A stretch of 64,000 bases of DNA. It comes from Escherichia phage vB_EcoM_DE16. Shown one piece after another: positions 1 through 64,000 of the stretch; the first letter of the stretch is position 1; every line of letters starts with the position of its first letter. The translations under genes and the position numbers were made by a program. The stretch lies in sequence record OP595145.1. The stretch is one strand, 5' to 3'. Below the pieces are notes generated by a model. That model saw nothing but the letters and a program-made list of their open reading frames with translations, did no database searches and was not told the origin of the DNA.

Positions 1-1
1 T

Positions 2-784
2 GGAACCAAGTGGAGTGAGATTCCGGTAGTTGCAGCAGAGAAAGGATACAATCCTGTTGGTGTGGAGTCTATTACAGGGATATCTTCTACCTTTACAGGT
101 TATCTTGATAGTGGTAACTTCTATTCATTTTCCCCTGGTCGAGATGTTGAGACAGACGCAGAATTCCGCTCTCGTTTCAATGACAACGTTGACGAAGCTA
201 ACGCAGGGACACGAGCAGCTATTGTGAAAGCTCTGCTACTTACAGATGGTGTTACTAAGGTGAAGATTTATGATAACCCTACATTACATGATCAAGAACA
301 TGCTCCAGCTATGACTTTCCAGACTATAGTTTATGGTGGCAGTGCAGAAGAAATTGCAAATGTTATCTATAAAACCAAACCAATCAACACTTTGACACAC
401 GGAACAACTAACATAACAGTTACAACAGAAGATGGAGGACAAGAAATTATCCGCTTCTCTCCTGGTACTTCTGCTATGTATTCCGTAAAACTTGTTTATC
501 AAACTGTCAACGGAACAACTTTAAGTGGAACAGAAAAACAAAACATCGTAGAAGCTTTACAAAACCTGCAAGCTTACTTTGAGTTAGGTTCTTCAGTAAC
601 GAACGATCAAATCAAAGGTGTTATTTATGCAGCACTTGCTTTTGGACGCTTGACTTCTCTTCGTGTTTATGTTAAACTTAATACTGAGGATGACAGTAAA
701 TATACAGAGAATAATATAGTTCCTGCTTATAATGTTGTCCCTTCTTTTGACCTTGATAACATTTCTTACGAGTATGGAGTGTAA
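2..784 (+). CDS. baseplate wedge protein (gpJ/gp6-like), C-terminal part; 5' end lies outside the window
   Basis: Frame-2 ORF open from the window edge; first in-window start is an internal GTG at 62; sits directly upstream of a gpI-like gene and the tail fiber block. Confidence 0.45.
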   Translation, partial: GTKWSEIPVVAAEKGYNPVGVESITGISSTFTGYLDSGNFYSFSPGRDVETDAEFRSRFNDNVDEANAGTRAAIVKALLLTDGVTKVKIYDNPTLHDQEHAPAMTFQTIVYGGSAEEIANVIYKTKPINTLTHGTTNITVTTEDGGQEIIRFSPGTSAMYSVKLVYQTVNGTTLSGTEKQNIVEALQNLQAYFELGSSVTNDQIKGVIYAALAFGRLTSLRVYVKLNTEDDSKYTENNIVPAYNVVPSFDLDNISYEYGV

Positions 785-786
785 AA

Positions 787-1416
787 ATGGCAGTGAGTGT
801 TGACCATGTAACAACTTGGGCCAGTATCAATGAAGATGTTAAAAACCTTCTGATTGAAGATTTTAAATCTTCTCCTAACATTGTCAAGCTCCTCTACATC
901 GTATCCAGTGAAAAGCAAAAGATAGATCAGGCAATGATCTATCTTGCTAAACACCGCTTGATCTCTACAGCTACAGGCAAATACCTAGATATTCTAGGGG
1001 AAGAAATGGGGATCGAACGTAATGGCTCTGATGATGAAGAGTATAGAACAATATTAAAAATCAGGGCTTACCGCGTAGCCTCATCGGGGACTCGTGGTGA
1101 CATAATTGATATCTTCGCCCGTTTCACAGGAACAGAGCGTGAAACGCTTAATACTTACGTAGGTTTGAATAAAACCTTTGATGTGTTTTTCTACAACCTG
1201 TGTCTTCAATCTGATCAAGCTTTAGAGCAGTTGCTAAGTGTTTTCCCTATTATTAGTAGCTACCGTCTTGGAGCAAAAGCAGGATCAGCTTTTGGTTTTA
1301 GTTCTTATTATGCTACCAAACCGCCTCATGGTATTGGTGGTTTAGGTTCCCTGTACATGGAATCTACTGGGGATGAAACAGGACGCATGTGTACGCTTCT
1401 CAAGCAAATAGATTAA
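787..1416 (+). CDS. baseplate/tail protein, P2 gpI-like
   Basis: ATG 3 nt after the upstream stop; 209 aa; position between baseplate J-like and fiber genes; family assignment by pattern only. Confidence 0.4.
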   Translation: MAVSVDHVTTWASINEDVKNLLIEDFKSSPNIVKLLYIVSSEKQKIDQAMIYLAKHRLISTATGKYLDILGEEMGIERNGSDDEEYRTILKIRAYRVASSGTRGDIIDIFARFTGTERETLNTYVGLNKTFDVFFYNLCLQSDQALEQLLSVFPIISSYRLGAKAGSAFGFSSYYATKPPHGIGGLGSLYMESTGDETGRMCTLLKQID

Positions 1417-1425
1417 GGAGTTTAA

Positions 1426-2487
1426 ATGGCGAAGCCAATATATTATCCTGACTGGGCTACACAAACTGTAACGCTCCCAGGAACTTTAAACACAAACAAA
1501 ATTAGACCTAAAGAAACCATCCGCACAGTTGGTATGGATTATGGTCAAATCATGACTTGCGAAGAAATGAACTGGATTCTTAATAATATCGGTTTATGGA
1601 TTCGCTATTTGGTGGATGATTTTCTTCCAACTTTACCTAATACCTACTTGCCTTTAGTGGGAACTAAGATTACAATGGCAGGTGATGCTACTGGTGAGGC
1701 CACTTGGAACGGTAACAAAGAAGTTACTTTATCTATCCAAGTTCAAGATAACAGTCATAATCACTTGTCAGCAAACATTACAGATGCTACTAGTTCAACA
1801 GTAACACCAAACGTGTTGGTAAAACGTGATGCGGGTGGTGCTATTTATGGTGGTGATGTTTATGTTAACGGTACTTCCACAACAGATCCTGCAACACTGT
1901 TCTTCAAAAACTTTGCAGGACAAACAAATGGTGAGATTTCTGCCGAGTATCAAAGCGGAGGTCAGCTTTACATCTATCGTAGAAATCCTAACACAGGTAG
2001 TGTATTGGCAGGTGTTCGTTTATATGATGCAGGTTATGTTCTAATAGATAATCCAAGATCGAACAGTGGACAAGATACTTCTAACGGAAATGCTTTAGTT
2101 CGTTTAGATTATCTGAACTCTCGTTTGACTTCCCTTCAGAACACATTGCAGACGAATATTAACACTGTTCAAAACAACTTGAATAATGTTAACAACAACC
2201 TCTCTTCTCGTATAAACAATGTAGAAAGTAATCATCAAAGTCAGATTACAAATAACTACAACTATGCTAACGGAACCTTTGTAAGAGATATTCGTTATAC
2301 TAGCCAAGGTGTGTATTATCCGCCAGGGAACGAGGTTTCTTGGACTTATATCTGTTCTTCTGGTTATGTTCTTTCTGGTATTATCGTACAGGAAACAGGA
2401 CGTAGCTCTGCGGATAACATCGGTGGGGTTTACTTCAAACGCCTCCAGCGCAACGTTAACGGAAACTGGTACGATATTGGAGGCTAA
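1426..2487 (+). CDS. tail fiber-like protein
   Basis: AAGGAG RBS; 353 aa; Asn/Gln/Leu-rich heptad-like segment (NTLQTNINTVQNNLNNVNNNLSSRINNVESN) typical of fiber shafts. Confidence 0.45.
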   Translation: MAKPIYYPDWATQTVTLPGTLNTNKIRPKETIRTVGMDYGQIMTCEEMNWILNNIGLWIRYLVDDFLPTLPNTYLPLVGTKITMAGDATGEATWNGNKEVTLSIQVQDNSHNHLSANITDATSSTVTPNVLVKRDAGGAIYGGDVYVNGTSTTDPATLFFKNFAGQTNGEISAEYQSGGQLYIYRRNPNTGSVLAGVRLYDAGYVLIDNPRSNSGQDTSNGNALVRLDYLNSRLTSLQNTLQTNINTVQNNLNNVNNNLSSRINNVESNHQSQITNNYNYANGTFVRDIRYTSQGVYYPPGNEVSWTYICSSGYVLSGIIVQETGRSSADNIGGVYFKRLQRNVNGNWYDIGG

Positions 2488-3033
2488 ATGATATTTACAA
2501 ACTTTAAAAAATATATTCCTGAAGACCCTGAACTAAAAGAATTGGTAGAAGCAGAGAACATTCTTTTTCTTCGTTGCGATCAAGGTTACGACTGGTATGA
2601 TTTACGTAGCACAGAATTCAATAACGATAAAATGAAAGTCGTTTTTGATGATCAAAATCGTATTGTGTTTTGGAATACTGATCCTACACTACTTTGCCCT
2701 GAAGATCTTTCTATAGCACAAGTAGACTTTAATATAGATACTTTTGAGGATATTAGGAACAAGGTTCTGGATTTAGAAACCTTAACTCTTAAGGATAAAG
2801 AGTATTCCCGTGAAGAGTTGATGACACAAGCTAGTGCAAAAATTCGCTCTTTACAAGAAACAGCGGTAGCACTTATAACACCTTTACAGTATGCTAAAGA
2901 TTTAGAAATGGCTACTGAAGACGAATTAGCTTATCTTAAAAATCTTCAAGTTTATGTAGTTAAACTAAATCGTGTTCCGCTTCAAAAAGACTATCCTTAC
3001 GCTATAGATTGGCCTACATTACCGACAGAATAA
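2488..3033 (+). CDS. hypothetical protein, possibly tail fiber assembly/chaperone
   Basis: ATG overlaps upstream stop (TAAATG); GGAGG RBS; function inferred from position only. Confidence 0.3.
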   Translation: MIFTNFKKYIPEDPELKELVEAENILFLRCDQGYDWYDLRSTEFNNDKMKVVFDDQNRIVFWNTDPTLLCPEDLSIAQVDFNIDTFEDIRNKVLDLETLTLKDKEYSREELMTQASAKIRSLQETAVALITPLQYAKDLEMATEDELAYLKNLQVYVVKLNRVPLQKDYPYAIDWPTLPTE

Positions 3034-3042
3034 GGGATCACT

Positions 3043-3378
3043 ATGGAATTTCAAGAAGCATGGGGACTTGCAAAGGATGCAATAATCCCTTTAATCGGAG
3101 TCATCTGGTTCTTTTTCAAACAAAAAATGGATAAATTCGGCTCTGATCTTGAGGAAATGGAGGAGAAAAGTCGAGAGCTAGAGAAGAAGTTGGTCTTTGT
3201 TGAATCAACTTATGCAACTAAAGCCGAACTTACCCAGATGCTAAATCAAATTAACTCTACATTAATGGCAAATAATAACACCCTTGAGCAAAAAATTGAA
3301 AAGATTATGGACCTCAAGAATGCGACTATCCAAATGATGCTAGATGACATAGTTAAACGTACACAGAATAAGGGGTAA
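3043..3378 (+). CDS. small membrane-anchored coiled-coil protein
   Basis: N-terminal hydrophobic helix (IIPLIGVIWFFF) followed by charged coiled-coil-like region; 111 aa. Confidence 0.35.
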   Translation: MEFQEAWGLAKDAIIPLIGVIWFFFKQKMDKFGSDLEEMEEKSRELEKKLVFVESTYATKAELTQMLNQINSTLMANNNTLEQKIEKIMDLKNATIQMMLDDIVKRTQNKG

Positions 3379-3381
3379 TTA

Positions 3382-6300
3382 ATGGCAACATTCCCAACAT
3401 ATCCAGCAACGTCTCTCGAACAGGGCGTAGACCTGGTTATTTTCTCATCTAACCAACTCCATGATGTTATTAATGGAAGTGCTACAGAGAGTATTGAAAC
3501 AGAATCAGGGTTGATACCAACCCTGAGAAAAGCCCTTGTTGACAACTTTTTCTTTAAAAGCCCATTGGATTGGGCGCAAGGCACAAACGAAACAGTTTTT
3601 AACCAACTTCGTTATTTCCAGAATGGAGTATTGAGCGGTTATTACTATGCCCCTAACGCTACATTGGTTAACCCAATCCCTATGCAAGGGACTCCAGTAG
3701 GAGATAACAACTGGGTATTGTGGGGACTGAAAACAGAACAATTAGCAACAGAAGTCACCCCGTGGGTATACTCTGGTGCAACGGGTTATGAAACAGTAAT
3801 TAGTCCTCCTTACATCTTTGATAGTGCTATTGTTACGATCAATGGTGTTATTCAGGTTCTGGGGGAAGCTTTCCGTATAGAAGATAGTAAGATCATCTTA
3901 TCTGAACCTTTGGGACACGATCCTGCAACAGGACTACCAAACAAGCTTTTTGCTTATATTGGTAAAATCGTAGCTTCAGCAGATACAGATCCTAATCTAG
4001 AGAACCGTCTTGTTAGTTTAGAAACAAAAACGGAAGAACTAACAGAAAGCATGGATAAAGTCCCTCTGCAAACTATTGCTCGTAAATATGGTTTGTTAGA
4101 TGATGAGGTGGCTTACGCAACAGCAGGTCAATCGTTAACAGGGATTAAAGCTCTGTATGATCCAGTAGCACAGTCTTCCTACACATTACCTCCTAACATC
4201 ACAGGAACTTTAACATCCTTGTCTGTTTCTGGAGTAATGACTTATTCTGGGGGGTCTGTAGATCTTTCTGCACTAGCTGTTGAACGTGGACAGTTTGTTC
4301 ATTTGCCTACAAGCTTTGGTAATAACGTAACTCTGACAGCTAAAAATCAGACGATTGGACGTGGTGCTGGTCGTTATCGTTGGGCTGGAAGTTTACCAAA
4401 AAGTATTTTGGCTTCTGATACATTGGAGACAAGCGGTGGATTAGGTCCAAATGCATGGGTTCTGACCAATACAGAAGGACTGTTAACCCCTCGTGGTGGA
4501 ACATACAACGATTTATTCGATGTTGTCTACTTGTCAGAATTTGCTAACAACACAACAACATATACCACACCAGAAGCAGCTTTCCAAGCGGCACTGTTAG
4601 CAGCAAAAGCTTCGAAAAGCAAGATTCTCGATGCTTACGGTTGCGATATGACTTTCACGACAAGCTCTTTTGATATTCAAGGTATCACTTTGCGTGGGGG
4701 TGTGTTCCGTGGTCAACGCGACTATCGTGTGCAAAATGCTACAGTAGAAGGCACAACTTTCCGTAACTCTCGTGTTATGTATTGGGGTGGTGCTGTGCGC
4801 ATGTTCGATTGTTTGTGGGACGGTGCTCCTCGCGCAGGTCAAGTTGGTAGCTTGGTATTCCAAGGCAACCCAATATCAGGTACTTTTGAAATTGATAATT
4901 GTACTTTTAAAAACGGGTTATACGGCATCCTTCAACAAGGAACAGGGGAACCAGTAACACGTGGTGTCTTCCGTAACCTTACCTTCATGGACATGCAAGG
5001 TGATGCAATAGAACTGAACGTCATCAATAAACATTATGACGATGGTTGTGTGATTGAGAATATTTACCTGTCTAATATCGATGGAACTAATGCTCCTATT
5101 CCTCTGTCCAACTGGGGTATCGGTATTGGTGTAGCTGGTAAAGGACCATATGGTTACGGAATCCCTGATGATCAATATTGTAAGAATATTACAATTCGTA
5201 ACGTTTTTGCAAAACGTTGCCGTCAGATTGTCCACGTAGAAGTTGGTCGTAATATCTCTATCGAAAACATTCATGGCGATCCAGACCAGACTGTATCTGT
5301 TGGGACAGGTTTGGCAACTGGCGCAGTTGTAATGTATGGAAGTAAAGATTTTACGATTGATGGTGTTTATGGAGAGCCTAAAACAGACGGTAGCACACTT
5401 GCAAGTAATATCCGTATGATTTATTTGGAGTGGGGAACTAACGCAGTTCTGGACGAAGAGGGTAATCCGGTAGTTCCGGCACAGGGCAGACCTTCAAATC
5501 CATGCTTTAACTATTCTGTTCGTAACATTCACACCAAAACTGGGCGTGTTTTTGCGGGAGTTTCCGCTGGGCCAGGTTATGAAAACAGAGTTAGCTTTGA
5601 AAATATTCGTTGCGCTGCATTGCAGTTGTTCGGTATAGCTTCTTGGCTTTCAATGTCTAACATCACCTGTAATATCTTCGATTGTGTTGGTCAACCTGAA
5701 TCTGGTCCAGGGACATTTTATGATGGATTCTTCCGTAGAGAAAAATCTGTTCTTGAAATGGTTAACGTAAACTGTTACCCAGATGGCAAGACGATGGTTA
5801 CTGGTCGTCCACAGTGGAGCCGTTGCCGTTACTCGGATATTCATCGTGTCAACTGTAATGTTGAAGCTAATATGTATACCAATATCGCAGGTGGTATTGG
5901 AGCTATTGTAGGGACAACGGGCAAAGTTTATTACTTAGAGCCTAATCCTAGTCGAAACATTGATGGAATGCATTTCCCAACAGGGAAAGAGTTTGACAAA
6001 GGGGATATGATAGTCAAGGCGGATAATACGTTCTTCCTTGTAACAACAAGTGGGGCATATATTCCAGATATCCCAGCTTTCGGTATTCGAGCTACACAGG
6101 CAGGAGATACCTTCCTGACACAGAACTTGACTCCTAACGGGACAGCAACAAATGCTTCTTGGTTGTATCATTACCCTCTGTCAGCAGGGACACGTATCCG
6201 TATTCCTGGTGCTGGTGTAGGTGGAGCAGATTTGGACACAGTTATTACTCGTGCACCTTATCAAGATAATGATACGTGGACTAACCCAGTTAAAATAGAC

Positions 6301-6435
6301 ATTGCAGATCCAATTGTAACGCCTACAAGTGCTGGAGTTAGAATTAAAACCATACCTAATGATTCCAGTAATGTTTCTGTAGGTAATACTGCGGTTATTC
6401 GCCCAACGCCAGTAGTAGATGTGCCAACAACCTAA
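3382..6435 (+). CDS. tailspike/tail fiber protein with beta-helix-like repeat core (possible depolymerase)
   Basis: 1017 aa; AAGGGG RBS; recurrent N-I-x-I/V-x-N and Gly-rich turn motifs (NITIRNVFAKRC, NISIENIHGD) as in parallel beta-helix spikes. Confidence 0.5.
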   Translation: MATFPTYPATSLEQGVDLVIFSSNQLHDVINGSATESIETESGLIPTLRKALVDNFFFKSPLDWAQGTNETVFNQLRYFQNGVLSGYYYAPNATLVNPIPMQGTPVGDNNWVLWGLKTEQLATEVTPWVYSGATGYETVISPPYIFDSAIVTINGVIQVLGEAFRIEDSKIILSEPLGHDPATGLPNKLFAYIGKIVASADTDPNLENRLVSLETKTEELTESMDKVPLQTIARKYGLLDDEVAYATAGQSLTGIKALYDPVAQSSYTLPPNITGTLTSLSVSGVMTYSGGSVDLSALAVERGQFVHLPTSFGNNVTLTAKNQTIGRGAGRYRWAGSLPKSILASDTLETSGGLGPNAWVLTNTEGLLTPRGGTYNDLFDVVYLSEFANNTTTYTTPEAAFQAALLAAKASKSKILDAYGCDMTFTTSSFDIQGITLRGGVFRGQRDYRVQNATVEGTTFRNSRVMYWGGAVRMFDCLWDGAPRAGQVGSLVFQGNPISGTFEIDNCTFKNGLYGILQQGTGEPVTRGVFRNLTFMDMQGDAIELNVINKHYDDGCVIENIYLSNIDGTNAPIPLSNWGIGIGVAGKGPYGYGIPDDQYCKNITIRNVFAKRCRQIVHVEVGRNISIENIHGDPDQTVSVGTGLATGAVVMYGSKDFTIDGVYGEPKTDGSTLASNIRMIYLEWGTNAVLDEEGNPVVPAQGRPSNPCFNYSVRNIHTKTGRVFAGVSAGPGYENRVSFENIRCAALQLFGIASWLSMSNITCNIFDCVGQPESGPGTFYDGFFRREKSVLEMVNVNCYPDGKTMVTGRPQWSRCRYSDIHRVNCNVEANMYTNIAGGIGAIVGTTGKVYYLEPNPSRNIDGMHFPTGKEFDKGDMIVKADNTFFLVTTSGAYIPDIPAFGIRATQAGDTFLTQNLTPNGTATNASWLYHYPLSAGTRIRIPGAGVGGADLDTVITRAPYQDNDTWTNPVKIDIADPIVTPTSAGVRIKTIPNDSSNVSVGNTAVIRPTPVVDVPTT

Positions 6436-6441
6436 TGGAAT

Positions 6442-6466
6442 AGAGGGGGATTCCCCCTCTTCTTCC
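6442..6466 (+). terminator. rho-independent terminator-like hairpin
   Basis: AGAGGGGGA-TT-CCCCCTCT stem-loop followed by T-rich run, 7 nt after the stop. Confidence 0.55.
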
Positions 6467-6496
6467 AATAGAATGGTCTAATGATAGGAGAGATAA

Positions 6497-8521
6497 ATGA
6501 ATTTAACAAGACCTAATAGTGCGATAGCCGATCTGGTAGAAGCTACTTATCGAAAACGTCGCAGCTTTGAGGCAGGTTTTACATTACGTAATTCCCGTGA
6601 AGTTTTGCTGTTAGCAGCAGAAGGGAATTATTACCAATGGAAAGGAACTTTTCCTAAAGTTGTTCCAGCAAACTCTACGCCAGCCACCACAGGTGGTATT
6701 TCTTCCCTTGCATGGCAAAGTGTTGGGACCGCTGATGATATAGCAATTATCAATGCCAAGTTTACAGCAATGCAGCAACAGATTGATGATCTGTCGGAAA
6801 CAATACCTGAAGCTGGTAAATCGGCTTATCAGATCGCACTTGATAATGGTTTTGTTGGAACAGAAGCACAATGGCTTGCTTCTTTGAAAGGGGATACTGG
6901 TGCTCAACTTAATATTAAAGGATCATTAGCAAGCACTAGTGAACTACCATCCACAGGTAACGTTGCAGGGGATGGTTATATCGTAGGTGATGTAATCTAC
7001 GCTTGGGATGGTTCTGTTTGGAAACTTATTTCTTCTCTTGGGCCAGAAGGTAAATCAGCTTACGAGGTATGGTTGGCAGATGGTAATACAGGATCTGTTT
7101 ATGATTTTCTTACCTCTATAAAAGGTGATAAAGGTGATGTTGGTCCTACAGGGCCACAGGGAGCACCTGGTGTTAACGCCAACGGTTTTGATTATCGTGG
7201 GGATTTGCCTTCTACAAGTAACTTACCACAACCTAACTCTGAAAACGTAAGCCAAGCTTATTCTATCAATGGTAATCTTTATGTCTCTAATGGGACAGCT
7301 TGGGTCAACATGGGTAATATTGTTGGTCCTCAAGGTCCACAAGGTGAGGCAGGTAAAGACGGTCTTGATGGAACAGATGGAGATGAAGGGAAATCTGCAT
7401 ATCAAAGTTGGCTGGATGCTGGTAATGAAGGGACAGAAGTAGATTTTATTGCCTCACTTAAAGGTCCAAAAGGAGACAAGGGTGATCAAGGAGAGCGAGG
7501 TCCACAAGGTGAACTAGGTCCACAAGGACCAGTGGGTGCAACAGGATCAGGTTTAGAGATTATCGGGGTTCTGAACAGTGAAGCTGAACTTCCTCCTACT
7601 GGAGAAGTAGGTGATGCATATAAAATTAATAATGATTTGTATGTTTGGATTCAAGATGCTACGGAATGGATGAATGTTGGCAGTCTTGGAGGAACATCAA
7701 TTACAGCTAAAGGTCATGTTCCGAACAGTGAAGCTCTCCCTGTTTATAATAACTATGGTGATGCCTATTTAACTGAAGACACTAGTAATCTTTACATCTA
7801 TACCTACGATCAAGACACCAATTCCGCATCTTTTGTTGACATGGGAAGTATTAAAGGCGACAAAGGTGAAAAAGGGGATAAAGGAGATAAGGGTGATCCT
7901 GGAACAAACGGAACCAACGGTACTGATGGGACCAACGGTAAGGACGGCGCACAGTGGTTTGTAGCAACAACTAATCCAGTTGCAGGAGACGGTGTTATCA
8001 ATGATTACGCTTTCAACACTACCACTGGAGCAGTGTTTAAGAAAACAGATTCTTCTACATGGACACTTATAGGAACTCTTCCTAGTATACCAGAAGCACC
8101 TCAAGACGGCTTGACGTATGGTCGTTCTGATGGGAACTGGATCGAAATATCAGGATCAGATCCTACAGAAGCTATAACACCAACTAAAGTTACAGCAGGT
8201 TTCATGGAACTTGAAACAACTACTGCCAACTCTGGAGCATCTTGGACTCCTTCTGGAACTTCCAATATGTATGTTGTTACAGTAACTGACGCTCTGACAG
8301 TTGGAGCATGGCCTGGTGTCACTGGCTCTACAAAGCCTAAAGCGTTTTCAGCAATGATTTATTTGATTCAAGATACAACGGGACACACGGTTACACTAGA
8401 TGCGTCTTATGGAGCACTGAATGATACAGAAATAGCAACTACTGCTAACGCAGTAACAATTTTGCAATTAACGTATCCTGGTGTGGGTGATATCGTGGAC
8501 ATGGTTGTTGTAACACGATAA
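6497..8521 (+). CDS. tail fiber protein with collagen-like Gly-X-Y repeats
   Basis: 674 aa; several G-X-Y runs (GDKGDVGPTGPQGAPG; GPQGPQGEAGKDGLDGTDGDEGK; GPKGDKGDQGERGPQGELGPQGPVGATG; GDKGEKGDKGDKGDPGTNGTNGTDGTNGKDG). Confidence 0.6.
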   Translation: MNLTRPNSAIADLVEATYRKRRSFEAGFTLRNSREVLLLAAEGNYYQWKGTFPKVVPANSTPATTGGISSLAWQSVGTADDIAIINAKFTAMQQQIDDLSETIPEAGKSAYQIALDNGFVGTEAQWLASLKGDTGAQLNIKGSLASTSELPSTGNVAGDGYIVGDVIYAWDGSVWKLISSLGPEGKSAYEVWLADGNTGSVYDFLTSIKGDKGDVGPTGPQGAPGVNANGFDYRGDLPSTSNLPQPNSENVSQAYSINGNLYVSNGTAWVNMGNIVGPQGPQGEAGKDGLDGTDGDEGKSAYQSWLDAGNEGTEVDFIASLKGPKGDKGDQGERGPQGELGPQGPVGATGSGLEIIGVLNSEAELPPTGEVGDAYKINNDLYVWIQDATEWMNVGSLGGTSITAKGHVPNSEALPVYNNYGDAYLTEDTSNLYIYTYDQDTNSASFVDMGSIKGDKGEKGDKGDKGDPGTNGTNGTDGTNGKDGAQWFVATTNPVAGDGVINDYAFNTTTGAVFKKTDSSTWTLIGTLPSIPEAPQDGLTYGRSDGNWIEISGSDPTEAITPTKVTAGFMELETTTANSGASWTPSGTSNMYVVTVTDALTVGAWPGVTGSTKPKAFSAMIYLIQDTTGHTVTLDASYGALNDTEIATTANAVTILQLTYPGVGDIVDMVVVTR

Positions 8522-8525
8522 CAGA

Positions 8526-8549
8526 AGCCCCGAAAGGGGCTTTCTTTTT
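8526..8549 (+). terminator. rho-independent terminator
   Basis: AAGCCCC-GAAA-GGGGCTT hairpin followed by TTCTTTTT. Confidence 0.65.
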
Positions 8550-8562
8550 ATGGAGGGTTTAA

Positions 8563-11235
8563 ATGTTTCCAATTCCAATATTTACTATTATGACCAGCAC
8601 TGGTGTCGTTCCTCTGCCAGCAGGTATTGTTAAAAAAGTAATTACTTTAGATTACCCAGATAACGCTGGTAATTCTAACAGCAGTTTAGCAATTTTGCTT
8701 AATGATGGTAGATTGTTTACTCAAGGCGCAAACCTCTTTGGTGAGATTGCAGATGGAACTCGTAGTGCACGATTCAATAATTTCCACTTAGCTTCTACTG
8801 TAGTAGCAGATGTGTTTACCGCAGATCGTTGTTTTGTTATTAAAACTAACAGTGGGGGATGGCAATATTCAGGATTGACAGCAGGGTTGGTAGGATCTAT
8901 AGCAGCAGGTGGTACGGATGCATGTGTAACTACTTGGACCAGCTTTCCATCTGTAATAACAGGGACTATTTCTTTAGCCAATCTTAAAGAGGTTAAAGGA
9001 GGGTATAACAATACTCTCTGGTTAATGAATAGTGGTGTTCTTTATGGATCGGGTCAAAACACAGTAGGCAGTTTAGGTGCAAGCACTACTAACGAAGTTT
9101 CTACTCCTCGTCAGATAACAAGCGCAGCAGTTGCTTTTGATGCAGGTTACAACCAATGCTCTTATGTCAACAATGTGGGAACCTTGCGTGTTTGTGGAGC
9201 TAGTAAAGGTTTAGCAGGTAATAATAACACAACAACCGCTTTTGTCAATGCCAAGATATCCACTACTGAAACAGTGTATGTCAAAGATTACATCAATACA
9301 GTTTCCCAGACAATAGTTGTAGGAGATACCTCCGGTGGTACGGGTACGGTAAACTACTTATATGTTAGGTCTAATACAGAAACAACCTACACTAAACTGG
9401 ACACCTTTGCAGCAGGTTTCTCAACATGGAAGTTTCCACCAAGCCGCCACTCTTTTTTCGTTGGGATCAATAATTCCTTGTGGGCTATTGGTAAGAACTA
9501 CACTGCAAACTTAGGTTTGGGGTATGATTCTGCGAGCGGAGATCCGCTTCAAGTGGGAAAACCAGTTAAACCTGAAGGAGTGGGTTCCTGGGATATAAAC
9601 AAGCTCACAAGCGTTCATACGCTGAATATGGATGTTACTAACCAATTAGGTTATCAAGGAACCTTTTTCGTTTATAACGGGGATATGTATTATTCCGGTA
9701 TTTGGAAAGATGGGAAAGCCTCGTATCTGTTCAATAGTGGTTTAAACTATAATAAATTCACACCAATAGCAAGCTCTGTGATTACAGGGGATGTGCTGGC
9801 AACTAGCTTAACTACAGATTCTTTAGGAATTTGTATTGTAGGTGGAACTAAACAGTTGACGCATTCTGTTAGCCCAGAAGGAGGTAAACTTTTCAATATT
9901 AAATACACTTCTTCTGCCCCTGCAAACATGACAATATCATCTACTGGTTTAATGACTTTCCATGCAGAAGGTGGTTTTGATGCAGGTATGACAGCCTTAA
10001 ACGCTGAAGGAACAACTTTATCAGATACCTCTGGAGGATATGCTTCAACATTAAGTGTTTACACCCCTAGCTTATCTGCGATGGATGTAGGAACAACACA
10101 AACAATGGTAGCAGAAATAACGCCAACAGGGGCAGCAAGCTTACCTGGTATGGTTGTTGAGTATACAACTACAGATCCTAATGTTGCTACAGTAGATCCT
10201 ACAACTGGTGTAATAACTGGTGTTGGTGATGGTGGTTGTAGAATTGGTTGCACAGCTACGTATCAAGGTGTTGTTACCGCTTCTGATAGTTCTTATTTAA
10301 CGGTGAACGCTGTTGCGGGAAAGGAGTTAGCTCCATCTCCGAGTAGTAGTTTAACGGTTCTAAACGGATATTTCAACCACTCGGCAGATGGGGCAATCAC
10401 GTTCCCAATTTTATCGGGTACTGTCACACCAGCTAACTTTGTAGTTAAGGTGGATGACGTTGTAATACCTTCAAATAAAGTAATATTTAGAAATAAAGCT
10501 TTCTCTACAGTGGATAGTTATCCAGCAGGAGAATATAGACTGGCTATTGAATTTGCAAGTGCTTCAGTAGTGAATAGTGTTGATGTGTCTATGGAAGCAA
10601 ATCCAGATCTTTTAGAATTATGGGGCGGCAACAGAATTGGTTATTCTACAAGCCCAGCCTCACAATTCTTAAAAGGTTGTGCTAACTTAAGACGAATAAC
10701 TTCTGATTGTTTTAGTAACACATCTTACACCGGAACATCTATAAGTGGTATCTTCTCTGGCTGTACAAGTTTGACAGCTATCCCTGAAGGATTATTCAGT
10801 GATGCTTTATTTCCTTCAATGACAACAATGTCAAGCACGTTTGAAGGTTGTACATCTTTAACATCTATTCCTTCAGATTTATTTAAGAATCTGTCAAAAG
10901 TTACAAGATATTCTTACACCTTTAAAGATTGCACCTCTCTTGCAGAAGTTCCAGCAGGAATGTTTGATAATATTCCAACGAAAGTGACCTCTTTAACAGC
11001 TACATTCCAAGGTTGTTTAGCACTTACAGATTTTAATAAAATCTTTAATGACAATCCAGGGTTAACTGTTTGTGGTAAACGTGGATCATTATCTTCTTTC
11101 TTTAGTGGATGCACAAATCTTACAGGAACAGGAACAACATTAACAAATACATTAGGCGGAGTAGCTAATAGTTACCTATTCAGGTATTGCACAAAACTTT
11201 CTGATTATAATAATATTCCTTCGGGTTATAAATAA
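8563..11235 (+). CDS. tail fiber / receptor-binding protein with Ig-like segment and C-terminal BspA-type LRR-like repeats
   Basis: 890 aa; GGAGGG RBS; C-terminal ~200 aa carry at least 5 copies of F-x-G-C-T-S/N-L-T-x-I/V-P-x-x-L/M-F. Confidence 0.5.
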   Translation: MFPIPIFTIMTSTGVVPLPAGIVKKVITLDYPDNAGNSNSSLAILLNDGRLFTQGANLFGEIADGTRSARFNNFHLASTVVADVFTADRCFVIKTNSGGWQYSGLTAGLVGSIAAGGTDACVTTWTSFPSVITGTISLANLKEVKGGYNNTLWLMNSGVLYGSGQNTVGSLGASTTNEVSTPRQITSAAVAFDAGYNQCSYVNNVGTLRVCGASKGLAGNNNTTTAFVNAKISTTETVYVKDYINTVSQTIVVGDTSGGTGTVNYLYVRSNTETTYTKLDTFAAGFSTWKFPPSRHSFFVGINNSLWAIGKNYTANLGLGYDSASGDPLQVGKPVKPEGVGSWDINKLTSVHTLNMDVTNQLGYQGTFFVYNGDMYYSGIWKDGKASYLFNSGLNYNKFTPIASSVITGDVLATSLTTDSLGICIVGGTKQLTHSVSPEGGKLFNIKYTSSAPANMTISSTGLMTFHAEGGFDAGMTALNAEGTTLSDTSGGYASTLSVYTPSLSAMDVGTTQTMVAEITPTGAASLPGMVVEYTTTDPNVATVDPTTGVITGVGDGGCRIGCTATYQGVVTASDSSYLTVNAVAGKELAPSPSSSLTVLNGYFNHSADGAITFPILSGTVTPANFVVKVDDVVIPSNKVIFRNKAFSTVDSYPAGEYRLAIEFASASVVNSVDVSMEANPDLLELWGGNRIGYSTSPASQFLKGCANLRRITSDCFSNTSYTGTSISGIFSGCTSLTAIPEGLFSDALFPSMTTMSSTFEGCTSLTSIPSDLFKNLSKVTRYSYTFKDCTSLAEVPAGMFDNIPTKVTSLTATFQGCLALTDFNKIFNDNPGLTVCGKRGSLSSFFSGCTNLTGTGTTLTNTLGGVANSYLFRYCTKLSDYNNIPSGYK

Positions 11236-11237
11236 GA

Positions 11238-11266
11238 AAAGGAGCCATTTGGCTCCTTTCTTTTAT
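11238..11266. terminator. bidirectional rho-independent terminator between convergent gene blocks
   Basis: AAAGGAGCC-ATTT-GGCTCCTTT hairpin flanked by A-run and T-run; lies between plus-strand stop (11235) and minus-strand stop (11300). Confidence 0.65.
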
Positions 11267-11299
11267 TCAGCATTCAACCTCACACACTTGAAACAAACC

Positions 11300-12232
11300 T
11301 TAGAAGCAATGCAGGAAGTTTCGACCATATTGCAGTCCAATAGGAGCAAATGGAATATCATCGTCGAAGTCCATTGGAGGTTCTTCTTGATTACTTGGAG
11401 TTGGTTCTGGTTGTGGTTCAGGCTTCTTAACTTCTTTCTTCTCTTCTTTCTTAGGTTGTTCTGCGGAACCACGAATGGCAGCAGCAACTTTATCAGACAG
11501 AGCCAGAACTTTACGAGCAGAGTCAATCAGATCTTCTACAGATACAGTCTTAATGGTATGGTCTTTACAAGCATTGAGAATAGCGTGACCAACAGATGCC
11601 CCAAGATCATAATCATTAATATCAACGCCACGAGATTCAGCAATTTCCGATTTCAGCGTGACAGTTGCAGATTGAACAACCCCAGCGATATCGAAAGCAT
11701 CACCTTTAACACCATTACGAATCAGTTCCAGTGCACCATTTACTGCGTGACCAGTTTCCAGACCTACAGTATCACGTTTTTTATAGGACTGCTTAGGAGC
11801 AGCATCGTTGGAACCTTTATTGCCAGAAGATTTGTTAGACTTCTGAACACCATCGGTAGACAATACTGTAATACGAGATTTTTTAGTATTGTAGTAAGTT
11901 TTACCGCCTTTATTATCAACGCGATCAATATCAATACTTACTTCTACACCTTTTTCAATAGTGATCCAATTATCACCTTCTTTGACTTGCAGGTTTTCAT
12001 AACCTTCTTTCAGTTCAATGTCACCAAGAGAAATCCAAACACCTTTCTCATCTGGTTTAGCACCTTTCTCTTTCAGAACAAGAGAAGCTCGGTGAGTTGA
12101 AACAATCGTTTTTCCTTCCCAATGAAAAGTTTTAGGTTCAGCGAATTTATCCAGTTTAACGTAGTCTACGATACCAGTTGCATAAGTTACGGTTTTGCCT
12201 TTACGATCAGTTTCAGTATTAATTACGGACAT
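11300..12232 (-). CDS. SSB-like protein carrying an E. coli SSB C-terminal tip motif (PMDFDDDIPF) followed by a 15-aa extension
   Basis: 310 aa; AGAGGAG RBS; acidic Pro/Glu-rich linker then MDFDDDIPF; N-terminal domain not recognisable by eye. Confidence 0.45.
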   Translation of the reverse strand: MSVINTETDRKGKTVTYATGIVDYVKLDKFAEPKTFHWEGKTIVSTHRASLVLKEKGAKPDEKGVWISLGDIELKEGYENLQVKEGDNWITIEKGVEVSIDIDRVDNKGGKTYYNTKKSRITVLSTDGVQKSNKSSGNKGSNDAAPKQSYKKRDTVGLETGHAVNGALELIRNGVKGDAFDIAGVVQSATVTLKSEIAESRGVDINDYDLGASVGHAILNACKDHTIKTVSVEDLIDSARKVLALSDKVAAAIRGSAEQPKKEEKKEVKKPEPQPEPTPSNQEEPPMDFDDDIPFAPIGLQYGRNFLHCF

Positions 12233-12248
12233 TATTATCTCCTCTACA

Positions 12249-12641
12249 TTACATTAATTTTGCACAGAAAGAACGGAGTCTTTCCATATCATCTTGCTCT
12301 AACAGGTATTTACCTTTACCTATTCCAACTCCAATTTCACCATTAGGAAAATGAACTATTTGCACTGGGAAACCTCCGAGTTTAATTGTGGCAGCTTTGC
12401 CTTCTTCGTCTATAACGTTTCGGATTGTATCTTGCAGTGAAATGAATTCTTTGTTTGTAACGGTGGTTTCAATTATTTCAGATGTTTCAACACGAGCAGT
12501 TAGCTTCTTGTTTCCACCTTGAATAACCAAAATTTGAAAATAAAAAGAGTTGTCAAGACCTACAACATTTTTCTCAACTAGTGTCAAACTGGTATAGTTT
12601 CCATAAACAGTTTCAACAGCTATCTTAGAACGTTCAGTCAT
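12249..12641 (-). CDS. hypothetical protein
   Basis: 130 aa ORF with ATG start, tightly packed in the minus-strand operon. Confidence 0.4.
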   Translation of the reverse strand: MTERSKIAVETVYGNYTSLTLVEKNVVGLDNSFYFQILVIQGGNKKLTARVETSEIIETTVTNKEFISLQDTIRNVIDEEGKAATIKLGGFPVQIVHFPNGEIGVGIGKGKYLLEQDDMERLRSFCAKLM

Positions 12642-12686
12642 TGAATGCTATCCTATCATAAAATGTTTAATATTGTCAAGCTTTAA

Positions 12687-13280
12687 TTACCAAGGAATAT
12701 CATCTTCTTCCAATCTGGTATCTACTTGAGGTGGACGTGGAACCTTAACCTCTTTCACAAAACGAAGATATGGGAAACGTGTAGCAATTTTAATAACATG
12801 TTTGGCATCTTCTCTAACATCTTTGTGCAAGAAGCAGATCCCTGTTTCCAAGGTTGTTTCAAAATCTTCAGAATAATAACAATCCTTCCCATCAAATGCA
12901 GCCTGGCAGATGGACAGATCGAACTCATTTAGAAAGGTTGTCATTACGCTTGTTTCCATAATCATAAGGTTGCAAAGCTGACCATCACGTTCAAACTCAA
13001 AAACGTGTTTAAGACCAGTAACACCTTCATAATTGTCAGAAGCCTCTTTGTTTCCTAGTTTACGAATATTGGTTCCCATTAAAGCAGATGCAATTAATCC
13101 TTGTATTTGTTCTTCAGTCCGATGTGCAGGAAGGGATGTATAGAAATCCAGATCACGTCCAGCAATATCAAGAATACGCCAATCACGAACAGCACCGCCA
13201 GCCAAGACAGAATTAGGATCAGCGATCTTTAATACGGTAAGAATCTCTTTGGCAATATTGATTTGTTTTGATTTAGTCAT
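12687..13280 (-). CDS. nucleotidyltransferase-fold-like protein with SSB-tip-like acidic C-terminus (EEDDIPW)
   Basis: 197 aa; GG-x13-DLD arrangement (LAGGAVRDWRILDIAGRDLDF) compatible with pol-beta-type NTase; true C-terminus is ...LEEDDIPW. Confidence 0.4.
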   Translation of the reverse strand: MTKSKQINIAKEILTVLKIADPNSVLAGGAVRDWRILDIAGRDLDFYTSLPAHRTEEQIQGLIASALMGTNIRKLGNKEASDNYEGVTGLKHVFEFERDGQLCNLMIMETSVMTTFLNEFDLSICQAAFDGKDCYYSEDFETTLETGICFLHKDVREDAKHVIKIATRFPYLRFVKEVKVPRPPQVDTRLEEDDIPW

Positions 13281-13491
13281 TGATACGCTCCACAGTTACT
13301 TTTACAACATCGTCCATATTAATCTCATCCCCCAAGACCTCAATAACACCTTCCTCATAAAGTCGAGCACATTCTTCCCACACTTCAGCTTCCGTCATTC
13401 CACCTGCAATCTTATTTGCAAGACCTTTAATAACATCTTCATTTTGTTCATCAATAAGAATTGAAACATTAAAGCTCACTAATTTACGCAT
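13273..13491 (-). CDS. hypothetical protein
   Basis: 72 aa; AAGGAG RBS 6 nt upstream of ATG. Confidence 0.4.
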   Translation of the reverse strand: MRKLVSFNVSILIDEQNEDVIKGLANKIAGGMTEAEVWEECARLYEEGVIEVLGDEINMDDVVKVTVERIND

Positions 13492-13501
13492 TGTTTTCTC
13501 C

Positions 13502-13669
13502 TTATACTTCTAAACGGAAAGTTTCTTTAGATACAAAATCGTATCCACCTTTTTCAAGCCAGTCATTGTAAACCTCATCAGCTTGAGACTCTATCATAAA
13601 ATACCGAGTGGTAACTTCGTCTCCGACAATACGCACAATTTTATAGCAAATCATGATACCATTTCCCAT
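13502..13669 (-). CDS. hypothetical small protein (55 aa), not in supplied ORF track
   Basis: ATG overlaps upstream stop (TAATG); GAGGAAG RBS; translated by hand to MGNGIMICYKIVRIVGDEVTTRYFMIESQADEVYNDWLEKGGYDFVSKETFRLEV. Confidence 0.35.
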   Translation of the reverse strand: MGNGIMICYKIVRIVGDEVTTRYFMIESQADEVYNDWLEKGGYDFVSKETFRLEV

Positions 13670-13860
13670 TAATCTTCCTCCAGATCAATTTCATTATAAC
13701 AATGTATACAGAAACCATCATTGTGCATATGTTGTTCATAAGACATATCTTTACCACAAGACCAACAACGGATATCCCCATCGTCCCATTCACGTTCTTC
13801 TTCGCCTTCAAATTCATCTGGTAGGTAAGGCATACCAAAATAATCTAAATCGTAACTCAT
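13669..13860 (-). CDS. small zinc-ribbon protein (CxxC...CxxC)
   Basis: Track ORF 13669..13965 trimmed to the internal ATG at 13860 preceded by AGGAG; CWSCG...CIHC pairs; the longer version would run through the polymerase terminator hairpin. Confidence 0.4.
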   Translation of the reverse strand: MSYDLDYFGMPYLPDEFEGEEEREWDDGDIRCWSCGKDMSYEQHMHNDGFCIHCYNEIDLEED

Positions 13861-13873
13861 ATCTTCTCCTATA

Positions 13874-13891
13874 AAGGGGCAGAAGCCCCTT
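13874..13891 (-). terminator. intergenic GC hairpin after the DNA polymerase gene
   Basis: AAGGGGC-AGAA-GCCCCTT stem-loop; weak U-tract. Confidence 0.35.
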
Positions 13892-13909
13892 ATAAAACAA
13901 TACGTTAGA

Positions 13910-16507
13910 TCAATGACAGGATGCCCAGGAATTACCCACATCATATCCGGCAGTAAGCTGAACATTAAGATTGTAAAATTCTCCAGCCTTAGTAACAGCT
14001 AAGGCAGCAAGTTCACCTGCCCGACTATAGGCTGTAAACCATCCACCTTTGGGAGATTCATGAATGTTAGCCCAAATTTGCCCTGTCTCTTTTTCCTTAT
14101 TATGCTTCCATTCTTCGACTTTAGCAAGGCATTCTTTATCAATTTTCTTTTGTTCTTCAGGATCGTCTACTTTCTTCCAACCTAATGATTCAGGTGAAAA
14201 CCATTTGAATTCTACAAGGTTACGAGAAACTTCAAGCTGGGCTTCATCGTGGTATGCAATCATTTGTTGCACGAAGTCTTTATTCTTCCAATCATCTTTA
14301 AAGAAGTCAACACTTAGTCCTTCTTCTTCGATCATGTCGTCATAAATAACCATTGCACGTTTAGCACAGATAACCCCACCACTTTGGAACAGAGAGTTAA
14401 GAATCGCGTGAGCAGAACGAGTAGGAACCTTACGACCGTCAATACCCAAAACATATTGTTTACCAGTCTTAACCCAGAAATCGTTTAAACGTTCTTTAAG
14501 ACGCGCCAATGGGAATGCAGCTTCCCAGAAAGCATCGAACACCAATTGACCTGTAAACTTATCGCTACCAATTGTTTTAGCAACCTTGTCGGCTTGTGCA
14601 CCATAGGTAATACCATACTTAACAGATTTAGCAGGACTACGTTCAAATTTACGTCCAATAGTTTCAGTGATACGTTTTGCCATCATTGTGTGAACATCAT
14701 TAGGTTTCTCTAACAACAGGGCGTTACAATACTCGTGTGGCTCCGGCTCGTACCGCCAACAGTAGTGTGATTCAATTTTTGCTTCCAAAGAGTCGAAGTC
14801 GTAGCCGATCTGGAAGTATTTAGGAACCTCCACACCAAACAAGTTACGCATCTCCCATCCAAACAAAGATGTGACACGAGGAATATTAGCTACAGACCTA
14901 TGCTTCATACGCGAGGTTGCAGCATCACATGTAGCGGCTGGGGTAGGAATACGCCCATCCGCCCTTACTGCGGCTAAGAAACCTTTATCGTATTCTTGAT
15001 CTTCTTCATCTTCTTCCCAATCAGCACCGCCACCTAAAATAGAGTTCCTACGATGTTTATACGTTAAGTATTCTACAATCTGTGTAGCATAAGGGAATTT
15101 CTCACCCAAAGCTTGCAGGTTAGGACAGATTTCTTTTTCCTGACCTTTGGTAAAGCATGGGTTAGTCAATACTTTAAGACCGCGACCTTTACCTTTTGCT
15201 ATACGCTCTTGAATCTTCCTTTCCAAAGTTTCCGGTGTGCACTCCAGATGATCACAACGATCCTGACAAAAATTAGAAGATAGAGTTTGCTCAACGTAAG
15301 CTCGAATACCTTTCTGAAGTTCTTCCTCGCTCTTTTTAATCTTGGTGCCAGATTTAAGAGTCAAGTCTTTATCTTTATATTCAGACGGTACCCAACCTAA
15401 TCCTACAAGCCAGTTTTTAATATGGGTAGTATCGTTCAATGTTGCAGGGATGTTAGGATCACACAAAGGCTCATCTGCTGCAACTGGCAGTTTCCACTCT
15501 TTCCCCAACATCACTAACCACCAATCTCCATCCCTCTCTTCCAAATGACCATCATGTTTCTTAGCAAAATTGATCATATGGTTAGTTGGCTCTAAGTTCT
15601 TTTTAATTTGCAACTTAGGTGGAATAAAAGCCTTAAGATAACCTTTTGTTGCTGGTTTAGGTGGCAAAATAGGCTCAACGAGTAAACGAAGACGCTCCAT
15701 TTCTGCATCCAAAAAAGCAAGGTTCTCTTCTGCTTGCTTCATGTTAAAAGCAAACCCACGGTGTTCCTGGCGTGTAATAATGTCTGCTACACGTTGTTCA
15801 AGTTCAAATGGACCTTCCCATTTATCATAATCACCCCATTCTTCCATAAGGTAATTATATACGCTCGTATTGGCTTTGTTGTCATAGATACAGTAATAAA
15901 GCATATCAGCAGCAAAAGTCTTAAATCGATCTTCTTCTGGAATCTCTTTACGGAAATCTATTTTTACATCACCCCCTGCCTTTCGAGAAAGTGCTGCCAA
16001 ACTATGTCCTGATTTGCCTTCAATCTTTCGATCTGGGTTTAACACTTTACTCAAAATCAAGGAGTCAATAAGTTTTACCTTATTTTTGCCCCACGTATTA
16101 TATTTAACACTGTAATCTAAGCCATAAAACAGTTTTGTAGCCAACCAGTCATAGTTGATACCGTTGTGAGCCACAGCCATTTCAACCAGATATTCAGGCT
16201 TATCTTTAAAATAACCTTCATGATTAATAAAGTCTGGGAAATCTTTTAGTTGAAAATGTGTGTAATCTTGCGCCACATACTCTTTAAGAACATATGTGTA
16301 TTTACCATCTGACTCTTCATAAGGACGCCCATCAAAGATGTATTTAGGGCCATCGTGGAAAGCTACTATTTCTCCTGTTTCATGGTTCTCTAAGACAATA
16401 CAGTGCATTTGAAATGTGTCTTTGAGACGATAAGGACTAGCTAAATAATCGATAGTGTCATTATTCAACAATCCGTTTGCTTCAATATCCCATGTAAACT
16501 TACTCAC
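13910..16507 (-). CDS. DNA polymerase, family A, T7 gp5-like, with N-terminal 3'-5' exonuclease
   Basis: 865 aa; N-terminus MSKFTWDIEANGLL mirrors T7 gp5 MIVSDIEANALL (Exo I); motif B-like ERSPAKSVKYGITYG; motif C YHDE; C-terminus ...NSWASCH like T7 ...PNWAICH; GTG start after AGGAGG, overlapping upstream stop (TAGTG). Confidence 0.85.
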   Translation of the reverse strand: MSKFTWDIEANGLLNNDTIDYLASPYRLKDTFQMHCIVLENHETGEIVAFHDGPKYIFDGRPYEESDGKYTYVLKEYVAQDYTHFQLKDFPDFINHEGYFKDKPEYLVEMAVAHNGINYDWLATKLFYGLDYSVKYNTWGKNKVKLIDSLILSKVLNPDRKIEGKSGHSLAALSRKAGGDVKIDFRKEIPEEDRFKTFAADMLYYCIYDNKANTSVYNYLMEEWGDYDKWEGPFELEQRVADIITRQEHRGFAFNMKQAEENLAFLDAEMERLRLLVEPILPPKPATKGYLKAFIPPKLQIKKNLEPTNHMINFAKKHDGHLEERDGDWWLVMLGKEWKLPVAADEPLCDPNIPATLNDTTHIKNWLVGLGWVPSEYKDKDLTLKSGTKIKKSEEELQKGIRAYVEQTLSSNFCQDRCDHLECTPETLERKIQERIAKGKGRGLKVLTNPCFTKGQEKEICPNLQALGEKFPYATQIVEYLTYKHRRNSILGGGADWEEDEEDQEYDKGFLAAVRADGRIPTPAATCDAATSRMKHRSVANIPRVTSLFGWEMRNLFGVEVPKYFQIGYDFDSLEAKIESHYCWRYEPEPHEYCNALLLEKPNDVHTMMAKRITETIGRKFERSPAKSVKYGITYGAQADKVAKTIGSDKFTGQLVFDAFWEAAFPLARLKERLNDFWVKTGKQYVLGIDGRKVPTRSAHAILNSLFQSGGVICAKRAMVIYDDMIEEEGLSVDFFKDDWKNKDFVQQMIAYHDEAQLEVSRNLVEFKWFSPESLGWKKVDDPEEQKKIDKECLAKVEEWKHNKEKETGQIWANIHESPKGGWFTAYSRAGELAALAVTKAGEFYNLNVQLTAGYDVGNSWASCH

Positions 16508-17301
16508 TATTCCTCCTTTCTAATGTTCTCCAGAACCCACTGAAGTTCTTTTAAACTTAAACTTCTTACTCCCGCAGTTTTACTAGCTTCAGCTTTAAGT
16601 AACGGGTAAGCCTCAATGATACGCGTTTTAAGATCAGAAGTCAAGGCTTTTAAAAAATAGGTAGATGCTTCAGATAAAGAATCTTCTTCTGATAACACTT
16701 TACCTGCACTTGCTCCCGCTCTCCTAACGGCTATATCGTAGTCTTTACTGTTACCTAATACGAATAGTCGATTCTCTCCTAAAACAACGGGAGAACGCTT
16801 CTCGTTGCGTTTAATCCATATCTGGAATACACAAGGAACATCCCAAGGTTCTCCATGAAGAATAAAAGATCCTTTTGGACATTCTTCTTCGTAAAGAAGA
16901 TGCATATGGGGATTTAGTTTGTGTGCAAAAAAGATTTTTTGAAATGTGCGAGGCAAGATAAAACAAATACCACCTTCGTTATCCAGCATTTCAGCACAAT
17001 GGTTAAAGAATTTAATGGCAAGACTAGCATTTTTTCCAAATGGAGGATTACCGACAAAAGCAGTTACACTACCAACAGACTCAACAGATTGAGCTAAAAA
17101 ATCTGCCTCAATACAATCTTCAAACTTAGGGTCAATATCAAAAGAAGTTATGTTTTTAAAACAAGAAGAGAAAGCTCCTTCTCCCGCAGATGGTTCTACG
17201 TAGTTAGCTTCCTCTCCAAAAATTTCTTTGATCTTATCACATAAGAACCCCGCATAAGCGGGGTTAGTGTAATATTGATCAAGTGTGTTCAACTTGCTCA
17301 A
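16507..17301 (-). CDS. N6-adenine DNA methyltransferase-like protein
   Basis: 264 aa; motif I-like VEPSAGEGAF then motif IV GNPPFG; TTG start after AAGGAGG; stop overlaps polymerase start. Confidence 0.6.
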   Translation of the reverse strand: MSKLNTLDQYYTNPAYAGFLCDKIKEIFGEEANYVEPSAGEGAFSSCFKNITSFDIDPKFEDCIEADFLAQSVESVGSVTAFVGNPPFGKNASLAIKFFNHCAEMLDNEGGICFILPRTFQKIFFAHKLNPHMHLLYEEECPKGSFILHGEPWDVPCVFQIWIKRNEKRSPVVLGENRLFVLGNSKDYDIAVRRAGASAGKVLSEEDSLSEASTYFLKALTSDLKTRIIEAYPLLKAEASKTAGVRSLSLKELQWVLENIRKEE

Positions 17302-17310
17302 TAGTCCTCC

Positions 17311-17742
17311 TTAGTTGTTAGCGAACTCAATAGTGAGGTCCACTTTACCATCATCAGAAATAACCATGTTTTTGGTATTTTTAAAGATGATATCTACTTT
17401 ACCTTCACTTACACGACAGAATGCAACACCATCTGCAACTTTATCAATATAATATTTGTAAGAAAGAATACCCACTTTACTACGACCAGCACCTTTTGTG
17501 AAAGAAGGGCTTACATCGAAACGGAAACCTTTAGAAGAAACAACACGGTAAGAACGTCCAGTTGGGATATGTTCAATAACAGAGACATTGTTCTCAACAA
17601 CTTTTACAGCAAACTCTTCAGGATGATCCTCAACAATCATGTGCGGAATGGCAAATGCCAACGCTTGTTTGTGTTTAATAACACCAGCACCCAGAGCACC
17701 AGCAGCTTTAACTTTTGCATTCAGATCGATTGTCATACGCAT
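17311..17742 (-). CDS. hypothetical protein
   Basis: 143 aa; GAGGAG RBS before ATG. Confidence 0.4.
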   Translation of the reverse strand: MRMTIDLNAKVKAAGALGAGVIKHKQALAFAIPHMIVEDHPEEFAVKVVENNVSVIEHIPTGRSYRVVSSKGFRFDVSPSFTKGAGRSKVGILSYKYYIDKVADGVAFCRVSEGKVDIIFKNTKNMVISDDGKVDLTIEFANN

Positions 17743-17811
17743 TTTTACTTCTCCTCTTGTTTGGTTGATGAGACAAGTATAAGTCCCTTCCGCAAAGTTG
17801 TCAACAGGTAT

Positions 17812-17837
17812 TTTTAATAAAAGGGCCGAAGCCCTTA
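17812..17837 (-). terminator. rho-independent terminator after primase-helicase gene
   Basis: AAGGGC-CGAA-GCCCTT hairpin followed on the minus strand by TTTTATTAAAAAT; includes the stop codon. Confidence 0.6.
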
Positions 17838-19613
17838 ATAGTTGCTATCCGTAGGCAAATTAGCAGGATTGTTGAAATACTGCTCTTTGTCATGCAGAGT
17901 TGCAGTTCTAATGTCATAGTAAAACTGCCCTGCTGGACCAGTCTCTGAGAACTCACGGTTTTTTAGGATAAAGCAATGAGTCGTATTTCGTTCTACAGGG
18001 TCTTCAGCGGCTTTATCTCGTTCCAAAGCCAAGGTAATACCAGCACCTTTAGCCAAGAAACTACTACCCATTGCATCGTCCTCTGTTAAGTGTTCATTGC
18101 CACCATTAGCCGATTTCTTAACGTGTGAGATGACAATAATAGTTATAGCATACTCTTTCATGATGCGCTTCAACCATGTTGCTAACTCTTCCTGGGCTTG
18201 AACATCCATACCAGAAAGCAAATCAGAATAAGGGTCGATAACAAGAATTGTTACTCCAAAATAGATGATCATCTCCAAAACTTTTTCTTTGATAGACTCC
18301 ACATCTGCTCCACGATCATCACACACATAAAAACGTGGTGATCCATCTTCTCTTTCGTAAAAATCTAGGATTTTTTCTTTATTCTCTTCCAAGATTTGAA
18401 ATTTCTCTTCCGGTGTTTTCCTATGTAGAGGAATGTGCAGGAAAGAGGACAACAGGTTACGAGAATATTTCTTATAGGTTGCTTCCAATGACAGAATACC
18501 GAGGGTATGTTCTGGGTGTGCAACAATAATATGTTTGGTGATCTCGTTCACCATCAAAGTTTTACCGATACTGGTCTTTGCCAGGATGACTGTAATCTCT
18601 TCCTCTACTAAACCACCACCCAGCATATTTGCAGCAACACGCATAAAAGGAGGCAAGGTAATCATCTTGGATTCCAAACATTCTAATGCAGCTTCATACA
18701 AGACATTAGAAGCATAAACACCTGCTGGGGTGTATAGACGAGCACTCCAAAAAGCTTTTACGAAATCCTTTGCACGACCTTCTTCCAGATACTGATTGGC
18801 ATCCTTAAGATCCATCTGCATACGGTAGACTTTGTTACGAGGCAGCACCTTAACAATATTTTCAAATGCCTCATTACCCGCTTTGTCATTATCCATGCAA
18901 ACAATAATCTTCTTAAATTTTTCAAAGAAAGGATATTGTGCCTGAACTTGTTTATACATACTGGTTTCACCAGTTGTGCCACTTACTACTGCTGGAAGCT
19001 CATATTTGTTGTCCAAGTTTTCAGACAGCATTTGATAAGCTGCCAGAGCATCGTGTTCACCACCTGTAATTACCACAGTATGAGAACGATCTGCAAAACG
19101 AATTTGTCCAAAAAGATCTACATCTTTACCTACTTGACCAATAGGTTTACTGAAATCTTTAGGATGAATACGACGCTTAAAACCAACCAATTCTTTACCG
19201 ATGGTAGTCGGATATAAACAACTTTCTACTACCATCTGATCCCCTTCCTGACGGTATTCATAACGAACACCATAGAAAGATGAAACTTTTTCTTTAATGC
19301 CTCGATAACCACGTGGGTTGGTTGATGTTTCTTGAACAATTTTACGATGAATCTGTTTATTAAATTCCGAACCCACAATCTCCTCCTCTTCTTCTAAAAC
19401 TTCACCATTTTCTCGTAACCATTCTACGCTAGGAATAGTGTATTCACACGCAAAGCACTTAGCACCTTTATGCTCTCCATTAGAATCTAATCCATAAACC
19501 ATCAGGTTATTACGAGAGCGATCCTTGCCATTTTTCATGCAGCGCGGACAACCTGTATGCCCTTCCTTGCTAAGATCAACATCAAATCCATATTTAGTTA
19601 TAATGTGCGACAC
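17835..19613 (-). CDS. bifunctional DNA primase/helicase, T7 gp4-like
   Basis: 592 aa; N-terminal Cys4 zinc ribbon (CPRC...CFAC); TOPRIM-like GGEHDALAAYQ; DnaB-type helicase Walker A AKTSIGKT; GTG start after AGGAGAA. Confidence 0.8.
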   Translation of the reverse strand: MSHIITKYGFDVDLSKEGHTGCPRCMKNGKDRSRNNLMVYGLDSNGEHKGAKCFACEYTIPSVEWLRENGEVLEEEEEIVGSEFNKQIHRKIVQETSTNPRGYRGIKEKVSSFYGVRYEYRQEGDQMVVESCLYPTTIGKELVGFKRRIHPKDFSKPIGQVGKDVDLFGQIRFADRSHTVVITGGEHDALAAYQMLSENLDNKYELPAVVSGTTGETSMYKQVQAQYPFFEKFKKIIVCMDNDKAGNEAFENIVKVLPRNKVYRMQMDLKDANQYLEEGRAKDFVKAFWSARLYTPAGVYASNVLYEAALECLESKMITLPPFMRVAANMLGGGLVEEEITVILAKTSIGKTLMVNEITKHIIVAHPEHTLGILSLEATYKKYSRNLLSSFLHIPLHRKTPEEKFQILEENKEKILDFYEREDGSPRFYVCDDRGADVESIKEKVLEMIIYFGVTILVIDPYSDLLSGMDVQAQEELATWLKRIMKEYAITIIVISHVKKSANGGNEHLTEDDAMGSSFLAKGAGITLALERDKAAEDPVERNTTHCFILKNREFSETGPAGQFYYDIRTATLHDKEQYFNNPANLPTDSNY

Positions 19614-19625
19614 TTTGTTCTCCTG

Positions 19626-19904
19626 TTAAAATGGTTCGTTAGTCTCCATCATATATTCTGCTTCTAGTTCTTCCATGTGCTTTCTAAATTGGAAAGCAAT
19701 TTCTGCTACAGTTACATTTAAATCTTTTTCAAAAACTTCTGTAGAGCCTTCGTAAAAACGAATACCGTCAATTAAAAGCCCTCCGTGGTAATCCCAATCA
19801 CTTTCACGAGAAAGCGGGTTAGGCTCTTCATAATAGTAATCCACCTCCACGACTAAGGCTTTCCCGTTACGAGTGGTGTATTCAAAATCAAAAGTGTTAA
19901 TCAT
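19626..19904 (-). CDS. hypothetical protein
   Basis: 92 aa; ATG overlaps upstream stop. Confidence 0.4.
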   Translation of the reverse strand: MINTFDFEYTTRNGKALVVEVDYYYEEPNPLSRESDWDYHGGLLIDGIRFYEGSTEVFEKDLNVTVAEIAFQFRKHMEELEAEYMMETNEPF

Positions 19905-20848
19905 TATAGCTCCTCAAATAAAAGTCTACGACGCTCATTCAACACATCAATGTGATAATGAGTCCTGACATACTTAGCTAATGCTAATCCTTTCTCCATG
20001 CAAACATCGGGAGCACTTAATAAGTATTCCGTAATATCTTTCCACTCGGAAGGTGTTTCAGCAAAGAATAACAGATCTTTAAACTCTTGTGTATGATAAT
20101 TCTCACGAGGAGAACAAATCAAAGGTAAACCCTTAGCACCTGCCTCAAGAATTTTAAGATTGCTTTTTGCATTATTAAACACGTTATCAATCAATGGCGC
20201 AAGACTGACTTGATGACCATCGTAAGATTCCATGTAGTTGGCATATGGTCTTACACCTTCATAAACACAAGTTGGTGCTACATTTTCTCTGATTACAGAC
20301 CATTCACGACTACTTAAAACTTCAGAATCCCTACGAAAACCACATATTGTAAGATCTTTACCAAAATCGGGCAAGATAGCCAAATCTTGTTTATGTGTTT
20401 CACTTCCAGCCCAGACTAATGGAGTTTTGGAGTAGCGATCACGGGTCAACACAAATTGACCTTCATCGTAAGGAAGTCCATTAGGGATTATGTGCACATT
20501 ATCATTGTATTGTGAAAGTTCAACTTGCAAGGCAGGTGTCGTAGTTGTAACAAGGTCACTGTGCTCTAAAAACCATTTTAAATGTTCACGAATACCTGAT
20601 TCAAAAATACCTTCTAACATGTGTCCTTTTGGAATAACTAAAGAGTCATCCAAATCCATAACCATTTTAAAGCCTAGGTTTTTAAGGGCTAAAAAGCCCT
20701 CTTTACCTTTTGTTGGCACTCCGTTAAAAACGAAAACGTTGTGTTTAGGTTGTGAAGAGAACTGCCTTGAGTAAGGCAGCACTACCCTATGGAAATCGCA
20801 GACACTATAATTGATTCCGTTACGATTGTCAAGAATTATTTGTCCCAT
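19904..20848 (-). CDS. glycosyltransferase-like protein (paralog 1 of a tandem pair)
   Basis: 314 aa; shares CDFHRV, NN-x-KSNLKILEAGAKG-x-P and VRTHY blocks with the next gene. Confidence 0.5.
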   Translation of the reverse strand: MGQIILDNRNGINYSVCDFHRVVLPYSRQFSSQPKHNVFVFNGVPTKGKEGFLALKNLGFKMVMDLDDSLVIPKGHMLEGIFESGIREHLKWFLEHSDLVTTTTPALQVELSQYNDNVHIIPNGLPYDEGQFVLTRDRYSKTPLVWAGSETHKQDLAILPDFGKDLTICGFRRDSEVLSSREWSVIRENVAPTCVYEGVRPYANYMESYDGHQVSLAPLIDNVFNNAKSNLKILEAGAKGLPLICSPRENYHTQEFKDLLFFAETPSEWKDITEYLLSAPDVCMEKGLALAKYVRTHYHIDVLNERRRLLFEEL

Positions 20849-20855
20849 ACTTCAC

Positions 20856-21803
20856 CTACAAACTTTCAATAACCTGGCGTCGCAATTCGTTTGCATCTGC
20901 CAGATTATAATGTGTTCGAACATGTTCAGCCAAGAACAAGCCACGATCTTCCCGATAGTTTGGATTGCGAAGAAGCTTAACAATTTCGTAATGCCATTCT
21001 GCTTTATTCTCTGCGTAAGCAACAGCACGAGCATCTACAGGGTTAAAATAAGGTAACACCTTAGAACAAACAATCGGAATACCTTTTGCCCCAGCTTCCA
21101 GGATTTTGAGATTACTTTTGCAATTATTAAAATCATTATCTACCAAAGGAGCTATAGCAATAGCATGACTTTCGTAAACACTCATGTAATTATCTAAATC
21201 TTTTACAGCAGCTTTATATTTAGCGTTTGGTAAATTTCTGCGAATCTTAATCCACTCTTGTCCCGTGATGCTCTGTGATGCTTCATATCCCGCAATAGTA
21301 AGAAGTTCATCATCGAAAGTATTAGAGACTAGTCGTAAGTCGGGTTCGTGACTAGCACCGCCAGCCCATACAACAGGGGTACCGGATGAACGATCATTTG
21401 ACAAAGTGAATTGTCCACTATCAAAAGGAAGTGCATTTCGGATCACAACAACATTCCTATTTAAGTGACGGATCTTATATGCCAAGTATTCCGTAGTCAC
21501 AATAACCACATCAGCAAGCTTAACCATAGCCACAATAGCATGAGTGTTTGACTCGTATAAACTTGCCAAATAATGCTCTGGATTAAGTTGGTAAAAATCA
21601 TCTAAGTCTACAACAATCTTAACACCTTGACGTTTCAAAGATAAAACGTATTCTGCACCTTTAGAGTGGATACGGTTAAACACAACAACATCTTTCTTAG
21701 GTTGAATATTACTGTTGTTAAATGGTATAACAATACGATGATAGTCACAACCGCTGTGAGGTTTTGCATCAATTTTTAGTTTAGACCATTTTTTATTTGA
21801 CAT
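20856..21803 (-). CDS. glycosyltransferase-like protein (paralog 2 of a tandem pair)
   Basis: 315 aa; colinear similarity to 19904..20848 over the whole length (CDYHRI, NNCKSNLKILEAGAKGIPIV, HVRTHY). Confidence 0.5.
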   Translation of the reverse strand: MSNKKWSKLKIDAKPHSGCDYHRIVIPFNNSNIQPKKDVVVFNRIHSKGAEYVLSLKRQGVKIVVDLDDFYQLNPEHYLASLYESNTHAIVAMVKLADVVIVTTEYLAYKIRHLNRNVVVIRNALPFDSGQFTLSNDRSSGTPVVWAGGASHEPDLRLVSNTFDDELLTIAGYEASQSITGQEWIKIRRNLPNAKYKAAVKDLDNYMSVYESHAIAIAPLVDNDFNNCKSNLKILEAGAKGIPIVCSKVLPYFNPVDARAVAYAENKAEWHYEIVKLLRNPNYREDRGLFLAEHVRTHYNLADANELRRQVIESL

Positions 21804-22476
21804 GTGCTAGTGCCTCCTCATAGGAAATTCGGATTTTCCCATTTTTAATATCCTCTAAAGATGCTTTATATTCTTCCCAGTTAATCCCAATAGCAGCTTC
21901 TTTCTCTTCTTTTGTCAGGTTAGCAAAAGGCATAGGATTGTTTCCAAAAACATCGTCTGGGTGGATATAAGCCATGATACGAAGTGGACAAGGTGTTGCC
22001 TGAATACCATGATTCAAACCAGCAGCTTGCAAACGGTGTCCCCATTCAGCATCTTCAAAACCATAACCGTGAGTGTAAGGACGGAAATAACCCATCTTCT
22101 CAACAACGGCACGAGAATACATTGCAAATTGACACATTGCAAGTTCCCAGAGAATAACTTCTCCTTTGCTTCCAACAACTTTATCTTTGAAATACTCCGG
22201 CATACCAAAGAAATCCCATCCTCCAGAAACAGCCTGATCTACAAAGTATGTTTCCCATCCTTCCATGACTGGGTAGCAATCATCGTCAAAAATAAACCAA
22301 TAATCATAACCTTCTTCATAAAACTGGTGCATAAGTTCATTCCTGGCATAAGCTACACCTTTACGATCTGGATCGTTGAATACTCGAAAATCTGCACGTG
22401 GATCTGTTACAAGGTAGTCTTTAAGTGGACGGACACCTACAGTGATAACACCCACTCCGATTTTAATATTTTCCAT
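21793..22476 (-). CDS. glycosyltransferase, GT-A fold-like (DxD)
   Basis: 227 aa; GVAYARNELM...WFIFDDDCYP resembles a nucleotide-sugar transferase DxD region. Confidence 0.45.
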   Translation of the reverse strand: MENIKIGVGVITVGVRPLKDYLVTDPRADFRVFNDPDRKGVAYARNELMHQFYEEGYDYWFIFDDDCYPVMEGWETYFVDQAVSGGWDFFGMPEYFKDKVVGSKGEVILWELAMCQFAMYSRAVVEKMGYFRPYTHGYGFEDAEWGHRLQAAGLNHGIQATPCPLRIMAYIHPDDVFGNNPMPFANLTKEEKEAAIGINWEEYKASLEDIKNGKIRISYEEALAHVK

Positions 22477-22484
22477 TATCTCTC

Positions 22485-23048
22485 CTAAATAGTTTTACTG
22501 TGATCGTGACAGTGTAATAAATGATGTATAGACCGTTGAGGATTTGTTTGACCTAATCTGTAAATGTGGAACAGATACATTCCCCGCATCAATCCTAACC
22601 TTTTTCCTTTTTCGTGTAAAGTGCGAGAGAAAATTAAGTCAAATTGAATAGATTTTTCTTCGAAAGGAATTTCATTCCATAGTGATTTCCTAAAAAGCAA
22701 AAAGAAACCTGCCAGAGGTGTTCCGAAAGGAACTTCTTCAACACTCACTTTATGATATTCTCTTGCAATCTTAGCATATTCTATATGGTTTAGAATATCT
22801 GGATCATCGTTAATTTGGTTAGAGAAAAGCTGATAACCACTGCCTAACCTGTTACAAGTTGCACCTATTACATCAAAAGGCGGGTTTGACATAACAAGCT
22901 CTTCAAGCATAGATGGTTGATCAGGTAGGAGGAACATTGTATCGGTATCTCTTAAACACACCCAACTATCATCTGGAAGAACGGCAATGGCTTCATTGAT
23001 AGCCTTGCCGATATTTCCTGTCAGATAGGGAGTAATATAATAAATCAT
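22485..23048 (-). CDS. putative glycosyltransferase-like protein (DxD-type)
   Basis: 187 aa; WVCLRDTDTMF D-x-D-like motif; weak assignment. Confidence 0.3.
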   Translation of the reverse strand: MIYYITPYLTGNIGKAINEAIAVLPDDSWVCLRDTDTMFLLPDQPSMLEELVMSNPPFDVIGATCNRLGSGYQLFSNQINDDPDILNHIEYAKIAREYHKVSVEEVPFGTPLAGFFLLFRKSLWNEIPFEEKSIQFDLIFSRTLHEKGKRLGLMRGMYLFHIYRLGQTNPQRSIHHLLHCHDHSKTI

Positions 23049-23064
23049 TCTCCCCTCCGTTATA

Positions 23065-23256
23065 TTAACTGTCGGCTACAATCCCACGTTTAATCATTTC
23101 TTGTTGAATCTGGATCACACGATCTCGTGCTTCCATATATTCTTTAAAAGATTCTTGAAGATGGTCACGAGCTACGTCTCGTAGCTTAATCAGTTTGTCG
23201 TTTGTCACTTCTTGAAGAGAGATTTCGCCAGTTTCATTGGTCCCAAGCGTTTTCAT
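23065..23256 (-). CDS. hypothetical protein
   Basis: 63 aa charged helical ORF. Confidence 0.35.
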   Translation of the reverse strand: MKTLGTNETGEISLQEVTNDKLIKLRDVARDHLQESFKEYMEARDRVIQIQQEMIKRGIVADS

Positions 23257-23464
23257 TTACAACCTCCTTAATAGCTACTGCACAGTTCTTACAAATACAT
23301 TGACCTTTGTTCTTAGAAATTTCAATGTAAGGTTCATTTTCGTTTTCTCCGCGTCGTGAGTCGTATATTACTGTATTGAAGCAGACAACGCAAATGTTTT
23401 TAATAACGACATATTTTTGCACTTTCTGTTTAGTGCGAAAATTGACTTCAATGACTTCTCCCAT
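23234..23464 (-). CDS. small zinc-ribbon protein
   Basis: Track ORF trimmed to internal ATG (MGEVIEV...) with GGGGAG RBS and ATGA overlap with upstream stop; CVVC...CKNC. Confidence 0.35.
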   Translation of the reverse strand: MGEVIEVNFRTKQKVQKYVVIKNICVVCFNTVIYDSRRGENENEPYIEISKNKGQCICKNCAVAIKEVVNENAWDQ

Positions 23465-23748
23465 CAGTGAATCTCCCCTAAAATGTTGTTTTGAGACATT
23501 ACTGCGGAGCATTCTACAGCATCATGAGTCCTTGCAAAACGCTCCCACAACACAGCATCTACTTTAAGAACCATACAAGGATAAATACTGTCGTTGATCA
23601 TGTCAATGCTATATTTATCTACATCCTTTTCATCTTCCATAAACAAAGTAGCGTATGCTTCTAAATGCTTACGGGTGTAGTATACATCCTCCTCGGTAAG
23701 ACCGACAACCAGGTAACTTGCTACAACAACAGTATTATCTTCTTGCAT
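23464..23748 (-). CDS. hypothetical protein
   Basis: Track ORF trimmed to internal ATG (MQEDNTVV...) preceded by AGGGGAG, directly after the endolysin stop. Confidence 0.35.
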   Translation of the reverse strand: MQEDNTVVVASYLVVGLTEEDVYYTRKHLEAYATLFMEDEKDVDKYSIDMINDSIYPCMVLKVDAVLWERFARTHDAVECSAVMSQNNILGEIH

Positions 23749-23749
23749 T

Positions 23750-24271
23750 TTAACTCCCCTTTGGTAGATAGAAACCATGCACTTTATCTCGATAAACAAG
23801 ACGCATATCACGTTCCCAGTGTGTCCTTATATTCCGTTTCTTGAAGTATAGAGCACCTTTAGTAACATCTAAAACAGACCGCAATTCAGGAAAATGTTTC
23901 TCTAAATAAAGTAAACGCTCCGCTATTGCTTTTGCTTCCTGCCATTTATCTTTTTCTGTTACGTTAAAAGTTTTCGCATATGAGAATTGCCCTTTCTGGA
24001 ACAAAACTCCTCTGACTGTGTTAGGGAAGTAGGTATCATTTCTTCTGTTGATTACCACATTCCCAACGGCATTCATTCCTTTTTTACCCAGACCGCGACC
24101 TTCTGCGTAAATTGCACAAGCTAATAGAATTTTATCATTATATTGCTTTGTACATTTGTGAACTACTTTAGCGGTTTTTACGTTTGCAGCTTCGGCTTTC
24201 GCCACAACAGGTGTAAATGTAAAAGCAGTTAAGGATAGTAACGCAACTGTTACAAAGTTTTTTATCAGCAA
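23750..24271 (-). CDS. endolysin, SleB/CwlJ-type cell wall hydrolase with N-terminal signal peptide
   Basis: 173 aa; signal-like LLIKNFVTVALLSLTAFTFTPVVAKA; core LACAIYAEGRG...VGNVVINRRNDTYFPNTVRGVLFQKGQFS; TTG start after AAGGAGG. Confidence 0.6.
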   Translation of the reverse strand: MLIKNFVTVALLSLTAFTFTPVVAKAEAANVKTAKVVHKCTKQYNDKILLACAIYAEGRGLGKKGMNAVGNVVINRRNDTYFPNTVRGVLFQKGQFSYAKTFNVTEKDKWQEAKAIAERLLYLEKHFPELRSVLDVTKGALYFKKRNIRTHWERDMRLVYRDKVHGFYLPKGS

Positions 24272-24332
24272 ATTTTGCCTCCTTTTTAAGTTAACGAATT
24301 TCTAGTATAACACGATAGAGGCTTTATTGCAA

Positions 24333-24352
24333 GAGGGGGATTTCTCCCCCTC
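24333..24352 (-). other. intergenic GC hairpin
   Basis: GAGGGGGA-TTTC-TCCCCCTC stem-loop between TerD-like gene and endolysin; no clear U-tract. Confidence 0.35.
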
Positions 24353-24370
24353 AAAATCATTTGTTAATTA

Positions 24371-24973
24371 TTATGGACATTCATACCATTCTTTTTTACC
24401 ACCGAAGGCCATCACCACATCACAAATATCCAGACCAGCTTTACCTACACCATATGCTTTCAGCTTCCATTCTCCATCTTCACGAACCAAGGAAGCCACG
24501 TGGCAGATTGTGTTGCCAGCTACTTCAGGAGCCAGGAAGTCAAAATCCAGAATTTCCACATTGCGCTCGGAGTCGAAGATTTTAAGCATACCTTCAGAAG
24601 CATGACCAAAACGTTTCAGACCTGTATCATCATCAATGGTCAGAACAAAGGCAATCTCTTGTGCATCAGGAGAGATTTTAGCCAGAGTAATATCAATCTG
24701 CTCCATGCTGCCAGTTCCATCACGAACATCATCACCAGCGAAGGTAGAACGTTCAGGATCAAACTTGTTAGCATAGCAAACCAGATGACGTGCAGACAGC
24801 ATTTCAGGATTGCCAGCGGCATTGTGACGACAAACCAGTGCACTTACATCCAGGTCCAGTTTAGAATCAGATTTCCAAGAGAATTCCAGGCGCAGTTCTT
24901 TCAGAGCCGGAGCAACTTTCTTCAGGGAAATTTTTTCGCTAGAGCCTTTTTTCAGGGAAATTTTATCAGTCAT
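24371..24973 (-). CDS. terD: TerD-family protein
   Basis: 200 aa; N-terminal KISLKKGSSEKISLKK repeat, LDLDVSALV, GDDVRDGTGS, EIAFVLTIDD and GEWKLKAYGVG match the bacterial TerD pattern. Confidence 0.75.
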   Translation of the reverse strand: MTDKISLKKGSSEKISLKKVAPALKELRLEFSWKSDSKLDLDVSALVCRHNAAGNPEMLSARHLVCYANKFDPERSTFAGDDVRDGTGSMEQIDITLAKISPDAQEIAFVLTIDDDTGLKRFGHASEGMLKIFDSERNVEILDFDFLAPEVAGNTICHVASLVREDGEWKLKAYGVGKAGLDICDVVMAFGGKKEWYECP

Positions 24974-24988
24974 CTTTTGTCTCCTCTA

Positions 24989-25258
24989 TTATTTAAGTGT
25001 AATACCAGTTACAGTCAATTCTACTTCCAAAAGCTTAGATGTGTTTTGGATTGATACTAATTGTGCATGATGGTTTAGTTCTACAGCAGAATAATCATTC
25101 TCCCCATCATCTACTTTTAAATAAACAATAACTTCACTAAGGTCTAAACCATTTTCGTCAAATGCAGTTTCATAGACGAAAGTATCTCCTACATCCAAAT
25201 CTTTAATGGTAAGGCATCGTTTATTTACTTTTTGCTCATCAATTTCGAAGTTTAACAC
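24989..25258 (-). CDS. hypothetical protein (paralog A, C-terminus ...LEVELTVTGITLK)
   Basis: 89 aa; GTG start after AGGAGG; directly upstream of terD; paralog of 26280..26558. Confidence 0.4.
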   Translation of the reverse strand: MLNFEIDEQKVNKRCLTIKDLDVGDTFVYETAFDENGLDLSEVIVYLKVDDGENDYSAVELNHHAQLVSIQNTSKLLEVELTVTGITLK

Positions 25259-25487
25259 TTCTTCCTCCTAATGTTATCTCCGGTTTGTATATACGAAGAA
25301 TTATAGCATTTTCATTTTCTTTGTCAACCCATTCTTCATAATCGGGCCATACATGAATCTCTACTCTATTCGCAATATCTTCCATCCGCACAGTCCCAAT
25401 GAAATACTCTTTGAGACTGCGCATAATGAAAGCTTCTCTCTCGCGCCAATAATTTTCTACGACTTGAGAGGCAAGCTCGTCGATCAT
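25239..25487 (-). CDS. hypothetical protein
   Basis: 82 aa; ATGA overlap with upstream stop. Confidence 0.35.
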   Translation of the reverse strand: MIDELASQVVENYWREREAFIMRSLKEYFIGTVRMEDIANRVEIHVWPDYEEWVDKENENAIILRIYKPEITLGGRSVKLRN

Positions 25488-26278
25488 TTTTTAGCACCTA
25501 CTTTAACAACCCACTCTCCGAACTCTTCAGATAAGAGTTTGTCATAAAGCTCTGAATCTGTCAAGTCTAAATCTTTAATGCCAATAAAACCAACATTATC
25601 ATAAGCATTTGCCAGTTCTTTCAGGAAGCCAAACTTCTCATTACCAACGCCAACCATGAACCAATAGATAGGCTTATTCTTATTTTCTTCAATAAGACGA
25701 CGAACAGCACTAGGATCACCATTCTCACCATCTGTCTGGAAGAATACAACACCAGGGGTAACGTCAGCACCTGGTTCAGATACAGCTACAACCTTTTCAC
25801 GCTCTACAGACACTGTTTCAGTTTTACCAAGCAGACGATTAAAGAAGCCTTTCTTTGGAGCCTCCTCTTGTACCACTTGTTTAGTGGTAATATATTTGGT
25901 AACAGTGCCAAAATACTCATCGTAGATATCTGCCATTACAGGGGCGTAATTTGTTCCACCTCCGATACGAACATTACGCATACATTTACCAACATAGTCA
26001 TCGTAAACGTCTGCTGTTGCTGGAGTAAGCTCTTGAGAACTCGTATTGAAGGCCCACATGTCAATTTGTTCATTATCGTCGAACAGCATACCAAAAGGAA
26101 GCAGTTTACCTACAAAATCACTCACTACCCCACGAGCATATAGACTATGCATACTACCAGAAATATCTAGAGCACATGCTACACGAAGAACAATCTTACC
26201 TTCATTCAGGTTCTTATTCTTTTTCAGAGAGAAAGCAAGGTTTTCTTGACGTTTTTTCAGGCTGATTTTCTCGGACAT
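25484..26278 (-). CDS. von Willebrand factor A (vWA) domain protein with TerD-like N-terminal repeat (TerY-like)
   Basis: 264 aa; N-terminal MSEKISLKKRQENLAFSLKK; MIDAS motif ALDISGSM. Confidence 0.65.
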   Translation of the reverse strand: MSEKISLKKRQENLAFSLKKNKNLNEGKIVLRVACALDISGSMHSLYARGVVSDFVGKLLPFGMLFDDNEQIDMWAFNTSSQELTPATADVYDDYVGKCMRNVRIGGGTNYAPVMADIYDEYFGTVTKYITTKQVVQEEAPKKGFFNRLLGKTETVSVEREKVVAVSEPGADVTPGVVFFQTDGENGDPSAVRRLIEENKNKPIYWFMVGVGNEKFGFLKELANAYDNVGFIGIKDLDLTDSELYDKLLSEEFGEWVVKVGAKK

Positions 26279-26279
26279 A

Positions 26280-26558
26280 TTATTTCTCCTTCTTAAGTGT
26301 AATGTTGGTAACTTCTAAATCTACTTCCACCATATTTGTATCTGGTGGGATACAATGAGTATAGCCTCGTTGTGCTAGTGATCCATTAATACAAATCGCA
26401 CTGTTTGTGGAATTTTTAATGAACACCAAGTTACGGTAGGTATCCAACCCTGCGTCTTCATAGGCATCATAATACATGAATGTGGCCCCTATGCCAAGAT
26501 CTTCGAAAGCAATAGGCAAATCCTGACACTTTTCTTCTTGAATATTGAATCTAAACAC
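26280..26558 (-). CDS. hypothetical protein (paralog B, C-terminus ...VEVDLEVTNITLKKEK)
   Basis: Track ORF trimmed to GTG preceded by GAGGAGG; colinear with paralog A; directly upstream of the vWA gene. Confidence 0.35.
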   Translation of the reverse strand: MFRFNIQEEKCQDLPIAFEDLGIGATFMYYDAYEDAGLDTYRNLVFIKNSTNSAICINGSLAQRGYTHCIPPDTNMVEVDLEVTNITLKKEK

Positions 26559-27114
26559 GCATACCTCCTCTACCAATTTTGAAGCCCAAATCGTAAGCTT
26601 CCTTAGTGATCTTTTGTAACTCACTTATAGGAAGTGTTACAAGAGGATCATCTTCTTCAATTTCCATCTTGTCATCTTCTGTTTCAATGAGAGTATTATG
26701 CACTTTGTGATAAGGGTTGTCAACACGTTTAAACTTATTCTTTTCTGTGCTGAAAAAACAATCTGGATCTTCTTCACCATCACCCCAACCTTGGTTAGGA
26801 TCTCCGTCAGATTGTTCTGTAGGGATTTCACCTGTAAAGTACTCTTCCAGCACCATAGCAATACCGTCCCTTGGATTTGAGGAATGCATTAAATCACAAA
26901 CCTTACCCCAATCCATAGCCCATTCGAACCGTTCACGAACGCCATTTTCATCCTCCTTTCCAGAGAAAACACAACCATAACTATCATAGTTGCCATACAT
27001 CTCTTCAATAACAACACCATCCTTCAAAAGAAAGAGATAACAAGGTGATCCGTCGAAAGAAGTAGAAAGGGCAGCTTTGCCAGATTCCTTACACAAAAAA
27101 CTAAAACAACCCAT
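26551..27114 (-). CDS. hypothetical protein
   Basis: 187 aa; acidic, Cys-containing; ATG start. Confidence 0.4.
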   Translation of the reverse strand: MGCFSFLCKESGKAALSTSFDGSPCYLFLLKDGVVIEEMYGNYDSYGCVFSGKEDENGVRERFEWAMDWGKVCDLMHSSNPRDGIAMVLEEYFTGEIPTEQSDGDPNQGWGDGEEDPDCFFSTEKNKFKRVDNPYHKVHNTLIETEDDKMEIEEDDPLVTLPISELQKITKEAYDLGFKIGRGGMRV

Positions 27115-27317
27115 TACAAACCCTCCTTCAGATTATCAAGAGCTACAGTGGTTTCACAAAAGTCTCCATACGTTTTATGATGTTCCAGAAAAGCTTCGGG
27201 TCCACCCCAATCATTATCTTGTGTATTCCAGCCATCAATAAAAGCATCTTCAATGATTGTGATCAGTTCTTGTCGGGTTAACTGGATAATATCAGGATCG
27301 TTATCGTAGTTAAACAT
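27114..27317 (-). CDS. hypothetical protein
   Basis: 67 aa; start overlaps upstream stop. Confidence 0.35.
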   Translation of the reverse strand: MFNYDNDPDIIQLTRQELITIIEDAFIDGWNTQDNDWGGPEAFLEHHKTYGDFCETTVALDNLKEGL

Positions 27318-27483
27318 CTTCTTCCTCCTCTAAAATATGAAACCCGTAATTACAATAGTCCTGAAATGTTTCGTGTGCAAGATCTTCTATATCCTCTTGA
27401 GACATATCATCTTCAATTTCGATATCCACAACCTCATTGCATCCACACCAAGCAGTTTCAATATTCACTCGTAATATTTTCAT
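27310..27483 (-). CDS. hypothetical small acidic protein (57 aa), not in supplied ORF track
   Basis: AGGAGGAATA RBS plus ATG overlapping upstream stop; hand translation MKILRVNIETAWCGCNEVVDIEIEDD...; coordinates approximate. Confidence 0.3.
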   Translation of the reverse strand: MKILRVNIETAWCGCNEVVDIEIEDDMSQEDIEDLAHETFQDYCNYGFHILEEEEDV

Positions 27484-27680
27484 TATTCCTCCTCCTCGTT
27501 GAAGTCGATATCTGCAAGTAGTTGGAATTTACGGAAGTTACGACAACCTTCATAAATATAACAATCACGACAAACTGCTAGAACACTTGGGGGATATATG
27601 CCTCCCATCGGTGCGAATCGTTTTTCGTCATCATAACGGACACCAATGTCTTCATCAATTATATAGATACGGATTCTCAT
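27483..27680 (-). CDS. hypothetical Cys-containing small protein
   Basis: 65 aa; ATGA overlap with the TelA-like gene. Confidence 0.35.
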   Translation of the reverse strand: MRIRIYIIDEDIGVRYDDEKRFAPMGGIYPPSVLAVCRDCYIYEGCRNFRKFQLLADIDFNEEEE

Positions 27681-28789
27681 TTACCAAGCCCTCGTTTCAC
27701 AGCAGCTACCATCCCGTCTTCCAGAGATTGAACTTCATTAATATAATCAACACGAGCAGCACGGGCTTCCGTATTGATGCGGTTAGTTTCTTCCAACATC
27801 TTAACCAAGTTTTCCTGATCGTGACGCAGAGTTTCAATATCCAACACTTGACGGTTAGCCAGTGCTGCTGCTTCGATCTGATTCTGTGTGGCAAGATCGC
27901 TACCCAGTTTAATTGCCAGGTTAAATTCGTCAAGAACGTTATTCTGCGTCTCTGCTGCTTTCATTTGACGTAAGCTCTCGATATACATGGAGAAGTTAGC
28001 AGAGTAAGCAGGAATAACATTATTTACTATGTTACGCGCAGATCGCATTAAGCTTGCAGAAACTTTTTGCATACCTTGTACACGCGGTCCCATTTGGACA
28101 CACAGTAGGCGCAATGCTTTTAAATCTGCAATACGAATCTCCAGAAGATCCAAAGTATCTCGGATCACTTGTCGCTGTTCTACTGCATCTTCTGGAAGAG
28201 CAGCCAAAGCTTGTTCTTCTTTTTCATAGGTTGCTGTTAGAAGCTGCATATCTCGGTTCAAACTTGCAGCATATTGTCCAATAGCTTGATGTAGCTTTTC
28301 AAGATATACCAAGGAATCTTCTTCTTTGCGAATATCCATTTGAAGGTTCTTTACCAACTCTTCAATACGGTTATTAACATTATCAAACTCCCCAAACAGG
28401 TCTTCTTTCATACCCATAACTTTTTTAATGAGTTTAGTAATACCCTTGCTTTGTTTAATAGAGTTTGGATCAAGTTGTTTTGCCTGTTTAATCAAAGCTG
28501 TGAGTCGTTCACTCATCTGATCACCTTGATTACTACGTTGATGTTTTAATACCTCGGCATTCAAGGAACGCAAGGTTGTTCCTGCCTCTGCCCCGATTTC
28601 TTCGATTTCTTGCCTGGTCATAGAAGGCAAAGCTGGTACTTCTTGCGGTGCGGCTGGTGCATAAACAGGACTGGCATCTAACACGCTTGGAGCGAATACA
28701 GATTTACTGGCATCTGTTGTTGCAGCAAATACGCTCATTTCAGGCTTCTTCTGACCACCAGTAGCTGCTTTTAAAAATGGACTTGTCAT
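27677..28789 (-). CDS. TelA/KlaA-like toxic-anion-resistance family protein (predicted all-helical)
   Basis: 370 aa, helical/coiled-coil composition, size and neighbourhood (TerD, vWA, TerC) fit TelA; no sharp motif. Confidence 0.45.
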   Translation of the reverse strand: MTSPFLKAATGGQKKPEMSVFAATTDASKSVFAPSVLDASPVYAPAAPQEVPALPSMTRQEIEEIGAEAGTTLRSLNAEVLKHQRSNQGDQMSERLTALIKQAKQLDPNSIKQSKGITKLIKKVMGMKEDLFGEFDNVNNRIEELVKNLQMDIRKEEDSLVYLEKLHQAIGQYAASLNRDMQLLTATYEKEEQALAALPEDAVEQRQVIRDTLDLLEIRIADLKALRLLCVQMGPRVQGMQKVSASLMRSARNIVNNVIPAYSANFSMYIESLRQMKAAETQNNVLDEFNLAIKLGSDLATQNQIEAAALANRQVLDIETLRHDQENLVKMLEETNRINTEARAARVDYINEVQSLEDGMVAAVKRGLGK

Positions 28790-29376
28790 TCTTCATTCTC
28801 CTCTTCTGCATCTCTTATATATGGTGAAACACCGTACTCTTTAGCTACTTTAACCCAATCGTCCCATTTATACAACCATAATTTTCCTTCTGTCCCTTCT
28901 TTATCTGATTTCAACCACATATTAGGTTGCTTACCTGGGTACATGCGATTAGGTTTACGATTATAACCTCTAACACATCTTGTCGCAAACCTATCTACCA
29001 GAACAAGAACATATTTATATTCGTGGTTCAACGGCTCTTTGGAAGTGGCTTTAGGATTAGCCCCTAATTCTGCTGCCAGTTTTTGCCAATGAGCACCGTG
29101 CCTACTAAACTTACCCATACAACCATCAATAGCATGAGCAATTTCGTGCTTCATTGTATCTACGATCATATCTCTTGTGGAGTTCTTATGCAAGTGCCAA
29201 TTTACAACAACAATTTTATCTCGGTAGTTGCACCAACCGAAAGAGTTATTCACTTTGTTTCTAACACAAGCTTTATATCCTGCTTCACGTAACATGTTGT
29301 AGTAAACAGGAAAATCTTCTTTTATTTCCTGCATCACTTCCCACCACAAGAGTTGCAAGTCTCTCTCGGTATGCAT
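28786..29376 (-). CDS. SprT-like zinc metalloprotease domain protein
   Basis: 196 aa; HEIAH (HExxH) followed by GKFSRHGAHW. Confidence 0.5.
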   Translation of the reverse strand: MHTERDLQLLWWEVMQEIKEDFPVYYNMLREAGYKACVRNKVNNSFGWCNYRDKIVVVNWHLHKNSTRDMIVDTMKHEIAHAIDGCMGKFSRHGAHWQKLAAELGANPKATSKEPLNHEYKYVLVLVDRFATRCVRGYNRKPNRMYPGKQPNMWLKSDKEGTEGKLWLYKWDDWVKVAKEYGVSPYIRDAEEENEE

Positions 29377-29379
29377 AAC

Positions 29380-29973
29380 TTACACCTTAAAAGCGAAATG
29401 TGTGGTCGTGGCTTCAAAATCAGGGCCAGATAAACTTGCACTGAAATCTGAAATATTTGTAATTAAAAAGCTTTTATGCATACCTAACACAGCCACGCTT
29501 TCAATATCTTCTACTAACATTTCAATCATGTTAGAAACATGGCTGAACGTATAGTTTTGTTTTTTGATGGTGTAGAAAGAAAGACTCCCACCTGCTGTAT
29601 AAGATACCTCTTCAAAATCTTTAATCGTATATTGTGTGCCATCAGTAAAGAAAATGGTAGCTTTATTAGTAGCACGTTTCTTGTTTTTTGGTCCTTTTTT
29701 ACGTTTACTGCGAGTAGGCAAACCATTTGGAAATACCGTAGCTACAAATTCTTCAGGAGAAACCTCCTTACCGAAATCATAACCGTAAGAAACAGCGTCT
29801 ATAAACTCGTCGTCTTCATTTTTAAAATAATGAAAATAGGGCCAATTTGAGAGATTATCGAGCATCTTGTGCTCATCCACAGCAGAGAACGTATCCCTCA
29901 AAGCACGTGTGATTTGCAAAGCATTAGGCAAACTTTTAACACCTGTAATGGAAGTACGAATAGAAATTGTCAT
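29380..29973 (-). CDS. hypothetical protein
   Basis: 197 aa ORF with ATG start. Confidence 0.4.
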   Translation of the reverse strand: MTISIRTSITGVKSLPNALQITRALRDTFSAVDEHKMLDNLSNWPYFHYFKNEDDEFIDAVSYGYDFGKEVSPEEFVATVFPNGLPTRSKRKKGPKNKKRATNKATIFFTDGTQYTIKDFEEVSYTAGGSLSFYTIKKQNYTFSHVSNMIEMLVEDIESVAVLGMHKSFLITNISDFSASLSGPDFEATTTHFAFKV

Positions 29974-29987
29974 TGTTTTTCTCCTTA

Positions 29988-30425
29988 TTAACGTCGCTTG
30001 CTACGAGATGAACTCTTTTTACTTAAAGGGCTATTGTAAGATTTACGAGTTGTATAGCTACTATTTGTTTTAAAAGTTTGTCTCGGCTTTTCATAAGTTT
30101 TTATCTCTTGTTTAGGCTTACCATAAAAATTAGTTTTCGGTTTAGGTGTATTATAATGCTTATTAATAATCGTTCTGTTATCGTTATAATCTCCACTGCT
30201 ACGATTACTACCGCCACTCATCATATGCCCTAACAACATACCTGTAGCAAACTCACCAACACCGCTACTACTAGAACCGCCACCATTGTTGATAATAGTT
30301 GTATCTCCGTCAGATCCTTGTTGAGCGTATTGTTGAGGAGGTTGTTGGTATTGTGCAGGATTTGTTTCATCCTCGCAAGCTGTTAAAAAGATACAACCAA
30401 TTAAAATCAGGGCTAGTTTTTTCAT
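29988..30425 (-). CDS. lipoprotein (lipobox LTAC), Gly/Ser-rich with basic C-terminus
   Basis: Track ORF trimmed to ATG (MKKLALILIGCIFLTAC...) preceded by GAGGAAAG; signal peptidase II lipobox. Confidence 0.45.
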   Translation of the reverse strand: MKKLALILIGCIFLTACEDETNPAQYQQPPQQYAQQGSDGDTTIINNGGGSSSSGVGEFATGMLLGHMMSGGSNRSSGDYNDNRTIINKHYNTPKPKTNFYGKPKQEIKTYEKPRQTFKTNSSYTTRKSYNSPLSKKSSSRSKRR

Positions 30426-30612
30426 ATTTGCTTTCCTCGTTTTGGCTATTAATACATCTGTGTTTGAAATCTCCAGAGAAGCAATAAAGTTGCTCTCCAT
30501 CTCGGTATAAACTCACTTTACTGCCGTTGATTATGCTTGTCAATACAAAAATTACAACAAACAACCCTATTGCAAAACAGATATTTTCAAACACAACCAA
30601 CAAGTATTTCAT
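30367..30612 (-). CDS. small membrane protein whose 3' end overlaps the lipoprotein gene
   Basis: 81 aa; N-terminal TM helix; ATGA coupling to upstream gene; 59-nt out-of-frame overlap with lipoprotein start. Confidence 0.35.
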   Translation of the reverse strand: MKYLLVVFENICFAIGLFVVIFVLTSIINGSKVSLYRDGEQLYCFSGDFKHRCINSQNEESKYEKTSPDFNWLYLFNSLRG

Positions 30613-30959
30613 TTTAAAAATACCTCATCATCAGTTTCATTATCCCAGAAGAACAAATCCCAACCACTTGGATCATTCCATTTGGCTGCTGGAGAAGTCC
30701 ATATTTGCTCAATATCAATATTCAAAACTTCACCGTTTCGTTTTGAAACAGCTTTAGTTAATTCCCAACGGGATACAGGCTCCACTTCCCCTGAACCACT
30801 CCCACAACAAGCTACAACATTAGGAGGCAAATTAATTGGATCTTTGGTCACAATCATAACGCTTACCCCAGGGTAAACTTTTGAAAGATAATCTGAAATA
30901 TAATCCACATCACCAGATAAATCCCAAACAAGTTCTTGAATTTCATCAAAATTATTCAT
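30609..30959 (-). CDS. hypothetical protein
   Basis: 116 aa acidic ORF. Confidence 0.4.
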   Translation of the reverse strand: MNNFDEIQELVWDLSGDVDYISDYLSKVYPGVSVMIVTKDPINLPPNVVACCGSGSGEVEPVSRWELTKAVSKRNGEVLNIDIEQIWTSPAAKWNDPSGWDLFFWDNETDDEVFLK

Positions 30960-31001
30960 AAGTCTCTCCTATAAAATAGCCTCCCGAAGGAGGCTCATCT
31001 A

Positions 31002-31976
31002 TTAAACAGCAGCTTCTTCTTTTTCAGGGAAGATAAAGCTTGCAATAACACCAAGAGCTAATGTGCCTAGAACAATCATCAGACTTACGTTAGGGGAAAT
31101 ATCATGCGGGAGGAATGACCACTTGGCATGAAGTGTTTCACCGAACGGGTGATACATAAGTTTAGCACCAACAAACACCAGAACCACAGCAACAGCTTTC
31201 TCTAAGTGAACCAGATATTTCACAGCTACACTTAACACAAAGAAAAGTGCACGTAAACCAAGAACAGCCATCAGCATTGCAGAATAAACTAGCAGAGGTT
31301 CTTGTGTCACCCCGATCACAGCCGGAACTGAATCAAAAGAGAAGACAATATCTGTAAGCTCAATAACAAACACACAAAGAAGAGCAGGAGTTGCATATTT
31401 AATACCATTCTTAATGGTAATGAACTTTTCACCATCTAGTGCATTGTGCACAGGCAGAACTTTACCTACTAAACGAACAGCCCAATGCTTAGAGTAATCA
31501 ATATCCTCTTCTTCGTCACCACCTTTGATGATAGCCACGGCAGACCAAGCTACAATCAAACCGAACAACACTTGGACCGACCAATGAAGGTTAAACAAAG
31601 CGGTCCCTGCTGCAACAAAAATACCTCGGAAGACAATGGCTCCTGCAATCCCCCAAAGTAAAATCTTATGTTGGAGATGTGTGCTCTTAATTCCAAAGCT
31701 TGCAAAAATTGCCATGAACACCATCAGGTTATCTACAGAAAGACTCTTTTCCAACACATAACCACTTAGGAAAAGCGCGGCAAACTCTTTACCATGTTCT
31801 ACCCAAATGAATGCGTAATATCCTAAAGCTAAAGCAATCCAAAAAACAGACCAAAGCAAAGCAGATTTAATTCCAATTTCTTTATTCTCTTTATGACCAA
31901 AGAAATCGATACCAATAGACAATGCCAAAATACCAACTAAAACAACTACATCAATAATTGGGAAACCGAGTTGCAT
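31002..31976 (-). CDS. terC: TerC-family integral membrane protein
   Basis: 324 aa multi-pass membrane protein; SLSVDNLMVFMAIF and FSFDSVPAVIGVTQEPLLVYSAMLMAVLGLRALFF match TerC signatures. Confidence 0.75.
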   Translation of the reverse strand: MQLGFPIIDVVVLVGILALSIGIDFFGHKENKEIGIKSALLWSVFWIALALGYYAFIWVEHGKEFAALFLSGYVLEKSLSVDNLMVFMAIFASFGIKSTHLQHKILLWGIAGAIVFRGIFVAAGTALFNLHWSVQVLFGLIVAWSAVAIIKGGDEEEDIDYSKHWAVRLVGKVLPVHNALDGEKFITIKNGIKYATPALLCVFVIELTDIVFSFDSVPAVIGVTQEPLLVYSAMLMAVLGLRALFFVLSVAVKYLVHLEKAVAVVLVFVGAKLMYHPFGETLHAKWSFLPHDISPNVSLMIVLGTLALGVIASFIFPEKEEAAV

Positions 31977-32055
31977 TCTTTTCTCCTCTCTTTGCGGGGA
32001 ACTATTCCCCGCTTCATGTGATATATCTTACTCTTTTTAAGAACTATGTCAACAC

Positions 32056-32277
32056 TTATTTTGTTGAATGAGAGGAAAAGATTCCTCGTAATACCGCCAG
32101 AATAAACGAAACACAAACCACGGTCCAGAAGGTTACTGGGACAGTGATATCTGCATGACCCATAACTTCAGCAACATAGTTGTAAGCCAGCAACAGTAAC
32201 CAAGCTGGAATCAAACTAAGCATAAAAGCAATAACAAAAAAGCTTACCACTGCAACAATACCTGCAAAAACACCCAT
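32056..32277 (-). CDS. small two-helix membrane protein
   Basis: 73 aa; two hydrophobic segments. Confidence 0.4.
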   Translation of the reverse strand: MGVFAGIVAVVSFFVIAFMLSLIPAWLLLLAYNYVAEVMGHADITVPVTFWTVVCVSFILAVLRGIFSSHSTK

Positions 32278-32289
32278 ACTAATCTCCTC

Positions 32290-32763
32290 TTAAAGTTTAT
32301 AAATAGTCACATCGTGACCTGTTTTTACTAAAGTTTCTTCAATCATCACTTGGATGATAGCCCAATTACCTCCGGCATGTCCCGCTCCAATCATAGGTAA
32401 ACCGATCTTACATTTTTGGTCACGGAGAAGCAAATCATTAGCCATAGCTATTAGTGCATCGTATAGGGCATCATAGTCCAACTGACGACCTTTAGCATTA
32501 TATCCGTAACGGTATTGCCCGTATAGATTATATACCAAAGGGTCTGATTGTTCGTCTGGCACCCCTAAACTAAAAGAACCTAACTTACTTTGATCACCAG
32601 CCATTGTGTCTAAATCTGCCGCATATGCATAAGGGAATGCTCGTTTAATTTGCGGAGCAATTCCTGCCCCCATATTACACATACAATTGCAACAATGAGC
32701 AATAACAGTTACTTCACCTGCTTTAGCGGCATCAATAAGATTACCTGTTTTCATTTTAAGCAT
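32290..32763 (-). CDS. macro-domain-like protein (ADP-ribose binding/processing fold)
   Basis: 157 aa; VIAHCCNCMCNMGAGIAPQI and IGLPMIGAGHAGGNW resemble the macro-domain N-x6-GGG and G-x-G-x-G loops. Confidence 0.5.
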   Translation of the reverse strand: MLKMKTGNLIDAAKAGEVTVIAHCCNCMCNMGAGIAPQIKRAFPYAYAADLDTMAGDQSKLGSFSLGVPDEQSDPLVYNLYGQYRYGYNAKGRQLDYDALYDALIAMANDLLLRDQKCKIGLPMIGAGHAGGNWAIIQVMIEETLVKTGHDVTIYKL

Positions 32764-32775
32764 TTTAGCTCCTTA

Positions 32776-33603
32776 TTACAGAATGTGTTGTTTTGTGTAA
32801 CGATCCAAGAATTCAAAGTTTTCAGCATACTTTGAAATTCGGTTGTAACCTTCTCCCAAACATCCGAAGAAAAGTTGCTCTACATAGTAGTGTGGCAATT
32901 GGCTAAGAATGATTTTGAAGTCTTCGTGATTTTGGCCCATAAGATACTTAATAGGACGAACAAGACACTGTGCATCACGTTCTTCATTAATCATTTTAAC
33001 AAACGCTTCTGGTGTATTAATATAATTAAAATTCAGTTTAGCTTCGGTATCTGCTTGATTACCTTCATATTTTGCAAAATACAAGAAGTAAACATCATTT
33101 TTAACTTGATTTTCATCAAGGATCTCAATCAGTTTGTCTTCATGAGTTCCAGTGATATTTACATCATCAATAAACACAAGCTTCTTATCACCCCAGAATT
33201 CTTTGTTGCAGTAGAATGTATCCCCATCGATAAGTTTCTTACGACTAGCTTTATCCAAGAAACCATAATCGTTGATATAGCTAACTTTACGATGAATAAT
33301 ATCCAGTTCTGCTGAACGACCTTGATCATATTGTGATTGCAACATATTAAAGTAATTAATAAAATGATCTGTCATCATTGTTGCAGCATTATGCACATGG
33401 TTGTAAGGAGAAGGAATGATAACAAATTGTTCCCCAATATGTTTCATTGCCACTTGAGCAAAAAACTGAAGTGCCAATTCTTTACCCATACGACGCGCAG
33501 CCTGGTTACTACCAAATTTCAATTTTGAATAATCTTGGATATCAAAAGTAGCAGTTTCCAGGTCATCAAATTTATTTGCAAAAATTTGAGTTTGATTACG
33601 CAT
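32776..33603 (-). CDS. type I phosphoribosyltransferase-like protein
   Basis: 275 aa; PRPP-loop-like KLVFIDDVNITGTH. Confidence 0.5.
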   Translation of the reverse strand: MRNQTQIFANKFDDLETATFDIQDYSKLKFGSNQAARRMGKELALQFFAQVAMKHIGEQFVIIPSPYNHVHNAATMMTDHFINYFNMLQSQYDQGRSAELDIIHRKVSYINDYGFLDKASRKKLIDGDTFYCNKEFWGDKKLVFIDDVNITGTHEDKLIEILDENQVKNDVYFLYFAKYEGNQADTEAKLNFNYINTPEAFVKMINEERDAQCLVRPIKYLMGQNHEDFKIILSQLPHYYVEQLFFGCLGEGYNRISKYAENFEFLDRYTKQHIL

Positions 33604-34252
33604 TTACAATTTCTCCTCTTTTAAGTTTCTCTAGTAAGTCGTTAGGGTTCTTAATATGACAGAAGTTAATCCCTATGTCAACACATTTACCATCAAATTC
33701 TTCGCTGTCCCCAACATGTAAAATCTCTTCAGCCTTCAAAGGAATGCTTGAATATGTGGCGGTCCTAACAAAGAATCTAGGATCTGGTTTACACAACAGA
33801 TGTTCGTCTGAAAAATGCATAAATTCAAAACAATTCCAACTGTCGAACATACAAGCACGACGCAAAATATCCCCAGATATAAAATTAGTATTGCTTTTAA
33901 TACTAAGATCATATTTACCAGACAAGTATAGCAAACAAACTGGCAAATCTAAAGCAATATGTGGAGGAAATTTAAGAAACCATTGCTCACACTCAAAACG
34001 CATTTGTGCAGATTCTACAGGGGTTAAACCTATCTTTCTTCCCAACATATTCCATGCATATGCTACACCTTCTGCACACCCATTTAGTGCAGCATTATCC
34101 ATAATTTCTTTGGCATCTTTATATGCTTCTTTTGCCGCACGTTCAGACATTCTACCATATGTAGCAATAGTGTGCGTACGTGCATCTGCATAGTTTTGAT
34201 TGGCAGAAATAAGAGTATTCCATACATCAAAAGAGATATGTTTTATTGTCAT
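33596..34252 (-). CDS. HAD-superfamily hydrolase (phosphatase)-like protein
   Basis: Track ORF trimmed to ATG after GGTGGG; motif I-like FDVWNTL, conserved Lys (CKPDPRFF), motif IV-like HVGDSEEFD. Confidence 0.5.
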   Translation of the reverse strand: MTIKHISFDVWNTLISANQNYADARTHTIATYGRMSERAAKEAYKDAKEIMDNAALNGCAEGVAYAWNMLGRKIGLTPVESAQMRFECEQWFLKFPPHIALDLPVCLLYLSGKYDLSIKSNTNFISGDILRRACMFDSWNCFEFMHFSDEHLLCKPDPRFFVRTATYSSIPLKAEEILHVGDSEEFDGKCVDIGINFCHIKNPNDLLEKLKRGEIVNA

Positions 34253-34253
34253 A

Positions 34254-34859
34254 CTAGGCCCACCATGCATCAAGATTTAAGTTACTGTCTACCACAACTT
34301 GTTCTATGTGGTAGCCTTTTATCTGTATGCCACTGTTCAAGAGCATATCATATGCTTCATTGAAACGCAACTTATCTTCTGCGGAATATAAGCGAGCATT
34401 ATAAAATCGGTAATCAATTTCTTCAGCATTAGAAGAAATACGGAAGAAGTTTGTTTCTACTTCGGGATCACTTGCTGAAGTCTTAATGTGAACTTCTCCA
34501 TAATTTTCTTTACTTAGATCCATGAAAAGAACACAGGCAACATGTTTAAACATTCGTTCCAGTTTGTAACGAACAACATTGAAACCTGCATTCTCAAGTT
34601 TTTCTACACACTGCAACATTAAAGTAGTGTCGAGATCGCTTTGATACTTTGTTAACATACGATCACGTTGAGACTTTGTATCCCGATGTAAATCAATTGT
34701 TGTGCATTTTGCACCAATAATCTTAGCTGCTTTCATCAACTCTTCAGAACTAACGTTAGATAAAGTAAGATGAAAATGGGCTTTCCACACTTTTTTAGCA
34801 GGGACACCAAAAGATTTATCCCCACTATTCGGCATGTTGACTACTACACTATGTTGCAT
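34254..34859 (-). CDS. hypothetical protein (one H-x-T-x motif, weak 2H-phosphoesterase-like hint)
   Basis: 201 aa; HFHLTL motif; second motif not clear. Confidence 0.35.
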   Translation of the reverse strand: MQHSVVVNMPNSGDKSFGVPAKKVWKAHFHLTLSNVSSEELMKAAKIIGAKCTTIDLHRDTKSQRDRMLTKYQSDLDTTLMLQCVEKLENAGFNVVRYKLERMFKHVACVLFMDLSKENYGEVHIKTSASDPEVETNFFRISSNAEEIDYRFYNARLYSAEDKLRFNEAYDMLLNSGIQIKGYHIEQVVVDSNLNLDAWWA

Positions 34860-34874
34860 TACTTATCTCCTCAC

Positions 34875-35066
34875 TTAAAATGGAAGTCTTTGAAGTTCAT
34901 CTCCTCCGATATCAAGTAATTTAGCAACATCTCGATCAGAAAGCAACTCTTTTCTTTGTAAAATATCCACAAGGGTTGCAAGAATGTCCTTAACGTCCCG
35001 ATCACTGTTCTTCAAAAGTTCTCCTGCCGTCCCTACTTTATCTCCTACAGCAAAATATGTAACCAT
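34875..35066 (-). CDS. hypothetical small protein
   Basis: Track ORF trimmed to ATG after AGGAGG; 63 aa. Confidence 0.3.
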   Translation of the reverse strand: MVTYFAVGDKVGTAGELLKNSDRDVKDILATLVDILQRKELLSDRDVAKLLDIGGDELQRLPF

Positions 35067-35079
35067 GAAACCTCCTAAG

Positions 35080-35550
35080 TTAATCTGATTGCCAACCACT
35101 TGCCGTTTTGGTCCATAATCTTTGATTATCTGACCCTCTGAAAGGTTTTGTAGTTGGATTGTTTATTTCATACTTTCCGTCTACAATAATGTCAACAAGA
35201 TTTTTAATATATAAAGGCACTTCCTCAAAAGTATATCCTGTATACACCATTATATCTTTGCTTGACCCATAAACGTCTCTAACCTTTTCTATAAGGCTTT
35301 TAACATTGTAAATATTCTGCGGATCTAATGGTTCTCCTCCTAAAATTGTTAAACCTTTTACAAACGGTCTTGACAAATCTTTTAAAACTTGCTCTACATT
35401 TTCGTGAGTAAATGGTTTCCCGTAAGAATAAGACCAGGCTTTCTGGTTAAAACAGCCACGACAACCGTGGCTACAACCACTAACCCAGAGGGAGCACCTA
35501 ACTCCCTCACCATTAATAAGATCTACAGGTTCATATCCTGCAAAATTCAA
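35080..35550 (-). CDS. nrdG: anaerobic ribonucleoside-triphosphate reductase activating protein (radical SAM)
   Basis: 156 aa; CxxxCxxC cluster (GCSHGCRGC); colinear with T4 NrdG including C-terminal RGSDNQRLW. Confidence 0.85.
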   Translation of the reverse strand: MNFAGYEPVDLINGEGVRCSLWVSGCSHGCRGCFNQKAWSYSYGKPFTHENVEQVLKDLSRPFVKGLTILGGEPLDPQNIYNVKSLIEKVRDVYGSSKDIMVYTGYTFEEVPLYIKNLVDIIVDGKYEINNPTTKPFRGSDNQRLWTKTASGWQSD

Positions 35551-37361
35551 AGATGTTTCTCCCTTTGCAAAACTTCCTGCATTTTACCTTTGTTATAAGG
35601 CCGTGAATTAGGGGCAGAAAGATACCCTGATACACGTCTAACTACAGAAATAGTTTCTTCTTCATGGTTGCCACAATCAGGGCACTCAAACCCTTTAGCC
35701 GTTGCCTTAAATTCTCCATGAAAACCACACTTAAAGCATTGATCCACGGGCTGATTAATACCAAAATAGTGAATATGTTCATAAGCGTAGTCTACTAAAG
35801 TCTCCAAAGCTTCTAAGTTATTCTTTAAGTTTGGTGTTTCGACATAACTTATGTTACCACCATTGCTAATCTGTGCAAAACCTGCTTCATAATCCCATTT
35901 TTCAAAAGGATTTGTTACCAACCATACAGGTTGATGAAAAGAGTTGGTAAGATAGTCTCTTTCTACCAAACCTGGGTATTTTTCATTTAAAGCTGTTGCA
36001 AACTTATAGCACAAGGATTCTGCTGGAGTTCCATAGAGACTAAACGCCAGTTTAGATCGTTCTTTAAACACAGCACACACATCTTTCATATGTTGCAGAA
36101 TGTTTTTACCAAGTTCCTTTTTATCTTTTTCTTCTGGATAAAGGATTTCCAAAGCTTCAGCAAGACCTACATAACCAATACTAATAGAAGCATAACCATC
36201 TTCAAACAAAACACCAATTTCATCGTTGGCATTTAAACGCGCTAAAGCCCCTTCCATGAAAAGAATAGGGTTTTCAGATGCTTTGGTATGTCTAATACGG
36301 TTTACACGTAGCATGTGAGCATCATAGGCTATCTCCATATGCTTATTAAGAAGATCGGTGAAAGATTCTCCTTTGCTTCTCGCTTCCGCAGCAATCAGAG
36401 GCAAGTTGATAGAAACTACTCCAAGGTTGAATCGTCCATCATATTTTTCTCCTTGTTCTGTGGCATAGTACGACAAAAAGGAACGACAGCCCATACTCGT
36501 AACGGTACCATCTGCTGATCCCGTAACTTCTTTGTTCAAAGGAACAGAAATAAAATCTGGATAAATACGATCAGCACAACATGCCAAAGCTTGTTGCTTA
36601 AGGTCATAGTTAGGATCACTAGGTTTCATGTTAACACCTTCTTGTAAAAAGAAAATAACTTTAGGGAATACAGGCGTTACATGATCTTTGCCTAGACCAT
36701 TACTATGCACTTTAAGATAGTTAGCTGTGATCATTCTGCCAAAAACAGAGGTATCCAGACCCATACTGATTGTAATAAAAGGAGATTGTCCATTTACACT
36801 CATTAAAGTATTAACCTGATACAAGAGAGTTTGCATAGCATCATATACATCTTGTTCAGTCATTTCTAGGGCTTCTTTCCTTGCATAACAACCGTAGCGA
36901 CGTTTGGTTATCTCCATGTTTTTAAGGAAACTAGCTTCAACATAAGGACTAAGACCTTTATCAATGTGCGCACACGTCTGACCGCCATACTGACTGGAGG
37001 CAACAGCTTGGATGATTTGAGTTAGCACTGTAGTAGCTACTCCAATAGATTTTGGTTTTTCTATCTGTGCAGCACCGATCTTAAAACCATTCTCTAACAT
37101 ATCTTGATAATTAACAAGACAACAGTTTGTAAGAGGAGAGAGTAGATAATCCAAGTCGTGAATATGTCCAAAACCTTCTGTATGCCATTCTGACAAGTTT
37201 TTTGGCAGTATCTGTGTCATTGCCATATGTTTGCTTAAAATCCCCGCCAAGAGATCCCTGTGCGTGTTAACGAGGTGGGAAGGTTTGTTTGCATTCTCTC
37301 TAGTGTATGTTTCTGAAGTGCGATCTAAAAAAGAAAAAACATCTTGGTACAAATCTTTCAT
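35547..37361 (-). CDS. nrdD: anaerobic ribonucleoside-triphosphate reductase (glycyl radical enzyme)
   Basis: 604 aa; N-terminal ENANKPSHLVNTHRDLLAGILSKH close to T4 NrdD; C-terminal Zn ribbon CFKCG...CPDCG and glycyl-radical motif RRVSGY. Confidence 0.9.
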   Translation of the reverse strand: MKDLYQDVFSFLDRTSETYTRENANKPSHLVNTHRDLLAGILSKHMAMTQILPKNLSEWHTEGFGHIHDLDYLLSPLTNCCLVNYQDMLENGFKIGAAQIEKPKSIGVATTVLTQIIQAVASSQYGGQTCAHIDKGLSPYVEASFLKNMEITKRRYGCYARKEALEMTEQDVYDAMQTLLYQVNTLMSVNGQSPFITISMGLDTSVFGRMITANYLKVHSNGLGKDHVTPVFPKVIFFLQEGVNMKPSDPNYDLKQQALACCADRIYPDFISVPLNKEVTGSADGTVTSMGCRSFLSYYATEQGEKYDGRFNLGVVSINLPLIAAEARSKGESFTDLLNKHMEIAYDAHMLRVNRIRHTKASENPILFMEGALARLNANDEIGVLFEDGYASISIGYVGLAEALEILYPEEKDKKELGKNILQHMKDVCAVFKERSKLAFSLYGTPAESLCYKFATALNEKYPGLVERDYLTNSFHQPVWLVTNPFEKWDYEAGFAQISNGGNISYVETPNLKNNLEALETLVDYAYEHIHYFGINQPVDQCFKCGFHGEFKATAKGFECPDCGNHEEETISVVRRVSGYLSAPNSRPYNKGKMQEVLQREKHL

Positions 37362-37424
37362 TATTAATCCTTATTTTGTGAGTAGAACTATTATTCTACC
37401 TCTTTCAACCGAAAAAAGCTTTGA

Positions 37425-37455
37425 GGGAAATCAAAAAAGGCGCAAAGTGCGCCTT
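37425..37455 (-). terminator. rho-independent terminator after the 449-aa gene
   Basis: Minus-strand AAGGCGC-ACTTT-GCGCCTT hairpin followed by TTTTTTGATTT. Confidence 0.65.
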
Positions 37456-37461
37456 TAAGTT

Positions 37462-38811
37462 TTATCGTTTGGAGAGGAATTGTCTTCCCATGATCTTACC
37501 ATTCTTTACAGCGGTCCCATCATGTCCATTATAATCCCAAGTTCCGTCGATATTACGCAAGAAACTATCACGAACAGTGTAGGCTTTACCGTTCTCTACT
37601 TTACTTTCTTCCACAATGATCGCCATAACAAGCTTATTTTCAATTTCGGTAGTAACCGATTCTTTGATACCCTCTGTAACTTCACGATCATATTGGATAT
37701 AAACTCGCTCCTCAGTCACTTGCACGTCTACCACATTTTTAAATGTGTAGGTCTGTTGTGTAGTGTAGAGGACACGAACGACACTCTTCTTACCTACTGG
37801 CGGCTTCTGACGACGTTTGCGGTAACGTGGAGACGGGTTAAGTTTAATATAGCCTACAATGTCTGATCCATCTCCAGAGTGGCTCCAATAAAGTGTCTCT
37901 GCCAACAAACCTTTTCCTTGGTCCCCATTTCGAAAAAGAACATCAACAGGACCATCACAAGGGCGTTTACCTCCGATGTGGGCTTGGTATTTTGCTGTTC
38001 TTGGGAGAACAAAATATTCTTCAATCTGCCATTCACTATCGTATTTCTCCCACTCAAAGTGGTTGGCTTTGCATACTTCTAAAACACCATTTTTGTAACG
38101 GACTTGAACAAAGTCCTCACAAGGTTGAATACCTGTATTAGGAATATAGGTAGGCTCTGTGTCTTCTGGTTCAAAAGTCTCTTTTTGTTGTTCCACATCT
38201 TCCACTTTTCTTACATGCTTAGTATAAAACATATCTTTAAACTCCTGTGCTTCAACCTCAACTGCAAATTCATGTTCTCTGACAGCCGGAGGCACAAGGC
38301 TTCCACACTCAAGATGTAGAGCATCCAGACCTGCCATTTTATCGTAAAAGATAACTTTTCGATACTTCTTACCGTCTTCTGGAATAGCAGGGTCTACTCG
38401 TTTAAGACGGGAAGCATCGCTTTTAGTCCAAAAACTCTTCCCTGTTGTATTATTGAAAGTAGTAATCATTTCTCCAATTTCTTCTTCAGAAAGGTTACTA
38501 GTGTCTGTGTAAACATCTTCAATTTTTAGCATTTTAGTTTTCTTAAAAATTAAATCTAGCATTGCATCTCCTGTAAAACGTAGTTCATTATCTCCTACTG
38601 TCGGCTCTCCAGTAAATTCATCGGTCCCGACTGTGTGACAGATGTATGGAAAATTTGTGCAACCGTGTAAAAGAGCATATTGTCCTGTAAGTTTAGGATC
38701 TGTCTCTTTAGTCCAACCATATGCAATCTCAATAGCTTTGCAAAGCTTATCGAACAAGCCCCGATTGTTTGCCGCTGTTACCAAATCTTGCTTATGTGCA
38801 TATACATTCAT
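37462..38811 (-). CDS. hypothetical protein (449 aa)
   Basis: Long ORF with ATG start and own terminator; no motif recognised. Confidence 0.45.
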   Translation of the reverse strand: MNVYAHKQDLVTAANNRGLFDKLCKAIEIAYGWTKETDPKLTGQYALLHGCTNFPYICHTVGTDEFTGEPTVGDNELRFTGDAMLDLIFKKTKMLKIEDVYTDTSNLSEEEIGEMITTFNNTTGKSFWTKSDASRLKRVDPAIPEDGKKYRKVIFYDKMAGLDALHLECGSLVPPAVREHEFAVEVEAQEFKDMFYTKHVRKVEDVEQQKETFEPEDTEPTYIPNTGIQPCEDFVQVRYKNGVLEVCKANHFEWEKYDSEWQIEEYFVLPRTAKYQAHIGGKRPCDGPVDVLFRNGDQGKGLLAETLYWSHSGDGSDIVGYIKLNPSPRYRKRRQKPPVGKKSVVRVLYTTQQTYTFKNVVDVQVTEERVYIQYDREVTEGIKESVTTEIENKLVMAIIVEESKVENGKAYTVRDSFLRNIDGTWDYNGHDGTAVKNGKIMGRQFLSKR

Positions 38812-39362
38812 AATAACCCTCCTCGTTTTATTGCAATAGATGCCCTAGGCTCTGCGATACCAGTGGCGTATAAATATGGATGACCTTGTGGAGAAGTTCT
38901 CATCCCAAACGAACCTAATTCTAACCCATACATATCTTCCACGTCAAGACCAATATCTGTCTCTATGATTTGAGTTTGAACTTTGTAATACGTCCAAAAG
39001 AAATAGCGCATAGTTTCGGCATATTCTTTGACGGACGCTCCTGGATAAAACTCAATAATTTCCAACTTTAAGAAAATGTTAAAATGAGCATCATCCAATT
39101 CTTCTTCTGTTCGGTAGCAAGGTGTTAGAGCCATATAAGGATGATCTGTTGAAAATTCAAACCCATCTTTCTCCATCTGGAGGAAAGACTGCTCTGCACT
39201 GGCTACGTAGAACTTACCATTAGGATGCCCCAAGGGGCGATCCTCTTTACCTTCTGGTAATGTATATGCAAGGATATCCGCATCTACAAGATAAGGGACT
39301 TCCAACATCTCCGCAAATCGCCCGTAGTAATCAATAGCTTGAGCAATAACAGCTACGTTCAT
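38808..39362 (-). CDS. hypothetical protein
   Basis: 184 aa; ATGA overlap with downstream gene. Confidence 0.4.
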   Translation of the reverse strand: MNVAVIAQAIDYYGRFAEMLEVPYLVDADILAYTLPEGKEDRPLGHPNGKFYVASAEQSFLQMEKDGFEFSTDHPYMALTPCYRTEEELDDAHFNIFLKLEIIEFYPGASVKEYAETMRYFFWTYYKVQTQIIETDIGLDVEDMYGLELGSFGMRTSPQGHPYLYATGIAEPRASIAIKRGGLL

Positions 39363-39610
39363 GATCTTCCTCCTGTGCGGAAAGCGCGTTTAGTAATGTT
39401 GGACATAATGATTAAATCTTGTAAAGTCATATCTGGGAACTGTTGTTCTAAAACTCCCTCAACAGCACCTATAATATCTGACAATTCAACAAGTTGCATT
39501 ATTTTGCAATCCTGTTCAACAGCATCAAAAAGTTCTTCTACTTCCTCTTTAATCTTTTCTATGCTGCCATAAGGTTGTTTCTTAATGTCTGTTATGTGAT
39601 ACCCCGCCAT
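39359..39610 (-). CDS. hypothetical protein, possibly MazG-like helical NTP pyrophosphohydrolase
   Basis: 83 aa; EEVEELFDAVEQD...ELSDIIGAVEGVL pattern. Confidence 0.3.
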   Translation of the reverse strand: MAGYHITDIKKQPYGSIEKIKEEVEELFDAVEQDCKIMQLVELSDIIGAVEGVLEQQFPDMTLQDLIIMSNITKRAFRTGGRS

Positions 39611-41203
39611 TTAACGATCCTCTCTGATTTGATTAATCTTACGAGCAAGGGCAGCTATAAGCTTATCTTCTTCGGATACAGGAGCCGTGCTCTTACCTAA
39701 ACGATGCATGTCTAGAATCTCTTGAACAGTCCGGTTCCATTGTAGACATTTAATACAACGTGTATGTGCAACATACAGAAGATTTCGTTCTGATTCTTCA
39801 AGACCTACCCACTCACCCTTCTTATCATAATTAGAAGGGAAGTCATTTGCAACAATAACCTGATCCCATTCCAAACCTTTTGATTTGTGGGCTGTAGTTA
39901 AAGTAACTTTAGCCGTTGGAGAGTTACGGTGCATACGTAAAGTGTATGCAATATTATTAGCTTTACCAGAAACAACAATGTTTAAAAGTCGTTTTGCATC
40001 AGGATCTGATTCTGCACACTCTACAAATTCTTCCCAAGAAGTGTAAGGTAGAACTGTCTCATGCTTAACTTTGTCCAAATCACCTCTACGTAAAGCATTA
40101 ACACTATCAACCATAGAAATGAAATCTTTGGTATCTACGTTAATAATAATCTCTTCTCCGTTAGCGATTCGGTCCATAGCTTCGAGCAACAGGGTCAAAT
40201 TCTTACGGAAAATAATGGTGTAAGGTTTACTATAATCTACCACATCAGAATGAAAACTTCCAGTGACAGTATCATAACCTTTCCCTACCAGCGGATGCTT
40301 CAGAGGTGAGCGATCAGAAAGGATCGCATTAGCAATGTCCGCAACTTTAGGACCAAAGCGAAAACAAGCTGTCAGAGGCAACTCAACCCCATATGTAGCC
40401 GTTTGCTTCATCATGTTCTGGCTTCCACGGAACTGATAAATACTCTGAAACTCATCACCCACAACAACAATACGTTTAGCCGATTTAGCATTGCGAAGGA
40501 TAGACAGGAATGCAGGGTTAACATCCTGGAATTCATCTCCAAAAATAATATCGTATCCTAAATCTTCTTTACTCAATTCAAAGAGTTTCACATAGGTGTC
40601 ATGAGTCATAATGGTTTCTGATTTAGGATCAATACGCTCACGCCAAAGTTGCTTCGCATATTTAACAACTTCGTTAATAAGTTTTTGTTCGTTGATGTTC
40701 TTACGTTTAAGATCTGACATATGCACTTTAGGAAAATGTTTATGTCCAATATGTTCATCGTCAGAAAACTCGTATTTAGCTAAAGTTTGTTTTACCATTA
40801 ACCCGATCATTGCACGAGTCAGTAGCACTTTACCATTCTTATCGATCAAGTTCTGAATCTTGAATTTTTTAGCAATCTCACTACCAGTTCCAGCTACGTT
40901 AACATATTGACCTTCTGGACGAGACAATTTGTGTCGAAGGTTTTGTGGAAGACGCTGGTAGCAGATAGAATGTAGCGTTCGGCACATAACATTAGGCGGC
41001 ATTTTACGTCGAGCTTCCTCTGCCATACTTTTGTTAAACGCCAAGTATAGAATACTATCATTTGTGCCATTAGCCAACATATACAGTGTTGACGTTTTAC
41101 CTGATCCAGATTTAGCTTGAATTGTAACGAAACGATTTTCTTTATACCCGCTTTCAATAGCGTATTGTTCCTCGGTAGGTGTAAAACTCAATTGTGTAGA
41201 CAC
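39611..41203 (-). CDS. SF1 DNA helicase, UvrD/Rep-like
   Basis: 530 aa; Walker A AKSGSGKTSTL; motif II GDEFQDVN; motif III VVGDEFQSIYQFRGS; motif VI TAHKSKGLEWD. Confidence 0.75.
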   Translation of the reverse strand: MSTQLSFTPTEEQYAIESGYKENRFVTIQAKSGSGKTSTLYMLANGTNDSILYLAFNKSMAEEARRKMPPNVMCRTLHSICYQRLPQNLRHKLSRPEGQYVNVAGTGSEIAKKFKIQNLIDKNGKVLLTRAMIGLMVKQTLAKYEFSDDEHIGHKHFPKVHMSDLKRKNINEQKLINEVVKYAKQLWRERIDPKSETIMTHDTYVKLFELSKEDLGYDIIFGDEFQDVNPAFLSILRNAKSAKRIVVVGDEFQSIYQFRGSQNMMKQTATYGVELPLTACFRFGPKVADIANAILSDRSPLKHPLVGKGYDTVTGSFHSDVVDYSKPYTIIFRKNLTLLLEAMDRIANGEEIIINVDTKDFISMVDSVNALRRGDLDKVKHETVLPYTSWEEFVECAESDPDAKRLLNIVVSGKANNIAYTLRMHRNSPTAKVTLTTAHKSKGLEWDQVIVANDFPSNYDKKGEWVGLEESERNLLYVAHTRCIKCLQWNRTVQEILDMHRLGKSTAPVSEEDKLIAALARKINQIREDR

Positions 41204-41217
41204 GTATTTCTCCTCTC

Positions 41218-41733
41218 TTAATAAAAACTCTTGACAATCCTCATCATTTCCTTAGCTCTGCTGGCATAAGGTTCTTTTAGATTAGGTGGCAAATGTGCAT
41301 TAATGTACCCCATTTGTTTTTCCCATGTCCACTTATCTTTAAATCTTGGCATGGTGTCTCCTGCTAAACTGTTTTCTTTTCGTGTTTGAATAATCCAATT
41401 ACATGGAAAATGCACACCACCTTTACGGAAGGGAATATAATGTCCCAATGTGAATGCCTTATTGTTCTTTAAACGTCCAGCTAAATTAAGATTAACAATA
41501 AGACTACGAAACACGTAGTATTGATAAAGATTGTCAACAGTATATACAGAGTAGTATGCTCTAAGTGCATTATCTCGACTAAGATTACCAACATCCAAAC
41601 TGCACCAGTTTAAATTACTTGGATCGTAGTTGTGATTATCAATCCATTCTTCTCTTTCCTCAAATTCTGCATTAACAGCGGATTGCCCTGCTGTAGATAC
41701 AAAAAGAGAATTTGCATCAAAGAACATACTCAC
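41218..41733 (-). CDS. hypothetical protein
   Basis: 171 aa ORF. Confidence 0.4.
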   Translation of the reverse strand: MSMFFDANSLFVSTAGQSAVNAEFEEREEWIDNHNYDPSNLNWCSLDVGNLSRDNALRAYYSVYTVDNLYQYYVFRSLIVNLNLAGRLKNNKAFTLGHYIPFRKGGVHFPCNWIIQTRKENSLAGDTMPRFKDKWTWEKQMGYINAHLPPNLKEPYASRAKEMMRIVKSFY

Positions 41734-41741
41734 TCCCCCTT

Positions 41742-42095
41742 TTAGTTTACATCGTTTAGAGCATTACCAATCTTTAAGATAATAACATCGTTAAGAGCTT
41801 CTTCTCCATTAAGGCCAGAGAAAGCAGGAGTAACGAAAGTTACCATATAATAATGGTCTTCTTGTAGGATTGCGATAACGCCGTCTAGTTTAACATCTCC
41901 TGTGAAACGAAAAACTTTCAACTTTTGTTCTAAAGGAAGATCTCCTTCAACATTTAAAACCATATCTCCGACACCAAACTTTTCTGCCCCGATGTAGATG
42001 TAAGCTTGGTCCTCTTTTTTATGGTAATACAATGTTGCTTGTTTGTCTTGTAGTGTTGTGATACCAAACACATCTACATCAATAATATTTTTCAA
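41742..42095 (-). CDS. hypothetical protein
   Basis: Track ORF trimmed to TTG after GGGAGGAG (TTGA overlap with upstream stop); untrimmed version would overlap upstream gene by 60 nt. Confidence 0.3.
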   Translation of the reverse strand: MKNIIDVDVFGITTLQDKQATLYYHKKEDQAYIYIGAEKFGVGDMVLNVEGDLPLEQKLKVFRFTGDVKLDGVIAILQEDHYYMVTFVTPAFSGLNGEEALNDVIILKIGNALNDVN

Positions 42096-42460
42096 AAATT
42101 CTCCTCCCAAATCCAATAATTGTCTACATAAGTAGGATGCCTTTTGTCCCACTCTTTTCTAGCCCAGGCCACGGCTGCTACCAATACATCTCCATGACAA
42201 GGTTGAGGGGAGCAGAAGCAAACTAAATCTTTCCCTTCTAACTCTAATAAATCTTCAAGAGTGATCTTACCACAACGAATTTGCTCCCACAACCACTCTT
42301 TATACCTTTGTATAGTTGATCCTCGTGGTTCATCATCTTTTAACTTAAAAGGGTTTGCAAACTTAGAGGCTTTTAGTCCCATATGTGGCATTGCTCTACC
42401 AATATAAACAGCACCATCTGGGATTGTTTTGCCTAAATGGTAAAAGTTTAATACCTTCAT
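42092..42460 (-). CDS. hypothetical protein with C-x-C-x5-C-H-G-D motif
   Basis: 122 aa; VCFCSPQPCHGDVL. Confidence 0.4.
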   Translation of the reverse strand: MKVLNFYHLGKTIPDGAVYIGRAMPHMGLKASKFANPFKLKDDEPRGSTIQRYKEWLWEQIRCGKITLEDLLELEGKDLVCFCSPQPCHGDVLVAAVAWARKEWDKRHPTYVDNYWIWEENF

Positions 42461-42461
42461 A

Positions 42462-42824
42462 TTAACCTAAACACATACGTGCGATCAGACCTTGGATGAG
42501 TTTATCTGCTTCTTCACGATCATAGTCGGTATCTTCTATACCACCATCTTCGTCACGATAAACTTTACCTTCCAGGTACCCAGCATCGATCAAACCAATA
42601 ATCAAATCAAACTGCCAGCAAGAGTTACCGAAAGGGCGTTTTCCACTGAAACTGTCTTCTTCTTCCCAAAGTGTAGAGAGCAGTCGTCTGAAATATTCAC
42701 GCACAGTAACAGTGCCAAGATCATCGTCTTCAAAAACAACATCTAAAGCATCTGGTTCAGCTTTCTCTACAACAGGCACATAACGTTGACCATTAATAAC
42801 AACATCTACGATTGTTTCTCTCAT
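42462..42824 (-). CDS. hypothetical acidic protein
   Basis: 120 aa ORF. Confidence 0.4.
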   Translation of the reverse strand: MRETIVDVVINGQRYVPVVEKAEPDALDVVFEDDDLGTVTVREYFRRLLSTLWEEEDSFSGKRPFGNSCWQFDLIIGLIDAGYLEGKVYRDEDGGIEDTDYDREEADKLIQGLIARMCLG

Positions 42825-43183
42825 TTTTCCTCCTTTTTGTATTCAATGAACATATCTGCATAGTAAGCTTTACGTTCTTCAAATTTAGCAGGGTTTACCA
42901 CAATGAACAACACCTTTCTGTTGTCTTGTGGTTCTTTGACTGTAATATATAAATCTTTTGTGCAATAGAAACCTGTGGCTTTGTAAGCGTCACCCCAATT
43001 ATCCACTCCACGATCTATACGATCAAACTTACAGTTATACTTTTTATCATCCACCTGGTAGACAGCTTCACCACCATACCAAGTGAAGAATTGGCTACCT
43101 TCCACCCCAATCTTGAAACCATCACGGGCAGCTGTAGCATTGGTGGCAATCATCAACATCAGGACACAAAGTAGCCTTTTCAT
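42821..43183 (-). CDS. secreted/periplasmic protein (signal peptide)
   Basis: 120 aa; N-terminal MKRLLCVLMLMIATNATAA. Confidence 0.4.
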   Translation of the reverse strand: MKRLLCVLMLMIATNATAARDGFKIGVEGSQFFTWYGGEAVYQVDDKKYNCKFDRIDRGVDNWGDAYKATGFYCTKDLYITVKEPQDNRKVLFIVVNPAKFEERKAYYADMFIEYKKEEK

Positions 43184-43489
43184 TTAGAATTCCTCTTCAG
43201 TCTTCTGTCGGTTTTTGAAGAATACTACGTCATATACCTCTCCGTAACCATCATTTACACAAAACATAATAAAACGATCATCTTCTGCTGTTGGTGCACG
43301 ATGTTCAAGTTCAAAACTTTCAATAAAACCGCGTGAATTTACGTAGTAGATTTCATCCTCACCAGAGAACATCCAATCCCTGTCTATCAGATAGAAAGCT
43401 AAACTCACAGGCGACAACTCATCCTTCACAGAATCATTGTACAGCATGTGGGCTGCAACTGCCAAGCTTAAAGTCGGATTATACAACAT
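43184..43489 (-). CDS. hypothetical protein, tandem paralog 1
   Basis: 101 aa; shares DEIYY..., ELEHR..., DDRFIMFCVNDGYGEVYDVVFFK with the upstream gene; GAGGAGG RBS and TAATG coupling. Confidence 0.4.
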   Translation of the reverse strand: MLYNPTLSLAVAAHMLYNDSVKDELSPVSLAFYLIDRDWMFSGEDEIYYVNSRGFIESFELEHRAPTAEDDRFIMFCVNDGYGEVYDVVFFKNRQKTEEEF

Positions 43490-43797
43490 TACACCTCCTC
43501 GTCAGACTCATCTGCTTTAGAGAATACAACATTAAACGTTTCACCGCAACCATTATTTACGAAATACATGATAAAGTTTTCATCTTCGTCTACAGGGCCA
43601 CGGTATTCCAGTTCGTAGCTATACAGAGAACTATCGCTTGTGGCTCCCTGCGGATACCAGAAATAGATCTCATCGAAAGATTTAACCCACTTCAAACCTG
43701 TACGATCCTCAAACACTAATGAGGAAGGATTGTCAGCATCTTTGACAGCTTCTTCATAATCCTGGTGGAACTTGACTGCTGTTGATAATGTGCTCAT
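43489..43797 (-). CDS. hypothetical protein, tandem paralog 2
   Basis: Track ORF (GTG-initiated) trimmed to ATG after GAGGAGG; 102 aa; ...ENFIMYFVNNGCGETFNVVFSK. Confidence 0.4.
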   Translation of the reverse strand: MSTLSTAVKFHQDYEEAVKDADNPSSLVFEDRTGLKWVKSFDEIYFWYPQGATSDSSLYSYELEYRGPVDEDENFIMYFVNNGCGETFNVVFSKADESDEEV

Positions 43798-43970
43798 TAT
43801 GCCTCCTCGTAATGTTTGCAAACAACGTGTCTCCACGTCTTCTTATAATGTTCTCGCTTCGTCATAGCTTCTTGATAAGAGGGAATACGCTGTAACAGAA
43901 GTCTCCATTCGCAGTCTACGCCCATACGTCCGTACAAAGCATAACGAACATTGTTTTTCTTGTCTTGCAT
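43797..43970 (-). CDS. hypothetical small basic protein (57 aa), not in supplied ORF track
   Basis: GGAGGG RBS plus ATG; stop overlaps downstream ATG (TAATG). Confidence 0.3.
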   Translation of the reverse strand: MQDKKNNVRYALYGRMGVDCEWRLLLQRIPSYQEAMTKREHYKKTWRHVVCKHYEEA

Positions 43971-43989
43971 ACTCCCTCCGATCAGTTAA

Positions 43990-44187
43990 TTAAACTTTTT
44001 CCCAAGTACCAAAAGCACAGGAAGGGTAGATTCCAACTTGAGGGTTTCCGTTATCATCTTTGAAAGTAAAACTGTTGTTGTCTTTATCAAGAACTGTAGA
44101 ATAAATCTTACCAACAGTAACGCAGTTGGAAGCTTGACCCAGTTCAGTGAGAGTAAGACATTTCATTTTCTGTTTCTTTGTAGCCAT
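43990..44187 (-). CDS. hypothetical protein
   Basis: 65 aa ORF with ATG. Confidence 0.35.
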   Translation of the reverse strand: MATKKQKMKCLTLTELGQASNCVTVGKIYSTVLDKDNNSFTFKDDNGNPQVGIYPSCAFGTWEKV

Positions 44188-44269
44188 TTATAAAATCTCC
44201 TTAGTAAGTGAATCTTTATTCTACACAAAGAGCTTTGCACATGTCAAGTAACTCTTTGTCAGATTAGTC

Positions 44270-44539
44270 TTAATGATTAGTGATGTTGATGACAATCTTA
44301 GTTTCAACCTTAGCCCAACAGTAGTCTGCTTCATTAAAACGACTAGTCACAATGTATTCTCCTGCACGAGAACCTGTTAAGCACACTGCACCTGTATCTG
44401 TAGCTAAGTAGTAGTCCCGTTCTTGTTCACTTACTTCTGAATCGTAGTAGTAGAAAACAGACATAGGTTCAATTTCATCTAAACGATATAATTTTGGAAC
44501 AGGGGATTTCTCGATAAACTCGATAGAAGTCTTACTCAT
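44270..44539 (-). CDS. hypothetical protein
   Basis: 89 aa ORF. Confidence 0.35.
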   Translation of the reverse strand: MSKTSIEFIEKSPVPKLYRLDEIEPMSVFYYYDSEVSEQERDYYLATDTGAVCLTGSRAGEYIVTSRFNEADYCWAKVETKIVINITNH

Positions 44540-44733
44540 TTGTTTTCTCCTAGATCTAAACTAATTAAGAAGTCACGAAGGATGATCATTTGTTCTGTAG
44601 ATAATGATAATACACCTTCTCCATAAATATCACCAGACCATTCAGCAGTCAGATCTAGTGTACCAGTACCAGGAAACCAATCAATAGTGATCTGATTACC
44701 ATTAGAGTCAGGTAGTATTTCACTAACTAACAT
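44536..44733 (-). CDS. hypothetical protein
   Basis: Track ORF trimmed to ATG after AGGAGAG; 65 aa. Confidence 0.3.
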   Translation of the reverse strand: MLVSEILPDSNGNQITIDWFPGTGTLDLTAEWSGDIYGEGVLSLSTEQMIILRDFLISLDLGENK

Positions 44734-44910
44734 AACACACTCTCCTATTATTGTTCTTGATCTTACGATCATCTACCGATAAGAACAAGTACTTAAATCT
44801 CTGTTCTTCGAACATCTAACGATAGAGATTAATCTATTACATAATCTATACTCGCTATCGCTCGACCCTTCGGGGTTAGGGTAGCATATTTTTTTGAAAA
44901 AAGTCAACAT

Positions 44911-45228
44911 TTATTTTTTGGTAAGTAGATAAATCAATTGTTCACCTGCTTCTGGTGCATATAGTGATTTAGTATCGGAGTCAAAGAAGTGAGTGACCCC
45001 TGTTACTTTGGATACCTGAATAGATAATCGTGCAAGCTTAAGCAGATTATCCATTTCCGCAATCTTTGCACGAAATACTGCACGTGTAGCGTCAAAAGCT
45101 GCATGTGGCATGTATTTACGATTTAGACTACTACGTTTAAATTTACGATAATCTGCAATGATCCTGTTACGTTCTTTGTTCAAGTACTCTACCAGTGCAG
45201 TATATACGTGTGGTTCTTTGTTAGCCAT
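44911..45228 (-). CDS. hypothetical protein
   Basis: Track ORF trimmed to ATG (MANKEPHVY...) after AGGAGA. Confidence 0.35.
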   Translation of the reverse strand: MANKEPHVYTALVEYLNKERNRIIADYRKFKRSSLNRKYMPHAAFDATRAVFRAKIAEMDNLLKLARLSIQVSKVTGVTHFFDSDTKSLYAPEAGEQLIYLLTKK

Positions 45229-45433
45229 TGTTAATCTCCTCTTCATATGTTGGTAGTGCATGGTATGCGATCACAGGTGCCAAGTCAAAATAAAAATGAC
45301 CATTGATAACAGCTATCGTTCCATTGCGTGTTTTGTTAACTTCACAGAATCCCTTCTTGCCGTTTGCCATGATTACAAGCCACTCTCCGATAGGAACATC
45401 CTCAGTACCAGATACTTTAATCCATCCACTCAC
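45221..45433 (-). CDS. hypothetical protein
   Basis: 70 aa ORF. Confidence 0.35.
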   Translation of the reverse strand: MSGWIKVSGTEDVPIGEWLVIMANGKKGFCEVNKTRNGTIAVINGHFYFDLAPVIAYHALPTYEEEINNG

Positions 45434-45690
45434 TTTACTTCCCCTTTGTAATCGGACACTATACCAGGTCTTACTTTTGCCTTAAGATGTTTCAACTCTG
45501 CCATAGGAGTTGCCACTTGTATAAGGTTAATAATTTCAACCTCGTAGATAGTATACTCATAACCCGCATACTTCCCGATGGAATGCAGGTATTTGATAGC
45601 ATGTTCAGGTGAATCTGCTTCAACATACCCCAAATCTTTTGTAGTGCGGCCTTCACAGTCGCCTTCTGTAGTTACGTGATAAAGTGTCAT
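45430..45690 (-). CDS. hypothetical protein
   Basis: Track ORF trimmed to ATG (MTLYHVT...) after GAGGAGG. Confidence 0.35.
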   Translation of the reverse strand: MTLYHVTTEGDCEGRTTKDLGYVEADSPEHAIKYLHSIGKYAGYEYTIYEVEIINLIQVATPMAELKHLKAKVRPGIVSDYKGEVK

Positions 45691-45836
45691 AAAACCTCCT
45701 CGTAGTAAGGCAAAGCTTTGATTAACTGTTCTGAAGTGCCATTCTCTGTCCATGTAACCCCGTTGTCAAGAGAAACAAACCCTTTCTTATCGATAAATTT
45801 ACGGAGACAACCAGTGAACTTGTTTTTGTAGATCAT
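45687..45836 (-). CDS. hypothetical small protein (49 aa), not in supplied ORF track
   Basis: ATGA coupling at both ends; AAGGAAAG RBS; alternative to the 5' extension of track ORF 45430..45753. Confidence 0.3.
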   Translation of the reverse strand: MIYKNKFTGCLRKFIDKKGFVSLDNGVTWTENGTSEQLIKALPYYEEVL

Positions 45837-46267
45837 TTCTTCTTTCCTTTCTTTAATTTGTTGTGACCTTTACCCTTATAAAGCTTGTGATTACGAGCAG
45901 ACGGGTTATTTTGGTTCTCCAGTCGGCTAACAGGTGTATTCCAAAGGTTTCCTGCTACAAAAGATGCTGCCACAAGTTCTTCCAGGTATACAAAATCCAA
46001 AGCAGGTATCTTTGTTTCCCTCATCTCGCGTTCTACATTAGACAACACGCCTTCTTCCTTACTGTCTTCTTTTTCAATTACAGACCAACCCTCTTCCTGC
46101 CAAGCTTCCCCTCTGAACCAAGTTTCCATGTTATAACCTTGTTCGTCGAGAATAACACCATCTCGCATCTCAAACCATTCGCCACCACAAAAATGGCGGT
46201 GCTCAACACGTCTACCTTCCTTCATTGCTTCTTTAGCTTCGGGCCAAGTCAGTTTGATGTTTTGCAT
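45833..46267 (-). CDS. hypothetical protein with N-terminal region resembling DUF2829 (Tad2-like) proteins
   Basis: 144 aa; first gene of the leftward operon; N-terminal LTWPEAKEAMKEGRRV...GEWFEM; Lys-rich C-terminus; assignment tentative. Confidence 0.35.
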   Translation of the reverse strand: MQNIKLTWPEAKEAMKEGRRVEHRHFCGGEWFEMRDGVILDEQGYNMETWFRGEAWQEEGWSVIEKEDSKEEGVLSNVEREMRETKIPALDFVYLEELVAASFVAGNLWNTPVSRLENQNNPSARNHKLYKGKGHNKLKKGKKK

Positions 46268-46328
46268 TTGTTTTCTCCTTTTGTTTGGTAGGAGTTGATC
46301 TTAACAAGATTAAAAAGTATGTCAATAC

Positions 46329-46356
46329 TTGATCTGAAATTATTTTCAGGTATCAT
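46329..46356 (+). promoter_or_regulatory. candidate sigma70-like promoter for the rightward early operon
   Basis: TTGATC, 16-nt spacer, TATCAT; about 25 nt upstream of the first plus-strand early gene. Confidence 0.35.
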
Positions 46357-46381
46357 GTATGAACATTAACAAGAGAGGTAG

Positions 46382-46675
46382 ATGATGAACATTACTTTAG
46401 CAACTAAGAATATTTCTGAAACAATTAACGGTTTTGGTGTGATTGTAGCCTTGCACGGTAACAATGAGAAATGGTTGGCTTCTTTTGAAGAGGATCGTCA
46501 ACACAACATTATTTTAGATGCCCCTATAAAAGTTATGCATATCGTTGGTGAAAGCAAAGTGCTCACTTCCTCCCGTTCAAAAGAACAAATTACAAATGAA
46601 TTAGTAAAACTGCTTGACAATGTTCTTAACATGTTTGATAATGCACCCATCGATACAAAACGTGTCTTAATGTGA
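46382..46675 (+). CDS. hypothetical early protein
   Basis: 97 aa; AGAGAGG RBS. Confidence 0.4.
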   Translation: MMNITLATKNISETINGFGVIVALHGNNEKWLASFEEDRQHNIILDAPIKVMHIVGESKVLTSSRSKEQITNELVKLLDNVLNMFDNAPIDTKRVLM

Positions 46676-46687
46676 GAGGAGAACAAA

Positions 46688-46975
46688 ATGTACTATTCAC
46701 AAGACGAAGTAGCAAACATTAAACTGGCAGTGGGAGATCTTATTGTGTCACCTAACTACTATTGGGATAACACAGATTTGGTTGAAGTAGTAACCCATGT
46801 TGGAGTTGAAGGTATTGTGCTCTACACACTAGGTGGAGGTGTTGTTGGGGAAATGGAACGTTATACGACAACGAAGAAACTGGTAAGCTCTTATCACATG
46901 TTTTTACACCAAGGTTCGGAAGAGTATACAGCTTTCTTGTTGAAATTAGATGCAGATCGGGAGAAGGCACGATGA
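46688..46975 (+). CDS. hypothetical early protein
   Basis: 95 aa; GAGGAG RBS. Confidence 0.4.
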   Translation: MYYSQDEVANIKLAVGDLIVSPNYYWDNTDLVEVVTHVGVEGIVLYTLGGGVVGEMERYTTTKKLVSSYHMFLHQGSEEYTAFLLKLDADREKAR

Positions 46976-47328
46976 AAATTGTACACGATGAAATTCAAAT
47001 AGAAGAAAGTGACCTGATGGATTTGGATGCAGCTTTGGGGAAGGTAATCTATGCAGGAATTAAAGCCTTCCGTGAGAAGGCAAACAATAGCACGTTTGTC
47101 ATGATCCCCACTAAACTGATGCGTGTTTTGTATCCAAATAGAAGTGCGCCGTATACAGATGAAGAAGAGGAGACAGGTAGAAGAGAGTGGTTAAATATTT
47201 TAGAAAAGATGGAGAATGCTTTTATTGATAGTGGTAATCCAGAAATCGTGTATGCTCAAGATCAAAGGAAGGCACGATTAGAGGGCCGTCTTTTATTCGC
47301 TAGTTATTTTGATAATCTTTGGAGCTAA
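46972..47328 (+). CDS. hypothetical early protein
   Basis: 118 aa; ATGA overlap with upstream gene. Confidence 0.4.
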   Translation: MKIVHDEIQIEESDLMDLDAALGKVIYAGIKAFREKANNSTFVMIPTKLMRVLYPNRSAPYTDEEEETGRREWLNILEKMENAFIDSGNPEIVYAQDQRKARLEGRLLFASYFDNLWS

Positions 47329-47330
47329 AT

Positions 47331-47507
47331 ATGTCTGAATTCTTCACAATGGTTTTCTTAGGGATCTATCTGATTATTAGTGCTGTTGGCTTAATCATGT
47401 CTCTAATAGAGGAAATGGGAATTAAGTGGAATTGTGCATTCGGTATAGCTCTTATGCTCACTCCAGTTTGGATCTACATTTGCAAATCGGTTGAACTAAT
47501 TGGTTAA
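47331..47507 (+). CDS. small membrane protein
   Basis: Track ORF trimmed to ATG; 58 aa; two hydrophobic helices. Confidence 0.35.
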   Translation: MSEFFTMVFLGIYLIISAVGLIMSLIEEMGIKWNCAFGIALMLTPVWIYICKSVELIG

Positions 47508-47517
47508 TGGAGGTAAT

Positions 47518-47856
47518 ATGTTTAGTAAAGAAATGAGAGAGGTGATCGCTACTCTGGTAGTTGATCATGGTGTTGAAGTTGAGCGTCACGTTTGGAAAGA
47601 TGAGCCTCCTTTCTTTGATTTGGCATCACGGGCTAAAAGTCACATGTATCTCCTTGAAGATGATAAGGATTTTATTCTGCGTATGCGTTATGATCGAGAG
47701 TTTAGAATTCCTCTTGACACAGATCCTGATGATGTAGTATTGTGGTTGGCAGAGCATTTCGCATTTAACGCTCTACATGGAAGAAGTTTTGGTAATGAAC
47801 GTTGGGATACCATTTGTCGTAAACATAATATTGAACCAGAATACGGGAGTATGTAA
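47518..47856 (+). CDS. hypothetical early protein
   Basis: Track ORF (TTG) trimmed to ATG after GGAGG. Confidence 0.4.
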   Translation: MFSKEMREVIATLVVDHGVEVERHVWKDEPPFFDLASRAKSHMYLLEDDKDFILRMRYDREFRIPLDTDPDDVVLWLAEHFAFNALHGRSFGNERWDTICRKHNIEPEYGSM

Positions 47857-48107
47857 TGTTAAGTATCAAACCTAAAATGATTACTGAAGATCAAAAAGAT
47901 TACATTTATAAATGTGGTCGGGTGTGGAAAGAATACACTAAAGGTAATGAAGTTATTGTAGTTACGGAACATACTATTTCTTTATCAGATCTTTTTGGGG
48001 ATTATTTGCAAGTCATTAAAATTGGTATTGACAGAGGTTTGGTGCAGGTGTTAACATTATCCCAAGTTGAAGCAGAACACTTAGACAAAATCATTGTCGA
48101 GTTCTAA
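47856..48107 (+). CDS. hypothetical early protein
   Basis: 83 aa; TAATG coupling. Confidence 0.4.
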   Translation: MLSIKPKMITEDQKDYIYKCGRVWKEYTKGNEVIVVTEHTISLSDLFGDYLQVIKIGIDRGLVQVLTLSQVEAEHLDKIIVEF

Positions 48108-48120
48108 GAGGAGAAAGAAT

Positions 48121-48285
48121 ATGATCTCTTTAGAATCAATAGCTTTTAAGAAGGGGTATACCGCAGGGTTCAAGTTTGGTATGTTTAATAAAGTAAATCC
48201 ATATTGTCCAATGACACACAAAAAGGAATTCGAAGAATGGGAAGATGGATTTTCTAAAGGCTATCAGGCAAAAGGTTGGTTGTAA
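48121..48285 (+). CDS. hypothetical small protein
   Basis: Track ORF trimmed to ATG after AAGAGGAG; 54 aa. Confidence 0.35.
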   Translation: MISLESIAFKKGYTAGFKFGMFNKVNPYCPMTHKKEFEEWEDGFSKGYQAKGWL

Positions 48286-48294
48286 GGAGAGAAT

Positions 48295-48459
48295 ATGATT
48301 TTAAACTTCATCATCAACTTGTGTTTGACATTGGGATTACTCTGTGCAATAGTATCCCCTCTGGTTGGTGAATATTGTTCTGAACTGGCGATGTTTATAG
48401 TTCTTGGTGCGGCTATTGCTAATATGTTTGTCGCTGCGATTTGTATGTTGTGGGAATAG
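48295..48459 (+). CDS. small membrane protein (54 aa), not in supplied ORF track
   Basis: TAAGGAGAG RBS; two hydrophobic segments. Confidence 0.35.
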   Translation: MILNFIINLCLTLGLLCAIVSPLVGEYCSELAMFIVLGAAIANMFVAAICMLWE

Positions 48460-48470
48460 GAGGGAAGTTT

Positions 48471-48827
48471 ATGAAAAAACTAATCTTAGCCACATTGCTG
48501 GCTACCGTAAGCTTCACCACTTACGCTCAAAAATTTGTAGCAGTTAAAACGGATATTGGTAAAGATGTTGTGATCACAGGCAACAAATTTTACTATACAC
48601 CTGGAAATGGTGTTCTAGAAGAGTGCAAAGATGTTGAGGCATATACAGGAAAAGAAGATAACACGGAACGTCCTTTTTATTCGATTATAGCTACTTGCAA
48701 AAATGAAATAGTAGCTATTAAACAATACAAAGATGCCCCTGGAGGAGAGTACTTATTAGTCAAGAATATTAAGAGTGAAAAAACTGCAAAGTTTACAGTA
48801 ATTATTTTAAAAGGAGAAACGTTCTAA
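48471..48827 (+). CDS. secreted protein with signal peptide
   Basis: Track ORF trimmed to ATG after GGAGGGAAG; MKKLILATLLATVSFTTYAQ. Confidence 0.4.
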   Translation: MKKLILATLLATVSFTTYAQKFVAVKTDIGKDVVITGNKFYYTPGNGVLEECKDVEAYTGKEDNTERPFYSIIATCKNEIVAIKQYKDAPGGEYLLVKNIKSEKTAKFTVIILKGETF

Positions 48828-49966
48828 TGAAATACACTATTTTTGGAGATGTAGCTGTTGTAAATAAGGAATATGGCGTTGAAGCTAATAAACTTCCTGC
48901 TGGAGTTTGGGTTGTCAACTGCGATCCGCACGGTAACTACTCTTTAGCGCGTGGCGAAAGTTTCTCTCTTCCGAACACTCTTTATGGGGAAACTAAAGAT
49001 CGCGCCGCACATGTTATTAAAACATTTGCTCGTCGTAGTAAAGAAGGTAAAAATACTGGGGTGTTACTGACAGGCACAAAAGGTAGTGGTAAGACGATGT
49101 TAGCTAAACTAATTAGCATGTCCCTAATGTCCACAGAAGGTTTAGGTATTCCAACCATTTTGGTTACACAGCCTTACACAGATGCTGGATTCTTAGAATT
49201 TATGAGTAAAATTACAGATCGTGCTGTTGTTTTATTTGACGAATTTGATAAAGTGTATGCTAAGAAAGAAGATCAGGAAGCACTGTTGACCTTGTTGGAT
49301 GGAACAGGAAGTGGGAATAAACTTTACATCCTCACTAAAAATAGTGGCTATATCTCGGAATATTTTGTAAACCGTCCTAGTCGTATTTATTACAGTTTCA
49401 ATTACGATAAACTGTCTAGTGAAACTATGTTAGATTACTTGGATAAGAACTTGGTAAATAAAAAGCACGTAGATAACTTCCAACGTTTATGGGATGTTAG
49501 CACAGAGCTGTCTTTCGATGTTATTCAAGGCATTGTAGAAGAATTGAATTTCTATCCAAAAATGACTTTTAAAGAATGTCTTGAAATGATGGGTATTTCT
49601 TTAGGCAACGATGCTAAATGGAATGTGGCTTCTATCGTAGCTAATGGCAAAACCCTGAAGGTGAATTGGATCAATAACTGGCACGACTTCACCCCTACTA
49701 AGTTTTTGTCGGGTTCTTGTTCCCTGAACATCTATCTGCAAAGCTTGAAAGATGATGAAGTGGAAGCAATGGAAACCAACAGTTATGTTATCCTGGATGA
49801 AGATGGCGATCCACATATTGATCTGTGTGCAACTGCTGATGGTCTAACTTGTGATCTGATTGAAGGTGGTAAGATTCTGGTGATGAGCACTACACCAGGA
49901 AACACTCTGCGAGTGGTGCTGGAGCCTGTAACACAACGTTCCACTACACTGGGTAGCGTGTTCTGA
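48827..49966 (+). CDS. AAA+/P-loop ATPase
   Basis: 379 aa; Walker A GTKGSGKT; Walker B VVLFDEFD. Confidence 0.55.
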   Translation: MKYTIFGDVAVVNKEYGVEANKLPAGVWVVNCDPHGNYSLARGESFSLPNTLYGETKDRAAHVIKTFARRSKEGKNTGVLLTGTKGSGKTMLAKLISMSLMSTEGLGIPTILVTQPYTDAGFLEFMSKITDRAVVLFDEFDKVYAKKEDQEALLTLLDGTGSGNKLYILTKNSGYISEYFVNRPSRIYYSFNYDKLSSETMLDYLDKNLVNKKHVDNFQRLWDVSTELSFDVIQGIVEELNFYPKMTFKECLEMMGISLGNDAKWNVASIVANGKTLKVNWINNWHDFTPTKFLSGSCSLNIYLQSLKDDEVEAMETNSYVILDEDGDPHIDLCATADGLTCDLIEGGKILVMSTTPGNTLRVVLEPVTQRSTTLGSVF

Positions 49967-49982
49967 TACAGCACAAATAACT

Positions 49983-50008
49983 AAACCCGCTTCGGCGGGT
50001 TTTGTTAT
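49983..50008 (+). terminator. rho-independent terminator
   Basis: AAACCCGC-TTCG-GCGGGTTT hairpin followed by TGTTAT. Confidence 0.7.
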
Positions 50009-50046
50009 ATTGACTTCAGACTTATAGGGAGAGAGGATAGATAAAG

Positions 50047-51249
50047 ATGGCGAAGACGTTAGAACAGTATATAGGAGAATGTAAACCAATAGCGGAAGCT
50101 AAAGGATATGAGATTATAGGGATTGTAGAGCCATTTAAAGGTGTGCACACGAAGATGATCAACTTCTGCCCTAATCATGGGGAGTGGAGAACATCCACAT
50201 TTGCCAATTTTAAACGTGGTAAGTCTGGTTGCCCTGGGTGCAAAAATGAGAAAGCAAGACAAGACAACAGTAAAAACCTAGATTATTACCTTTCGGAATG
50301 TAAGCCTATTGCTGAAGCTAAGGGAATCGAGATTTTAGGCATTAATGGAGAGTTTATAGGTGTACATACAAAGATGATCAACCTTTGTCCTGAGCACGGG
50401 GAATGGCGAACATTAACATTTCATAATCTTAAGGGTGGTAGTGGTTGTCCTAAATGCGGTAACAAAAGATCTAGGAATTCTAAAATACTCCCAGACGATC
50501 AGCACATACAAGACTTCATTAATACAGGAAAGTTTAAAGAGGGTACAATCTTCACTAAAACAGATAAAAAACGAGGCCGCGATTCTTTATGGTGTGTAGA
50601 GTGTCCTACCTGCTCTCACGATGAGTATGTGCAAGCTGGGGTGTGTGATGGTAAGTTTTATGTCGCAGGGAATGACCTTAAACAAGGGAAGATTCCTTGC
50701 CGTTGTGCAACTAACTGTCATTACACAGAAGCCCAGATTACCTATAGGGTAAAAAAGGCAGTAGAAAGGAAAGGGTATATCTGGGTAGGTTGGATCGGGA
50801 AACCGTCTGTAAGATTAGGTAAGTTTAAATATGGATGTAAGAAACATGGGGTACAAATAGGACGTGCCAGTGGTTTGTTAAATCATGGCACTGGTTGTCC
50901 GCAATGTGCTAACCAGACACAACAACAATGTTACATTAACCACATTCATGATGAACAAGGTATTCTCTGTGCTTTGAAATTTGGAATTGCCAATAATAGT
51001 GATCGCCGTATCAAAAAACAAAATAGTCGTAATGTGTTTACTATGAAACAGGTCCAAGTGTGGCACTTCCCTACTGTGAAGCAATGCAAAGATGCAGAGA
51101 AGCGTTGTAAGCGTGTCCTTCACACGGAAGCAGTGAGCAAATATGCTATGCCAGATGGCTACACAGAAACAGTAGAGTTATCTTGCATGGCCTCAATACA
51201 AAACATTTATAAACTTTATGGTGGAACATTACAGGAGGAAACATGTTAG
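50047..51249 (+). CDS. Cys/His-rich protein with tandem ~55-aa zinc-ribbon-like repeats
   Basis: 400 aa; two near-identical modules (ECKPIAEAKG...GVHTKMIN-x-CP-x-HGEWRT-x-TF...GCP-x-CxN) plus further CxxC/CP-x-C pairs. Confidence 0.5.
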   Translation: MAKTLEQYIGECKPIAEAKGYEIIGIVEPFKGVHTKMINFCPNHGEWRTSTFANFKRGKSGCPGCKNEKARQDNSKNLDYYLSECKPIAEAKGIEILGINGEFIGVHTKMINLCPEHGEWRTLTFHNLKGGSGCPKCGNKRSRNSKILPDDQHIQDFINTGKFKEGTIFTKTDKKRGRDSLWCVECPTCSHDEYVQAGVCDGKFYVAGNDLKQGKIPCRCATNCHYTEAQITYRVKKAVERKGYIWVGWIGKPSVRLGKFKYGCKKHGVQIGRASGLLNHGTGCPQCANQTQQQCYINHIHDEQGILCALKFGIANNSDRRIKKQNSRNVFTMKQVQVWHFPTVKQCKDAEKRCKRVLHTEAVSKYAMPDGYTETVELSCMASIQNIYKLYGGTLQEETC

Positions 51250-51608
51250 TTGACGTTCAAATTATGCGCAATGAAAGGATGGATTTCTTTGAAGCAGTAG
51301 AGGAACATCTGATTCGATGGGATTATGAATTTGTTCCTGCTGGATGTGGACCAGTAGAGCATTTAGCGGAAGACGATGATGTATACATGATCATTCGTCA
51401 AGTGTACCAGACAGACCAGTGTGAAGAAACTCCCGAACTGATTTTGTTTGAGTGTAAAGATCTTGCAAAATATTTTGACTATGGCGGAAAAGAGGGTCAT
51501 AATCTCTCCAGATACAATAAACGTCTACTTATCTTAGACTACATGCGGAACAACAAACACAAACTCATCGACGCAGACGCAGTTTATGGCTACTGGTGGA
51601 TGGACTAA
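51243..51608 (+). CDS. hypothetical early protein
   Basis: 121 aa; start overlaps upstream gene. Confidence 0.4.
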   Translation: MLVDVQIMRNERMDFFEAVEEHLIRWDYEFVPAGCGPVEHLAEDDDVYMIIRQVYQTDQCEETPELILFECKDLAKYFDYGGKEGHNLSRYNKRLLILDYMRNNKHKLIDADAVYGYWWMD

Positions 51609-51621
51609 CAAAGGAGAAATT

Positions 51622-51801
51622 ATGGCACGTTTAGCAGATCATGAAATCTTTAAACCTATTCTGAACCACTATGATGAACTTAAAGCAGTGTTGGATTGTT
51701 ATAGAGAGGATGAAGAACGTTTGGAAGTCAATCTTAAGATAGTTCTGATGAAAGCTTTTCAAGACGGGCAAGCTAAAGTTTTAGAAGGCATGAAAAAATG
51801 A
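51622..51801 (+). CDS. hypothetical small protein
   Basis: Track ORF trimmed to ATG after AAAGGAG; 59 aa. Confidence 0.35.
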   Translation: MARLADHEIFKPILNHYDELKAVLDCYREDEERLEVNLKIVLMKAFQDGQAKVLEGMKK

Positions 51802-52340
51802 GAATAACTGATGAATATGTATTCTTCTTTTCACATAAAGATGTGTTTAGTAATTGGTATATTGCACCCTTTACAGAAACTGAACCAGGTTACAATGAGA
51901 CTTTCTGTTGTGTTGAGCAATATATGATGTGGCGTAAGGCTTTGCTGTTCAAGGATCATGCGATTGCAGCAGCTATCCTTGATCACTCGACTATACGTGA
52001 CAACGAGAGGAAACAAGCTTATTACAAACGTATGGGTAGGGCAGTGTCGGATTTTGATAACAACGTATGGGAAGAGAACCGTGAGCGTATTGTTATGCGA
52101 GGTTTATGCTTGAAATATGTACAGAATCCAGATTTGTATGCAGACTTACACCTTTACCAATACAAAACGTTTGTTGAAGCAAGCCCCTACGATAAGGTTT
52201 ACGGAATTGGAATGGGGATGTATGAACCAGGGGTGCTAAACCCTGCCACCTGGAAAGGGCAGAATCTTTTAGGCAAATATCATAATAAACTGATCGAAAT
52301 ACTTTTCCCAGACAAAATACCGCAAAGACGATATTTGTGA
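51798..52340 (+). CDS. NADAR (YbiA-like) domain protein
   Basis: 180 aa; FFFS...FSNWY, FCCVEQYMMWRKALLF, ASPYDKVYGIGMG follow the NADAR pattern. Confidence 0.55.
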   Translation: MRITDEYVFFFSHKDVFSNWYIAPFTETEPGYNETFCCVEQYMMWRKALLFKDHAIAAAILDHSTIRDNERKQAYYKRMGRAVSDFDNNVWEENRERIVMRGLCLKYVQNPDLYADLHLYQYKTFVEASPYDKVYGIGMGMYEPGVLNPATWKGQNLLGKYHNKLIEILFPDKIPQRRYL

Positions 52341-52395
52341 TATTTTAACTTTTTTCATTTTTAGAACAAAGGTGTCACTTTGTAGCACAGAAATA

Positions 52396-52430
52396 AGGCT
52401 CCTACAGCACCGTAGAGAGCCTATTATTTT
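52396..52430 (+). terminator. terminator-like hairpin after the NADAR gene
   Basis: AGGCTCCTAC-AGCACC-GTAGAGAGCCT imperfect stem followed by ATTATTTT. Confidence 0.45.
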
Positions 52431-52581
52431 GTCCTATACAAACCTTGTCTTTTTCAGTTTGCATCACTAGGATTCGATCTGAGTGGGTTCCTGAAGGTCT
52501 GCCAATAAGATTAAAGGTTATCTCAAATTCCCATTACCTATTATCTCAAAAATCCCTCAAATTATTTAAACTTTTTAAGAA

Positions 52582-52758
52582 TTTACAAAAGTGAAAGTTG
52601 AAAACCAAAATTTAAAGTTTAGGAAAATTATCTTAAAATGTTAGATACAAAACAAAACTCAAAAGTCAAGGAAAATTTTAAAAATTTTGCGCGCCCACAG
52701 TATTTAAAGTTTTTTTGCTTTTACAAAAATGAAAGTACAAAAGCAAAATTTAAAGTTT
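52582..52758. repeat. AT-rich direct repeats (two ~39-bp copies) with embedded TTTAAAGTTT near-palindromes
   Basis: TTTACAAAAGTGAAAGTTGAAAACCAAAATTTAAAGTTT (52582-52620) vs TTTACAAAAATGAAAGTACAAAAGCAAAATTTAAAGTTT (52720-52758). Confidence 0.6.
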
Positions 52759-52807
52759 ACAAAAATTTATGCAGGTGGGAATGAGAAGAGTTCTCATGTG
52801 GAAATGC

Positions 52808-52886
52808 AAATGATAATGATTCGCATTTAGGTTTATAAATGAGATTGATTCTTATTCAATAAGGTAAATGATAATCATTCTCATTT
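52808..52886. promoter_or_regulatory. two Fur-box-like palindromic operators
   Basis: AAATGATAATGATTCGCATTT (52808-52828) and AAATGATAATCATTCTCATTT (52866-52886) vs Fur consensus GATAATGATAATCATTATC; also palindrome AATGAGAAGAGTTCTCATG at ~52779-52797. Confidence 0.45.
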
Positions 52887-53117
52887 AGAGAATGACGCGC
52901 AGGGGCGGTGTTTGTCTCGCGCTCCCGTGTCCCCTCGCCATGTAATAAGAATAACAGATCCAGCCAGGAAAGCAAGCGATTATTTTATCTTTACATTTCT
53001 TTACAAATATATAGCGCCCAGCCTACCGGCGATCAACCTTCCAACCAGCGCCCTGGTATGTTAGCCCCGCCTTTACGCCGTGGGGTGGCGCTTCCTCTTC
53101 TGTATGTAAAACAGTAT

Positions 53118-53160
53118 AAGCCCGATCCCTGGGCTTGTCAAGATTATTTTTTGTTTTCTT
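53118..53160 (+). terminator. terminator-like hairpin at the end of the GC-rich island
   Basis: AAGCCC-GATCCCT-GGGCTT stem then TTTTTTGTTTTCTT 10 nt downstream. Confidence 0.3.
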
Positions 53161-53519
53161 GCCAGGATAGGACACCTAACCAAAAATGCATATCGCCCCG
53201 CGCCCCTGGTGGGATCTTGCTTTCCCCGCCGCCACTGCAAGCCCATAAATAACCATCAGCGAACGGATCAAAGTTTTCTATTTCTTCCACCTTATGATCG
53301 CCCAGGTTGAGAACGGTTTCAACCTTTAAGCCCGTTGCGCTTGCTACCTGGTGCACCGTGCCGCCTTGCCAGCCCAATGAGTGCATAAGGTGTAATGTAG
53401 TATTTGTCATGGTATCGCCCTTTCTTTGTTGTGCGCCCTGGTTGGCGCGGTAGAAAGATGATAGCCGTTTCCTTCATATACAGCAAGCAAAAAGAAAATA
53501 AAAAAGATTGAAAAAGTGG

Positions 53520-53548
53520 TTGACGTTCCTCACCTGGTAGCGTAGTAT
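53520..53548 (+). promoter_or_regulatory. sigma70-like promoter with long leader
   Basis: TTGACG, 17 nt, TAGTAT; ~135-nt leader before ATG 53683. Confidence 0.4.
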
Positions 53549-53682
53549 TCATCTTGTCGAGGGGGCGCGGCACAACGACAATAAACAACAGGAGGGCGCA
53601 ATGTAGGACGGGCAAAGGTGAGGATCTCCATAATCCACCGTCCACCAACAAAAAACATCATTCATCACCTGGAGTTAAAATC

Positions 53683-53880
53683 ATGGCAACATTGCACATA
53701 GTAGCGAAAGCAGGACAAATCAGCGTCGTGGTAAACGGTTTTACTGAGTTCAGTCATCCCCAGGATGATCATGAAACGGTTTTATCTTTTATTGATTCCT
53801 TGTTAGAAATGGGAGTCATTACAGAAGACCAGCACGCTACAAAATGCAAGCGCGTTAATCAAATTGCAGGGATAGAATAA
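53683..53880 (+). CDS. hypothetical early protein
   Basis: Track ORF trimmed to ATG after GGAG; 65 aa. Confidence 0.35.
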   Translation: MATLHIVAKAGQISVVVNGFTEFSHPQDDHETVLSFIDSLLEMGVITEDQHATKCKRVNQIAGIE

Positions 53881-53886
53881 AAAGTA

Positions 53887-53946
53887 TTGACAACAAACAA
53901 CAACCTGATAAGATGTATCACATAGGGCGGGAAGTGGTTTCCCGCT
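53887..53946 (+). promoter_or_regulatory. promoter plus 5'UTR stem-loop cassette
   Basis: TTGACA, 16 nt, TAAGAT; hairpin GGGCGGGAA-GTGG-TTTCCCGC; then AGAGAGATTATCATC-ATG. Confidence 0.5.
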
Positions 53947-53970
53947 CGTAACAGAAGAGAGATTATCATC

Positions 53971-54243
53971 ATGGCATCATATAGCGCAACAATGATCGTA
54001 GCTGGCACAACTGGTAAACCTATGAGCGGTGGCGGATCTTTCGCTAATATCAATATTGACGGGCGTTTATCCCTGGACGCAGCGATTGCCATTGCACGGG
54101 AAACATTTAAAAAAGAATGTAATTTCAATAAGCAAGATTATTTAGGTTTCGCTATTGAAAAAACCGCGCGCTTTGTTGATTATAAAAGCCCGAAAATGAT
54201 CGACACTACACTAAAAGCGCAAGATGTAGCGTTTTTGCTTTAA
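53971..54243 (+). CDS. hypothetical early protein
   Basis: 90 aa; cassette-supplied RBS and ATGGC start. Confidence 0.45.
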   Translation: MASYSATMIVAGTTGKPMSGGGSFANINIDGRLSLDAAIAIARETFKKECNFNKQDYLGFAIEKTARFVDYKSPKMIDTTLKAQDVAFLL

Positions 54244-54246
54244 GGC

Positions 54247-54302
54247 TTGACATTAACGAATAATTTGTTAATATGTTACATAAAGCGGGAATAGTTCCCG
54301 CT
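54247..54302 (+). promoter_or_regulatory. promoter plus 5'UTR stem-loop cassette
   Basis: TTGACA, 16 nt, TAATAT; hairpin AGCGGGAA-TAG-TTCCCGCT. Confidence 0.5.
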
Positions 54303-54319
54303 ATTTGTAAGGTGGTAGA

Positions 54320-54577
54320 ATGTTTTACATCAAATTAAAAGGTCACGTGATCGCGTTCAAAGATAACGCTTTTTACAGATTAGCAAAATATGCGTTAATA
54401 CATCCCCACTATGTTTATATAAGGGGGCGTGATGAAATAAATATCTTTGATCAAACAACATGCGAGAACATCGAGATCCGCAAGGTTGGCGTACGTGACT
54501 ATCGTACATCTTTCTACCCTTGCAAGGATTCAGCAAGTCTTTTTAAAGTATGCCAATTGTTGAAAAAAGGTGGTTAA
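54320..54577 (+). CDS. hypothetical early protein
   Basis: 85 aa; GGTGG RBS. Confidence 0.4.
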   Translation: MFYIKLKGHVIAFKDNAFYRLAKYALIHPHYVYIRGRDEINIFDQTTCENIEIRKVGVRDYRTSFYPCKDSASLFKVCQLLKKGG

Positions 54578-54578
54578 T

Positions 54579-55136
54579 ATGGGCCGCGAATATGTGATCC
54601 AGTCTTGGGTAAAACATGAAGCAGATGATCCGCGCATCATTCCCGATCATCTTATCGATGAATCCACGGGATATAGCGGTGAGCAAATAGGTAACAGATT
54701 AGCACGTAGTAACGGCAACGTAAAAGCGCGTTATGTGCGCCCTGGCTGGCTGGCAAATGGTAACGCTGATTTATCCAGTGCGGAAGATGCGAGCGACGGC
54801 GCGAAAGATAATCCTTTGTACAAAATTGATCCGGCTTTTCGTGTCCTGGATGAATACCCCAGCAAGATAGCGGCGCTCGATCAGGCCCTGGAAAGTAAGC
54901 GCATCACCTGGACCGCTTACAACATGGCAAAAAACGTACTTGATGGTAAATTGATTCAAGCTGAAAGAAAATTAGCCAAAATTGCAGCCATAGCCCAGGA
55001 GGAAGACGAGGAGACAACGGAAGAGGAAGAGTACGAAGAGATCCCGCCGTTGTTGTGTGTTGATGCTTTTCCTGATTATCAGCCGACAGAGGAAGAAAAA
55101 AGGATCGCACTAGAAAACTTTGAAAATAGTCTTTGA
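54579..55136 (+). CDS. hypothetical protein with acidic C-terminal region
   Basis: Track ORF trimmed to ATG after AAAGGTGG; 185 aa. Confidence 0.4.
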   Translation: MGREYVIQSWVKHEADDPRIIPDHLIDESTGYSGEQIGNRLARSNGNVKARYVRPGWLANGNADLSSAEDASDGAKDNPLYKIDPAFRVLDEYPSKIAALDQALESKRITWTAYNMAKNVLDGKLIQAERKLAKIAAIAQEEDEETTEEEEYEEIPPLLCVDAFPDYQPTEEEKRIALENFENSL

Positions 55137-55189
55137 CATATCGCCGCCACTGGCATAATATTTACCACGTAGGGCGGCAATGGTGCCGC
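55134..55189 (+). promoter_or_regulatory. promoter plus 5'UTR stem-loop cassette
   Basis: TTGACA, CATAAT/TAATAT; hairpin GGCGGCA-ATGG-TGCCGC. Confidence 0.5.
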
Positions 55190-55218
55190 TCATAGTGAAA
55201 TTATGCAAGAGGCTTACA

Positions 55219-55314
55219 ATGATTAATAAAGAAAATAGCTTGACGGTTGGAACGATTAACGCTATCATTCTAGCCGTTCCATTTTGGGTTGTAGTAGCGG
55301 CTATTATTTTCTAA
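55219..55314 (+). CDS. small membrane peptide (31 aa), not in supplied ORF track
   Basis: CAAGAGG RBS; MINKENSLTVGTINAIILAVPFWVVVAAIIF. Confidence 0.3.
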   Translation: MINKENSLTVGTINAIILAVPFWVVVAAIIF

Positions 55315-55322
55315 AAATATTC

Positions 55323-55383
55323 TTGACAACGTTTTTTAATCTGATAAGATGTATCACATAGGGCGGCGGAATACTTCCCCGCC
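55323..55383 (+). promoter_or_regulatory. promoter plus 5'UTR stem-loop cassette
   Basis: TTGACA, 16 nt, TAAGAT; hairpin GGGCGGCGGAA-TAC-TTCCCCGCC. Confidence 0.5.
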
Positions 55384-55406
55384 AAAACAAAAAAAAGGGT
55401 AACACA

Positions 55407-55769
55407 ATGAGCAAGCAAATCAATACTATCATGTTTAATCTGGTATCTTTCCGCGATGATATGAAAAATTTACCACGTGAAACGGTTGATATCCATGTTT
55501 CAGCTTATCGCGCCCTTATTGATATGTTACCGCTAAAACGTGATCAACATGCCGCTAATATGATGCTTAATGCTATGCTTAAAAAGATGATTCAAACGGA
55601 TCTTACTCTGGCGTATGAGTATCAAGGGCGCTTATATGCGACTTACAACAAAGCGGTACCTGGTCTGGGAAGTACCGAAGAGTTGCACGGCTTAAACCTG
55701 GATCAAAACACTTGGGATAGTATGCGCCGCGTTATGGTATGGGCCGAAAGCGGTAAAATTTACGAATAA
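55407..55769 (+). CDS. hypothetical early protein
   Basis: 120 aa. Confidence 0.45.
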   Translation: MSKQINTIMFNLVSFRDDMKNLPRETVDIHVSAYRALIDMLPLKRDQHAANMMLNAMLKKMIQTDLTLAYEYQGRLYATYNKAVPGLGSTEELHGLNLDQNTWDSMRRVMVWAESGKIYE

Positions 55770-55775
55770 AAACGG

Positions 55776-55832
55776 TTGACACTGTTTAAACTTCTGGTAT
55801 AGTTTATCACGTAGGGCGGCAATGGTGCCGCC
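55776..55832 (+). promoter_or_regulatory. promoter plus 5'UTR stem-loop cassette
   Basis: TTGACA, 16 nt, TATAGT; hairpin GGCGGC-AATGG-TGCCGCC. Confidence 0.5.
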
Positions 55833-55852
55833 AACAATAAAAGGTTAACATC

Positions 55853-56032
55853 ATGGCTATCATTGCAAAAACTGAGATTATAGGTTTAGATTCGATCCTC
55901 CTGGCTTATGAGGAAACTTTAAAAATGTATGTAGTGACCTATGGTGATTATGTGCGTGAATACGAATACATTGATCTTGCTTTCGAATGTTACATTCGCC
56001 AGGTCAATAAAGCCTATAACGATTATCGTTAA
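55853..56032 (+). CDS. hypothetical small protein (59 aa), not in supplied ORF track
   Basis: AAAGG RBS; ATGGCT start as in other cassette genes. Confidence 0.35.
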   Translation: MAIIAKTEIIGLDSILLAYEETLKMYVVTYGDYVREYEYIDLAFECYIRQVNKAYNDYR

Positions 56033-56051
56033 AAGTTTTAGTCTTATACTA

Positions 56052-56103
56052 TTGACAATGAGTGATAGTATAAGCATAATAACTTTTATCGGGAATACTT
56101 CCC
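56052..56103 (+). promoter_or_regulatory. promoter plus short 5'UTR stem-loop cassette
   Basis: TTGACA, 17 nt, CATAAT; hairpin GGGAA-TAC-TTCCC. Confidence 0.45.
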
Positions 56104-56129
56104 ACTAACCAAAAAGAGAGATTATCATC

Positions 56130-56495
56130 ATGGCTATTAATATCAATGTTTCCGCTTATGCTACCCTGGCTAACACGGCTAAAATTGAATTATCCAGCAT
56201 TGAAGCGGTGCACATTAGCGCCCGTCGCTGGTTTCAACAGTCCTACGGTAACACATATTTTTCTTTAATGGTTGACGTTGAGATCGGCGGTAAACTGATC
56301 GAGGTGGTTAACGTTCCGTTTCAATATGGCTATGGTGATCATTTTGATACCGTCGCCCTGGAAGAATTTAGCAAGGTTATTAATATGGAAGGTAAAGAGT
56401 TTTCACGCGGCGCGTATCTTTCCCGTTTTTGCCGTGACAATGGGATCACTGTATACAGTCATGCGAGCGATGTTAAACGTAAAAAAGATTTATAA
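56130..56495 (+). CDS. hypothetical early protein
   Basis: 121 aa; AGAGAGATTATCATC-ATGGCT. Confidence 0.45.
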   Translation: MAININVSAYATLANTAKIELSSIEAVHISARRWFQQSYGNTYFSLMVDVEIGGKLIEVVNVPFQYGYGDHFDTVALEEFSKVINMEGKEFSRGAYLSRFCRDNGITVYSHASDVKRKKDL

Positions 56496-56501
56496 AAAGC
56501 A

Positions 56502-56560
56502 TTGACAGCACGAATAAAAAGAGTAAACTGTATTACATAGAGAGCGGGAATACTTCCCGC
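56502..56560 (+). promoter_or_regulatory. promoter plus 5'UTR stem-loop cassette
   Basis: TTGACA, 16 nt, TAAACT; hairpin GCGGGAA-TAC-TTCCCGC. Confidence 0.5.
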
Positions 56561-56584
56561 CTCACTGAAAAAGAGATTAATATC

Positions 56585-56824
56585 ATGGCTAAATCAAAAA
56601 TGTTCTTAGGTCACAAAAATAAAACTCATTGGAATGTAAGCCTTTGGATTAATAATGACGAATCATTATATCGGTTGGCGAAAGAATTTATCGCCGCTAA
56701 TACTAATCGTAATGATGCTGCCCGTGATATGATGTTATTCCTGGAACAAACTGGACAAGATAAAACTCCAGACGGTTTCAAGTATAGCACTACAGCGATC
56801 CGCGCCGCGATGGTTGGAATGTAA
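56585..56824 (+). CDS. hypothetical early protein
   Basis: 79 aa. Confidence 0.45.
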   Translation: MAKSKMFLGHKNKTHWNVSLWINNDESLYRLAKEFIAANTNRNDAARDMMLFLEQTGQDKTPDGFKYSTTAIRAAMVGM

Positions 56825-56833
56825 TAAAAACAG

Positions 56834-56893
56834 TTGACAACGTTTAAAATTAGTGTAAGATGTATCACATAGGGCGGGAAGTGGTTTCCCGCC
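56834..56893 (+). promoter_or_regulatory. promoter plus 5'UTR stem-loop cassette
   Basis: TTGACA, 16 nt, TAAGAT; hairpin GGGCGGGAA-GTGG-TTTCCCGCC (same as the 53887 copy). Confidence 0.5.
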
Positions 56894-56914
56894 AAAACAG
56901 AGAGATTAAAGATT

Positions 56915-57142
56915 ATGGCTATCAATATTGTTCGCGTATCCGGCACCGTTGGCACTTCCCAGGTTATTGCAGTTGTAACAAACAAAAAGATTAATGATGT
57001 ATGTGAGATCTTGAATAAGTGGGCTGTTGCTAATTTTGGGGAATATGCAAGCGTCGAGTACATCGAATCCTACCAGGTGCCAACCATCAGCCTAACCGAT
57101 CTCAACGTTGATCGCCTGTTATGCCTGGATGAATTAATCTGA
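56915..57142 (+). CDS. hypothetical early protein
   Basis: 75 aa. Confidence 0.45.
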   Translation: MAINIVRVSGTVGTSQVIAVVTNKKINDVCEILNKWAVANFGEYASVEYIESYQVPTISLTDLNVDRLLCLDELI

Positions 57143-57151
57143 AAAAGATTG

Positions 57152-57207
57152 TTGACACGGGAAAGAAAAAGAGTAAACTGTATTACGTAGGGCGGCAATA
57201 GTGCCGC
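57152..57207 (+). promoter_or_regulatory. promoter plus 5'UTR stem-loop cassette
   Basis: TTGACA, 16 nt, TAAACT; hairpin GGCGGCA-ATAG-TGCCGC. Confidence 0.5.
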
Positions 57208-57232
57208 TCACAACAGAAGAGAGATTATCACG

Positions 57233-57448
57233 ATGGCTAATATCCGTACACTGTTAAAAAATGCAAGTCAAGTTTTATTTTCAGATGACGAGTATTTCAA
57301 TAAAGACATTACAGGCGTAAAAAATCTTAAAGATGTAAAGGATGTGATAGGTATTCGCGGATCTTTACGTAAAGGTGACTACTACGGCAATAAAGTACAA
57401 TATAAATTAAATCAGTCTTATGATTTTACTTTGACAATTATTTCATAA
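57233..57448 (+). CDS. hypothetical early protein
   Basis: 71 aa. Confidence 0.45.
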   Translation: MANIRTLLKNASQVLFSDDEYFNKDITGVKNLKDVKDVIGIRGSLRKGDYYGNKVQYKLNQSYDFTLTIIS

Positions 57449-57454
57449 AACCGC

Positions 57455-57516
57455 TTGCAATCTTAATAAAATAAAGTAAACTGTATTACATCAAGGCGGC
57501 GGAATGGTCCACCGCC
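57455..57516 (+). promoter_or_regulatory. promoter plus 5'UTR stem-loop cassette
   Basis: TTGCAA, 16 nt, TAAACT; hairpin GGCGGCGGA-ATGG-TCCACCGCC. Confidence 0.45.
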
Positions 57517-57540
57517 TAACAAAGAGAAGAGGAAAACACC

Positions 57541-57708
57541 ATGATCACTTTCGCTACCCGTGAAGCCGCTCGCAACGTTGCCCGTAAAGTTAACGCCGCC
57601 AACCTGGGCGCTACGTTTAAAGCACCTGTAAAAGATGAATCAGGGAAATGGATCTTCCCTGGTCTGCGTCATGCTGACAAGTTAGGTACTTTAAGCCTTA
57701 AAAAATAA
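57541..57708 (+). CDS. hypothetical small basic protein (55 aa), not in supplied ORF track
   Basis: AGAGGAAAA RBS; MITFATREAARNVARKVNAANLG... Confidence 0.35.
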   Translation: MITFATREAARNVARKVNAANLGATFKAPVKDESGKWIFPGLRHADKLGTLSLKK

Positions 57709-57711
57709 TCG

Positions 57712-57749
57712 TTGACTTTTCGTTATAGCGCCTTATAATGGGCGCTATA
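57712..57749 (+). promoter_or_regulatory. sigma70-like promoter with -10 box inside a perfect palindrome
   Basis: TTGACT, 16 nt, TATAAT; inverted repeat TATAGCGCC / GGCGCTATA brackets the -10. Confidence 0.45.
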
Positions 57750-57782
57750 GAGAAGAGAAACCACTACTAACAAGGAAACATC

Positions 57783-58004
57783 ATGATCACTTTCGCTATT
57801 GTCGCCGTTGTCGCTGGTCAGGTTTACGTAAACGATACATTCACCACAGAAGACAAGGCCGCAGGAGACATAACCGCCGTTTACAATAAGTGCAAGGCAG
57901 TAGAAAGGATGTTAGCGCCTTGTATGTTAATGAGTGAACGCCAGGACGGGATAACAGTGTTTACTAACATTGAAACAGGGTACCAAATGGTAGTAACAAA
58001 ATAA
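57783..58004 (+). CDS. hypothetical early protein
   Basis: 73 aa; hydrophobic N-terminus MITFAIVAVVAG. Confidence 0.4.
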   Translation: MITFAIVAVVAGQVYVNDTFTTEDKAAGDITAVYNKCKAVERMLAPCMLMSERQDGITVFTNIETGYQMVVTK

Positions 58005-58007
58005 AGC

Positions 58008-58065
58008 TTGACACGGATTTAATTTTCAGTAAACTGTTACACGTAGGGCGGGAATAGTTCCCGCT
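58008..58065 (+). promoter_or_regulatory. promoter plus 5'UTR stem-loop cassette
   Basis: TTGACA, 16 nt, TAAACT; hairpin GGGCGGGAA-TAG-TTCCCGC. Confidence 0.5.
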
Positions 58066-58082
58066 AAAAAGAGAGAAAGACC

Positions 58083-58436
58083 ATGAAAGCACAAAATGCA
58101 ATTAAAGAGTACATCCTTGCCGCTATCGATTTTAATGATTACGGTATTACAACCGAAAAAGAGAAGATCGCGGAATTGATGCGCCGTTTTAATTCAGAGT
58201 ACTGGTACCCTGATAACCAATCACGTTTTAATTATAGTATTGTTAAAGCACTTGCATCATGGTTACAAGGTTTGCCATCAGATATCAATATCGCTTTCGA
58301 ATATTGGGAAATTGATCGCTTGTTAACATCCTGGGGATACATTAAAGAGAATAGCAACGATGATAAAATCCAACGAGAAAGGGAAAATTATTGGCTTTAT
58401 ATTGCAGGCGTGATCCTTGCTTGCTCTTATGAATGA
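58083..58436 (+). CDS. hypothetical early protein
   Basis: 117 aa. Confidence 0.45.
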   Translation: MKAQNAIKEYILAAIDFNDYGITTEKEKIAELMRRFNSEYWYPDNQSRFNYSIVKALASWLQGLPSDINIAFEYWEIDRLLTSWGYIKENSNDDKIQRERENYWLYIAGVILACSYE

Positions 58437-58442
58437 TAAACC

Positions 58443-58496
58443 TTGACAATTTTACAAAACAGTTTAAATTAACAATATAGCGGCAATGGTGCCGCT
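58443..58496 (+). promoter_or_regulatory. promoter plus 5'UTR stem-loop cassette
   Basis: TTGACA, 16 nt, TAAATT; hairpin AGCGGCA-ATGG-TGCCGCT. Confidence 0.5.
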
Positions 58497-58515
58497 CATA
58501 TGAAGAGGAAACAAA

Positions 58516-58662
58516 ATGAATACATCTAATCGCGCAGAAAAAATTCAATCTTCCAAGATCCGCAAGGCCTGGAACGAGGAAGTGATCCGCAAAGGCGACA
58601 AGCGCAATAAAACAAAGCGCGGGAAGAGTGACAAATATAATTGGATGGATTTAGAGGATTAA
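58516..58662 (+). CDS. hypothetical small basic protein (48 aa), not in supplied ORF track
   Basis: GAAGAGGAAA RBS; followed by a strong terminator. Confidence 0.35.
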   Translation: MNTSNRAEKIQSSKIRKAWNEEVIRKGDKRNKTKRGKSDKYNWMDLED

Positions 58663-58668
58663 CATAAC

Positions 58669-58696
58669 AAGGGCGCACCAAGCGCCCTTTCTTTTT
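58669..58696 (+). terminator. rho-independent terminator
   Basis: GGGCGC-ACCAA-GCGCCC hairpin followed by TTTCTTTTTAT. Confidence 0.7.
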
Positions 58697-58717
58697 ATAT
58701 GTAGAGGATAAACAAAG

Positions 58718-58903
58718 ATGACTTTAAACGAGCTTAAAACAGCCTACAACGCAACGTTAAAAATAGCCGTGCGTTACCGTGATGCGTACGGTTTTATCGC
58801 GCAGGGCGTGATCCTGGGCTTTTCTGACGATGGTTTGATCTATGTTGATGCACATCATAACAAGGTAAAACCTGAAAACGTCATTAGCATAAAATATCTT
58901 TAA
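58718..58903 (+). CDS. hypothetical early protein
   Basis: 61 aa; GAGGA RBS. Confidence 0.4.
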   Translation: MTLNELKTAYNATLKIAVRYRDAYGFIAQGVILGFSDDGLIYVDAHHNKVKPENVISIKYL

Positions 58904-58909
58904 AAGTGG

Positions 58910-58969
58910 TTGACACCATAACCGGACCTGTTAAACTGTATTACATCAGGCGGGGAATAGTTCCCCACC
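58910..58969 (+). promoter_or_regulatory. promoter plus 5'UTR stem-loop cassette
   Basis: TTGACA, 16 nt, TAAACT; hairpin GGCGGGGAA-TAG-TTCCCCACC. Confidence 0.5.
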
Positions 58970-58988
58970 ATACAAAAAGGTAAATATT

Positions 58989-59195
58989 ATGATCACAACA
59001 AAACAAGAAAAAATTATTACAGACATTGCCGCAGTAGCCGCTATTGCTATTATTGGTACCTACTATGACACCGCGCGTCCTTCCTCCTTGCATGAGGTCG
59101 CCGCCGTTGCATCAGTTGGCGTACTGTTTTACGTTGGTAAACGCTATTTATCACCAATGATTAACAAGCTGACACCGTGGAAAAATAAAGGTTGA
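58989..59195 (+). CDS. small membrane protein
   Basis: 68 aa; two hydrophobic segments. Confidence 0.4.
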   Translation: MITTKQEKIITDIAAVAAIAIIGTYYDTARPSSLHEVAAVASVGVLFYVGKRYLSPMINKLTPWKNKG

Positions 59196-59250
59196 TCCTG
59201 TTTTATATTGTGTTATAGTTATCGTGTAGGGCGGCAATGGTGCCGCGCCC
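59192..59250 (+). promoter_or_regulatory. promoter plus 5'UTR stem-loop cassette
   Basis: TTGATC, 16 nt, TATAGT; hairpin GGCGGCA-ATGG-TGCCGC then GCCCTTTT. Confidence 0.45.
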
Positions 59251-59266
59251 TTTTGAGGATGCAATC

Positions 59267-59551
59267 ATGAGTAAAGCTAACACCGTGTTAATGTTTTCCC
59301 TAGTTAATGATGCCGCTCACTTGTCCAACATGACGCAGGAGGGTAACACATTAACGGCAACATTCACCAATAAGCTTGACCGAGTGATCATCATCTCACT
59401 GAAAACAGTTAGTAAAGGCTTTTACTCGTTAGCTTATCATTGGATCACCGATACCGATGAGACAAGCCAGGACTATAGCGCCCCTTTCCCTGAATCAATG
59501 GCACGGGAGATCATCGCCGCCGTTGTAAATGATGGTTTGTTTACTGCATAA
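59267..59551 (+). CDS. hypothetical early protein
   Basis: Track ORF trimmed to ATG after GAGGA; 94 aa. Confidence 0.4.
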   Translation: MSKANTVLMFSLVNDAAHLSNMTQEGNTLTATFTNKLDRVIIISLKTVSKGFYSLAYHWITDTDETSQDYSAPFPESMAREIIAAVVNDGLFTA

Positions 59552-59566
59552 AAATTTAGAAAAGGC

Positions 59567-59623
59567 TTGCAATAATTTTGAGATAGTGTATATTTAATTC
59601 ATAGGGCGGCGGGAATAGTTTCC
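59567..59623 (+). promoter_or_regulatory. promoter plus degenerate 5'UTR stem-loop cassette
   Basis: TTGCAA, 16 nt, TATATT; decayed hairpin GGGCGGCGGGAATAGTTTCC. Confidence 0.4.
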
Positions 59624-59646
59624 AAAGCAAACGAGAGGATTACACG

Positions 59647-59766
59647 ATGAGCAAGTACACAGTAGAATACACGGTAGAAAATCCGGCAGTATCCGAAGGT
59701 AAAAAGATGACATTTGCCATCAGTATAATCGCTTTCGTTGTCACTATCTTATCAATCATCTTATAA
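59647..59766 (+). CDS. small membrane peptide (39 aa), not in supplied ORF track
   Basis: GAGAGGA RBS; C-terminal TM segment; coordinates approximate. Confidence 0.3.
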   Translation: MSKYTVEYTVENPAVSEGKKMTFAISIIAFVVTILSIIL

Positions 59767-59776
59767 GGTGCACACC

Positions 59777-59938
59777 ATGAAAACAACAGACATTATCAAA
59801 GAGATCGCCCTTGCCGCTGGCGTTGAAGTCGAGGAAGTGATCGCGCTCAATCTTACAGAAAACGATCTGCGCAACTATGAAGCGGAAAGCGTGAAAGCAA
59901 GCGGCGCGGTCCTGGTATATGATCCGGCTAACAAGTAA
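59777..59938 (+). CDS. hypothetical small protein
   Basis: Track ORF trimmed to ATG after AGGTG; 53 aa. Confidence 0.35.
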   Translation: MKTTDIIKEIALAAGVEVEEVIALNLTENDLRNYEAESVKASGAVLVYDPANK

Positions 59939-59947
59939 GGGGATAAC

Positions 59948-60058
59948 ATGAATCCGAAAGATATGCAAGCATGGAAAGGGTACGACGATCTAAGCGCCTT
60001 GCGCAATAAGTCAAGCCGTAACCTTAGACGGTTGGAAGCAAAGAAAAAGAAAAAATAG
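59948..60058 (+). CDS. hypothetical small basic peptide (36 aa), not in supplied ORF track
   Basis: AAGGGG RBS; Lys-rich C-terminus. Confidence 0.3.
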   Translation: MNPKDMQAWKGYDDLSALRNKSSRNLRRLEAKKKKK

Positions 60059-60059
60059 T

Positions 60060-60115
60060 TTGACAAGTCCGCCTAGTCTGATAATATATATCTTGTAGGG
60101 CGGCAATGGTGCCGC
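60060..60115 (+). promoter_or_regulatory. promoter plus 5'UTR stem-loop cassette
   Basis: TTGACA, 17 nt, TAATAT; hairpin GGGCGGCA-ATGG-TGCCGC. Confidence 0.5.
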
Positions 60116-60136
60116 TCACAAGAAGAGAGAAAAATC

Positions 60137-60421
60137 ATGAAAATCACAAAAAGCCTAACTAATTATGCAGCACGTCGCGGATTATGTTTAACCGTTGAAA
60201 ACTTAGGGAAAGAAGACTTTTTGTGTTTTTGGGAGCTTGAAAATGATTGCGAGTGGATGTTTTCTTATTCTATCTGCGAAGATCAAAACGGTTGTTTGTT
60301 AACCTGGCGCGGTAATATCTATTTACCGGAAGAAATTAAAGAAGAGTTACCAGGTACGATCATGACAGAGAGACAGCTTAAGGAAATGATTAATTTTGTA
60401 GGGCAAAACATTAAAAAATAA
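60137..60421 (+). CDS. hypothetical early protein
   Basis: 94 aa. Confidence 0.45.
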   Translation: MKITKSLTNYAARRGLCLTVENLGKEDFLCFWELENDCEWMFSYSICEDQNGCLLTWRGNIYLPEEIKEELPGTIMTERQLKEMINFVGQNIKK

Positions 60422-60422
60422 T

Positions 60423-60483
60423 TTGACAGCACGCAAACAACGTAGTAAAGTTTACCACATAGGGCGGCGGAATGGTCCACCGC
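60423..60483 (+). promoter_or_regulatory. promoter plus 5'UTR stem-loop cassette
   Basis: TTGACA, 17 nt, TAAAGT; hairpin GGCGGCGG-AATGG-TCCACCGC. Confidence 0.5.
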
Positions 60484-60506
60484 TCACAACAGAAGAGAAA
60501 CAAATC

Positions 60507-60677
60507 ATGATCCCGACTATGTTTTATGTATCGCGCAAAGGTCACAATATTTTTTGGTCTGAAGATTTAAATGAAGCTATGACGTTTGCCCGTGATCGTG
60601 TTGCTATCGGTGGCGTTAACATCACCGTAACCGATGAAAACGGCATTGAATACTATAACGGCGACAATGAAGAGTAA
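60507..60677 (+). CDS. hypothetical small protein
   Basis: Track ORF trimmed to ATG downstream of the cassette; 56 aa. Confidence 0.4.
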   Translation: MIPTMFYVSRKGHNIFWSEDLNEAMTFARDRVAIGGVNITVTDENGIEYYNGDNEE

Positions 60678-60684
60678 TCAACAA

Positions 60685-60702
60685 GGCGGGATTAATCCCG
60701 CC
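60685..60702 (+). other. intergenic palindromic hairpin without promoter boxes
   Basis: GGCGGGAT-TA-ATCCCGCC perfect palindrome. Confidence 0.4.
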
Positions 60703-60721
60703 TGTATTAAAGGGTAATATA

Positions 60722-60859
60722 ATGAAAACTTTCAACGCAACAGCCTCGACAATTGGTTATATTATTACAGTGCAAGCCGTTGACCTGGTAGCGGCAGCAA
60801 ACAAGATTAAAAAGATGATCCCAACAGGCAGCGAATTTTCCGTTTGGGAAGTAAAATAA
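60722..60859 (+). CDS. hypothetical small protein (45 aa), not in supplied ORF track
   Basis: AAAGGG RBS; MKTFNATASTIGYIITVQAVDL... Confidence 0.3.
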   Translation: MKTFNATASTIGYIITVQAVDLVAAANKIKKMIPTGSEFSVWEVK

Positions 60860-60862
60860 AGC

Positions 60863-60923
60863 TTGACAATAATTTGTTATCTAGTAAAGTGTATTACGTA
60901 GGGCGGGGCAATGGTGCAACGCC
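60863..60923 (+). promoter_or_regulatory. promoter plus degenerate 5'UTR stem-loop cassette
   Basis: TTGACA, 15 nt, TAAAGT; hairpin GGGCGGGGCAATGGTGCAACGCC. Confidence 0.4.
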
Positions 60924-60942
60924 TACTAATGAGGGTAGAATC

Positions 60943-61047
60943 ATGTTAGAGAAAATTTTCACGGTTGCAGTGGTTGGCCTGGCGTTATCGGTTGGAGTAG
61001 TTGCAACTATGGCTAATATGATCCTATCTTCCCACGGTATCGGTTAA
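60943..61047 (+). CDS. small membrane peptide
   Basis: Track ORF trimmed to ATG after GAGGG; 34 aa hydrophobic. Confidence 0.3.
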   Translation: MLEKIFTVAVVGLALSVGVVATMANMILSSHGIG

Positions 61048-61048
61048 G

Positions 61049-61273
61049 GTGAAACAAATGATCACGAATAAGACAGGTAAAACGGAATTTTTACGCAGCT
61101 TGCAAGTTGGTAAACCTGAGATTTGGCATTGTACTAAATCCGCGCATAATGAAATGAAAGATTTTACCGCTACTTTACAACGTGTTAAAATATCTATCAC
61201 ACAGAAAAAAGCCTTGTTAGTAGTAGAAAACGAGATCCCGCAAACTATTATTATTGTCGAGCGTACAGCATGA
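61049..61273 (+). CDS. hypothetical early protein
   Basis: 74 aa; AAGGTG RBS. Confidence 0.4.
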   Translation: MKQMITNKTGKTEFLRSLQVGKPEIWHCTKSAHNEMKDFTATLQRVKISITQKKALLVVENEIPQTIIIVERTA

Positions 61274-61656
61274 AAACAGAAATCATTATTGAAATCATCA
61301 ACGGCTATAAAGAAGCCTTTATTTTTGCTGAATCAGCAAGGGATCATGAAGGTAATTTTATTGATAACTTAGACGATTATGATTTTTCTCCTAGCGCAGA
61401 TCAACGGATCGCCCAGGATGTAACAGCCTTTATTAATGCTAATCTTGCCGCTATCTCTGAGGCAATGAGCGACGGCGCAACAGCCAACCAGATCGGGAAT
61501 GATTTACATTTTACCCGTAACGGTCACGGCGTAGGCTTTTGGGATCGCCCTGAAATATACACCACTAACACAGCCAACCGCCTAACCAATGCAGCTAAGT
61601 TTATGCCGAACGTGTCGGCTTACATTGGTGAAGATAATTTGATTTATATTGAATAA
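61270..61656 (+). CDS. hypothetical early protein
   Basis: 128 aa; ATGA coupling. Confidence 0.45.
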   Translation: MKTEIIIEIINGYKEAFIFAESARDHEGNFIDNLDDYDFSPSADQRIAQDVTAFINANLAAISEAMSDGATANQIGNDLHFTRNGHGVGFWDRPEIYTTNTANRLTNAAKFMPNVSAYIGEDNLIYIE

Positions 61657-61662
61657 AAAGTA

Positions 61663-61718
61663 TTGACACAGATCGCCAGTGTGCTAATATTTACCACGTA
61701 GGGCGGCAATGGTGCCGC
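61663..61718 (+). promoter_or_regulatory. promoter plus 5'UTR stem-loop cassette
   Basis: TTGACA, 16 nt, TAATAT; hairpin GGGCGGCA-ATGG-TGCCGC. Confidence 0.5.
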
Positions 61719-61739
61719 TCCCCGAAAAAGGTAAACATT

Positions 61740-61931
61740 ATGAAAACCATCTCCTACCTGGAATCGAATAACATGTTTTTTGCGCCCGTTGATGAAATCA
61801 TCGAAGCATTAAACAACGAGGAAGGGATCAAAGGTTTATCTTATAGCCAACTTTTAGGAATGGTTGCAGCAAATGAAGAGCTTGCTTACTATGTTGAAAA
61901 TTTTGATGAAGCTGTAATCTTTACAAAATAA
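61740..61931 (+). CDS. hypothetical early protein
   Basis: 63 aa. Confidence 0.4.
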   Translation: MKTISYLESNNMFFAPVDEIIEALNNEEGIKGLSYSQLLGMVAANEELAYYVENFDEAVIFTK

Positions 61932-61934
61932 TCC

Positions 61935-61991
61935 TTGATCTAATCTCTTAGATAACTTATATTTAATGCGTAGGGCGGCAATGGTGCCGCC
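61935..61991 (+). promoter_or_regulatory. promoter plus 5'UTR stem-loop cassette
   Basis: TTGATC, 17 nt, TATATT; hairpin GGGCGGCA-ATGG-TGCCGCC. Confidence 0.5.
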
Positions 61992-62009
61992 GATAATGAG
62001 GAAAGTAAA

Positions 62010-62309
62010 ATGGAAACTATCGCTATTGTTACCGTAGAAAAACTGGTTGTTGGTGATGTATTCGCGTTAATGGTGCCTAACAGTAGCAAGCTGGGCGCTT
62101 ATGAAGTGATGGATCATAAAAATGAATCATTTGGCGACGGTTGCACAATGGCGGTAAAATCTTTAAAGGATGGAATCATCCGTCAAGCTAATTGGCACAA
62201 AGGGAATCAAGTCGGATTAATATCAGCTAATTTCTTGCCAGAAGAGCAAACGTTAGACCAACTATCAGGCGGTAAGACGTTAGCCGAACTACTGGAAACA
62301 GCGATCTAA
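62010..62309 (+). CDS. hypothetical early protein
   Basis: 99 aa. Confidence 0.45.
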   Translation: METIAIVTVEKLVVGDVFALMVPNSSKLGAYEVMDHKNESFGDGCTMAVKSLKDGIIRQANWHKGNQVGLISANFLPEEQTLDQLSGGKTLAELLETAI

Positions 62310-62317
62310 TCAACAAA

Positions 62318-62333
62318 GGGGCGGCAACGCCCC
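62318..62333 (+). other. intergenic GC hairpin (second family), no promoter boxes
   Basis: GGGGCG-GCAA-CGCCCC. Confidence 0.4.
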
Positions 62334-62353
62334 ACATCAGAAAGGAAAAGATT

Positions 62354-62590
62354 ATGAGTATTGCAACAGTATTAACCGCCGTTAAAACCGCTGAATCATC
62401 CGGCTTGCATGTTGAGCTTATAGATCAACCAGGTGGCGATCTCCTTGTCCAGGTTTACCCGCCGAAAGTAGGAGATGATTATTATTGGTGCTATTCTGAT
62501 ACGTTCGAACAAGTAGACACGAAAGCGATCACAGCTTTTATTTTAAAAGCCATTGAAGAAAATAACTTTCATCATAACATCAAGCAATAA
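62354..62590 (+). CDS. hypothetical early protein
   Basis: 78 aa. Confidence 0.45.
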   Translation: MSIATVLTAVKTAESSGLHVELIDQPGGDLLVQVYPPKVGDDYYWCYSDTFEQVDTKAITAFILKAIEENNFHHNIKQ

Positions 62591-62599
62591 ACCATAAGC

Positions 62600-62615
62600 G
62601 GGGCGGTAACGCCCC
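62600..62615 (+). other. intergenic GC hairpin (second family), no promoter boxes
   Basis: GGGGCG-GTAA-CGCCCC. Confidence 0.4.
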
Positions 62616-62645
62616 ATTAAACGCAATAGGAAGAGGCTAGAAAGC

Positions 62646-62930
62646 ATGAAAAAGATGATCGCAGTAGTTGCCCTGGTTGTTGGTATTAACGCGCCTGTAA
62701 TGGCTAATGAGTTGCCTGAATCCATCACGTTAACCGATATCAACGCAATAAACCGGATCGGTGTTAATTATCGCCTATGCCTTGCCGCTAAAACTTTCCA
62801 GGATGGCACGACAGAATACCACGGATTCGAGGGTATCCGCTGCGGTGAGCTTGCACGCGACCTTAAGGAAGATCCAGACCTTGAGGCCATACCGATGACC
62901 GTAAACGGTAAAGCCCAGGTAAACCGCTAA
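62646..62930 (+). CDS. secreted protein with signal peptide
   Basis: 94 aa; MKKMIAVVALVVGINAPVMA. Confidence 0.45.
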   Translation: MKKMIAVVALVVGINAPVMANELPESITLTDINAINRIGVNYRLCLAAKTFQDGTTEYHGFEGIRCGELARDLKEDPDLEAIPMTVNGKAQVNR

Positions 62931-62932
62931 CC

Positions 62933-63067
62933 ATGAGAAAGGTAATCATCACAATGGGGATCGTAGTAGCAACGCTGGCGCTTATTCCCTTCCTGGTTGA
63001 ATATGTGCTGATTAATGTTGTCCTGGTAGTCAGTGACCTATTGGAAACGGTTGGCAACTGGTTTTAA
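62933..63067 (+). CDS. small membrane peptide (44 aa), not in supplied ORF track
   Basis: ATG 2 nt after upstream stop; two hydrophobic segments. Confidence 0.3.
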   Translation: MRKVIITMGIVVATLALIPFLVEYVLINVVLVVSDLLETVGNWF

Positions 63068-63075
63068 GATAAATA

Positions 63076-63105
63076 AACAGGGCTTGTTTTTGTCCTGTTT
63101 TTTGT
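63076..63105 (+). terminator. weak terminator-like hairpin
   Basis: AACAGG-(12-nt loop)-CCTGTT then TTTTTTG. Confidence 0.3.
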
Positions 63106-63242
63106 TATACTTATTGAACGGGCGGCACCTGGGAGCAGGTGAAGATAATCACCGGACGACCCCGCTATATATTGATAGCTAACATCTATCAAACAACAAA
63201 ACATCAAAGGAATAAACTATCAAATCTTTACAATCCTACCTA

Positions 63243-63301
63243 TTGACACCGGATCACGCTTACATTATCATTTATCACGTAGGGCGGGAATGTTTCCCGC
63301 C
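63243..63301 (+). promoter_or_regulatory. promoter plus 5'UTR stem-loop cassette
   Basis: TTGACA, 15 nt, CATTAT; hairpin GGGCGGGAA-TGT-TTCCCGCC. Confidence 0.5.
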
Positions 63302-63319
63302 TGATTTAGGAGTCATATC

Positions 63320-63553
63320 ATGATCGAACAAATTAAAAGCACTAAACCAAATGTTAACGGTAATGTTTCTCACTTTATCGGGGATAATGAAAGAGGTACA
63401 CCGTACGCCGCCGTAACCGTTCAACCGAACGGGGATTATTGGTTTACCGTGTACGGATCTTACTCTTTTGGACGTTCGGCACATGATAAGATCTTGCAAG
63501 TGGTTAAGCCTACTGGGAAGAATATCACAGCAGAAAAATTTTATAAAAAATAA
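63320..63553 (+). CDS. hypothetical early protein
   Basis: 77 aa; AGGAG RBS. Confidence 0.45.
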   Translation: MIEQIKSTKPNVNGNVSHFIGDNERGTPYAAVTVQPNGDYWFTVYGSYSFGRSAHDKILQVVKPTGKNITAEKFYKK

Positions 63554-63554
63554 C

Positions 63555-63615
63555 TTGCTTTATAGCTCTTGTTAACTTATAGTTATTGCGTAGGGCGAGC
63601 AATACAGCAAGCCCA
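63555..63615 (+). promoter_or_regulatory. promoter plus degenerate 5'UTR stem-loop cassette
   Basis: TTGCTT, 17 nt, TATAGT; decayed hairpin GGGCGAGCAATACAGCAAGCCC. Confidence 0.35.
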
Positions 63616-63631
63616 CAAAGAGGAAAAGAAG

Positions 63632-64000
63632 ATGAGCAAATCAGCAATTAAAGCAGTTGAAAAAGCGCAAGAAGTGATCGCAACGTCAACCACTGGCGCA
63701 AAGGTTAATCTCGTTGGTTATCTGACAGATGAAACTATCCGTAAAAATTGGCATAATGCTGATTTACTGGCTTGCTTATTGATTAATAGTGTCGCTAATG
63801 CTTTCCAGTGTGAAACAGCCGAGAGCCTGGAGGAAAACTTGTTTGATAATATGGATCAAGCCATTGAAACCTATATACAATCAAACCTGGATAGCTGGAA
63901 CAGTAAAACATGGCCCGACAATTTACGCGATACAACTGATCAACTGATCCGCCTTGCCCTGATGGTTGAACGCGATAACGTTCACAACCGCACAAAGTAA
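63632..64000 (+). CDS. hypothetical early protein
   Basis: Track ORF trimmed to ATG after AGAGGAAAAG; stop at window end. Confidence 0.4.
   Translation: MSKSAIKAVEKAQEVIATSTTGAKVNLVGYLTDETIRKNWHNADLLACLLINSVANAFQCETAESLEENLFDNMDQAIETYIQSNLDSWNSKTWPDNLRDTTDQLIRLALMVERDNVHNRTK

Follow-up and report, generated by a model that had tools for sequence, protein, structure and literature searches.

An array of small, probably early genes in Escherichia phage vB_EcoM_DE16 forms a compositional island with host-like codon and dinucleotide usage

The right end of the 64,000-nt stretch of Escherichia phage vB_EcoM_DE16 analysed here (OP595145.1; hereafter the window) carries some 35 tiny genes in an array, and the large, sharply bounded change that sets it apart is one of synonymous and dinucleotide composition rather than of bulk GC. 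The island occupies 53551..64000 on the + strand and contains about 35 small ORFs (median 71 aa, 77% coding); its GC3 is 0.408, its CpG observed/expected ratio is about 1.2, and its delta* to the rest of the window is 149. The region is a hyperplastic gene array of a Phapecoctavirus-like myophage; the array genes are ORFans and probably belong to the immediate-early class. PHROG families are matched by 29 of the 30 array proteins tested, every match being a phage family of unknown function, and Pfam returned a single DUF only. The gene calls come from a heuristic of this analysis and are consistent with the deposited annotations of relatives, a few ORFs below 45 aa being doubtful. The explanation we favour, with reasonable though not high confidence, is that the array is a cassette pool exchanged among coliphages, which brings the composition of the pool into the phage.

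The compositional step has its edge at about 53.0–53.7 kb, in agreement with the boundary of 53.5 kb given in the initial annotation, and the right edge of the island, as placed in the relative tuntematon L001, lies some 2 kb outside the window. On the left, a border zone with no strand assigned (52341..53550) consists, in this order, of an AT-rich gap bearing repeats (52341-52900), a 500-nt stretch that has the highest GC in the window (49.8%), together with a conserved − strand gene with a GC content of 49% and a GC3 of 0.51 (53144-53410), and a divergent promoter region. The rise in bulk GC is real but trivial and barely separates the region from the rest: GC is 41.15% in 53501-64000 and 39.07% in 1-53500, a difference of +2.1 points, and the best non-overlapping 10.5-kb segment (1-10,500) reaches 40.91%. 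The initial description of a visibly GC-richer region beside AT-rich blocks was thus correct in direction but overstated in degree. Its other compositional remarks hold, since CTGGCG, GCCGCC, and CGCGCC strings are 4–19 times denser right of 53.5 kb, and 19 perfect GC-rich hairpins occur in the 10.5 kb of the region compared with 13 in the other 53.5 kb.

The host-like codon choices that had been proposed for these genes are strongly confirmed, and the codon-usage calculation finds a significant but incomplete shift. GC3 is 0.408 in the array compared with 0.291, 0.305, and 0.343 in three other blocks (per-gene Mann–Whitney p = 1.5e-10), and the synonymous codon fractions correlate with those of average E. 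coli genes at r 0.77 in the array and 0.53–0.55 in the other blocks. Codon periodicity is intact (GC1 0.49, GC2 0.36, GC3 0.41). The fraction of CGC is 0.44 in the array vs. 0.10 in the rest, that of CCG 0.35 vs. 0.09, that of GGC 0.28 vs. 0.10, and that of ATC 0.49 vs. 0.26. Array GC3 nevertheless stays between phage and host; CTG reaches just 0.20 (E. coli 0.54), TTA goes up, and ACA, CAA, and the Val codons are still phage-like. The bulk of the shift is from T3 to C3 within codons of the same tRNA; G3 is near constant (0.16–0.19 to 0.175), and the two-fold codon families are static (0.32 to 0.33). GC3 is homogeneous over the 35 array genes (chi-square p = 0.095), which makes a large number of donors of unlike composition less probable.

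The dinucleotide shift goes beyond what the first reading had noticed. The CpG observed/expected ratio per 2-kb bin is 0.52–0.90 in all bins left of 52 kb and 1.09–1.31 in all bins right of 54 kb; it is at least 0.8 in 34 of the 35 array genes, with a median of 1.26 vs. 0.71 (p = 9e-13). Against the delta* of 149 between the region and the rest, equal-sized chunks of the rest give 36 ± 10 with a maximum of 56. The delta* to E. coli is 71 for the region and 135 for the bulk, and individual values in the region are near those of E. coli (CpG 1.19 vs. 1.16, GpC 1.32 vs. 1.26, AG/CT 0.81 vs. 0.85). Dinucleotides that span the codon boundary (3|1) show a step of the same strength: CpG rises from 0.68 to 1.13, GpC from 1.02 to 1.29.

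Most array genes follow their own conserved PeSL-like linker of 75–95 nt, in which a stop codon is followed by an A-rich tract, a strong sigma-70 promoter, the conserved GTATyACrTA, a GC-rich hairpin, a ribosome-binding site, and the ATG; the exact 21-mer GTAGGGCGGCAATGGTGCCGC is present in at least six linkers, and the + strand of 53.8–63.3 kb holds about 20 sigma-70 sites that match at 10 or more of 12 positions. The PeSL cassettes of T4-type phages, which provide a precedent (PMC2839356, PMC4122927), do the same job as these linkers. All linkers are on the + strand. In the linker cassette at 53881..53970, TTGACA (53887) is followed after 16 nt by TAAGAT, a hairpin (53925-53947), the ribosome-binding site, and the ATG. 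Linker cassettes with a promoter and a hairpin, given in this order, are found at 54244..54319 (54247-54274, 54284-54302), 55133..55218 (55133-55161, 55172-55191, the latter GGGCGGCAATGGTGCCGCTC), 55315..55406 (55323-55350, bulged hairpin at about 55362-55383), 55770..55852 (55776-55805, 55815-55832), 56033..56129 (56052-56080, weak hairpin 56091-56103), 56496..56584 (56502-56529, 56544-56560), 56825..56914 (56834-56861, 56873-56893), 57143..57232 (57152-57179, 57190-57209), 58005..58082 (58008-58035, 58047-58065), 58437..58515 (58443-58470, 58479-58496), 58904..58988 (58910-58937, 58952-58966), 60059..60136 (60060-60087, 60098-60117), 60422..60506 (60423-60451, about 60462-60485), 60860..60942 (60863-60890, about 60898-60926), 61657..61739 (61663-61690, 61701-61720), and 63183..63319 (63243-63271, 63282-63302). 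The promoter is of the TTGCAA type in the linker cassette at 57449..57540 (hairpin at about 57494-57517) and in the linker at 59552..59646, whose degenerate hairpin is without fold support; it is weak in the linkers at 59196..59266 (hairpin 59231-59246) and 63554..63631 (divergent hairpin at about 63593-63616), and the −35 is weak in the linker cassette at 61932..62009 (hairpin 61974-61991). In a variant linker at 57709..57782, with its promoter at 57712-57739, an inverted repeat (57723-57750) lies over the −10 hexamer, and tuntematon and Mt1B1_P17 carry a 308–310-nt insertion here. Two linkers are promoter-less: that at 58663..58717, where a hairpin (58669-58689) is followed by TTTCTTTTT and forms the sole canonical intrinsic terminator in the hairpin set, and a short one at 60678..60721 (hairpin 60684-60703). 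Short linkers at 62310..62353 (hairpin 62318-62333, GGGGCGGCAACGCCCC) and 62591..62645 (hairpin 62600-62615, GGGGCGGTAACGCCCC) flank the gene 62354-62590.

Comparison with close relatives revealed four cases in which a single gene is present or absent, along with three insertion sites; the indels end within the repeated promoter-hairpin linkers, where the alignments overlap by 16–62 nt. The + strand cassette gene 55853..56032 is missing in 536P1 and B15, with a 38-nt overlap in the flanking linkers; 57233..57448 (+), whose GC3 of 0.23 is the array minimum, is missing in 536P1, with a 32-nt overlap; 61740..61931 (+), which has no PHROG family, is missing in tuntematon and Mt1B1_P17, with overlaps of 62 and 34 nt, the linkers 61657..61739 and 61932..62009 being the left and right repeats of this indel; and 62354..62590 (+) is missing in 536P1 and B15, the junction being a 16-nt hairpin and the two short linkers its left and right ends. 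These differences support gene flux that goes cassette by cassette, and the cassette-wise acquisition suggested initially is in this respect borne out.

The same association recurs elsewhere, the composition step and the linker array coinciding in four phage groups. The relative 536P1, with a 149-kb genome, has no other such island genome-wide; in Justusliebigvirus alia the island coincides with the linker array, and in the unrelated jumbo phage 121Q it coincides with a spaced-gene array (CpG 1.17 vs. 0.69–0.83 in the flanks). Against Justusliebigvirus alia, median amino acid identity is 81% for the array and 61% for flanking core orthologues, and synonymous third-position identity is 0.77 and 0.52–0.57, respectively; against phiWec179, nucleotide identity is 0.886 in the array and 0.76 in the core. 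Similarity in the array is mosaic, gene by gene, and eight of its genes have counterparts in 121Q, where their order is scrambled and they come with hairpins and the same type of linker. The cassette gene 56585..56824 (+, DUF7249) has 96% amino acid identity in 121Q and 82% in the congeneric ESCO5; the 121Q nucleotide match begins 65 nt upstream of its ATG, within the linker, whose 3′ portion (56517 onwards) is conserved there along with the gene. Shared genes keep a GC of 0.40–0.43, a GC3 of 0.39–0.46, and a CpG of 1.0–1.3 in five phage backgrounds, while the GC3 of the sampled backgrounds is 0.24–0.41. Array codon usage correlates at r 0.93–0.97 between lineages and at r 0.74–0.85 with the bulk of its own lineage; in phiWec179 the array–array correlation still exceeds the array–bulk correlation, though array and bulk have about the same GC3. 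Composition goes with the genes rather than with the resident genome. These sequence comparisons support a history of the array separate from that of the core, and to this extent the different-source origin proposed in the initial annotation stands.

In the cassette-pool explanation, the linkers would act as short homology stretches for recombination, and linker–linker recombination would delete, insert, or replace single gene cassettes, a mechanism suggested by where the indel end points fall. Exchange could take place within one genome and between co-infecting coliphages, including those of unrelated families (Vequintavirinae, Asteriusvirus). Pool genes would keep the composition of the pool (GC about 41%, GC3 about 0.41, CpG about 1.2, E. 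coli-like dinucleotides), and within the resident genome, whose core has a GC3 of about 0.30 and a CpG of about 0.7, the incoming CpG/GpC excess would erode by substitution. Host RNA polymerase would transcribe the array first, and the hairpin of each transcript would lie about 3 nt from its 5′ end and may stabilise the RNA. It counts against the pool that a donor genome with its signature did not turn up and that E. coli genomes gave no match.

Recent substitutions suggest that array composition is away from equilibrium, with the CpG/GpC excess eroding by ordinary substitution. Among singleton substitutions in the array, 106 CpG/GpC were lost and 59 gained (p = 3e-4), compared with 178 lost and 168 gained in the core (not significant; array vs. 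core, Fisher p = 0.008); singletons include mildly deleterious changes later purged by selection, so this loss is compatible with selective maintenance. The equilibrium GC3 of the array, as estimated from its substitutions, is 0.35–0.37 (CI 0.28–0.44), marginally above the core value (z = 2.0, p = 0.046); since the interval spans the present 0.41 and the equilibrium exceeds that of the core, the composition may be upheld by some force.

Still in contention with the cassette pool is selection for early mRNAs of host-like composition. Immediate-early genes, transcribed by host RNA polymerase and read by unmodified host translation before phage tRNAs accumulate, would take on host-like codons and mRNA, acquisition history being secondary; we regard this as possible, if rather doubtful. 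The phenomenon is known: in lambda the early but not the late genes share the codon preference of the host, and codon usage separates early and late genes in half of the 14 phages examined (PMC5683454). The dense near-consensus promoters, the uniform GC3, and the constancy of shared genes in five backgrounds fit it, as do fewer rare host codons (3.5% vs. 5.7%, p = 2e-4) and higher CAI and tAI, the latter with weights from E. coli tRNA gene numbers. A close relative encodes tRNAs for AGA, GGA, CCA, ACA, and CAA, and AGA, GGA, and CCA are used 2–3 times less in the array. One codon dialect in all sampled arrays would also be expected from such selection, which counts against the cassette pool. 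However, the array resembles average rather than highly expressed E. coli genes (r 0.77 vs. 0.53), the codon shift is incomplete and largely among codons of the same tRNA, and the two-fold families are unmoved though G:C vs. G:U wobble concerns them too. The equal step at the codon boundary, where dinucleotides are not read by any tRNA, and the net CpG/GpC loss also speak against it, as do the adjacent, tightly packed small + strand genes (46.3–52.3 kb; 95–110 kb of 536P1), which are bulk-like in composition, the only property compared. The host-like composition may have been inherited from the origin of the genes, or it may be maintained by selection on early mRNAs.

Direct uptake of the genes from E. 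coli, be it from the chromosome, prophages, or plasmids, with later partial amelioration to phage composition, would account for the low delta* to E. coli, the intermediate GC3, and the net CpG/GpC loss. We consider it improbable: megablast of the whole region and blastn of 53600-57540 against 5,426 complete E. coli genomes gave zero matches, which argues that the host was not the direct donor. The homologues that were found sit in virulent phages, and the PHROG and Pfam matches likewise point away from the host.

In a visibly recombinogenic region with raised GC3, silent-site GC could also be raised by GC-biased gene conversion or by a different mutational bias tied to recombination at a hot spot, but this is very improbable given the near-static G3, the unshifted two-fold families, the absence of an AT-to-GC excess among recent array substitutions (78 vs. 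103 in the opposite direction), and a specific dinucleotide pattern instead of a general GC gain. An artefact of frequent GC-rich hairpin repeats, of the 23% non-coding share, or of short or spurious ORFs is scarcely credible, as intergenic GC (0.414) equals coding GC (0.416), codon periodicity and PHROG matches are in place, equally short, tightly packed gene arrays have bulk composition, and the step, when tested, persists with coding sequence only (delta* 158; CpG 1.26 in coding and 0.99 in intergenic sequence).

The region in question is 96–98% identical to Escherichia phages BI-EHEC, dw-ec, Mt1B1_P17 and tuntematon, which belong to the genus Phapecoctavirus of the subfamily Stephanstirmvirinae and have genomes of ~150 kb. 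The gene calls made for this report agree with the deposited annotation of relatives and show + strand genes at 1–11 kb; − strand genes at 11–46.3 kb, among them helicase, ribonucleotide reductase and TerC-like genes according to the relatives' annotation; tightly packed + strand genes at 46.3–52.3 kb; and, from ~53.7 kb, ~35 very small + strand ORFs, most of them spaced by 75–95 nt and the others separated by shorter linkers or abutting directly. This last block, the array (53551–64000), has a median gene of 71 aa; 29 of the 30 array proteins tested fall into PHROG families, all of unknown function, a Pfam search with ten array proteins gave a single match, DUF7249, and no integrase-like gene was seen in the array among the PHROG matches. 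Scans of the 64-kb window for tRNAs and for Rfam families returned neither. In the packed block, the gene at 50047–51249, an endonuclease in the relatives' annotation, is the least conserved; a full-length nucleotide match is present in phage B15 only, the alignments of the other relatives break at 50162–50296, and the gene may be a mobile or rapidly replaced endonuclease.

The initial annotation described the region right of ~53.5 kb as GC-richer, with host-like codon choices, and the other blocks as AT-rich. The difference in GC exists but is small, 41.15% at 53501–64000 vs 39.07% in the rest of the window, and the contrast with AT-rich blocks was overstated, since the far-left 10.5-kb window reaches 40.9% GC. 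In codon usage the shift is strong: GC at third codon positions (GC3) is 0.408 in the array vs 0.291, 0.305 and 0.343 in the three other blocks (Mann–Whitney test on per-gene values, p = 1.5e-10), and it is hidden in bulk GC because GC1 is slightly lower in the array. Three- to four-fold changes between the array and the other blocks are found for CGC (0.44 and 0.10), CCG (0.35 and 0.09) and GGC (0.28 and 0.10), and ATC (0.49 and 0.26), AGC (0.27 and 0.11) and GCC (0.25 and 0.11) are roughly doubled. The shift is chiefly from T to C at the third position; GC3 rises from 0.25 to 0.41 in four- and six-fold families and from 0.26 to 0.49 in Ile, and two-fold families are static (0.32 to 0.33). 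Codon usage was compared with two reference sets extracted from the annotated E. coli K-12 genome: with 25 ordinary genes it correlates at 0.77 in the array and 0.53–0.55 in the other blocks, and with 29 highly expressed genes (ribosomal-protein, rpoA and elongation-factor genes) at 0.53 and 0.38–0.44. The vector of codon change follows the host-minus-phage-bulk difference with r = 0.76. The host-likeness is nevertheless partial, as CTG has a fraction of 0.20 in the array and 0.54 in the host, TTA is higher in the array, and ACA, CAA and the Val codons remain phage-like.

The proposed edge is borne out by a sharp step near 53.5 kb in codons, dinucleotides and hairpin density. The observed/expected ratio of CpG (CpG o/e) is 0.52–0.90 in all 26 of the 2-kb bins left of 52 kb and 1.09–1.31 in all five right of 54 kb. 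By the Karlin dinucleotide distance (δ*), the array lies at 149 from the rest of the window, and the values for chunks of array size taken from the rest are 36 ± 10 and never exceed 56; in codons and dinucleotides alike, the signature of the array falls outside the range of the resident genome. The distance to E. coli is 71 for the array and 135 for the rest, the smallest chunk value being 112, and 12 of the 16 dinucleotides match the host closely in the array, the exceptions being CC/GG, TA and CA/TG. In phage bulk, array and host, respectively, CpG is 0.69, 1.19 and 1.16; GpC is 0.98, 1.32 and 1.26; AG/CT is 1.03, 0.81 and 0.85; and AT is 0.89, 1.05 and 1.04. At the codon boundary (3|1), the corresponding values are 0.68, 1.13 and 1.07 for CpG and 1.02, 1.29 and 1.28 for GpC. 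Gene by gene, CpG o/e is at least 0.8 in 34 of the 35 array genes (median 1.26 vs 0.71, p = 9e-13). The hexamers and GC-rich hairpins to which the initial annotation had pointed are indeed concentrated here, the hexamers being 4–19 times denser inside the region and perfect hairpins ~7 times denser than in the rest of the window. The GC step is not due to the hairpins, since intergenic GC equals coding GC and coding sequence alone is as extreme (δ* 158, CpG 1.26; intergenic CpG 0.99). In addition, array-like CpG o/e values of 1.3–1.65 are found in small genes of the core blocks, at 13502–13669, 23065–23464, 25239–25487, 27483–27680, 43797–43970 and 44773–44910, which may be single imported genes.

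One type of linker, in variants, fills ~22 of the spacers. Its order is stop codon, A-rich tract, TTGACA, 16–17 nt, TAAgAT/TAAACT/TAATAT, GTATyACrTA, GC-rich hairpin, purine-rich RBS and ATG, the A-rich tract thus lying upstream of the promoter, and in ~20 linkers the promoter is strong and sigma-70-like (TTGACA, 16–17 nt, TAnnnT, with at least 10/12 matches). Promoter-like sites at 46–64 kb number 75, vs 47 ± 7 expected. Most hairpins belong to one of two classes, GGGCGGCAATGGTGCCGCyC and GGCGGGAAnnnTTCCCGCy. Folded one sequence at a time, 20 of the 22 linker segments give predicted folds of −11 to −21 kcal/mol, and 19 of these 20 have z ≤ −2 vs mononucleotide shuffles. Stem variants swap bases with pairing kept, e.g., GC 11 / CG 10 at one position, in counts that pool two stem classes of slightly different register and for which no formal covariation statistics are claimed; MAFFT and RNAalifold applied to the hairpin segments gave no consensus because the hairpin 3' arms were misaligned. 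The stem begins ~10 nt after the −10 hexamer, and a transcript that started at the usual distance would leave ~3 unpaired nt before the stem. Stem-loops at the 5' end are known to affect the decay of E. coli mRNA, and the promoter-linked hairpins, judged by their sequence and by analogy, look more like 5'-terminal stabilisers than terminators because a T run follows only 1–2 of the ~22. Four short linkers carry a hairpin without a promoter, and one such promoter-less hairpin, 58669–58689, has the sequence of a canonical intrinsic terminator. BLAST searches found the linker core in Phapecoctavirus, Justusliebigvirus, Vequintavirus-like, Cronobacter, Pectobacterium and Serratia phages; the deposited phAPEC8 record labels one linker site merely 'promoter', and literature searches on Phapecoctavirus and rV5-like phages turned up no account of such linkers or of an island of this composition. 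An isolated array-type linker also occurs outside the array on the − strand, at 32052–31994 (TTGACA, 16 nt, TAAGAT and the hairpin GCGGGGAATAGTTCCCCGC), upstream of the − strand gene 31976–31002, which is TerC-like in the relatives' annotation.

Alignment of the window with six close relatives shows that their arrays differ in cassette-sized pieces whose end points lie in linkers. Gene 55853–56032 is absent from 536P1 and B15, gene 57233–57448 from 536P1, gene 61740–61931 from tuntematon and Mt1B1_P17, and gene 62354–62590 from 536P1 and B15; together with these four single-gene presence/absence differences there are three insertion sites, at linkers near 57,770, 59,938 and 63,076, where relatives carry extra genes. 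At each indel junction, the alignment pieces share 16–62 nt of repeated linker. When compared with Justusliebigvirus alia, a phage of the sister genus, array orthologues have a median amino acid identity of 81% vs 61% for flanking core genes, and their third-position identity at conserved residues is 0.77 vs 0.52–0.57; 14 of the 35 array genes have no counterpart in alia. In the divergent congener phiWec179, nucleotide identity is 0.886 for the array and 0.76 for the core. Identity along the array is mosaic, with neighbours of 98% and 35% adjacent. Several array genes are present in Vequintavirus A141 at 67–86% identity, and gene 56585–56824 is 96% identical in 121Q (Asteriusvirus, a 349-kb jumbo phage) and 91–95% identical in other jumbo coliphages, vs 82% in the congeneric ESCO5. 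The 121Q homologue lies among ~50 small genes with spacers of ~85 nt that contain TTGCAA, 17 nt and TATAAT, after which come GCGGGAATAGTTCCCGC-type hairpins; the stretch that matches the window in nucleotide sequence starts 65 nt upstream of the start codon of 56585–56824, within the linker, and eight array genes of the window have homologues in the 121Q array, in a different order. For alia, phiWec179, A141 and 121Q, array genes and core genes give discordant levels of identity, in a comparison of identities rather than of trees. No donor, and no mobility gene at the borders, was identified: E. coli DNA gave no match, the window has no tRNA, and no integrase-like gene is among the PHROG matches of the array. 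The suggestion that the region came from a different source is partly supported: the array has had a history of its own, apart from that of the core, and its gene content changes one cassette at a time; the demonstrable source is a gene pool common to coliphages and not the host.

The island recurs in other phages. The 149-kb genome of 536P1, which is complete, has CpG > 1 nowhere but in the array and, if the tRNA cluster with its spurious ORF calls is set aside, GC3 > 0.35 nowhere else either; in the packed small + strand genes beyond the array, composition is that of bulk. The ten tRNA genes of 536P1 (OZ035728.1, 147255–149293) are Met (two), Arg-TCT, Ser-GCT, Asn-GTT, Thr-TGT, Gly-TCC, Gln-TTG, Pro-TGG and Ile-GAT, most of which read codons that E. 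coli uses rarely and the phage core often. The island of tuntematon ends ~2.1 kb past the right end of the window, at the switch from spaced to packed genes. In alia (37.7% GC), a 10-kb stretch with 12 detected linkers has GC3 0.37–0.40 vs 0.27–0.34 around it, and the dinucleotide signature of this linker region is within δ* 11 of the window array. At the Vequintavirus A141 locus, taken by itself, no clear island was seen at 2.5-kb resolution. The 'Campylobacter phage' records of B15 and A141 (MG065650.1 and MG065672.1), which are marked UNVERIFIED, are 95–98% identical to E. coli Phapecoctavirus/Vequintavirus genomes, and their Campylobacter host label is doubtful. The 121Q array has CpG 1.17 and 40% GC, and its flanks have CpG 0.69–0.83 and 34–37% GC; adjoining it (KM507819.1, 118001–131255) are about a dozen tandem RCC1-like genes, a family annotated 'DNA condensation protein' with a very low GC3 (0.235). 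Cassette genes shared across five phage backgrounds keep GC 0.40–0.43, GC3 0.39–0.46 and CpG 1.0–1.3, and the GC3 of the backgrounds sampled is 0.24–0.41. In phiWec179, bulk GC3 (0.41) is close to array GC3 (0.43), and the codon dialect of its array correlates at r = 0.74 with its own bulk and 0.96 with the window array. The bulk of phiWec179 or of Vequintavirus (GC3 ~0.41) is ruled out as the source composition because both its codon dialect and its dinucleotide signature are of the bulk kind, with r 0.74–0.84 and δ* 128–172 to the array. It can also be seen that core base composition has strongly diverged within the genus, since phiWec179 (LC739533.1, 81500–121300) has a core GC3 of ~0.41 vs 0.31 in the window; its core is only 73–80% identical to the window at the nucleotide level, and its array 80–99%.

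Among the alternatives to an imported composition, selection survives best: acting on an early expression class, it would keep messages host-like, and it may contribute to or even set the composition of the pool. The dense strong sigma-70 promoters of the array, the feature that suggests its genes belong to the earliest temporal class, agree with such selection, as do fewer rare host codons (3.5% vs 5.7%), a higher CAI (0.408 vs 0.379), a higher tAI (0.323 vs 0.284, computed with assumed E. coli tRNA gene copy numbers) and the 2–3 times lower use than in bulk of AGA, GGA and CCA, codons for which a close relative encodes tRNAs. A search of the literature found no transcriptome bearing on array timing. 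Differences between early and late codon usage in phages, with a host-like preference in early genes, have been reported by Mioduser et al. 2017 (PMC5683454), who cite an earlier lambda study, and the likeness consists in one temporal or positional gene class that is closer to host codons and better adapted to host tRNAs. The present case differs in that the block is sharply bounded and tied to linker architecture, the shift includes codon-boundary dinucleotides, the array resembles average and not highly expressed host genes, the signature is common to homologous genes of unrelated phages, and the temporal class is deduced from sequence. As the sole cause, selection is opposed by the dialect, which is that of ordinary and not of highly expressed host genes (r 0.77 vs 0.53), by Leu, Thr, Gln and Val, which are still phage-like, by the prevalence of T- to C-ending swaps within codons of the same tRNA, by the untouched two-fold families and by a step equally strong in codon-boundary dinucleotides; codon–tRNA matching does not explain the shift, given the ordinary-gene likeness, the phage-like amino acids and the codon-boundary CpG and GpC. 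GC3 is homogeneous among the 35 array genes (p = 0.095), which favours selection and argues against many donors of differing composition, from which gene-by-gene heterogeneity would be expected.

Substitutions polarised as singletons among 6–7 close genomes, a set that includes changes selection may still remove, comprise 78 AT-to-GC and 103 GC-to-AT changes at array third positions. The equilibrium GC3 is 0.35 (CI 0.28–0.42) vs 0.41 at present in the array and 0.27 (CI 0.23–0.31) vs 0.31 at present in the core, with intervals too wide to separate history from selection, and the two substitution regimes are only marginally different (z = 2.0). CpG or GpC was lost 106 times and gained 59 times among array singletons (p = 3e-4), and lost 178 and gained 168 times in the core (array vs core, Fisher p = 0.008). 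Because of this net loss, the array signature appears to be eroding under current mutation, which fits a composition inherited from the pool and renewed by import. When 5,426 E. coli genomes were searched at the DNA level, no match to the array was obtained that would support its direct capture from the host, and gBGC is ruled out by the base and codon-family pattern and by the substitution spectrum.

The closest known system is the PeSL cassette. According to Arbiol et al. 2010 (PMC2839356) and Comeau et al. 2014 (PMC4122927), PeSL cassettes occupy hyperplastic regions of T4-type phages, where ORFans are added, removed or swapped by recombination at the motif, with mini-circles among its products. 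The likeness covers a linker of ~80–100 nt with a strong sigma-70-like promoter, an A/T-rich upstream tract, a GC stem-loop and a Shine–Dalgarno sequence, its concentration among small ORFan genes, and close relatives that differ by single-gene insertions, deletions or replacements ending in the motifs. However, the lineage here is Stephanstirmvirinae, and also Vequintavirinae and Asteriusvirus, not T4-type; the hairpin is almost always downstream of the −10 hexamer, and would thus stand at the transcript 5' end, whereas in the RB49 and phi1 motifs it is mostly between or over the promoter hexamers; the rarity of T runs makes a terminator role doubtful; and the stem sequence is conserved as GCGGCAATGGTGCCGC or GCGGGAATAGTTCCCGC, unlike the poly-G/poly-C stems of PeSLs. 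In a term search of the main text of PMC2839356, 'GC content' was absent and 'codon' occurred three times, and a compositional island was not seen described there. Since the window is a Phapecoctavirus relative, the array is an analogue or extension and not a member of the T4 set; it extends the PeSL or hyperplastic-region concept to other phage families, and what is new to the concept is the compositional signature and the sharing between families.

Two further concepts are comparable. Lambdoid morons (Hendrix and colleagues; also discussed in PMC2839356) are genes of atypical base composition that bring a promoter and a terminator of their own. They occur in temperate phages as isolated insertions, illegitimate recombination is their presumed origin, and expression from the prophage is common. 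Like morons, the array genes are accessory autonomous transcription units whose composition, unlike that of their neighbours, betrays a separate history, but here a contiguous array of ~35 units lies in a virulent phage and a conserved linker is apparently the vehicle of exchange. In the amelioration concept of Lawrence and Ochman, the atypical signature of a genomic island drifts toward the resident genome; the atypical codon and dinucleotide signature, the patchy discordant distribution and the drift are also found here, but the array has no integrase, tRNA or direct-repeat borders, and it is permanent and syntenic across a virus group, with contents that turn over instead of a single insertion.

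A wider reading, which we consider unlikely, is that of a portable 'early-gene cassette' system common to unrelated virulent coliphages (Stephanstirmvirinae, Vequintavirinae and Asteriusvirus), in which the linker would have a triple role as expression signal, mRNA stabiliser and recombination site at once, like a promoter-bearing integron cassette without integrase, and the E. coli-like signature of the pool would be functional: the first transcripts or the first-entering DNA could look like host nucleic acid to host or phage nucleases, and the CpG-poor core would be handled differently. Host-takeover and anti-defence functions are being found among small early ORFans of large virulent phages, and, T4-type phages apart, little is understood of how such ORFans are acquired and traded. 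If the main reading, that of a cassette pool exchanged among coliphages, is true, the PeSL idea reaches three further coliphage groups, and a cassette pool crosses family boundaries and bears its own host-like composition. Steps in CpG o/e and GC3 that coincide with spaced small genes offer a cheap, annotation-free marker of exchange arrays in any large phage; for phage-therapy genomics, the array is the part of 96–98% identical phages that is likeliest to differ in host interaction. The question is also raised of why the core of these phages is CpG-depleted and the array is not.

To the left of the array lies an AT-rich (31% GC) non-coding gap at 52780–52888, and also at 52558–52767. Three to four palindromic ~20-mers (AATGAGAAnnnTTCTCATT / AATGATAATCATTCTCATT) recur in it every 29 nt, with direct repeats of 72 and 29 nt just upstream of them; the palindrome at 52864–52882 agrees with the E. 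coli Fur-box consensus at 16/19 positions, with 0.05 chance matches expected, and the site may be an origin, an iron-responsive promoter or an array of operators. The adjoining stretch 52900–53560 contains the GC-richest 500 nt of the window (49.8%). Within it, a non-coding GC-rich stretch at 53010–53105 is flanked by promoter-like and terminator-like sites; a small RNA there is without fold support (z = −1.2). The − strand gene 53144–53410, divergent from the array, encodes 88 aa with GC 49% and GC3 0.51; a Pfam search with it gave no match, and it is among the genes near the array most conserved between genera, with 91–95% amino acid and 93–94% nucleotide identity to alia and phiWec179.

Follow-up and report, generated by a model that had tools for sequence, protein, structure and literature searches.

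The locus considered here raises the question of what a composite element of promoter, GC-rich hairpin and ribosome binding site does when it recurs at the boundaries of small phage genes. The window, a stretch of 64,000 nucleotides from Escherichia phage vB_EcoM_DE16 (OP595145.1), belongs to a phAPEC8-like myovirus of the genus Phapecoctavirus and contains an array of 34 small early genes without assigned function (53520-63634, ~10 kb), 24 of which are preceded by a cassette of their own (Table 1). The cassette consists, in this order, of the upstream stop codon, an A-tract, TTGACA, a spacer of 16-17 nt, TAnnnT, ~10 nt, a GC hairpin, an A-rich leader, an SD sequence and ATG. The intergenic space of the array is entirely cassette; the stop codon of the preceding gene falls between 4 nt inside the -35 hexamer and 9 nt upstream of it in 20 of 23 cases. 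A published description of the cassette was not found in the literature.

A strict pattern (TTGACA-N15-19-TANNNT-N5-12-TAGGGCGG) matched 12 sites, all on the plus strand between 53887 and 63243, compared with 0 expected from 100 shuffles. An iterated nhmmer profile retrieved 22 plus-strand copies (53877-63637) and, in the rest of the 64 kb, a single match on the minus strand (32061-31988). The profile copies add up to 24 once the 57712 variant and the initial promoter of the array (53520) are counted, in agreement with the initial annotation, which had counted about 24 copies across ~10 kb and had named the hairpin families correctly; the repeats align as a family in the nhmmer profile and in a covariance model. 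An independent promoter scan agrees with the cassette promoters, and in a complete 149-kb relative the profile matches are likewise confined to one block (22-24 matches). Other statements of that annotation hold in part. Cassettes were said to head nearly every small gene, which is true of 24 genes and not of the remaining ten; the conserved AGAGAGATTATCATC-ATGGC block, thought to run through the ribosome binding site into the first codons and to produce MA starts, is a subfamily feature among the cassettes, with only seven array proteins beginning with MA and six with MI; and the array is indeed slightly richer in GC (41.05% vs 39.1%), an enrichment that was overstated, as the value ties that of the highest other 9.7-kb window (0.4105).

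Table 1. Cassettes, promoter-less hairpin units and terminator-like sites in the window; hairpins are given as 5' arm/loop/3' arm.
Position	Strand	Element	Promoter	Hairpin (position)	Remarks
53520..53685	+	first array promoter	TTGACG-17-TAGTAT		heads gene 53683-53880; leader 141 nt in this phage, canonical hairpin leader in relatives
53887..53973	+	cassette	TTGACA-16-TAAGAT	GGGCGGGAA/GTGGT/TTCCCGCTC (53925-53947)	AGAGAGATTATCATC-ATG
54247..54322	+	cassette	TTGACA-16-TAATAT	AGCGGGAA/TAG/TTCCCGCT (54284-54302)	
55133..55221	+	cassette	TTGACA-17-TAATAT	GGGCGGCA/ATGG/TGCCGCTC (55172-55191)	upstream stop TGA within -35
55323..55409	+	cassette	TTGACA-16-TAAGAT	GGCGGcGGAA/TAC/TTCCCCGCC (55362-55383)	
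55776..55855	+	cassette	TTGACA-16-TATAGT	GGCGGCA/ATGG/TGCCGCC (55815-55832)	
56052..56132	+	cassette		GGGAA/TAC/TTCCC (56091-56103)	weakened hairpin
56502..56587	+	cassette	TTGACA-16-TAAACT	GAGaGCGGGAA/TAC/TTCCCGCCTC (56540-56563)	
56834..56917	+	cassette	TTGACA-16-TAAGAT	GGCGGGAA/GTGGT/TTCCCGCC (56873-56893)	
57152..57235	+	cassette	TTGACA-16-TAAACT	GGGCGGCA/ATAG/TGCCGCTC (core ~57190-57209)	
57454..57543	+	cassette	TTGCAA-17-TAAACT	AGGCGGcGGA/ATGG/TCCaCCGCCT (57494-57517)	
57712..57785	+	variant cassette	TTGACT-16-TATAAT		no 5' hairpin; 9-bp inverted repeat (57724-57732 / 57741-57749) flanks -10, the classical PeSL arrangement
58008..58085	+	cassette	TTGACA-16-TAAACT	GGCGGGAA/TAG/TTCCCGCT (58047-58065)	
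58443..58518	+	cassette	TTGACA-16-TAAATT	AGCGGCA/ATGG/TGCCGCT (core ~58479-58496)	
58669..58698	+	intrinsic-terminator-like site		AAGGGCGC/ACCAA/GCGCCCTT	followed by T-run
58910..58991	+	cassette	TTGACA-16-TAAACT	GGcGGGGAA/TAG/TTCCCCaCC (58949-58969)	
59192..59269	+	cassette	-35 TTGATC, -10 TATAGT	GCGGCA/ATGG/TGCCGC (59229-59248)	weak -35, includes upstream stop TGA
59567..59649	+	cassette	-35 TTGCAA, -10 TATATT	GGAA/TAGT/TTCC	degenerate hairpin
60060..60139	+	cassette	TTGACA-16-TAATAT	GGGCGGCA/ATGG/TGCCGCTC (60091-60123)	outer stem extended
60423..60509	+	cassette	TTGACA-17-TAAAGT	GGGCGGcGGA/ATGG/TCCaCCGCTC (60462-60485)	
60684..60724	+	hairpin + SD	none	AGGCGGGA/TTAA/TCCCGCCT	heads gene 60722
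60863..60945	+	cassette	TTGACA-16-TAAAGT	GGCGggGCA/ATGG/TGCaaCGCC	internal 2x2 mismatch
61663..61742	+	cassette	TTGACA-16-TAATAT	GGGCGGCA/ATGG/TGCCGCTC (61701-61720)	
61935..62012	+	cassette	-35 TTGATC, -10 TATATT	GGCGGCA/ATGG/TGCCGCC (61974-61991)	weak -35
62316..62356	+	hairpin + SD	none	GGGGCG/GCAA/CGCCCC	
62598..62648	+	hairpin + SD	none	GGGGCG/GTAA/CGCCCC	
63075..63110	+	second intrinsic-terminator-like site			
63243..63322	+	cassette	TTGACA-17-TATCAT	GGGCGGGAA/TGT/TTCCCGCCT (63282-63302)	
63555..63634	+	degenerate cassette	TTGCTT-17-TATAGT		GGGCGAGCAATACAGCAAGCCC; last in window
31974..32061	-	sole copy outside array	TTGACA-16-TAAGAT	GCGGGGAA/TAG/TTCCCCGC	SD, ATG; heads gene of TerC-family membrane protein (31976..31002)

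Comparison with related genomes shows that recombination between cassette copies adds, deletes and reorders single genes. The seven junctions of gene-sized indels inspected base by base all consist of chimeric cassettes, in which 18-35 bp are common to both parental copies. Both indel ends lie in cassettes, which cover ~23% of the array, in 13 of 31 cases vs ~5% expected, and neither end lies in a profile-detected cassette in 11 of the 31. Viable breakpoints are expected between genes anyway, and the intergenic space is cassette; the argument is carried by the chimeric junctions and not by this enrichment alone. Cassettes hold the left and right ends, respectively, of the indels 55859/56119 (55776, 56052), 56538/57465 (56502, 57454), 57196/57465 (57152, 57454), 60115/61970 (1.85 kb; 60060, 61935), 61718/61956 (61663, 61935) and 63286/63577 (63243, 63555), and gene 61740-61931 is missing in six relatives. 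A 308-bp insertion of relatives (57763/57776) lies within the variant cassette 57712, and one of 200-490 bp is found at the terminator-like site 63075..63110. The promoter-less units are also affected: in relatives, a replaced gene has its left border in 60684, 62316 and 62598 have recombined in phage anhysbys, and the right end of indel 62337/62600 lies in 62598. The crossovers coincide with the longest stretches of identity, be it in the -10/discriminator, the hairpin or the RBS/start codon, which points to homology-driven rather than site-specific exchange. Compared gene by gene with phiWec179, the encoded proteins are between 48 and 100% identical in amino-acid sequence, and the order of the array genes is permuted in a 137-kb relative. 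The phages FV3 and muut have three single-gene units in common, which are 88-90% identical and differently ordered, and nothing else in 14 kb; single-gene units have, as this comparison shows, been exchanged between phage subfamilies. The proposal that the cassette mediates gene shuffling is thus supported by cassette-bounded indels and chimeric junctions in close relatives, and by non-identical gene order and inter-subfamily exchange in distant ones.

Several lines of evidence support the view that the hairpin is selected as a structure at a fixed place. Between orthologues, the mismatch rate is 0.12% in the -35 hexamer and 1.9% in the hairpin stem, while the leader reaches 5.7% and third codon positions 5.8%. 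The covariance analysis suggested with the initial annotation yielded 121 matches, none of them antisense, with 94.5% pairing; stem pairs alternate between CG and GC and between GU, GC and AU. In a set comprising Phapecoctavirus, Justusliebigvirus, Vequintavirus, Certrevirus and another Vequintavirinae phage, 199 promoter-linked occurrences represent 68 distinct hairpins, nearly all of which begin 9-11 nt past the -10 and which retain their pairing by compensatory changes. They differ freely in the length (5-10 bp) and inner sequence of the stem and in the size of the loop (3-6 nt), and the outer half-sites GGCGG and CCGCC are conserved, 8 to 12 bp apart. Hairpins fold at -12.0 kcal/mol with their own arms vs -7.6 kcal/mol with swapped arms, and the 12 predicted leaders that were folded each form a single 5' hairpin (-12.5 to -16.3 kcal/mol, z -1.2 to -4.0), with the SD and AUG unpaired. 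The pair types do not fix the strand, since G.U pairs of the sense strand occur together with C.A mismatches, which equal G.U in the antisense strand.

The reading favored here, to which a probability of about 0.65 is assigned, is that the cassette combines an expression head, portable homology and a hairpin that stabilizes or insulates the 5' end at the RNA level. As an expression head, each cassette would be self-contained and serve one small early gene. Its promoter appears to be of the strong host sigma-70 type (A-tract, TTGACA, 16-17 nt spacer, TAnnnT), and transcription is predicted to start at an A or G ~7-8 nt past the -10, so that the transcript would begin with ~3 unpaired nucleotides, a 5' overhang deduced from promoter geometry, followed by a GC hairpin of 7-10 bp, an unstructured A-rich leader, the SD and ATG. 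The hairpin would thus act in the RNA and be tied to its 5' end, most likely as a 5'-terminal stabilizer or insulator that hinders attack by RppH and 5'-end-dependent RNase E, both of which require single-stranded 5' ends (PMC3997798), and it would make expression independent of the gene downstream. When transcription reads through, the hairpin would directly follow the ORF before it and could block 3' exonucleases. The tandem copies of the ~90-bp unit at every gene boundary act as portable homology, and the comparison of relatives shows that recombination of two copies deletes, inserts, replaces or reorders whole genes, each recombinant retaining an intact chimeric cassette. Ten array genes are expressed without a cassette, and the hairpin has decayed in three or four copies (56052, 59567, 60863, 63555), so that it is not indispensable.

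The cassette resembles the 5' stabilizer hairpins of E. coli mRNAs, both of the ompA type and as appended 5' hairpins (PMC3997798), in that a stable hairpin is located a few nucleotides from the predicted 5' end and is followed by an open leader, and the hairpin would likewise shield the mRNA from RppH and from the 5' sensor of RNase E; however, the E. coli hairpins are single cases on individual cellular mRNAs, whereas one module here would serve ~24 phage genes and is conserved across genera. Structured RNAs also recur among the early genes of the virulent coliphage T7, in the form of its RNase III sites, and mRNA stability could be shaped by either element, but those of T7 are long irregular hairpins that RNase III cleaves in one polycistronic transcript with few promoters, while the cassette stems of 7-10 bp are too short for RNase III and each is accompanied by a promoter.

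It is conceivable, though unlikely, that the hairpin and its conserved 5' flank (AUAGGGCGG...) instead form a recognition tag for a phage or host RNA-binding factor or for RNA polymerase, in a put- or nut-like manner. Early transcripts would thereby be singled out for timed shut-off, selective stabilization, translational control or processive transcription. The 5' arm with its upstream flank, CAC(A/G)TAGGGCGG, and the loop-initial AAT are conserved beyond the needs of pure structure: the former is kept across subfamilies with otherwise diverged genomes, the latter is nearly invariant within the window. This conservation could reflect recognition by a factor, but also mere recombinational homogenization among the copies. 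A tag would further fit the fixed spacing from the -10 and the restriction of the hairpin to cassette-class promoters within the genome; it fits poorly with the freely varying stem and loop. In addition, the hairpin matches no Rfam family, and neither a homolog of T4 Srd nor another candidate partner was found. Promoter-proximal RNA hairpins of early transcripts are known from lambda nut (boxA-boxB) and HK022 put, but the cassette lacks a boxA, a boxA/boxB-like arrangement and a GNRA-like pentaloop, no N-like protein was identified, and the two-hairpin architecture of put is absent. The many closely spaced promoters would also make antitermination unnecessary in the array.

Still less probable is a terminator or attenuator that limits the pile-up of read-through along the array in the manner of the promoter-early stem-loops (PeSLs) of T4-like phages (Arbiol et al. 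2010, PMC2839356; Comeau et al. 2014, PMC4122927). PeSLs carry a stem-loop upstream of or inside the promoter which terminates upstream transcription (PMC2839356, PMC4122927) and reduces reporter expression like a strong terminator (PMC2839356). Such a function would be in line with the promoter-less hairpins that head some genes (60684, 62316, 62598) and with 24 tandem promoters facing only two convincing intrinsic-terminator-like sites in 10 kb (58669 and 63075, stems of 8-9 bp); the other plus-strand calls of a terminator scan of the array have stems of 5-7 bp and lie nearly all within ORFs. None of the plus-strand calls, however, coincides with a cassette hairpin, and the sequence 3' of these hairpins is A-rich, with 0-2 T in most copies, instead of a T-run. 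Judged by these features, the cassette hairpin is not a terminator. Being located downstream of its own start, it would attenuate its own transcript as well, and a role against upstream transcription leaves unexplained why the distance from the -10 is constant at 10 nt in five genera. The label PeSL-like, given by the initial annotation, is therefore apt for the role and not for the anatomy. In both elements, an AT-rich stretch, a sigma-70 early promoter close to consensus, a GC stem-loop, an SD and a start codon make up a composite of ~100 bp, both recur between the small ORFan genes of a hyperplastic region, and indel or replacement junctions of close relatives fall within both. In contrast to PeSLs, the cassettes occur in Stephanstirmvirinae or Vequintavirinae instead of Straboviridae, and their hairpin follows the -10 by 10 nt, fixed within ~1 nt across genera, is thereby transcribed as part of the 5' end of the unit's own mRNA and provides no sequence basis, such as a U-tract, for termination. 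A single copy in this array (57712) shows the PeSL arrangement.

That the palindrome acts in DNA, as an operator for a dimeric repressor that blocks the early promoters at ~+4 to +22 or as a cruciform or hairpin cut by a structure-specific nuclease to start site-specific cassette exchange, is very improbable. In its favor, the early transcribed region is covered by a perfect palindrome in several copies, an HTH-like segment is present in a small divergent ORF that adjoins the array (53410..53147) and one RB49 PeSL crossover was mapped within the loop (PMC2839356), but the GGCGG-CCGCC distance of 8 to 12 bp is incompatible with one dimer on B-DNA, and crossovers that follow the longest identity speak for homology-driven exchange.

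Recombination from cassette to cassette makes the array a hyperplastic region, and the hairpin would most likely serve the transcripts as a 5' stabilizer or insulator.

The small-gene array (53520-63634, 34 genes) consists largely of genes headed by copies of one cassette, and the sequence comparisons show a repeated and constrained unit of putative promoter, hairpin and Shine-Dalgarno (SD) sequence. The strict pattern TTGACA, 15-19 nt, TANNNT, 5-12 nt and TAGGGCGG matched 12 times, on the plus strand only and between 53887 and 63243, whereas no match is expected in shuffled sequence. A profile made from these 12 copies and iterated once recovered 22 copies on the plus strand (53877 to 63637) and a single further copy elsewhere in the 64 kb, at 32061-31988 on the minus strand; with the variant copy 57712 and the first array promoter at 53520 included, the 34 genes have 24 promoter units, and the repeated cassette reported in the initial annotation is thus borne out. 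In ESCO25, a complete relative of 149 kb, one 9-kb block holds 20 of the 21 copies, and the 21st, at 101.6 kb, is the counterpart of the minus-strand copy of the window. A pattern scan of IMG/VR gave 110 hits, which are mostly single chance matches; the true relatives are a few contigs of 137-153 kb. All 20 array proteins tested fall into PHROG families without known function, and the units therefore cluster, as PeSLs do, in a hyperplastic region of small ORFan genes. Past the downstream end of the block follow closely packed, overlapping genes without cassettes. The region was also described as GC-richer than the rest of the window; the excess is real but small (41.05% versus 39.1%) and is present in the coding sequence, too.

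A sequence search with the region 53887-63615 matched approximately 270 phage records. Those with 95-98% identity belong to Phapecoctavirus, with genomes of about 150 kb (BI-EHEC, Mt1B1_P17, tuntematon, ESCO13 and others); judged by these matches, the window is part of a phAPEC8-like myovirus of the genus Phapecoctavirus, Stephanstirmvirinae. Query coverage among them is only 68-100%, which signals indels. Nineteen records named 'Campylobacter phage' and single 'Acinetobacter' and 'Klebsiella' phage records are around 95-96% identical to the array region; these host labels are probably wrong or reflect contamination.

The cassette fills the intergenic space completely. In 20 of 23 cases, the upstream stop codon, usually as TAAAAA, lies between 4 nt inside the -35 hexamer and 9 nt upstream of it. 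The hexamer is an exact TTGACA in 17 of the 24 copies and is preceded by the TAAAAA tract, so that the unit, like PeSLs, has an AT-rich tract upstream of an early sigma-70 promoter close to the consensus. The spacer of 16-17 nt differs in sequence between copies, and the -10 element TAnnnT occurs as TAAGAT, TAAACT, TAATAT, TATAGT or TAAAGT. It is followed by a conserved GTATYACRTA and by a hairpin with a GC-rich stem of 7-10 bp and a loop of 3-5 nt, which is decayed in three or four copies (56052, 59567, 60863, 63555). An A-rich, T-poor leader, an SD sequence (GAGAG, GAGG or AAGG) and ATG form the 3' end, where PeSLs likewise carry the SD sequence and start codon. The repeat was said to run on into the open reading frame so that many proteins begin with MA; seven proteins start with MA and six with MI, which makes this extension a feature of subfamilies rather than a general rule. 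The first 16 nt (ATGATCACTTTCGCTA) are common to two adjoining, otherwise unlike genes (57541-57556 and 57783-57798), and the repeat homology thus extends into coding sequence; a 308-bp insertion of the relatives adjoins the gene at 57783. Copies and neighbouring features that depart from this layout are listed in the table.

Table. Atypical cassette copies and features flanking the array (window positions)
Feature	Position	Strand	Description
NADAR-domain protein gene	51798-52340		last gene before the non-coding gap; Pfam E=1.8e-35
Non-coding stretch	52340-53520		about 1.2 kb, directly upstream of the array
Small ORF, 88 aa	53147-53410	-	divergent from the first array promoter; kept in relatives; PHROG 19316 (unknown function)
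Leader behind first array promoter	53528-53670	+	141 nt, this phage's own; relatives have the canonical 56-nt hairpin leader there
Copy with PeSL-type layout	57712 (perfect 9-bp inverted repeat 57724-57749)	+	repeat brackets a TATAAT -10, unlike in all other copies
Promoter-less GC hairpin with SD, three genes	60684-60724, 62316-62356, 62598-62648	+	two share GGGGCGG(C/T)AACGCCCC
Sole cassette outside the array	31974-32061	-	heads the gene of a TerC-family integral membrane protein (31976..31002), within a minus-strand gene block

When BLAST alignments of the window with eight relatives were chained, the ends of gene-sized indels fell within cassettes, and the flanking alignments overlapped by 18-35 bp. 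A base-by-base alignment was made for seven junctions (55859/56119, 56538/57465, 57196/57465, 60115/61970, 61718/61956, 63286/63577 and 62337/62600), the last of which lies between two promoter-less hairpins that are partners in a gene deletion in phage anhysbys. In all seven, the single copy of the shorter genome is chimeric: its sequence is that of the upstream copy until a shared tract is reached, and from there on that of the downstream copy. Whether the tract falls into the -10/discriminator, the hairpin or the RBS/start codon, it is nothing more than the longest stretch in which the two copies are identical, and this indicates a homology-driven rather than a site-specific exchange. All-against-all comparison yielded 31 indels, 13 of which have both ends in profile-detected cassettes, seven one end and 11 neither; cassettes make up about 23% of the array, and both ends would fall into cassettes by chance in about 5%. 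Since an indel has to be intergenic in any case for the phage to stay viable, the argument is decided by the chimeric junctions. Junctions of indels and replacements inside the units between close relatives are also known from PeSLs. Protein identity to phiWec179 jumps from 48% to 100% from gene to gene, and a 137-kb metagenomic relative carries the array genes in the order g33-g7-g24-g30-g31, which is permuted with respect to the window. FV3 (Vequintavirinae) and muut (Stephanstirmvirinae) have three single-gene units in common, with 88-90% nucleotide identity and in a different order (6770-8015 in FV3 and 10835-13072 in muut, as positions within the compared sequences); nothing else is common to them in 14 kb, and the common segments end at cassettes. 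ORFs 161 and 162 of FV3 sit between canonical cassettes and are the only two of the locus not annotated as rV5-similar. The chimeric junctions, the permuted order and the exchange between FV3 and muut uphold the proposed role of the cassette in gene shuffling, and recombination between cassettes can be considered, with a probability of about 0.85, to bring about gain, loss, replacement and reordering of genes.

To what extent individual parts of the cassette are constrained was assessed by counting mismatches at orthologous positions in seven close relatives. The frequency is 0.12% in the -35 hexamer, 1.9% in the stem, 2.9% in the -10 element, 3.7% in the loop, 4.0% in the spacer, 5.7% in the leader and 5.8% at codon third positions; the low values for the -35 hexamer and the stem indicate that both are constrained. 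A plain MAFFT alignment failed to keep the 3' arms of the hairpins in register, and a covariance model and an arm-swap test were used instead. The model covers 121 copies from the window and eight relatives, all of them on the sense strand; 94.5% of its cells are paired, one pair alternates between CG and GC (22/13) and another between GU, GC and AU, but the covariation evidence is modest since the outer stem shows no variation and the model counts inner-stem variants as insertions. The comparison across genera is stronger evidence than this pair count. Cassettes built in the same way occur in Justusliebigvirus (muut, 12 copies in 14 kb), Vequintavirus (FV3), Certrevirus (Pectobacterium phage phiTE) and a Salmonella phage of the Vequintavirinae, and 199 promoter-linked occurrences from five genera comprise 68 distinct hairpins, among them GGCGGCA/TGCCGCC, GCGGGAA/TTCCCGC, GGGCGAC/GTCGCCC, GCCGGGAA/TTCCCGGC and GGCGGTGG/CCCACCGCC. 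Arms of the same hairpin pair with -12.0 kcal/mol, swapped arms with -7.6 kcal/mol.

In the large majority of the 199 occurrences, the hairpin starts 9-11 nt past the -10 element, and this constant distance ties the element to the transcription start. Promoter geometry predicts a start at an A or G 7-8 nt past the -10 element and a free 5' overhang of 3-6 nt, which is followed by the hairpin. Each of 12 predicted leaders folds into this single hairpin (-12.5 to -16.3 kcal/mol, z -1.2 to -4.0), which leaves the SD sequence and the AUG unpaired in each case. The promoters would be early promoters for the host RNA polymerase, and the hairpin would act in the RNA, at its 5' end. RppH depends on a single-stranded 5' end, and so does the 5'-end-dependent pathway of RNase E (PMC3997798). 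The most economical role of the hairpin would be to shield the mRNA from both; such a specific function as a 5' stabiliser is put forward tentatively, at somewhat less than even odds. In 5'-terminal stabilisers of mRNA, the hairpin sits at most about 4 nt from the true transcript end, and half-life is prolonged in dependence on RppH and the RNase E 5' end. A tblastn search of the window and of one complete relative did not detect a homologue of Srd, the RNase E activator of T4. A second likely role would be to insulate expression from the downstream gene, and in read-through RNA the hairpin could form a 3' barrier behind the preceding ORF.

Alternatively, the hairpin could be a recognition tag for a protein or for RNA polymerase, and CAC(A/G)TAGGGCGG and the AAT with which the loop begins are indeed conserved in sequence. 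It is conceivable, though rather unlikely, that the 5'-end AUAGGGCGG and the hairpin together constitute an 'early-mRNA tag' of the rV5-like supergroup (Stephanstirmvirinae and Vequintavirinae), which is read by a phage or host factor or by RNA polymerase and doubles as homology for gene exchange. If so, the tagged transcripts would share a common fate, either protection amid the destruction of host mRNA or synchronous shut-off at the early-to-middle transition, and a regulatory address label would be coupled to a system of gene exchange between phages. The hairpin might also act as an attenuator, as in PeSLs; however, U-tracts are absent and the distance to the -10 element is fixed, which disfavours this function. 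An operator or cruciform formed by the palindrome in the DNA is likewise disfavoured, as the spacing of the half-sites varies between 8 and 12 bp and the crossover points are scattered. An intrinsic terminator was rejected, since the hairpins are not followed by a T-run and the plus-strand scan calls none of them; A prevails in their tails (median 0-1 T in 9 nt), and only two sites on the plus strand of the array are convincingly terminator-like, those at 58669 and 63075 with stems of 8-9 bp.

In concept, the cassette comes closest to the PeSLs of T4-like phages, whose stem-loop lies upstream of or within the promoter and acts as a terminator (PMC2839356, PMC4122927). The likeness to PeSLs noted in the initial annotation holds for composition, location in an ORFan-rich hyperplastic region and association with indels, but not for the phage group, which is Phapecoctavirus (Stephanstirmvirinae) instead of T4-like, or for the position of the stem-loop: PeSLs have it upstream of or overlapping the promoter, whereas the hairpin of the cassette is predicted to be transcribed from +4, and its strict positional conservation is a feature of its own. 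Only copy 57712 has the PeSL arrangement. Encapsidated mini-circles are a further trait of PeSLs. The Rfam 15 covariance models gave no match to 52000-64000 at E<=1. In the literature searched, PeSLs are not described outside the T4-like phages, nor is the cassette in rV5, phi92 or phAPEC8-type phages, Phapecoctavirus genome papers included, and the rV5 paper gives promoters and terminators without a promoter-linked hairpin; an earlier mention in older phAPEC8 or PVP-SE1 papers is possible.

The non-coding stretch upstream of the array is annotated as 'repeat_region' in relatives and could be a replication origin or a regulatory region. It carries AT-rich direct repeats (72 nt twice and 29 nt three times, 52558-52767), and a tandem repeat finder reported nothing in it. 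Three palindromic units at 29-nt spacing, AATGA(G/T)A..TGATTC..CATTT (52780-52888), resemble Fur boxes, with one 16/19 match at 52864-52882 (about 0.05 expected). ESCO25 has a similar gap of about 1.4 kb after the array. The small divergent ORF 53410..53147 has no Pfam or PDB match; its segment GGTVHQVASATGLKVETV resembles a helix-turn-helix, so that its product may be a regulator. The NADAR family is linked to the reversal of ADP-ribosylation, which makes the gene at 51798-52340 a plausible anti-defence gene.

The interest of the cassette lies mainly in the conserved hairpin, which seems to sit at the 5' end of the mRNA, and in the base-resolved exchange between subfamilies. The concept of modular gene exchange carried by regulatory cassettes, which comes from T4-like phages, thereby reaches a second large group of therapeutic coliphages (phAPEC8, phi92 and rV5 types), and the exchange, transfer between subfamilies included, is resolved to the base pair. 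That the hairpin sits about 10 nt past the -10 element in five genera suggests a function at the 5' end of the mRNA; if this is true, the cassette would be a natural, reusable part of promoter, 5' insulator and RBS for phage engineering and synthetic biology. Cassette exchange also explains why annotation pipelines arrive at variable gene counts in otherwise conserved genomes. Moreover, the cassettes identify a set of accessory genes with fast turnover, which are likely to be genes for host takeover or anti-defence.
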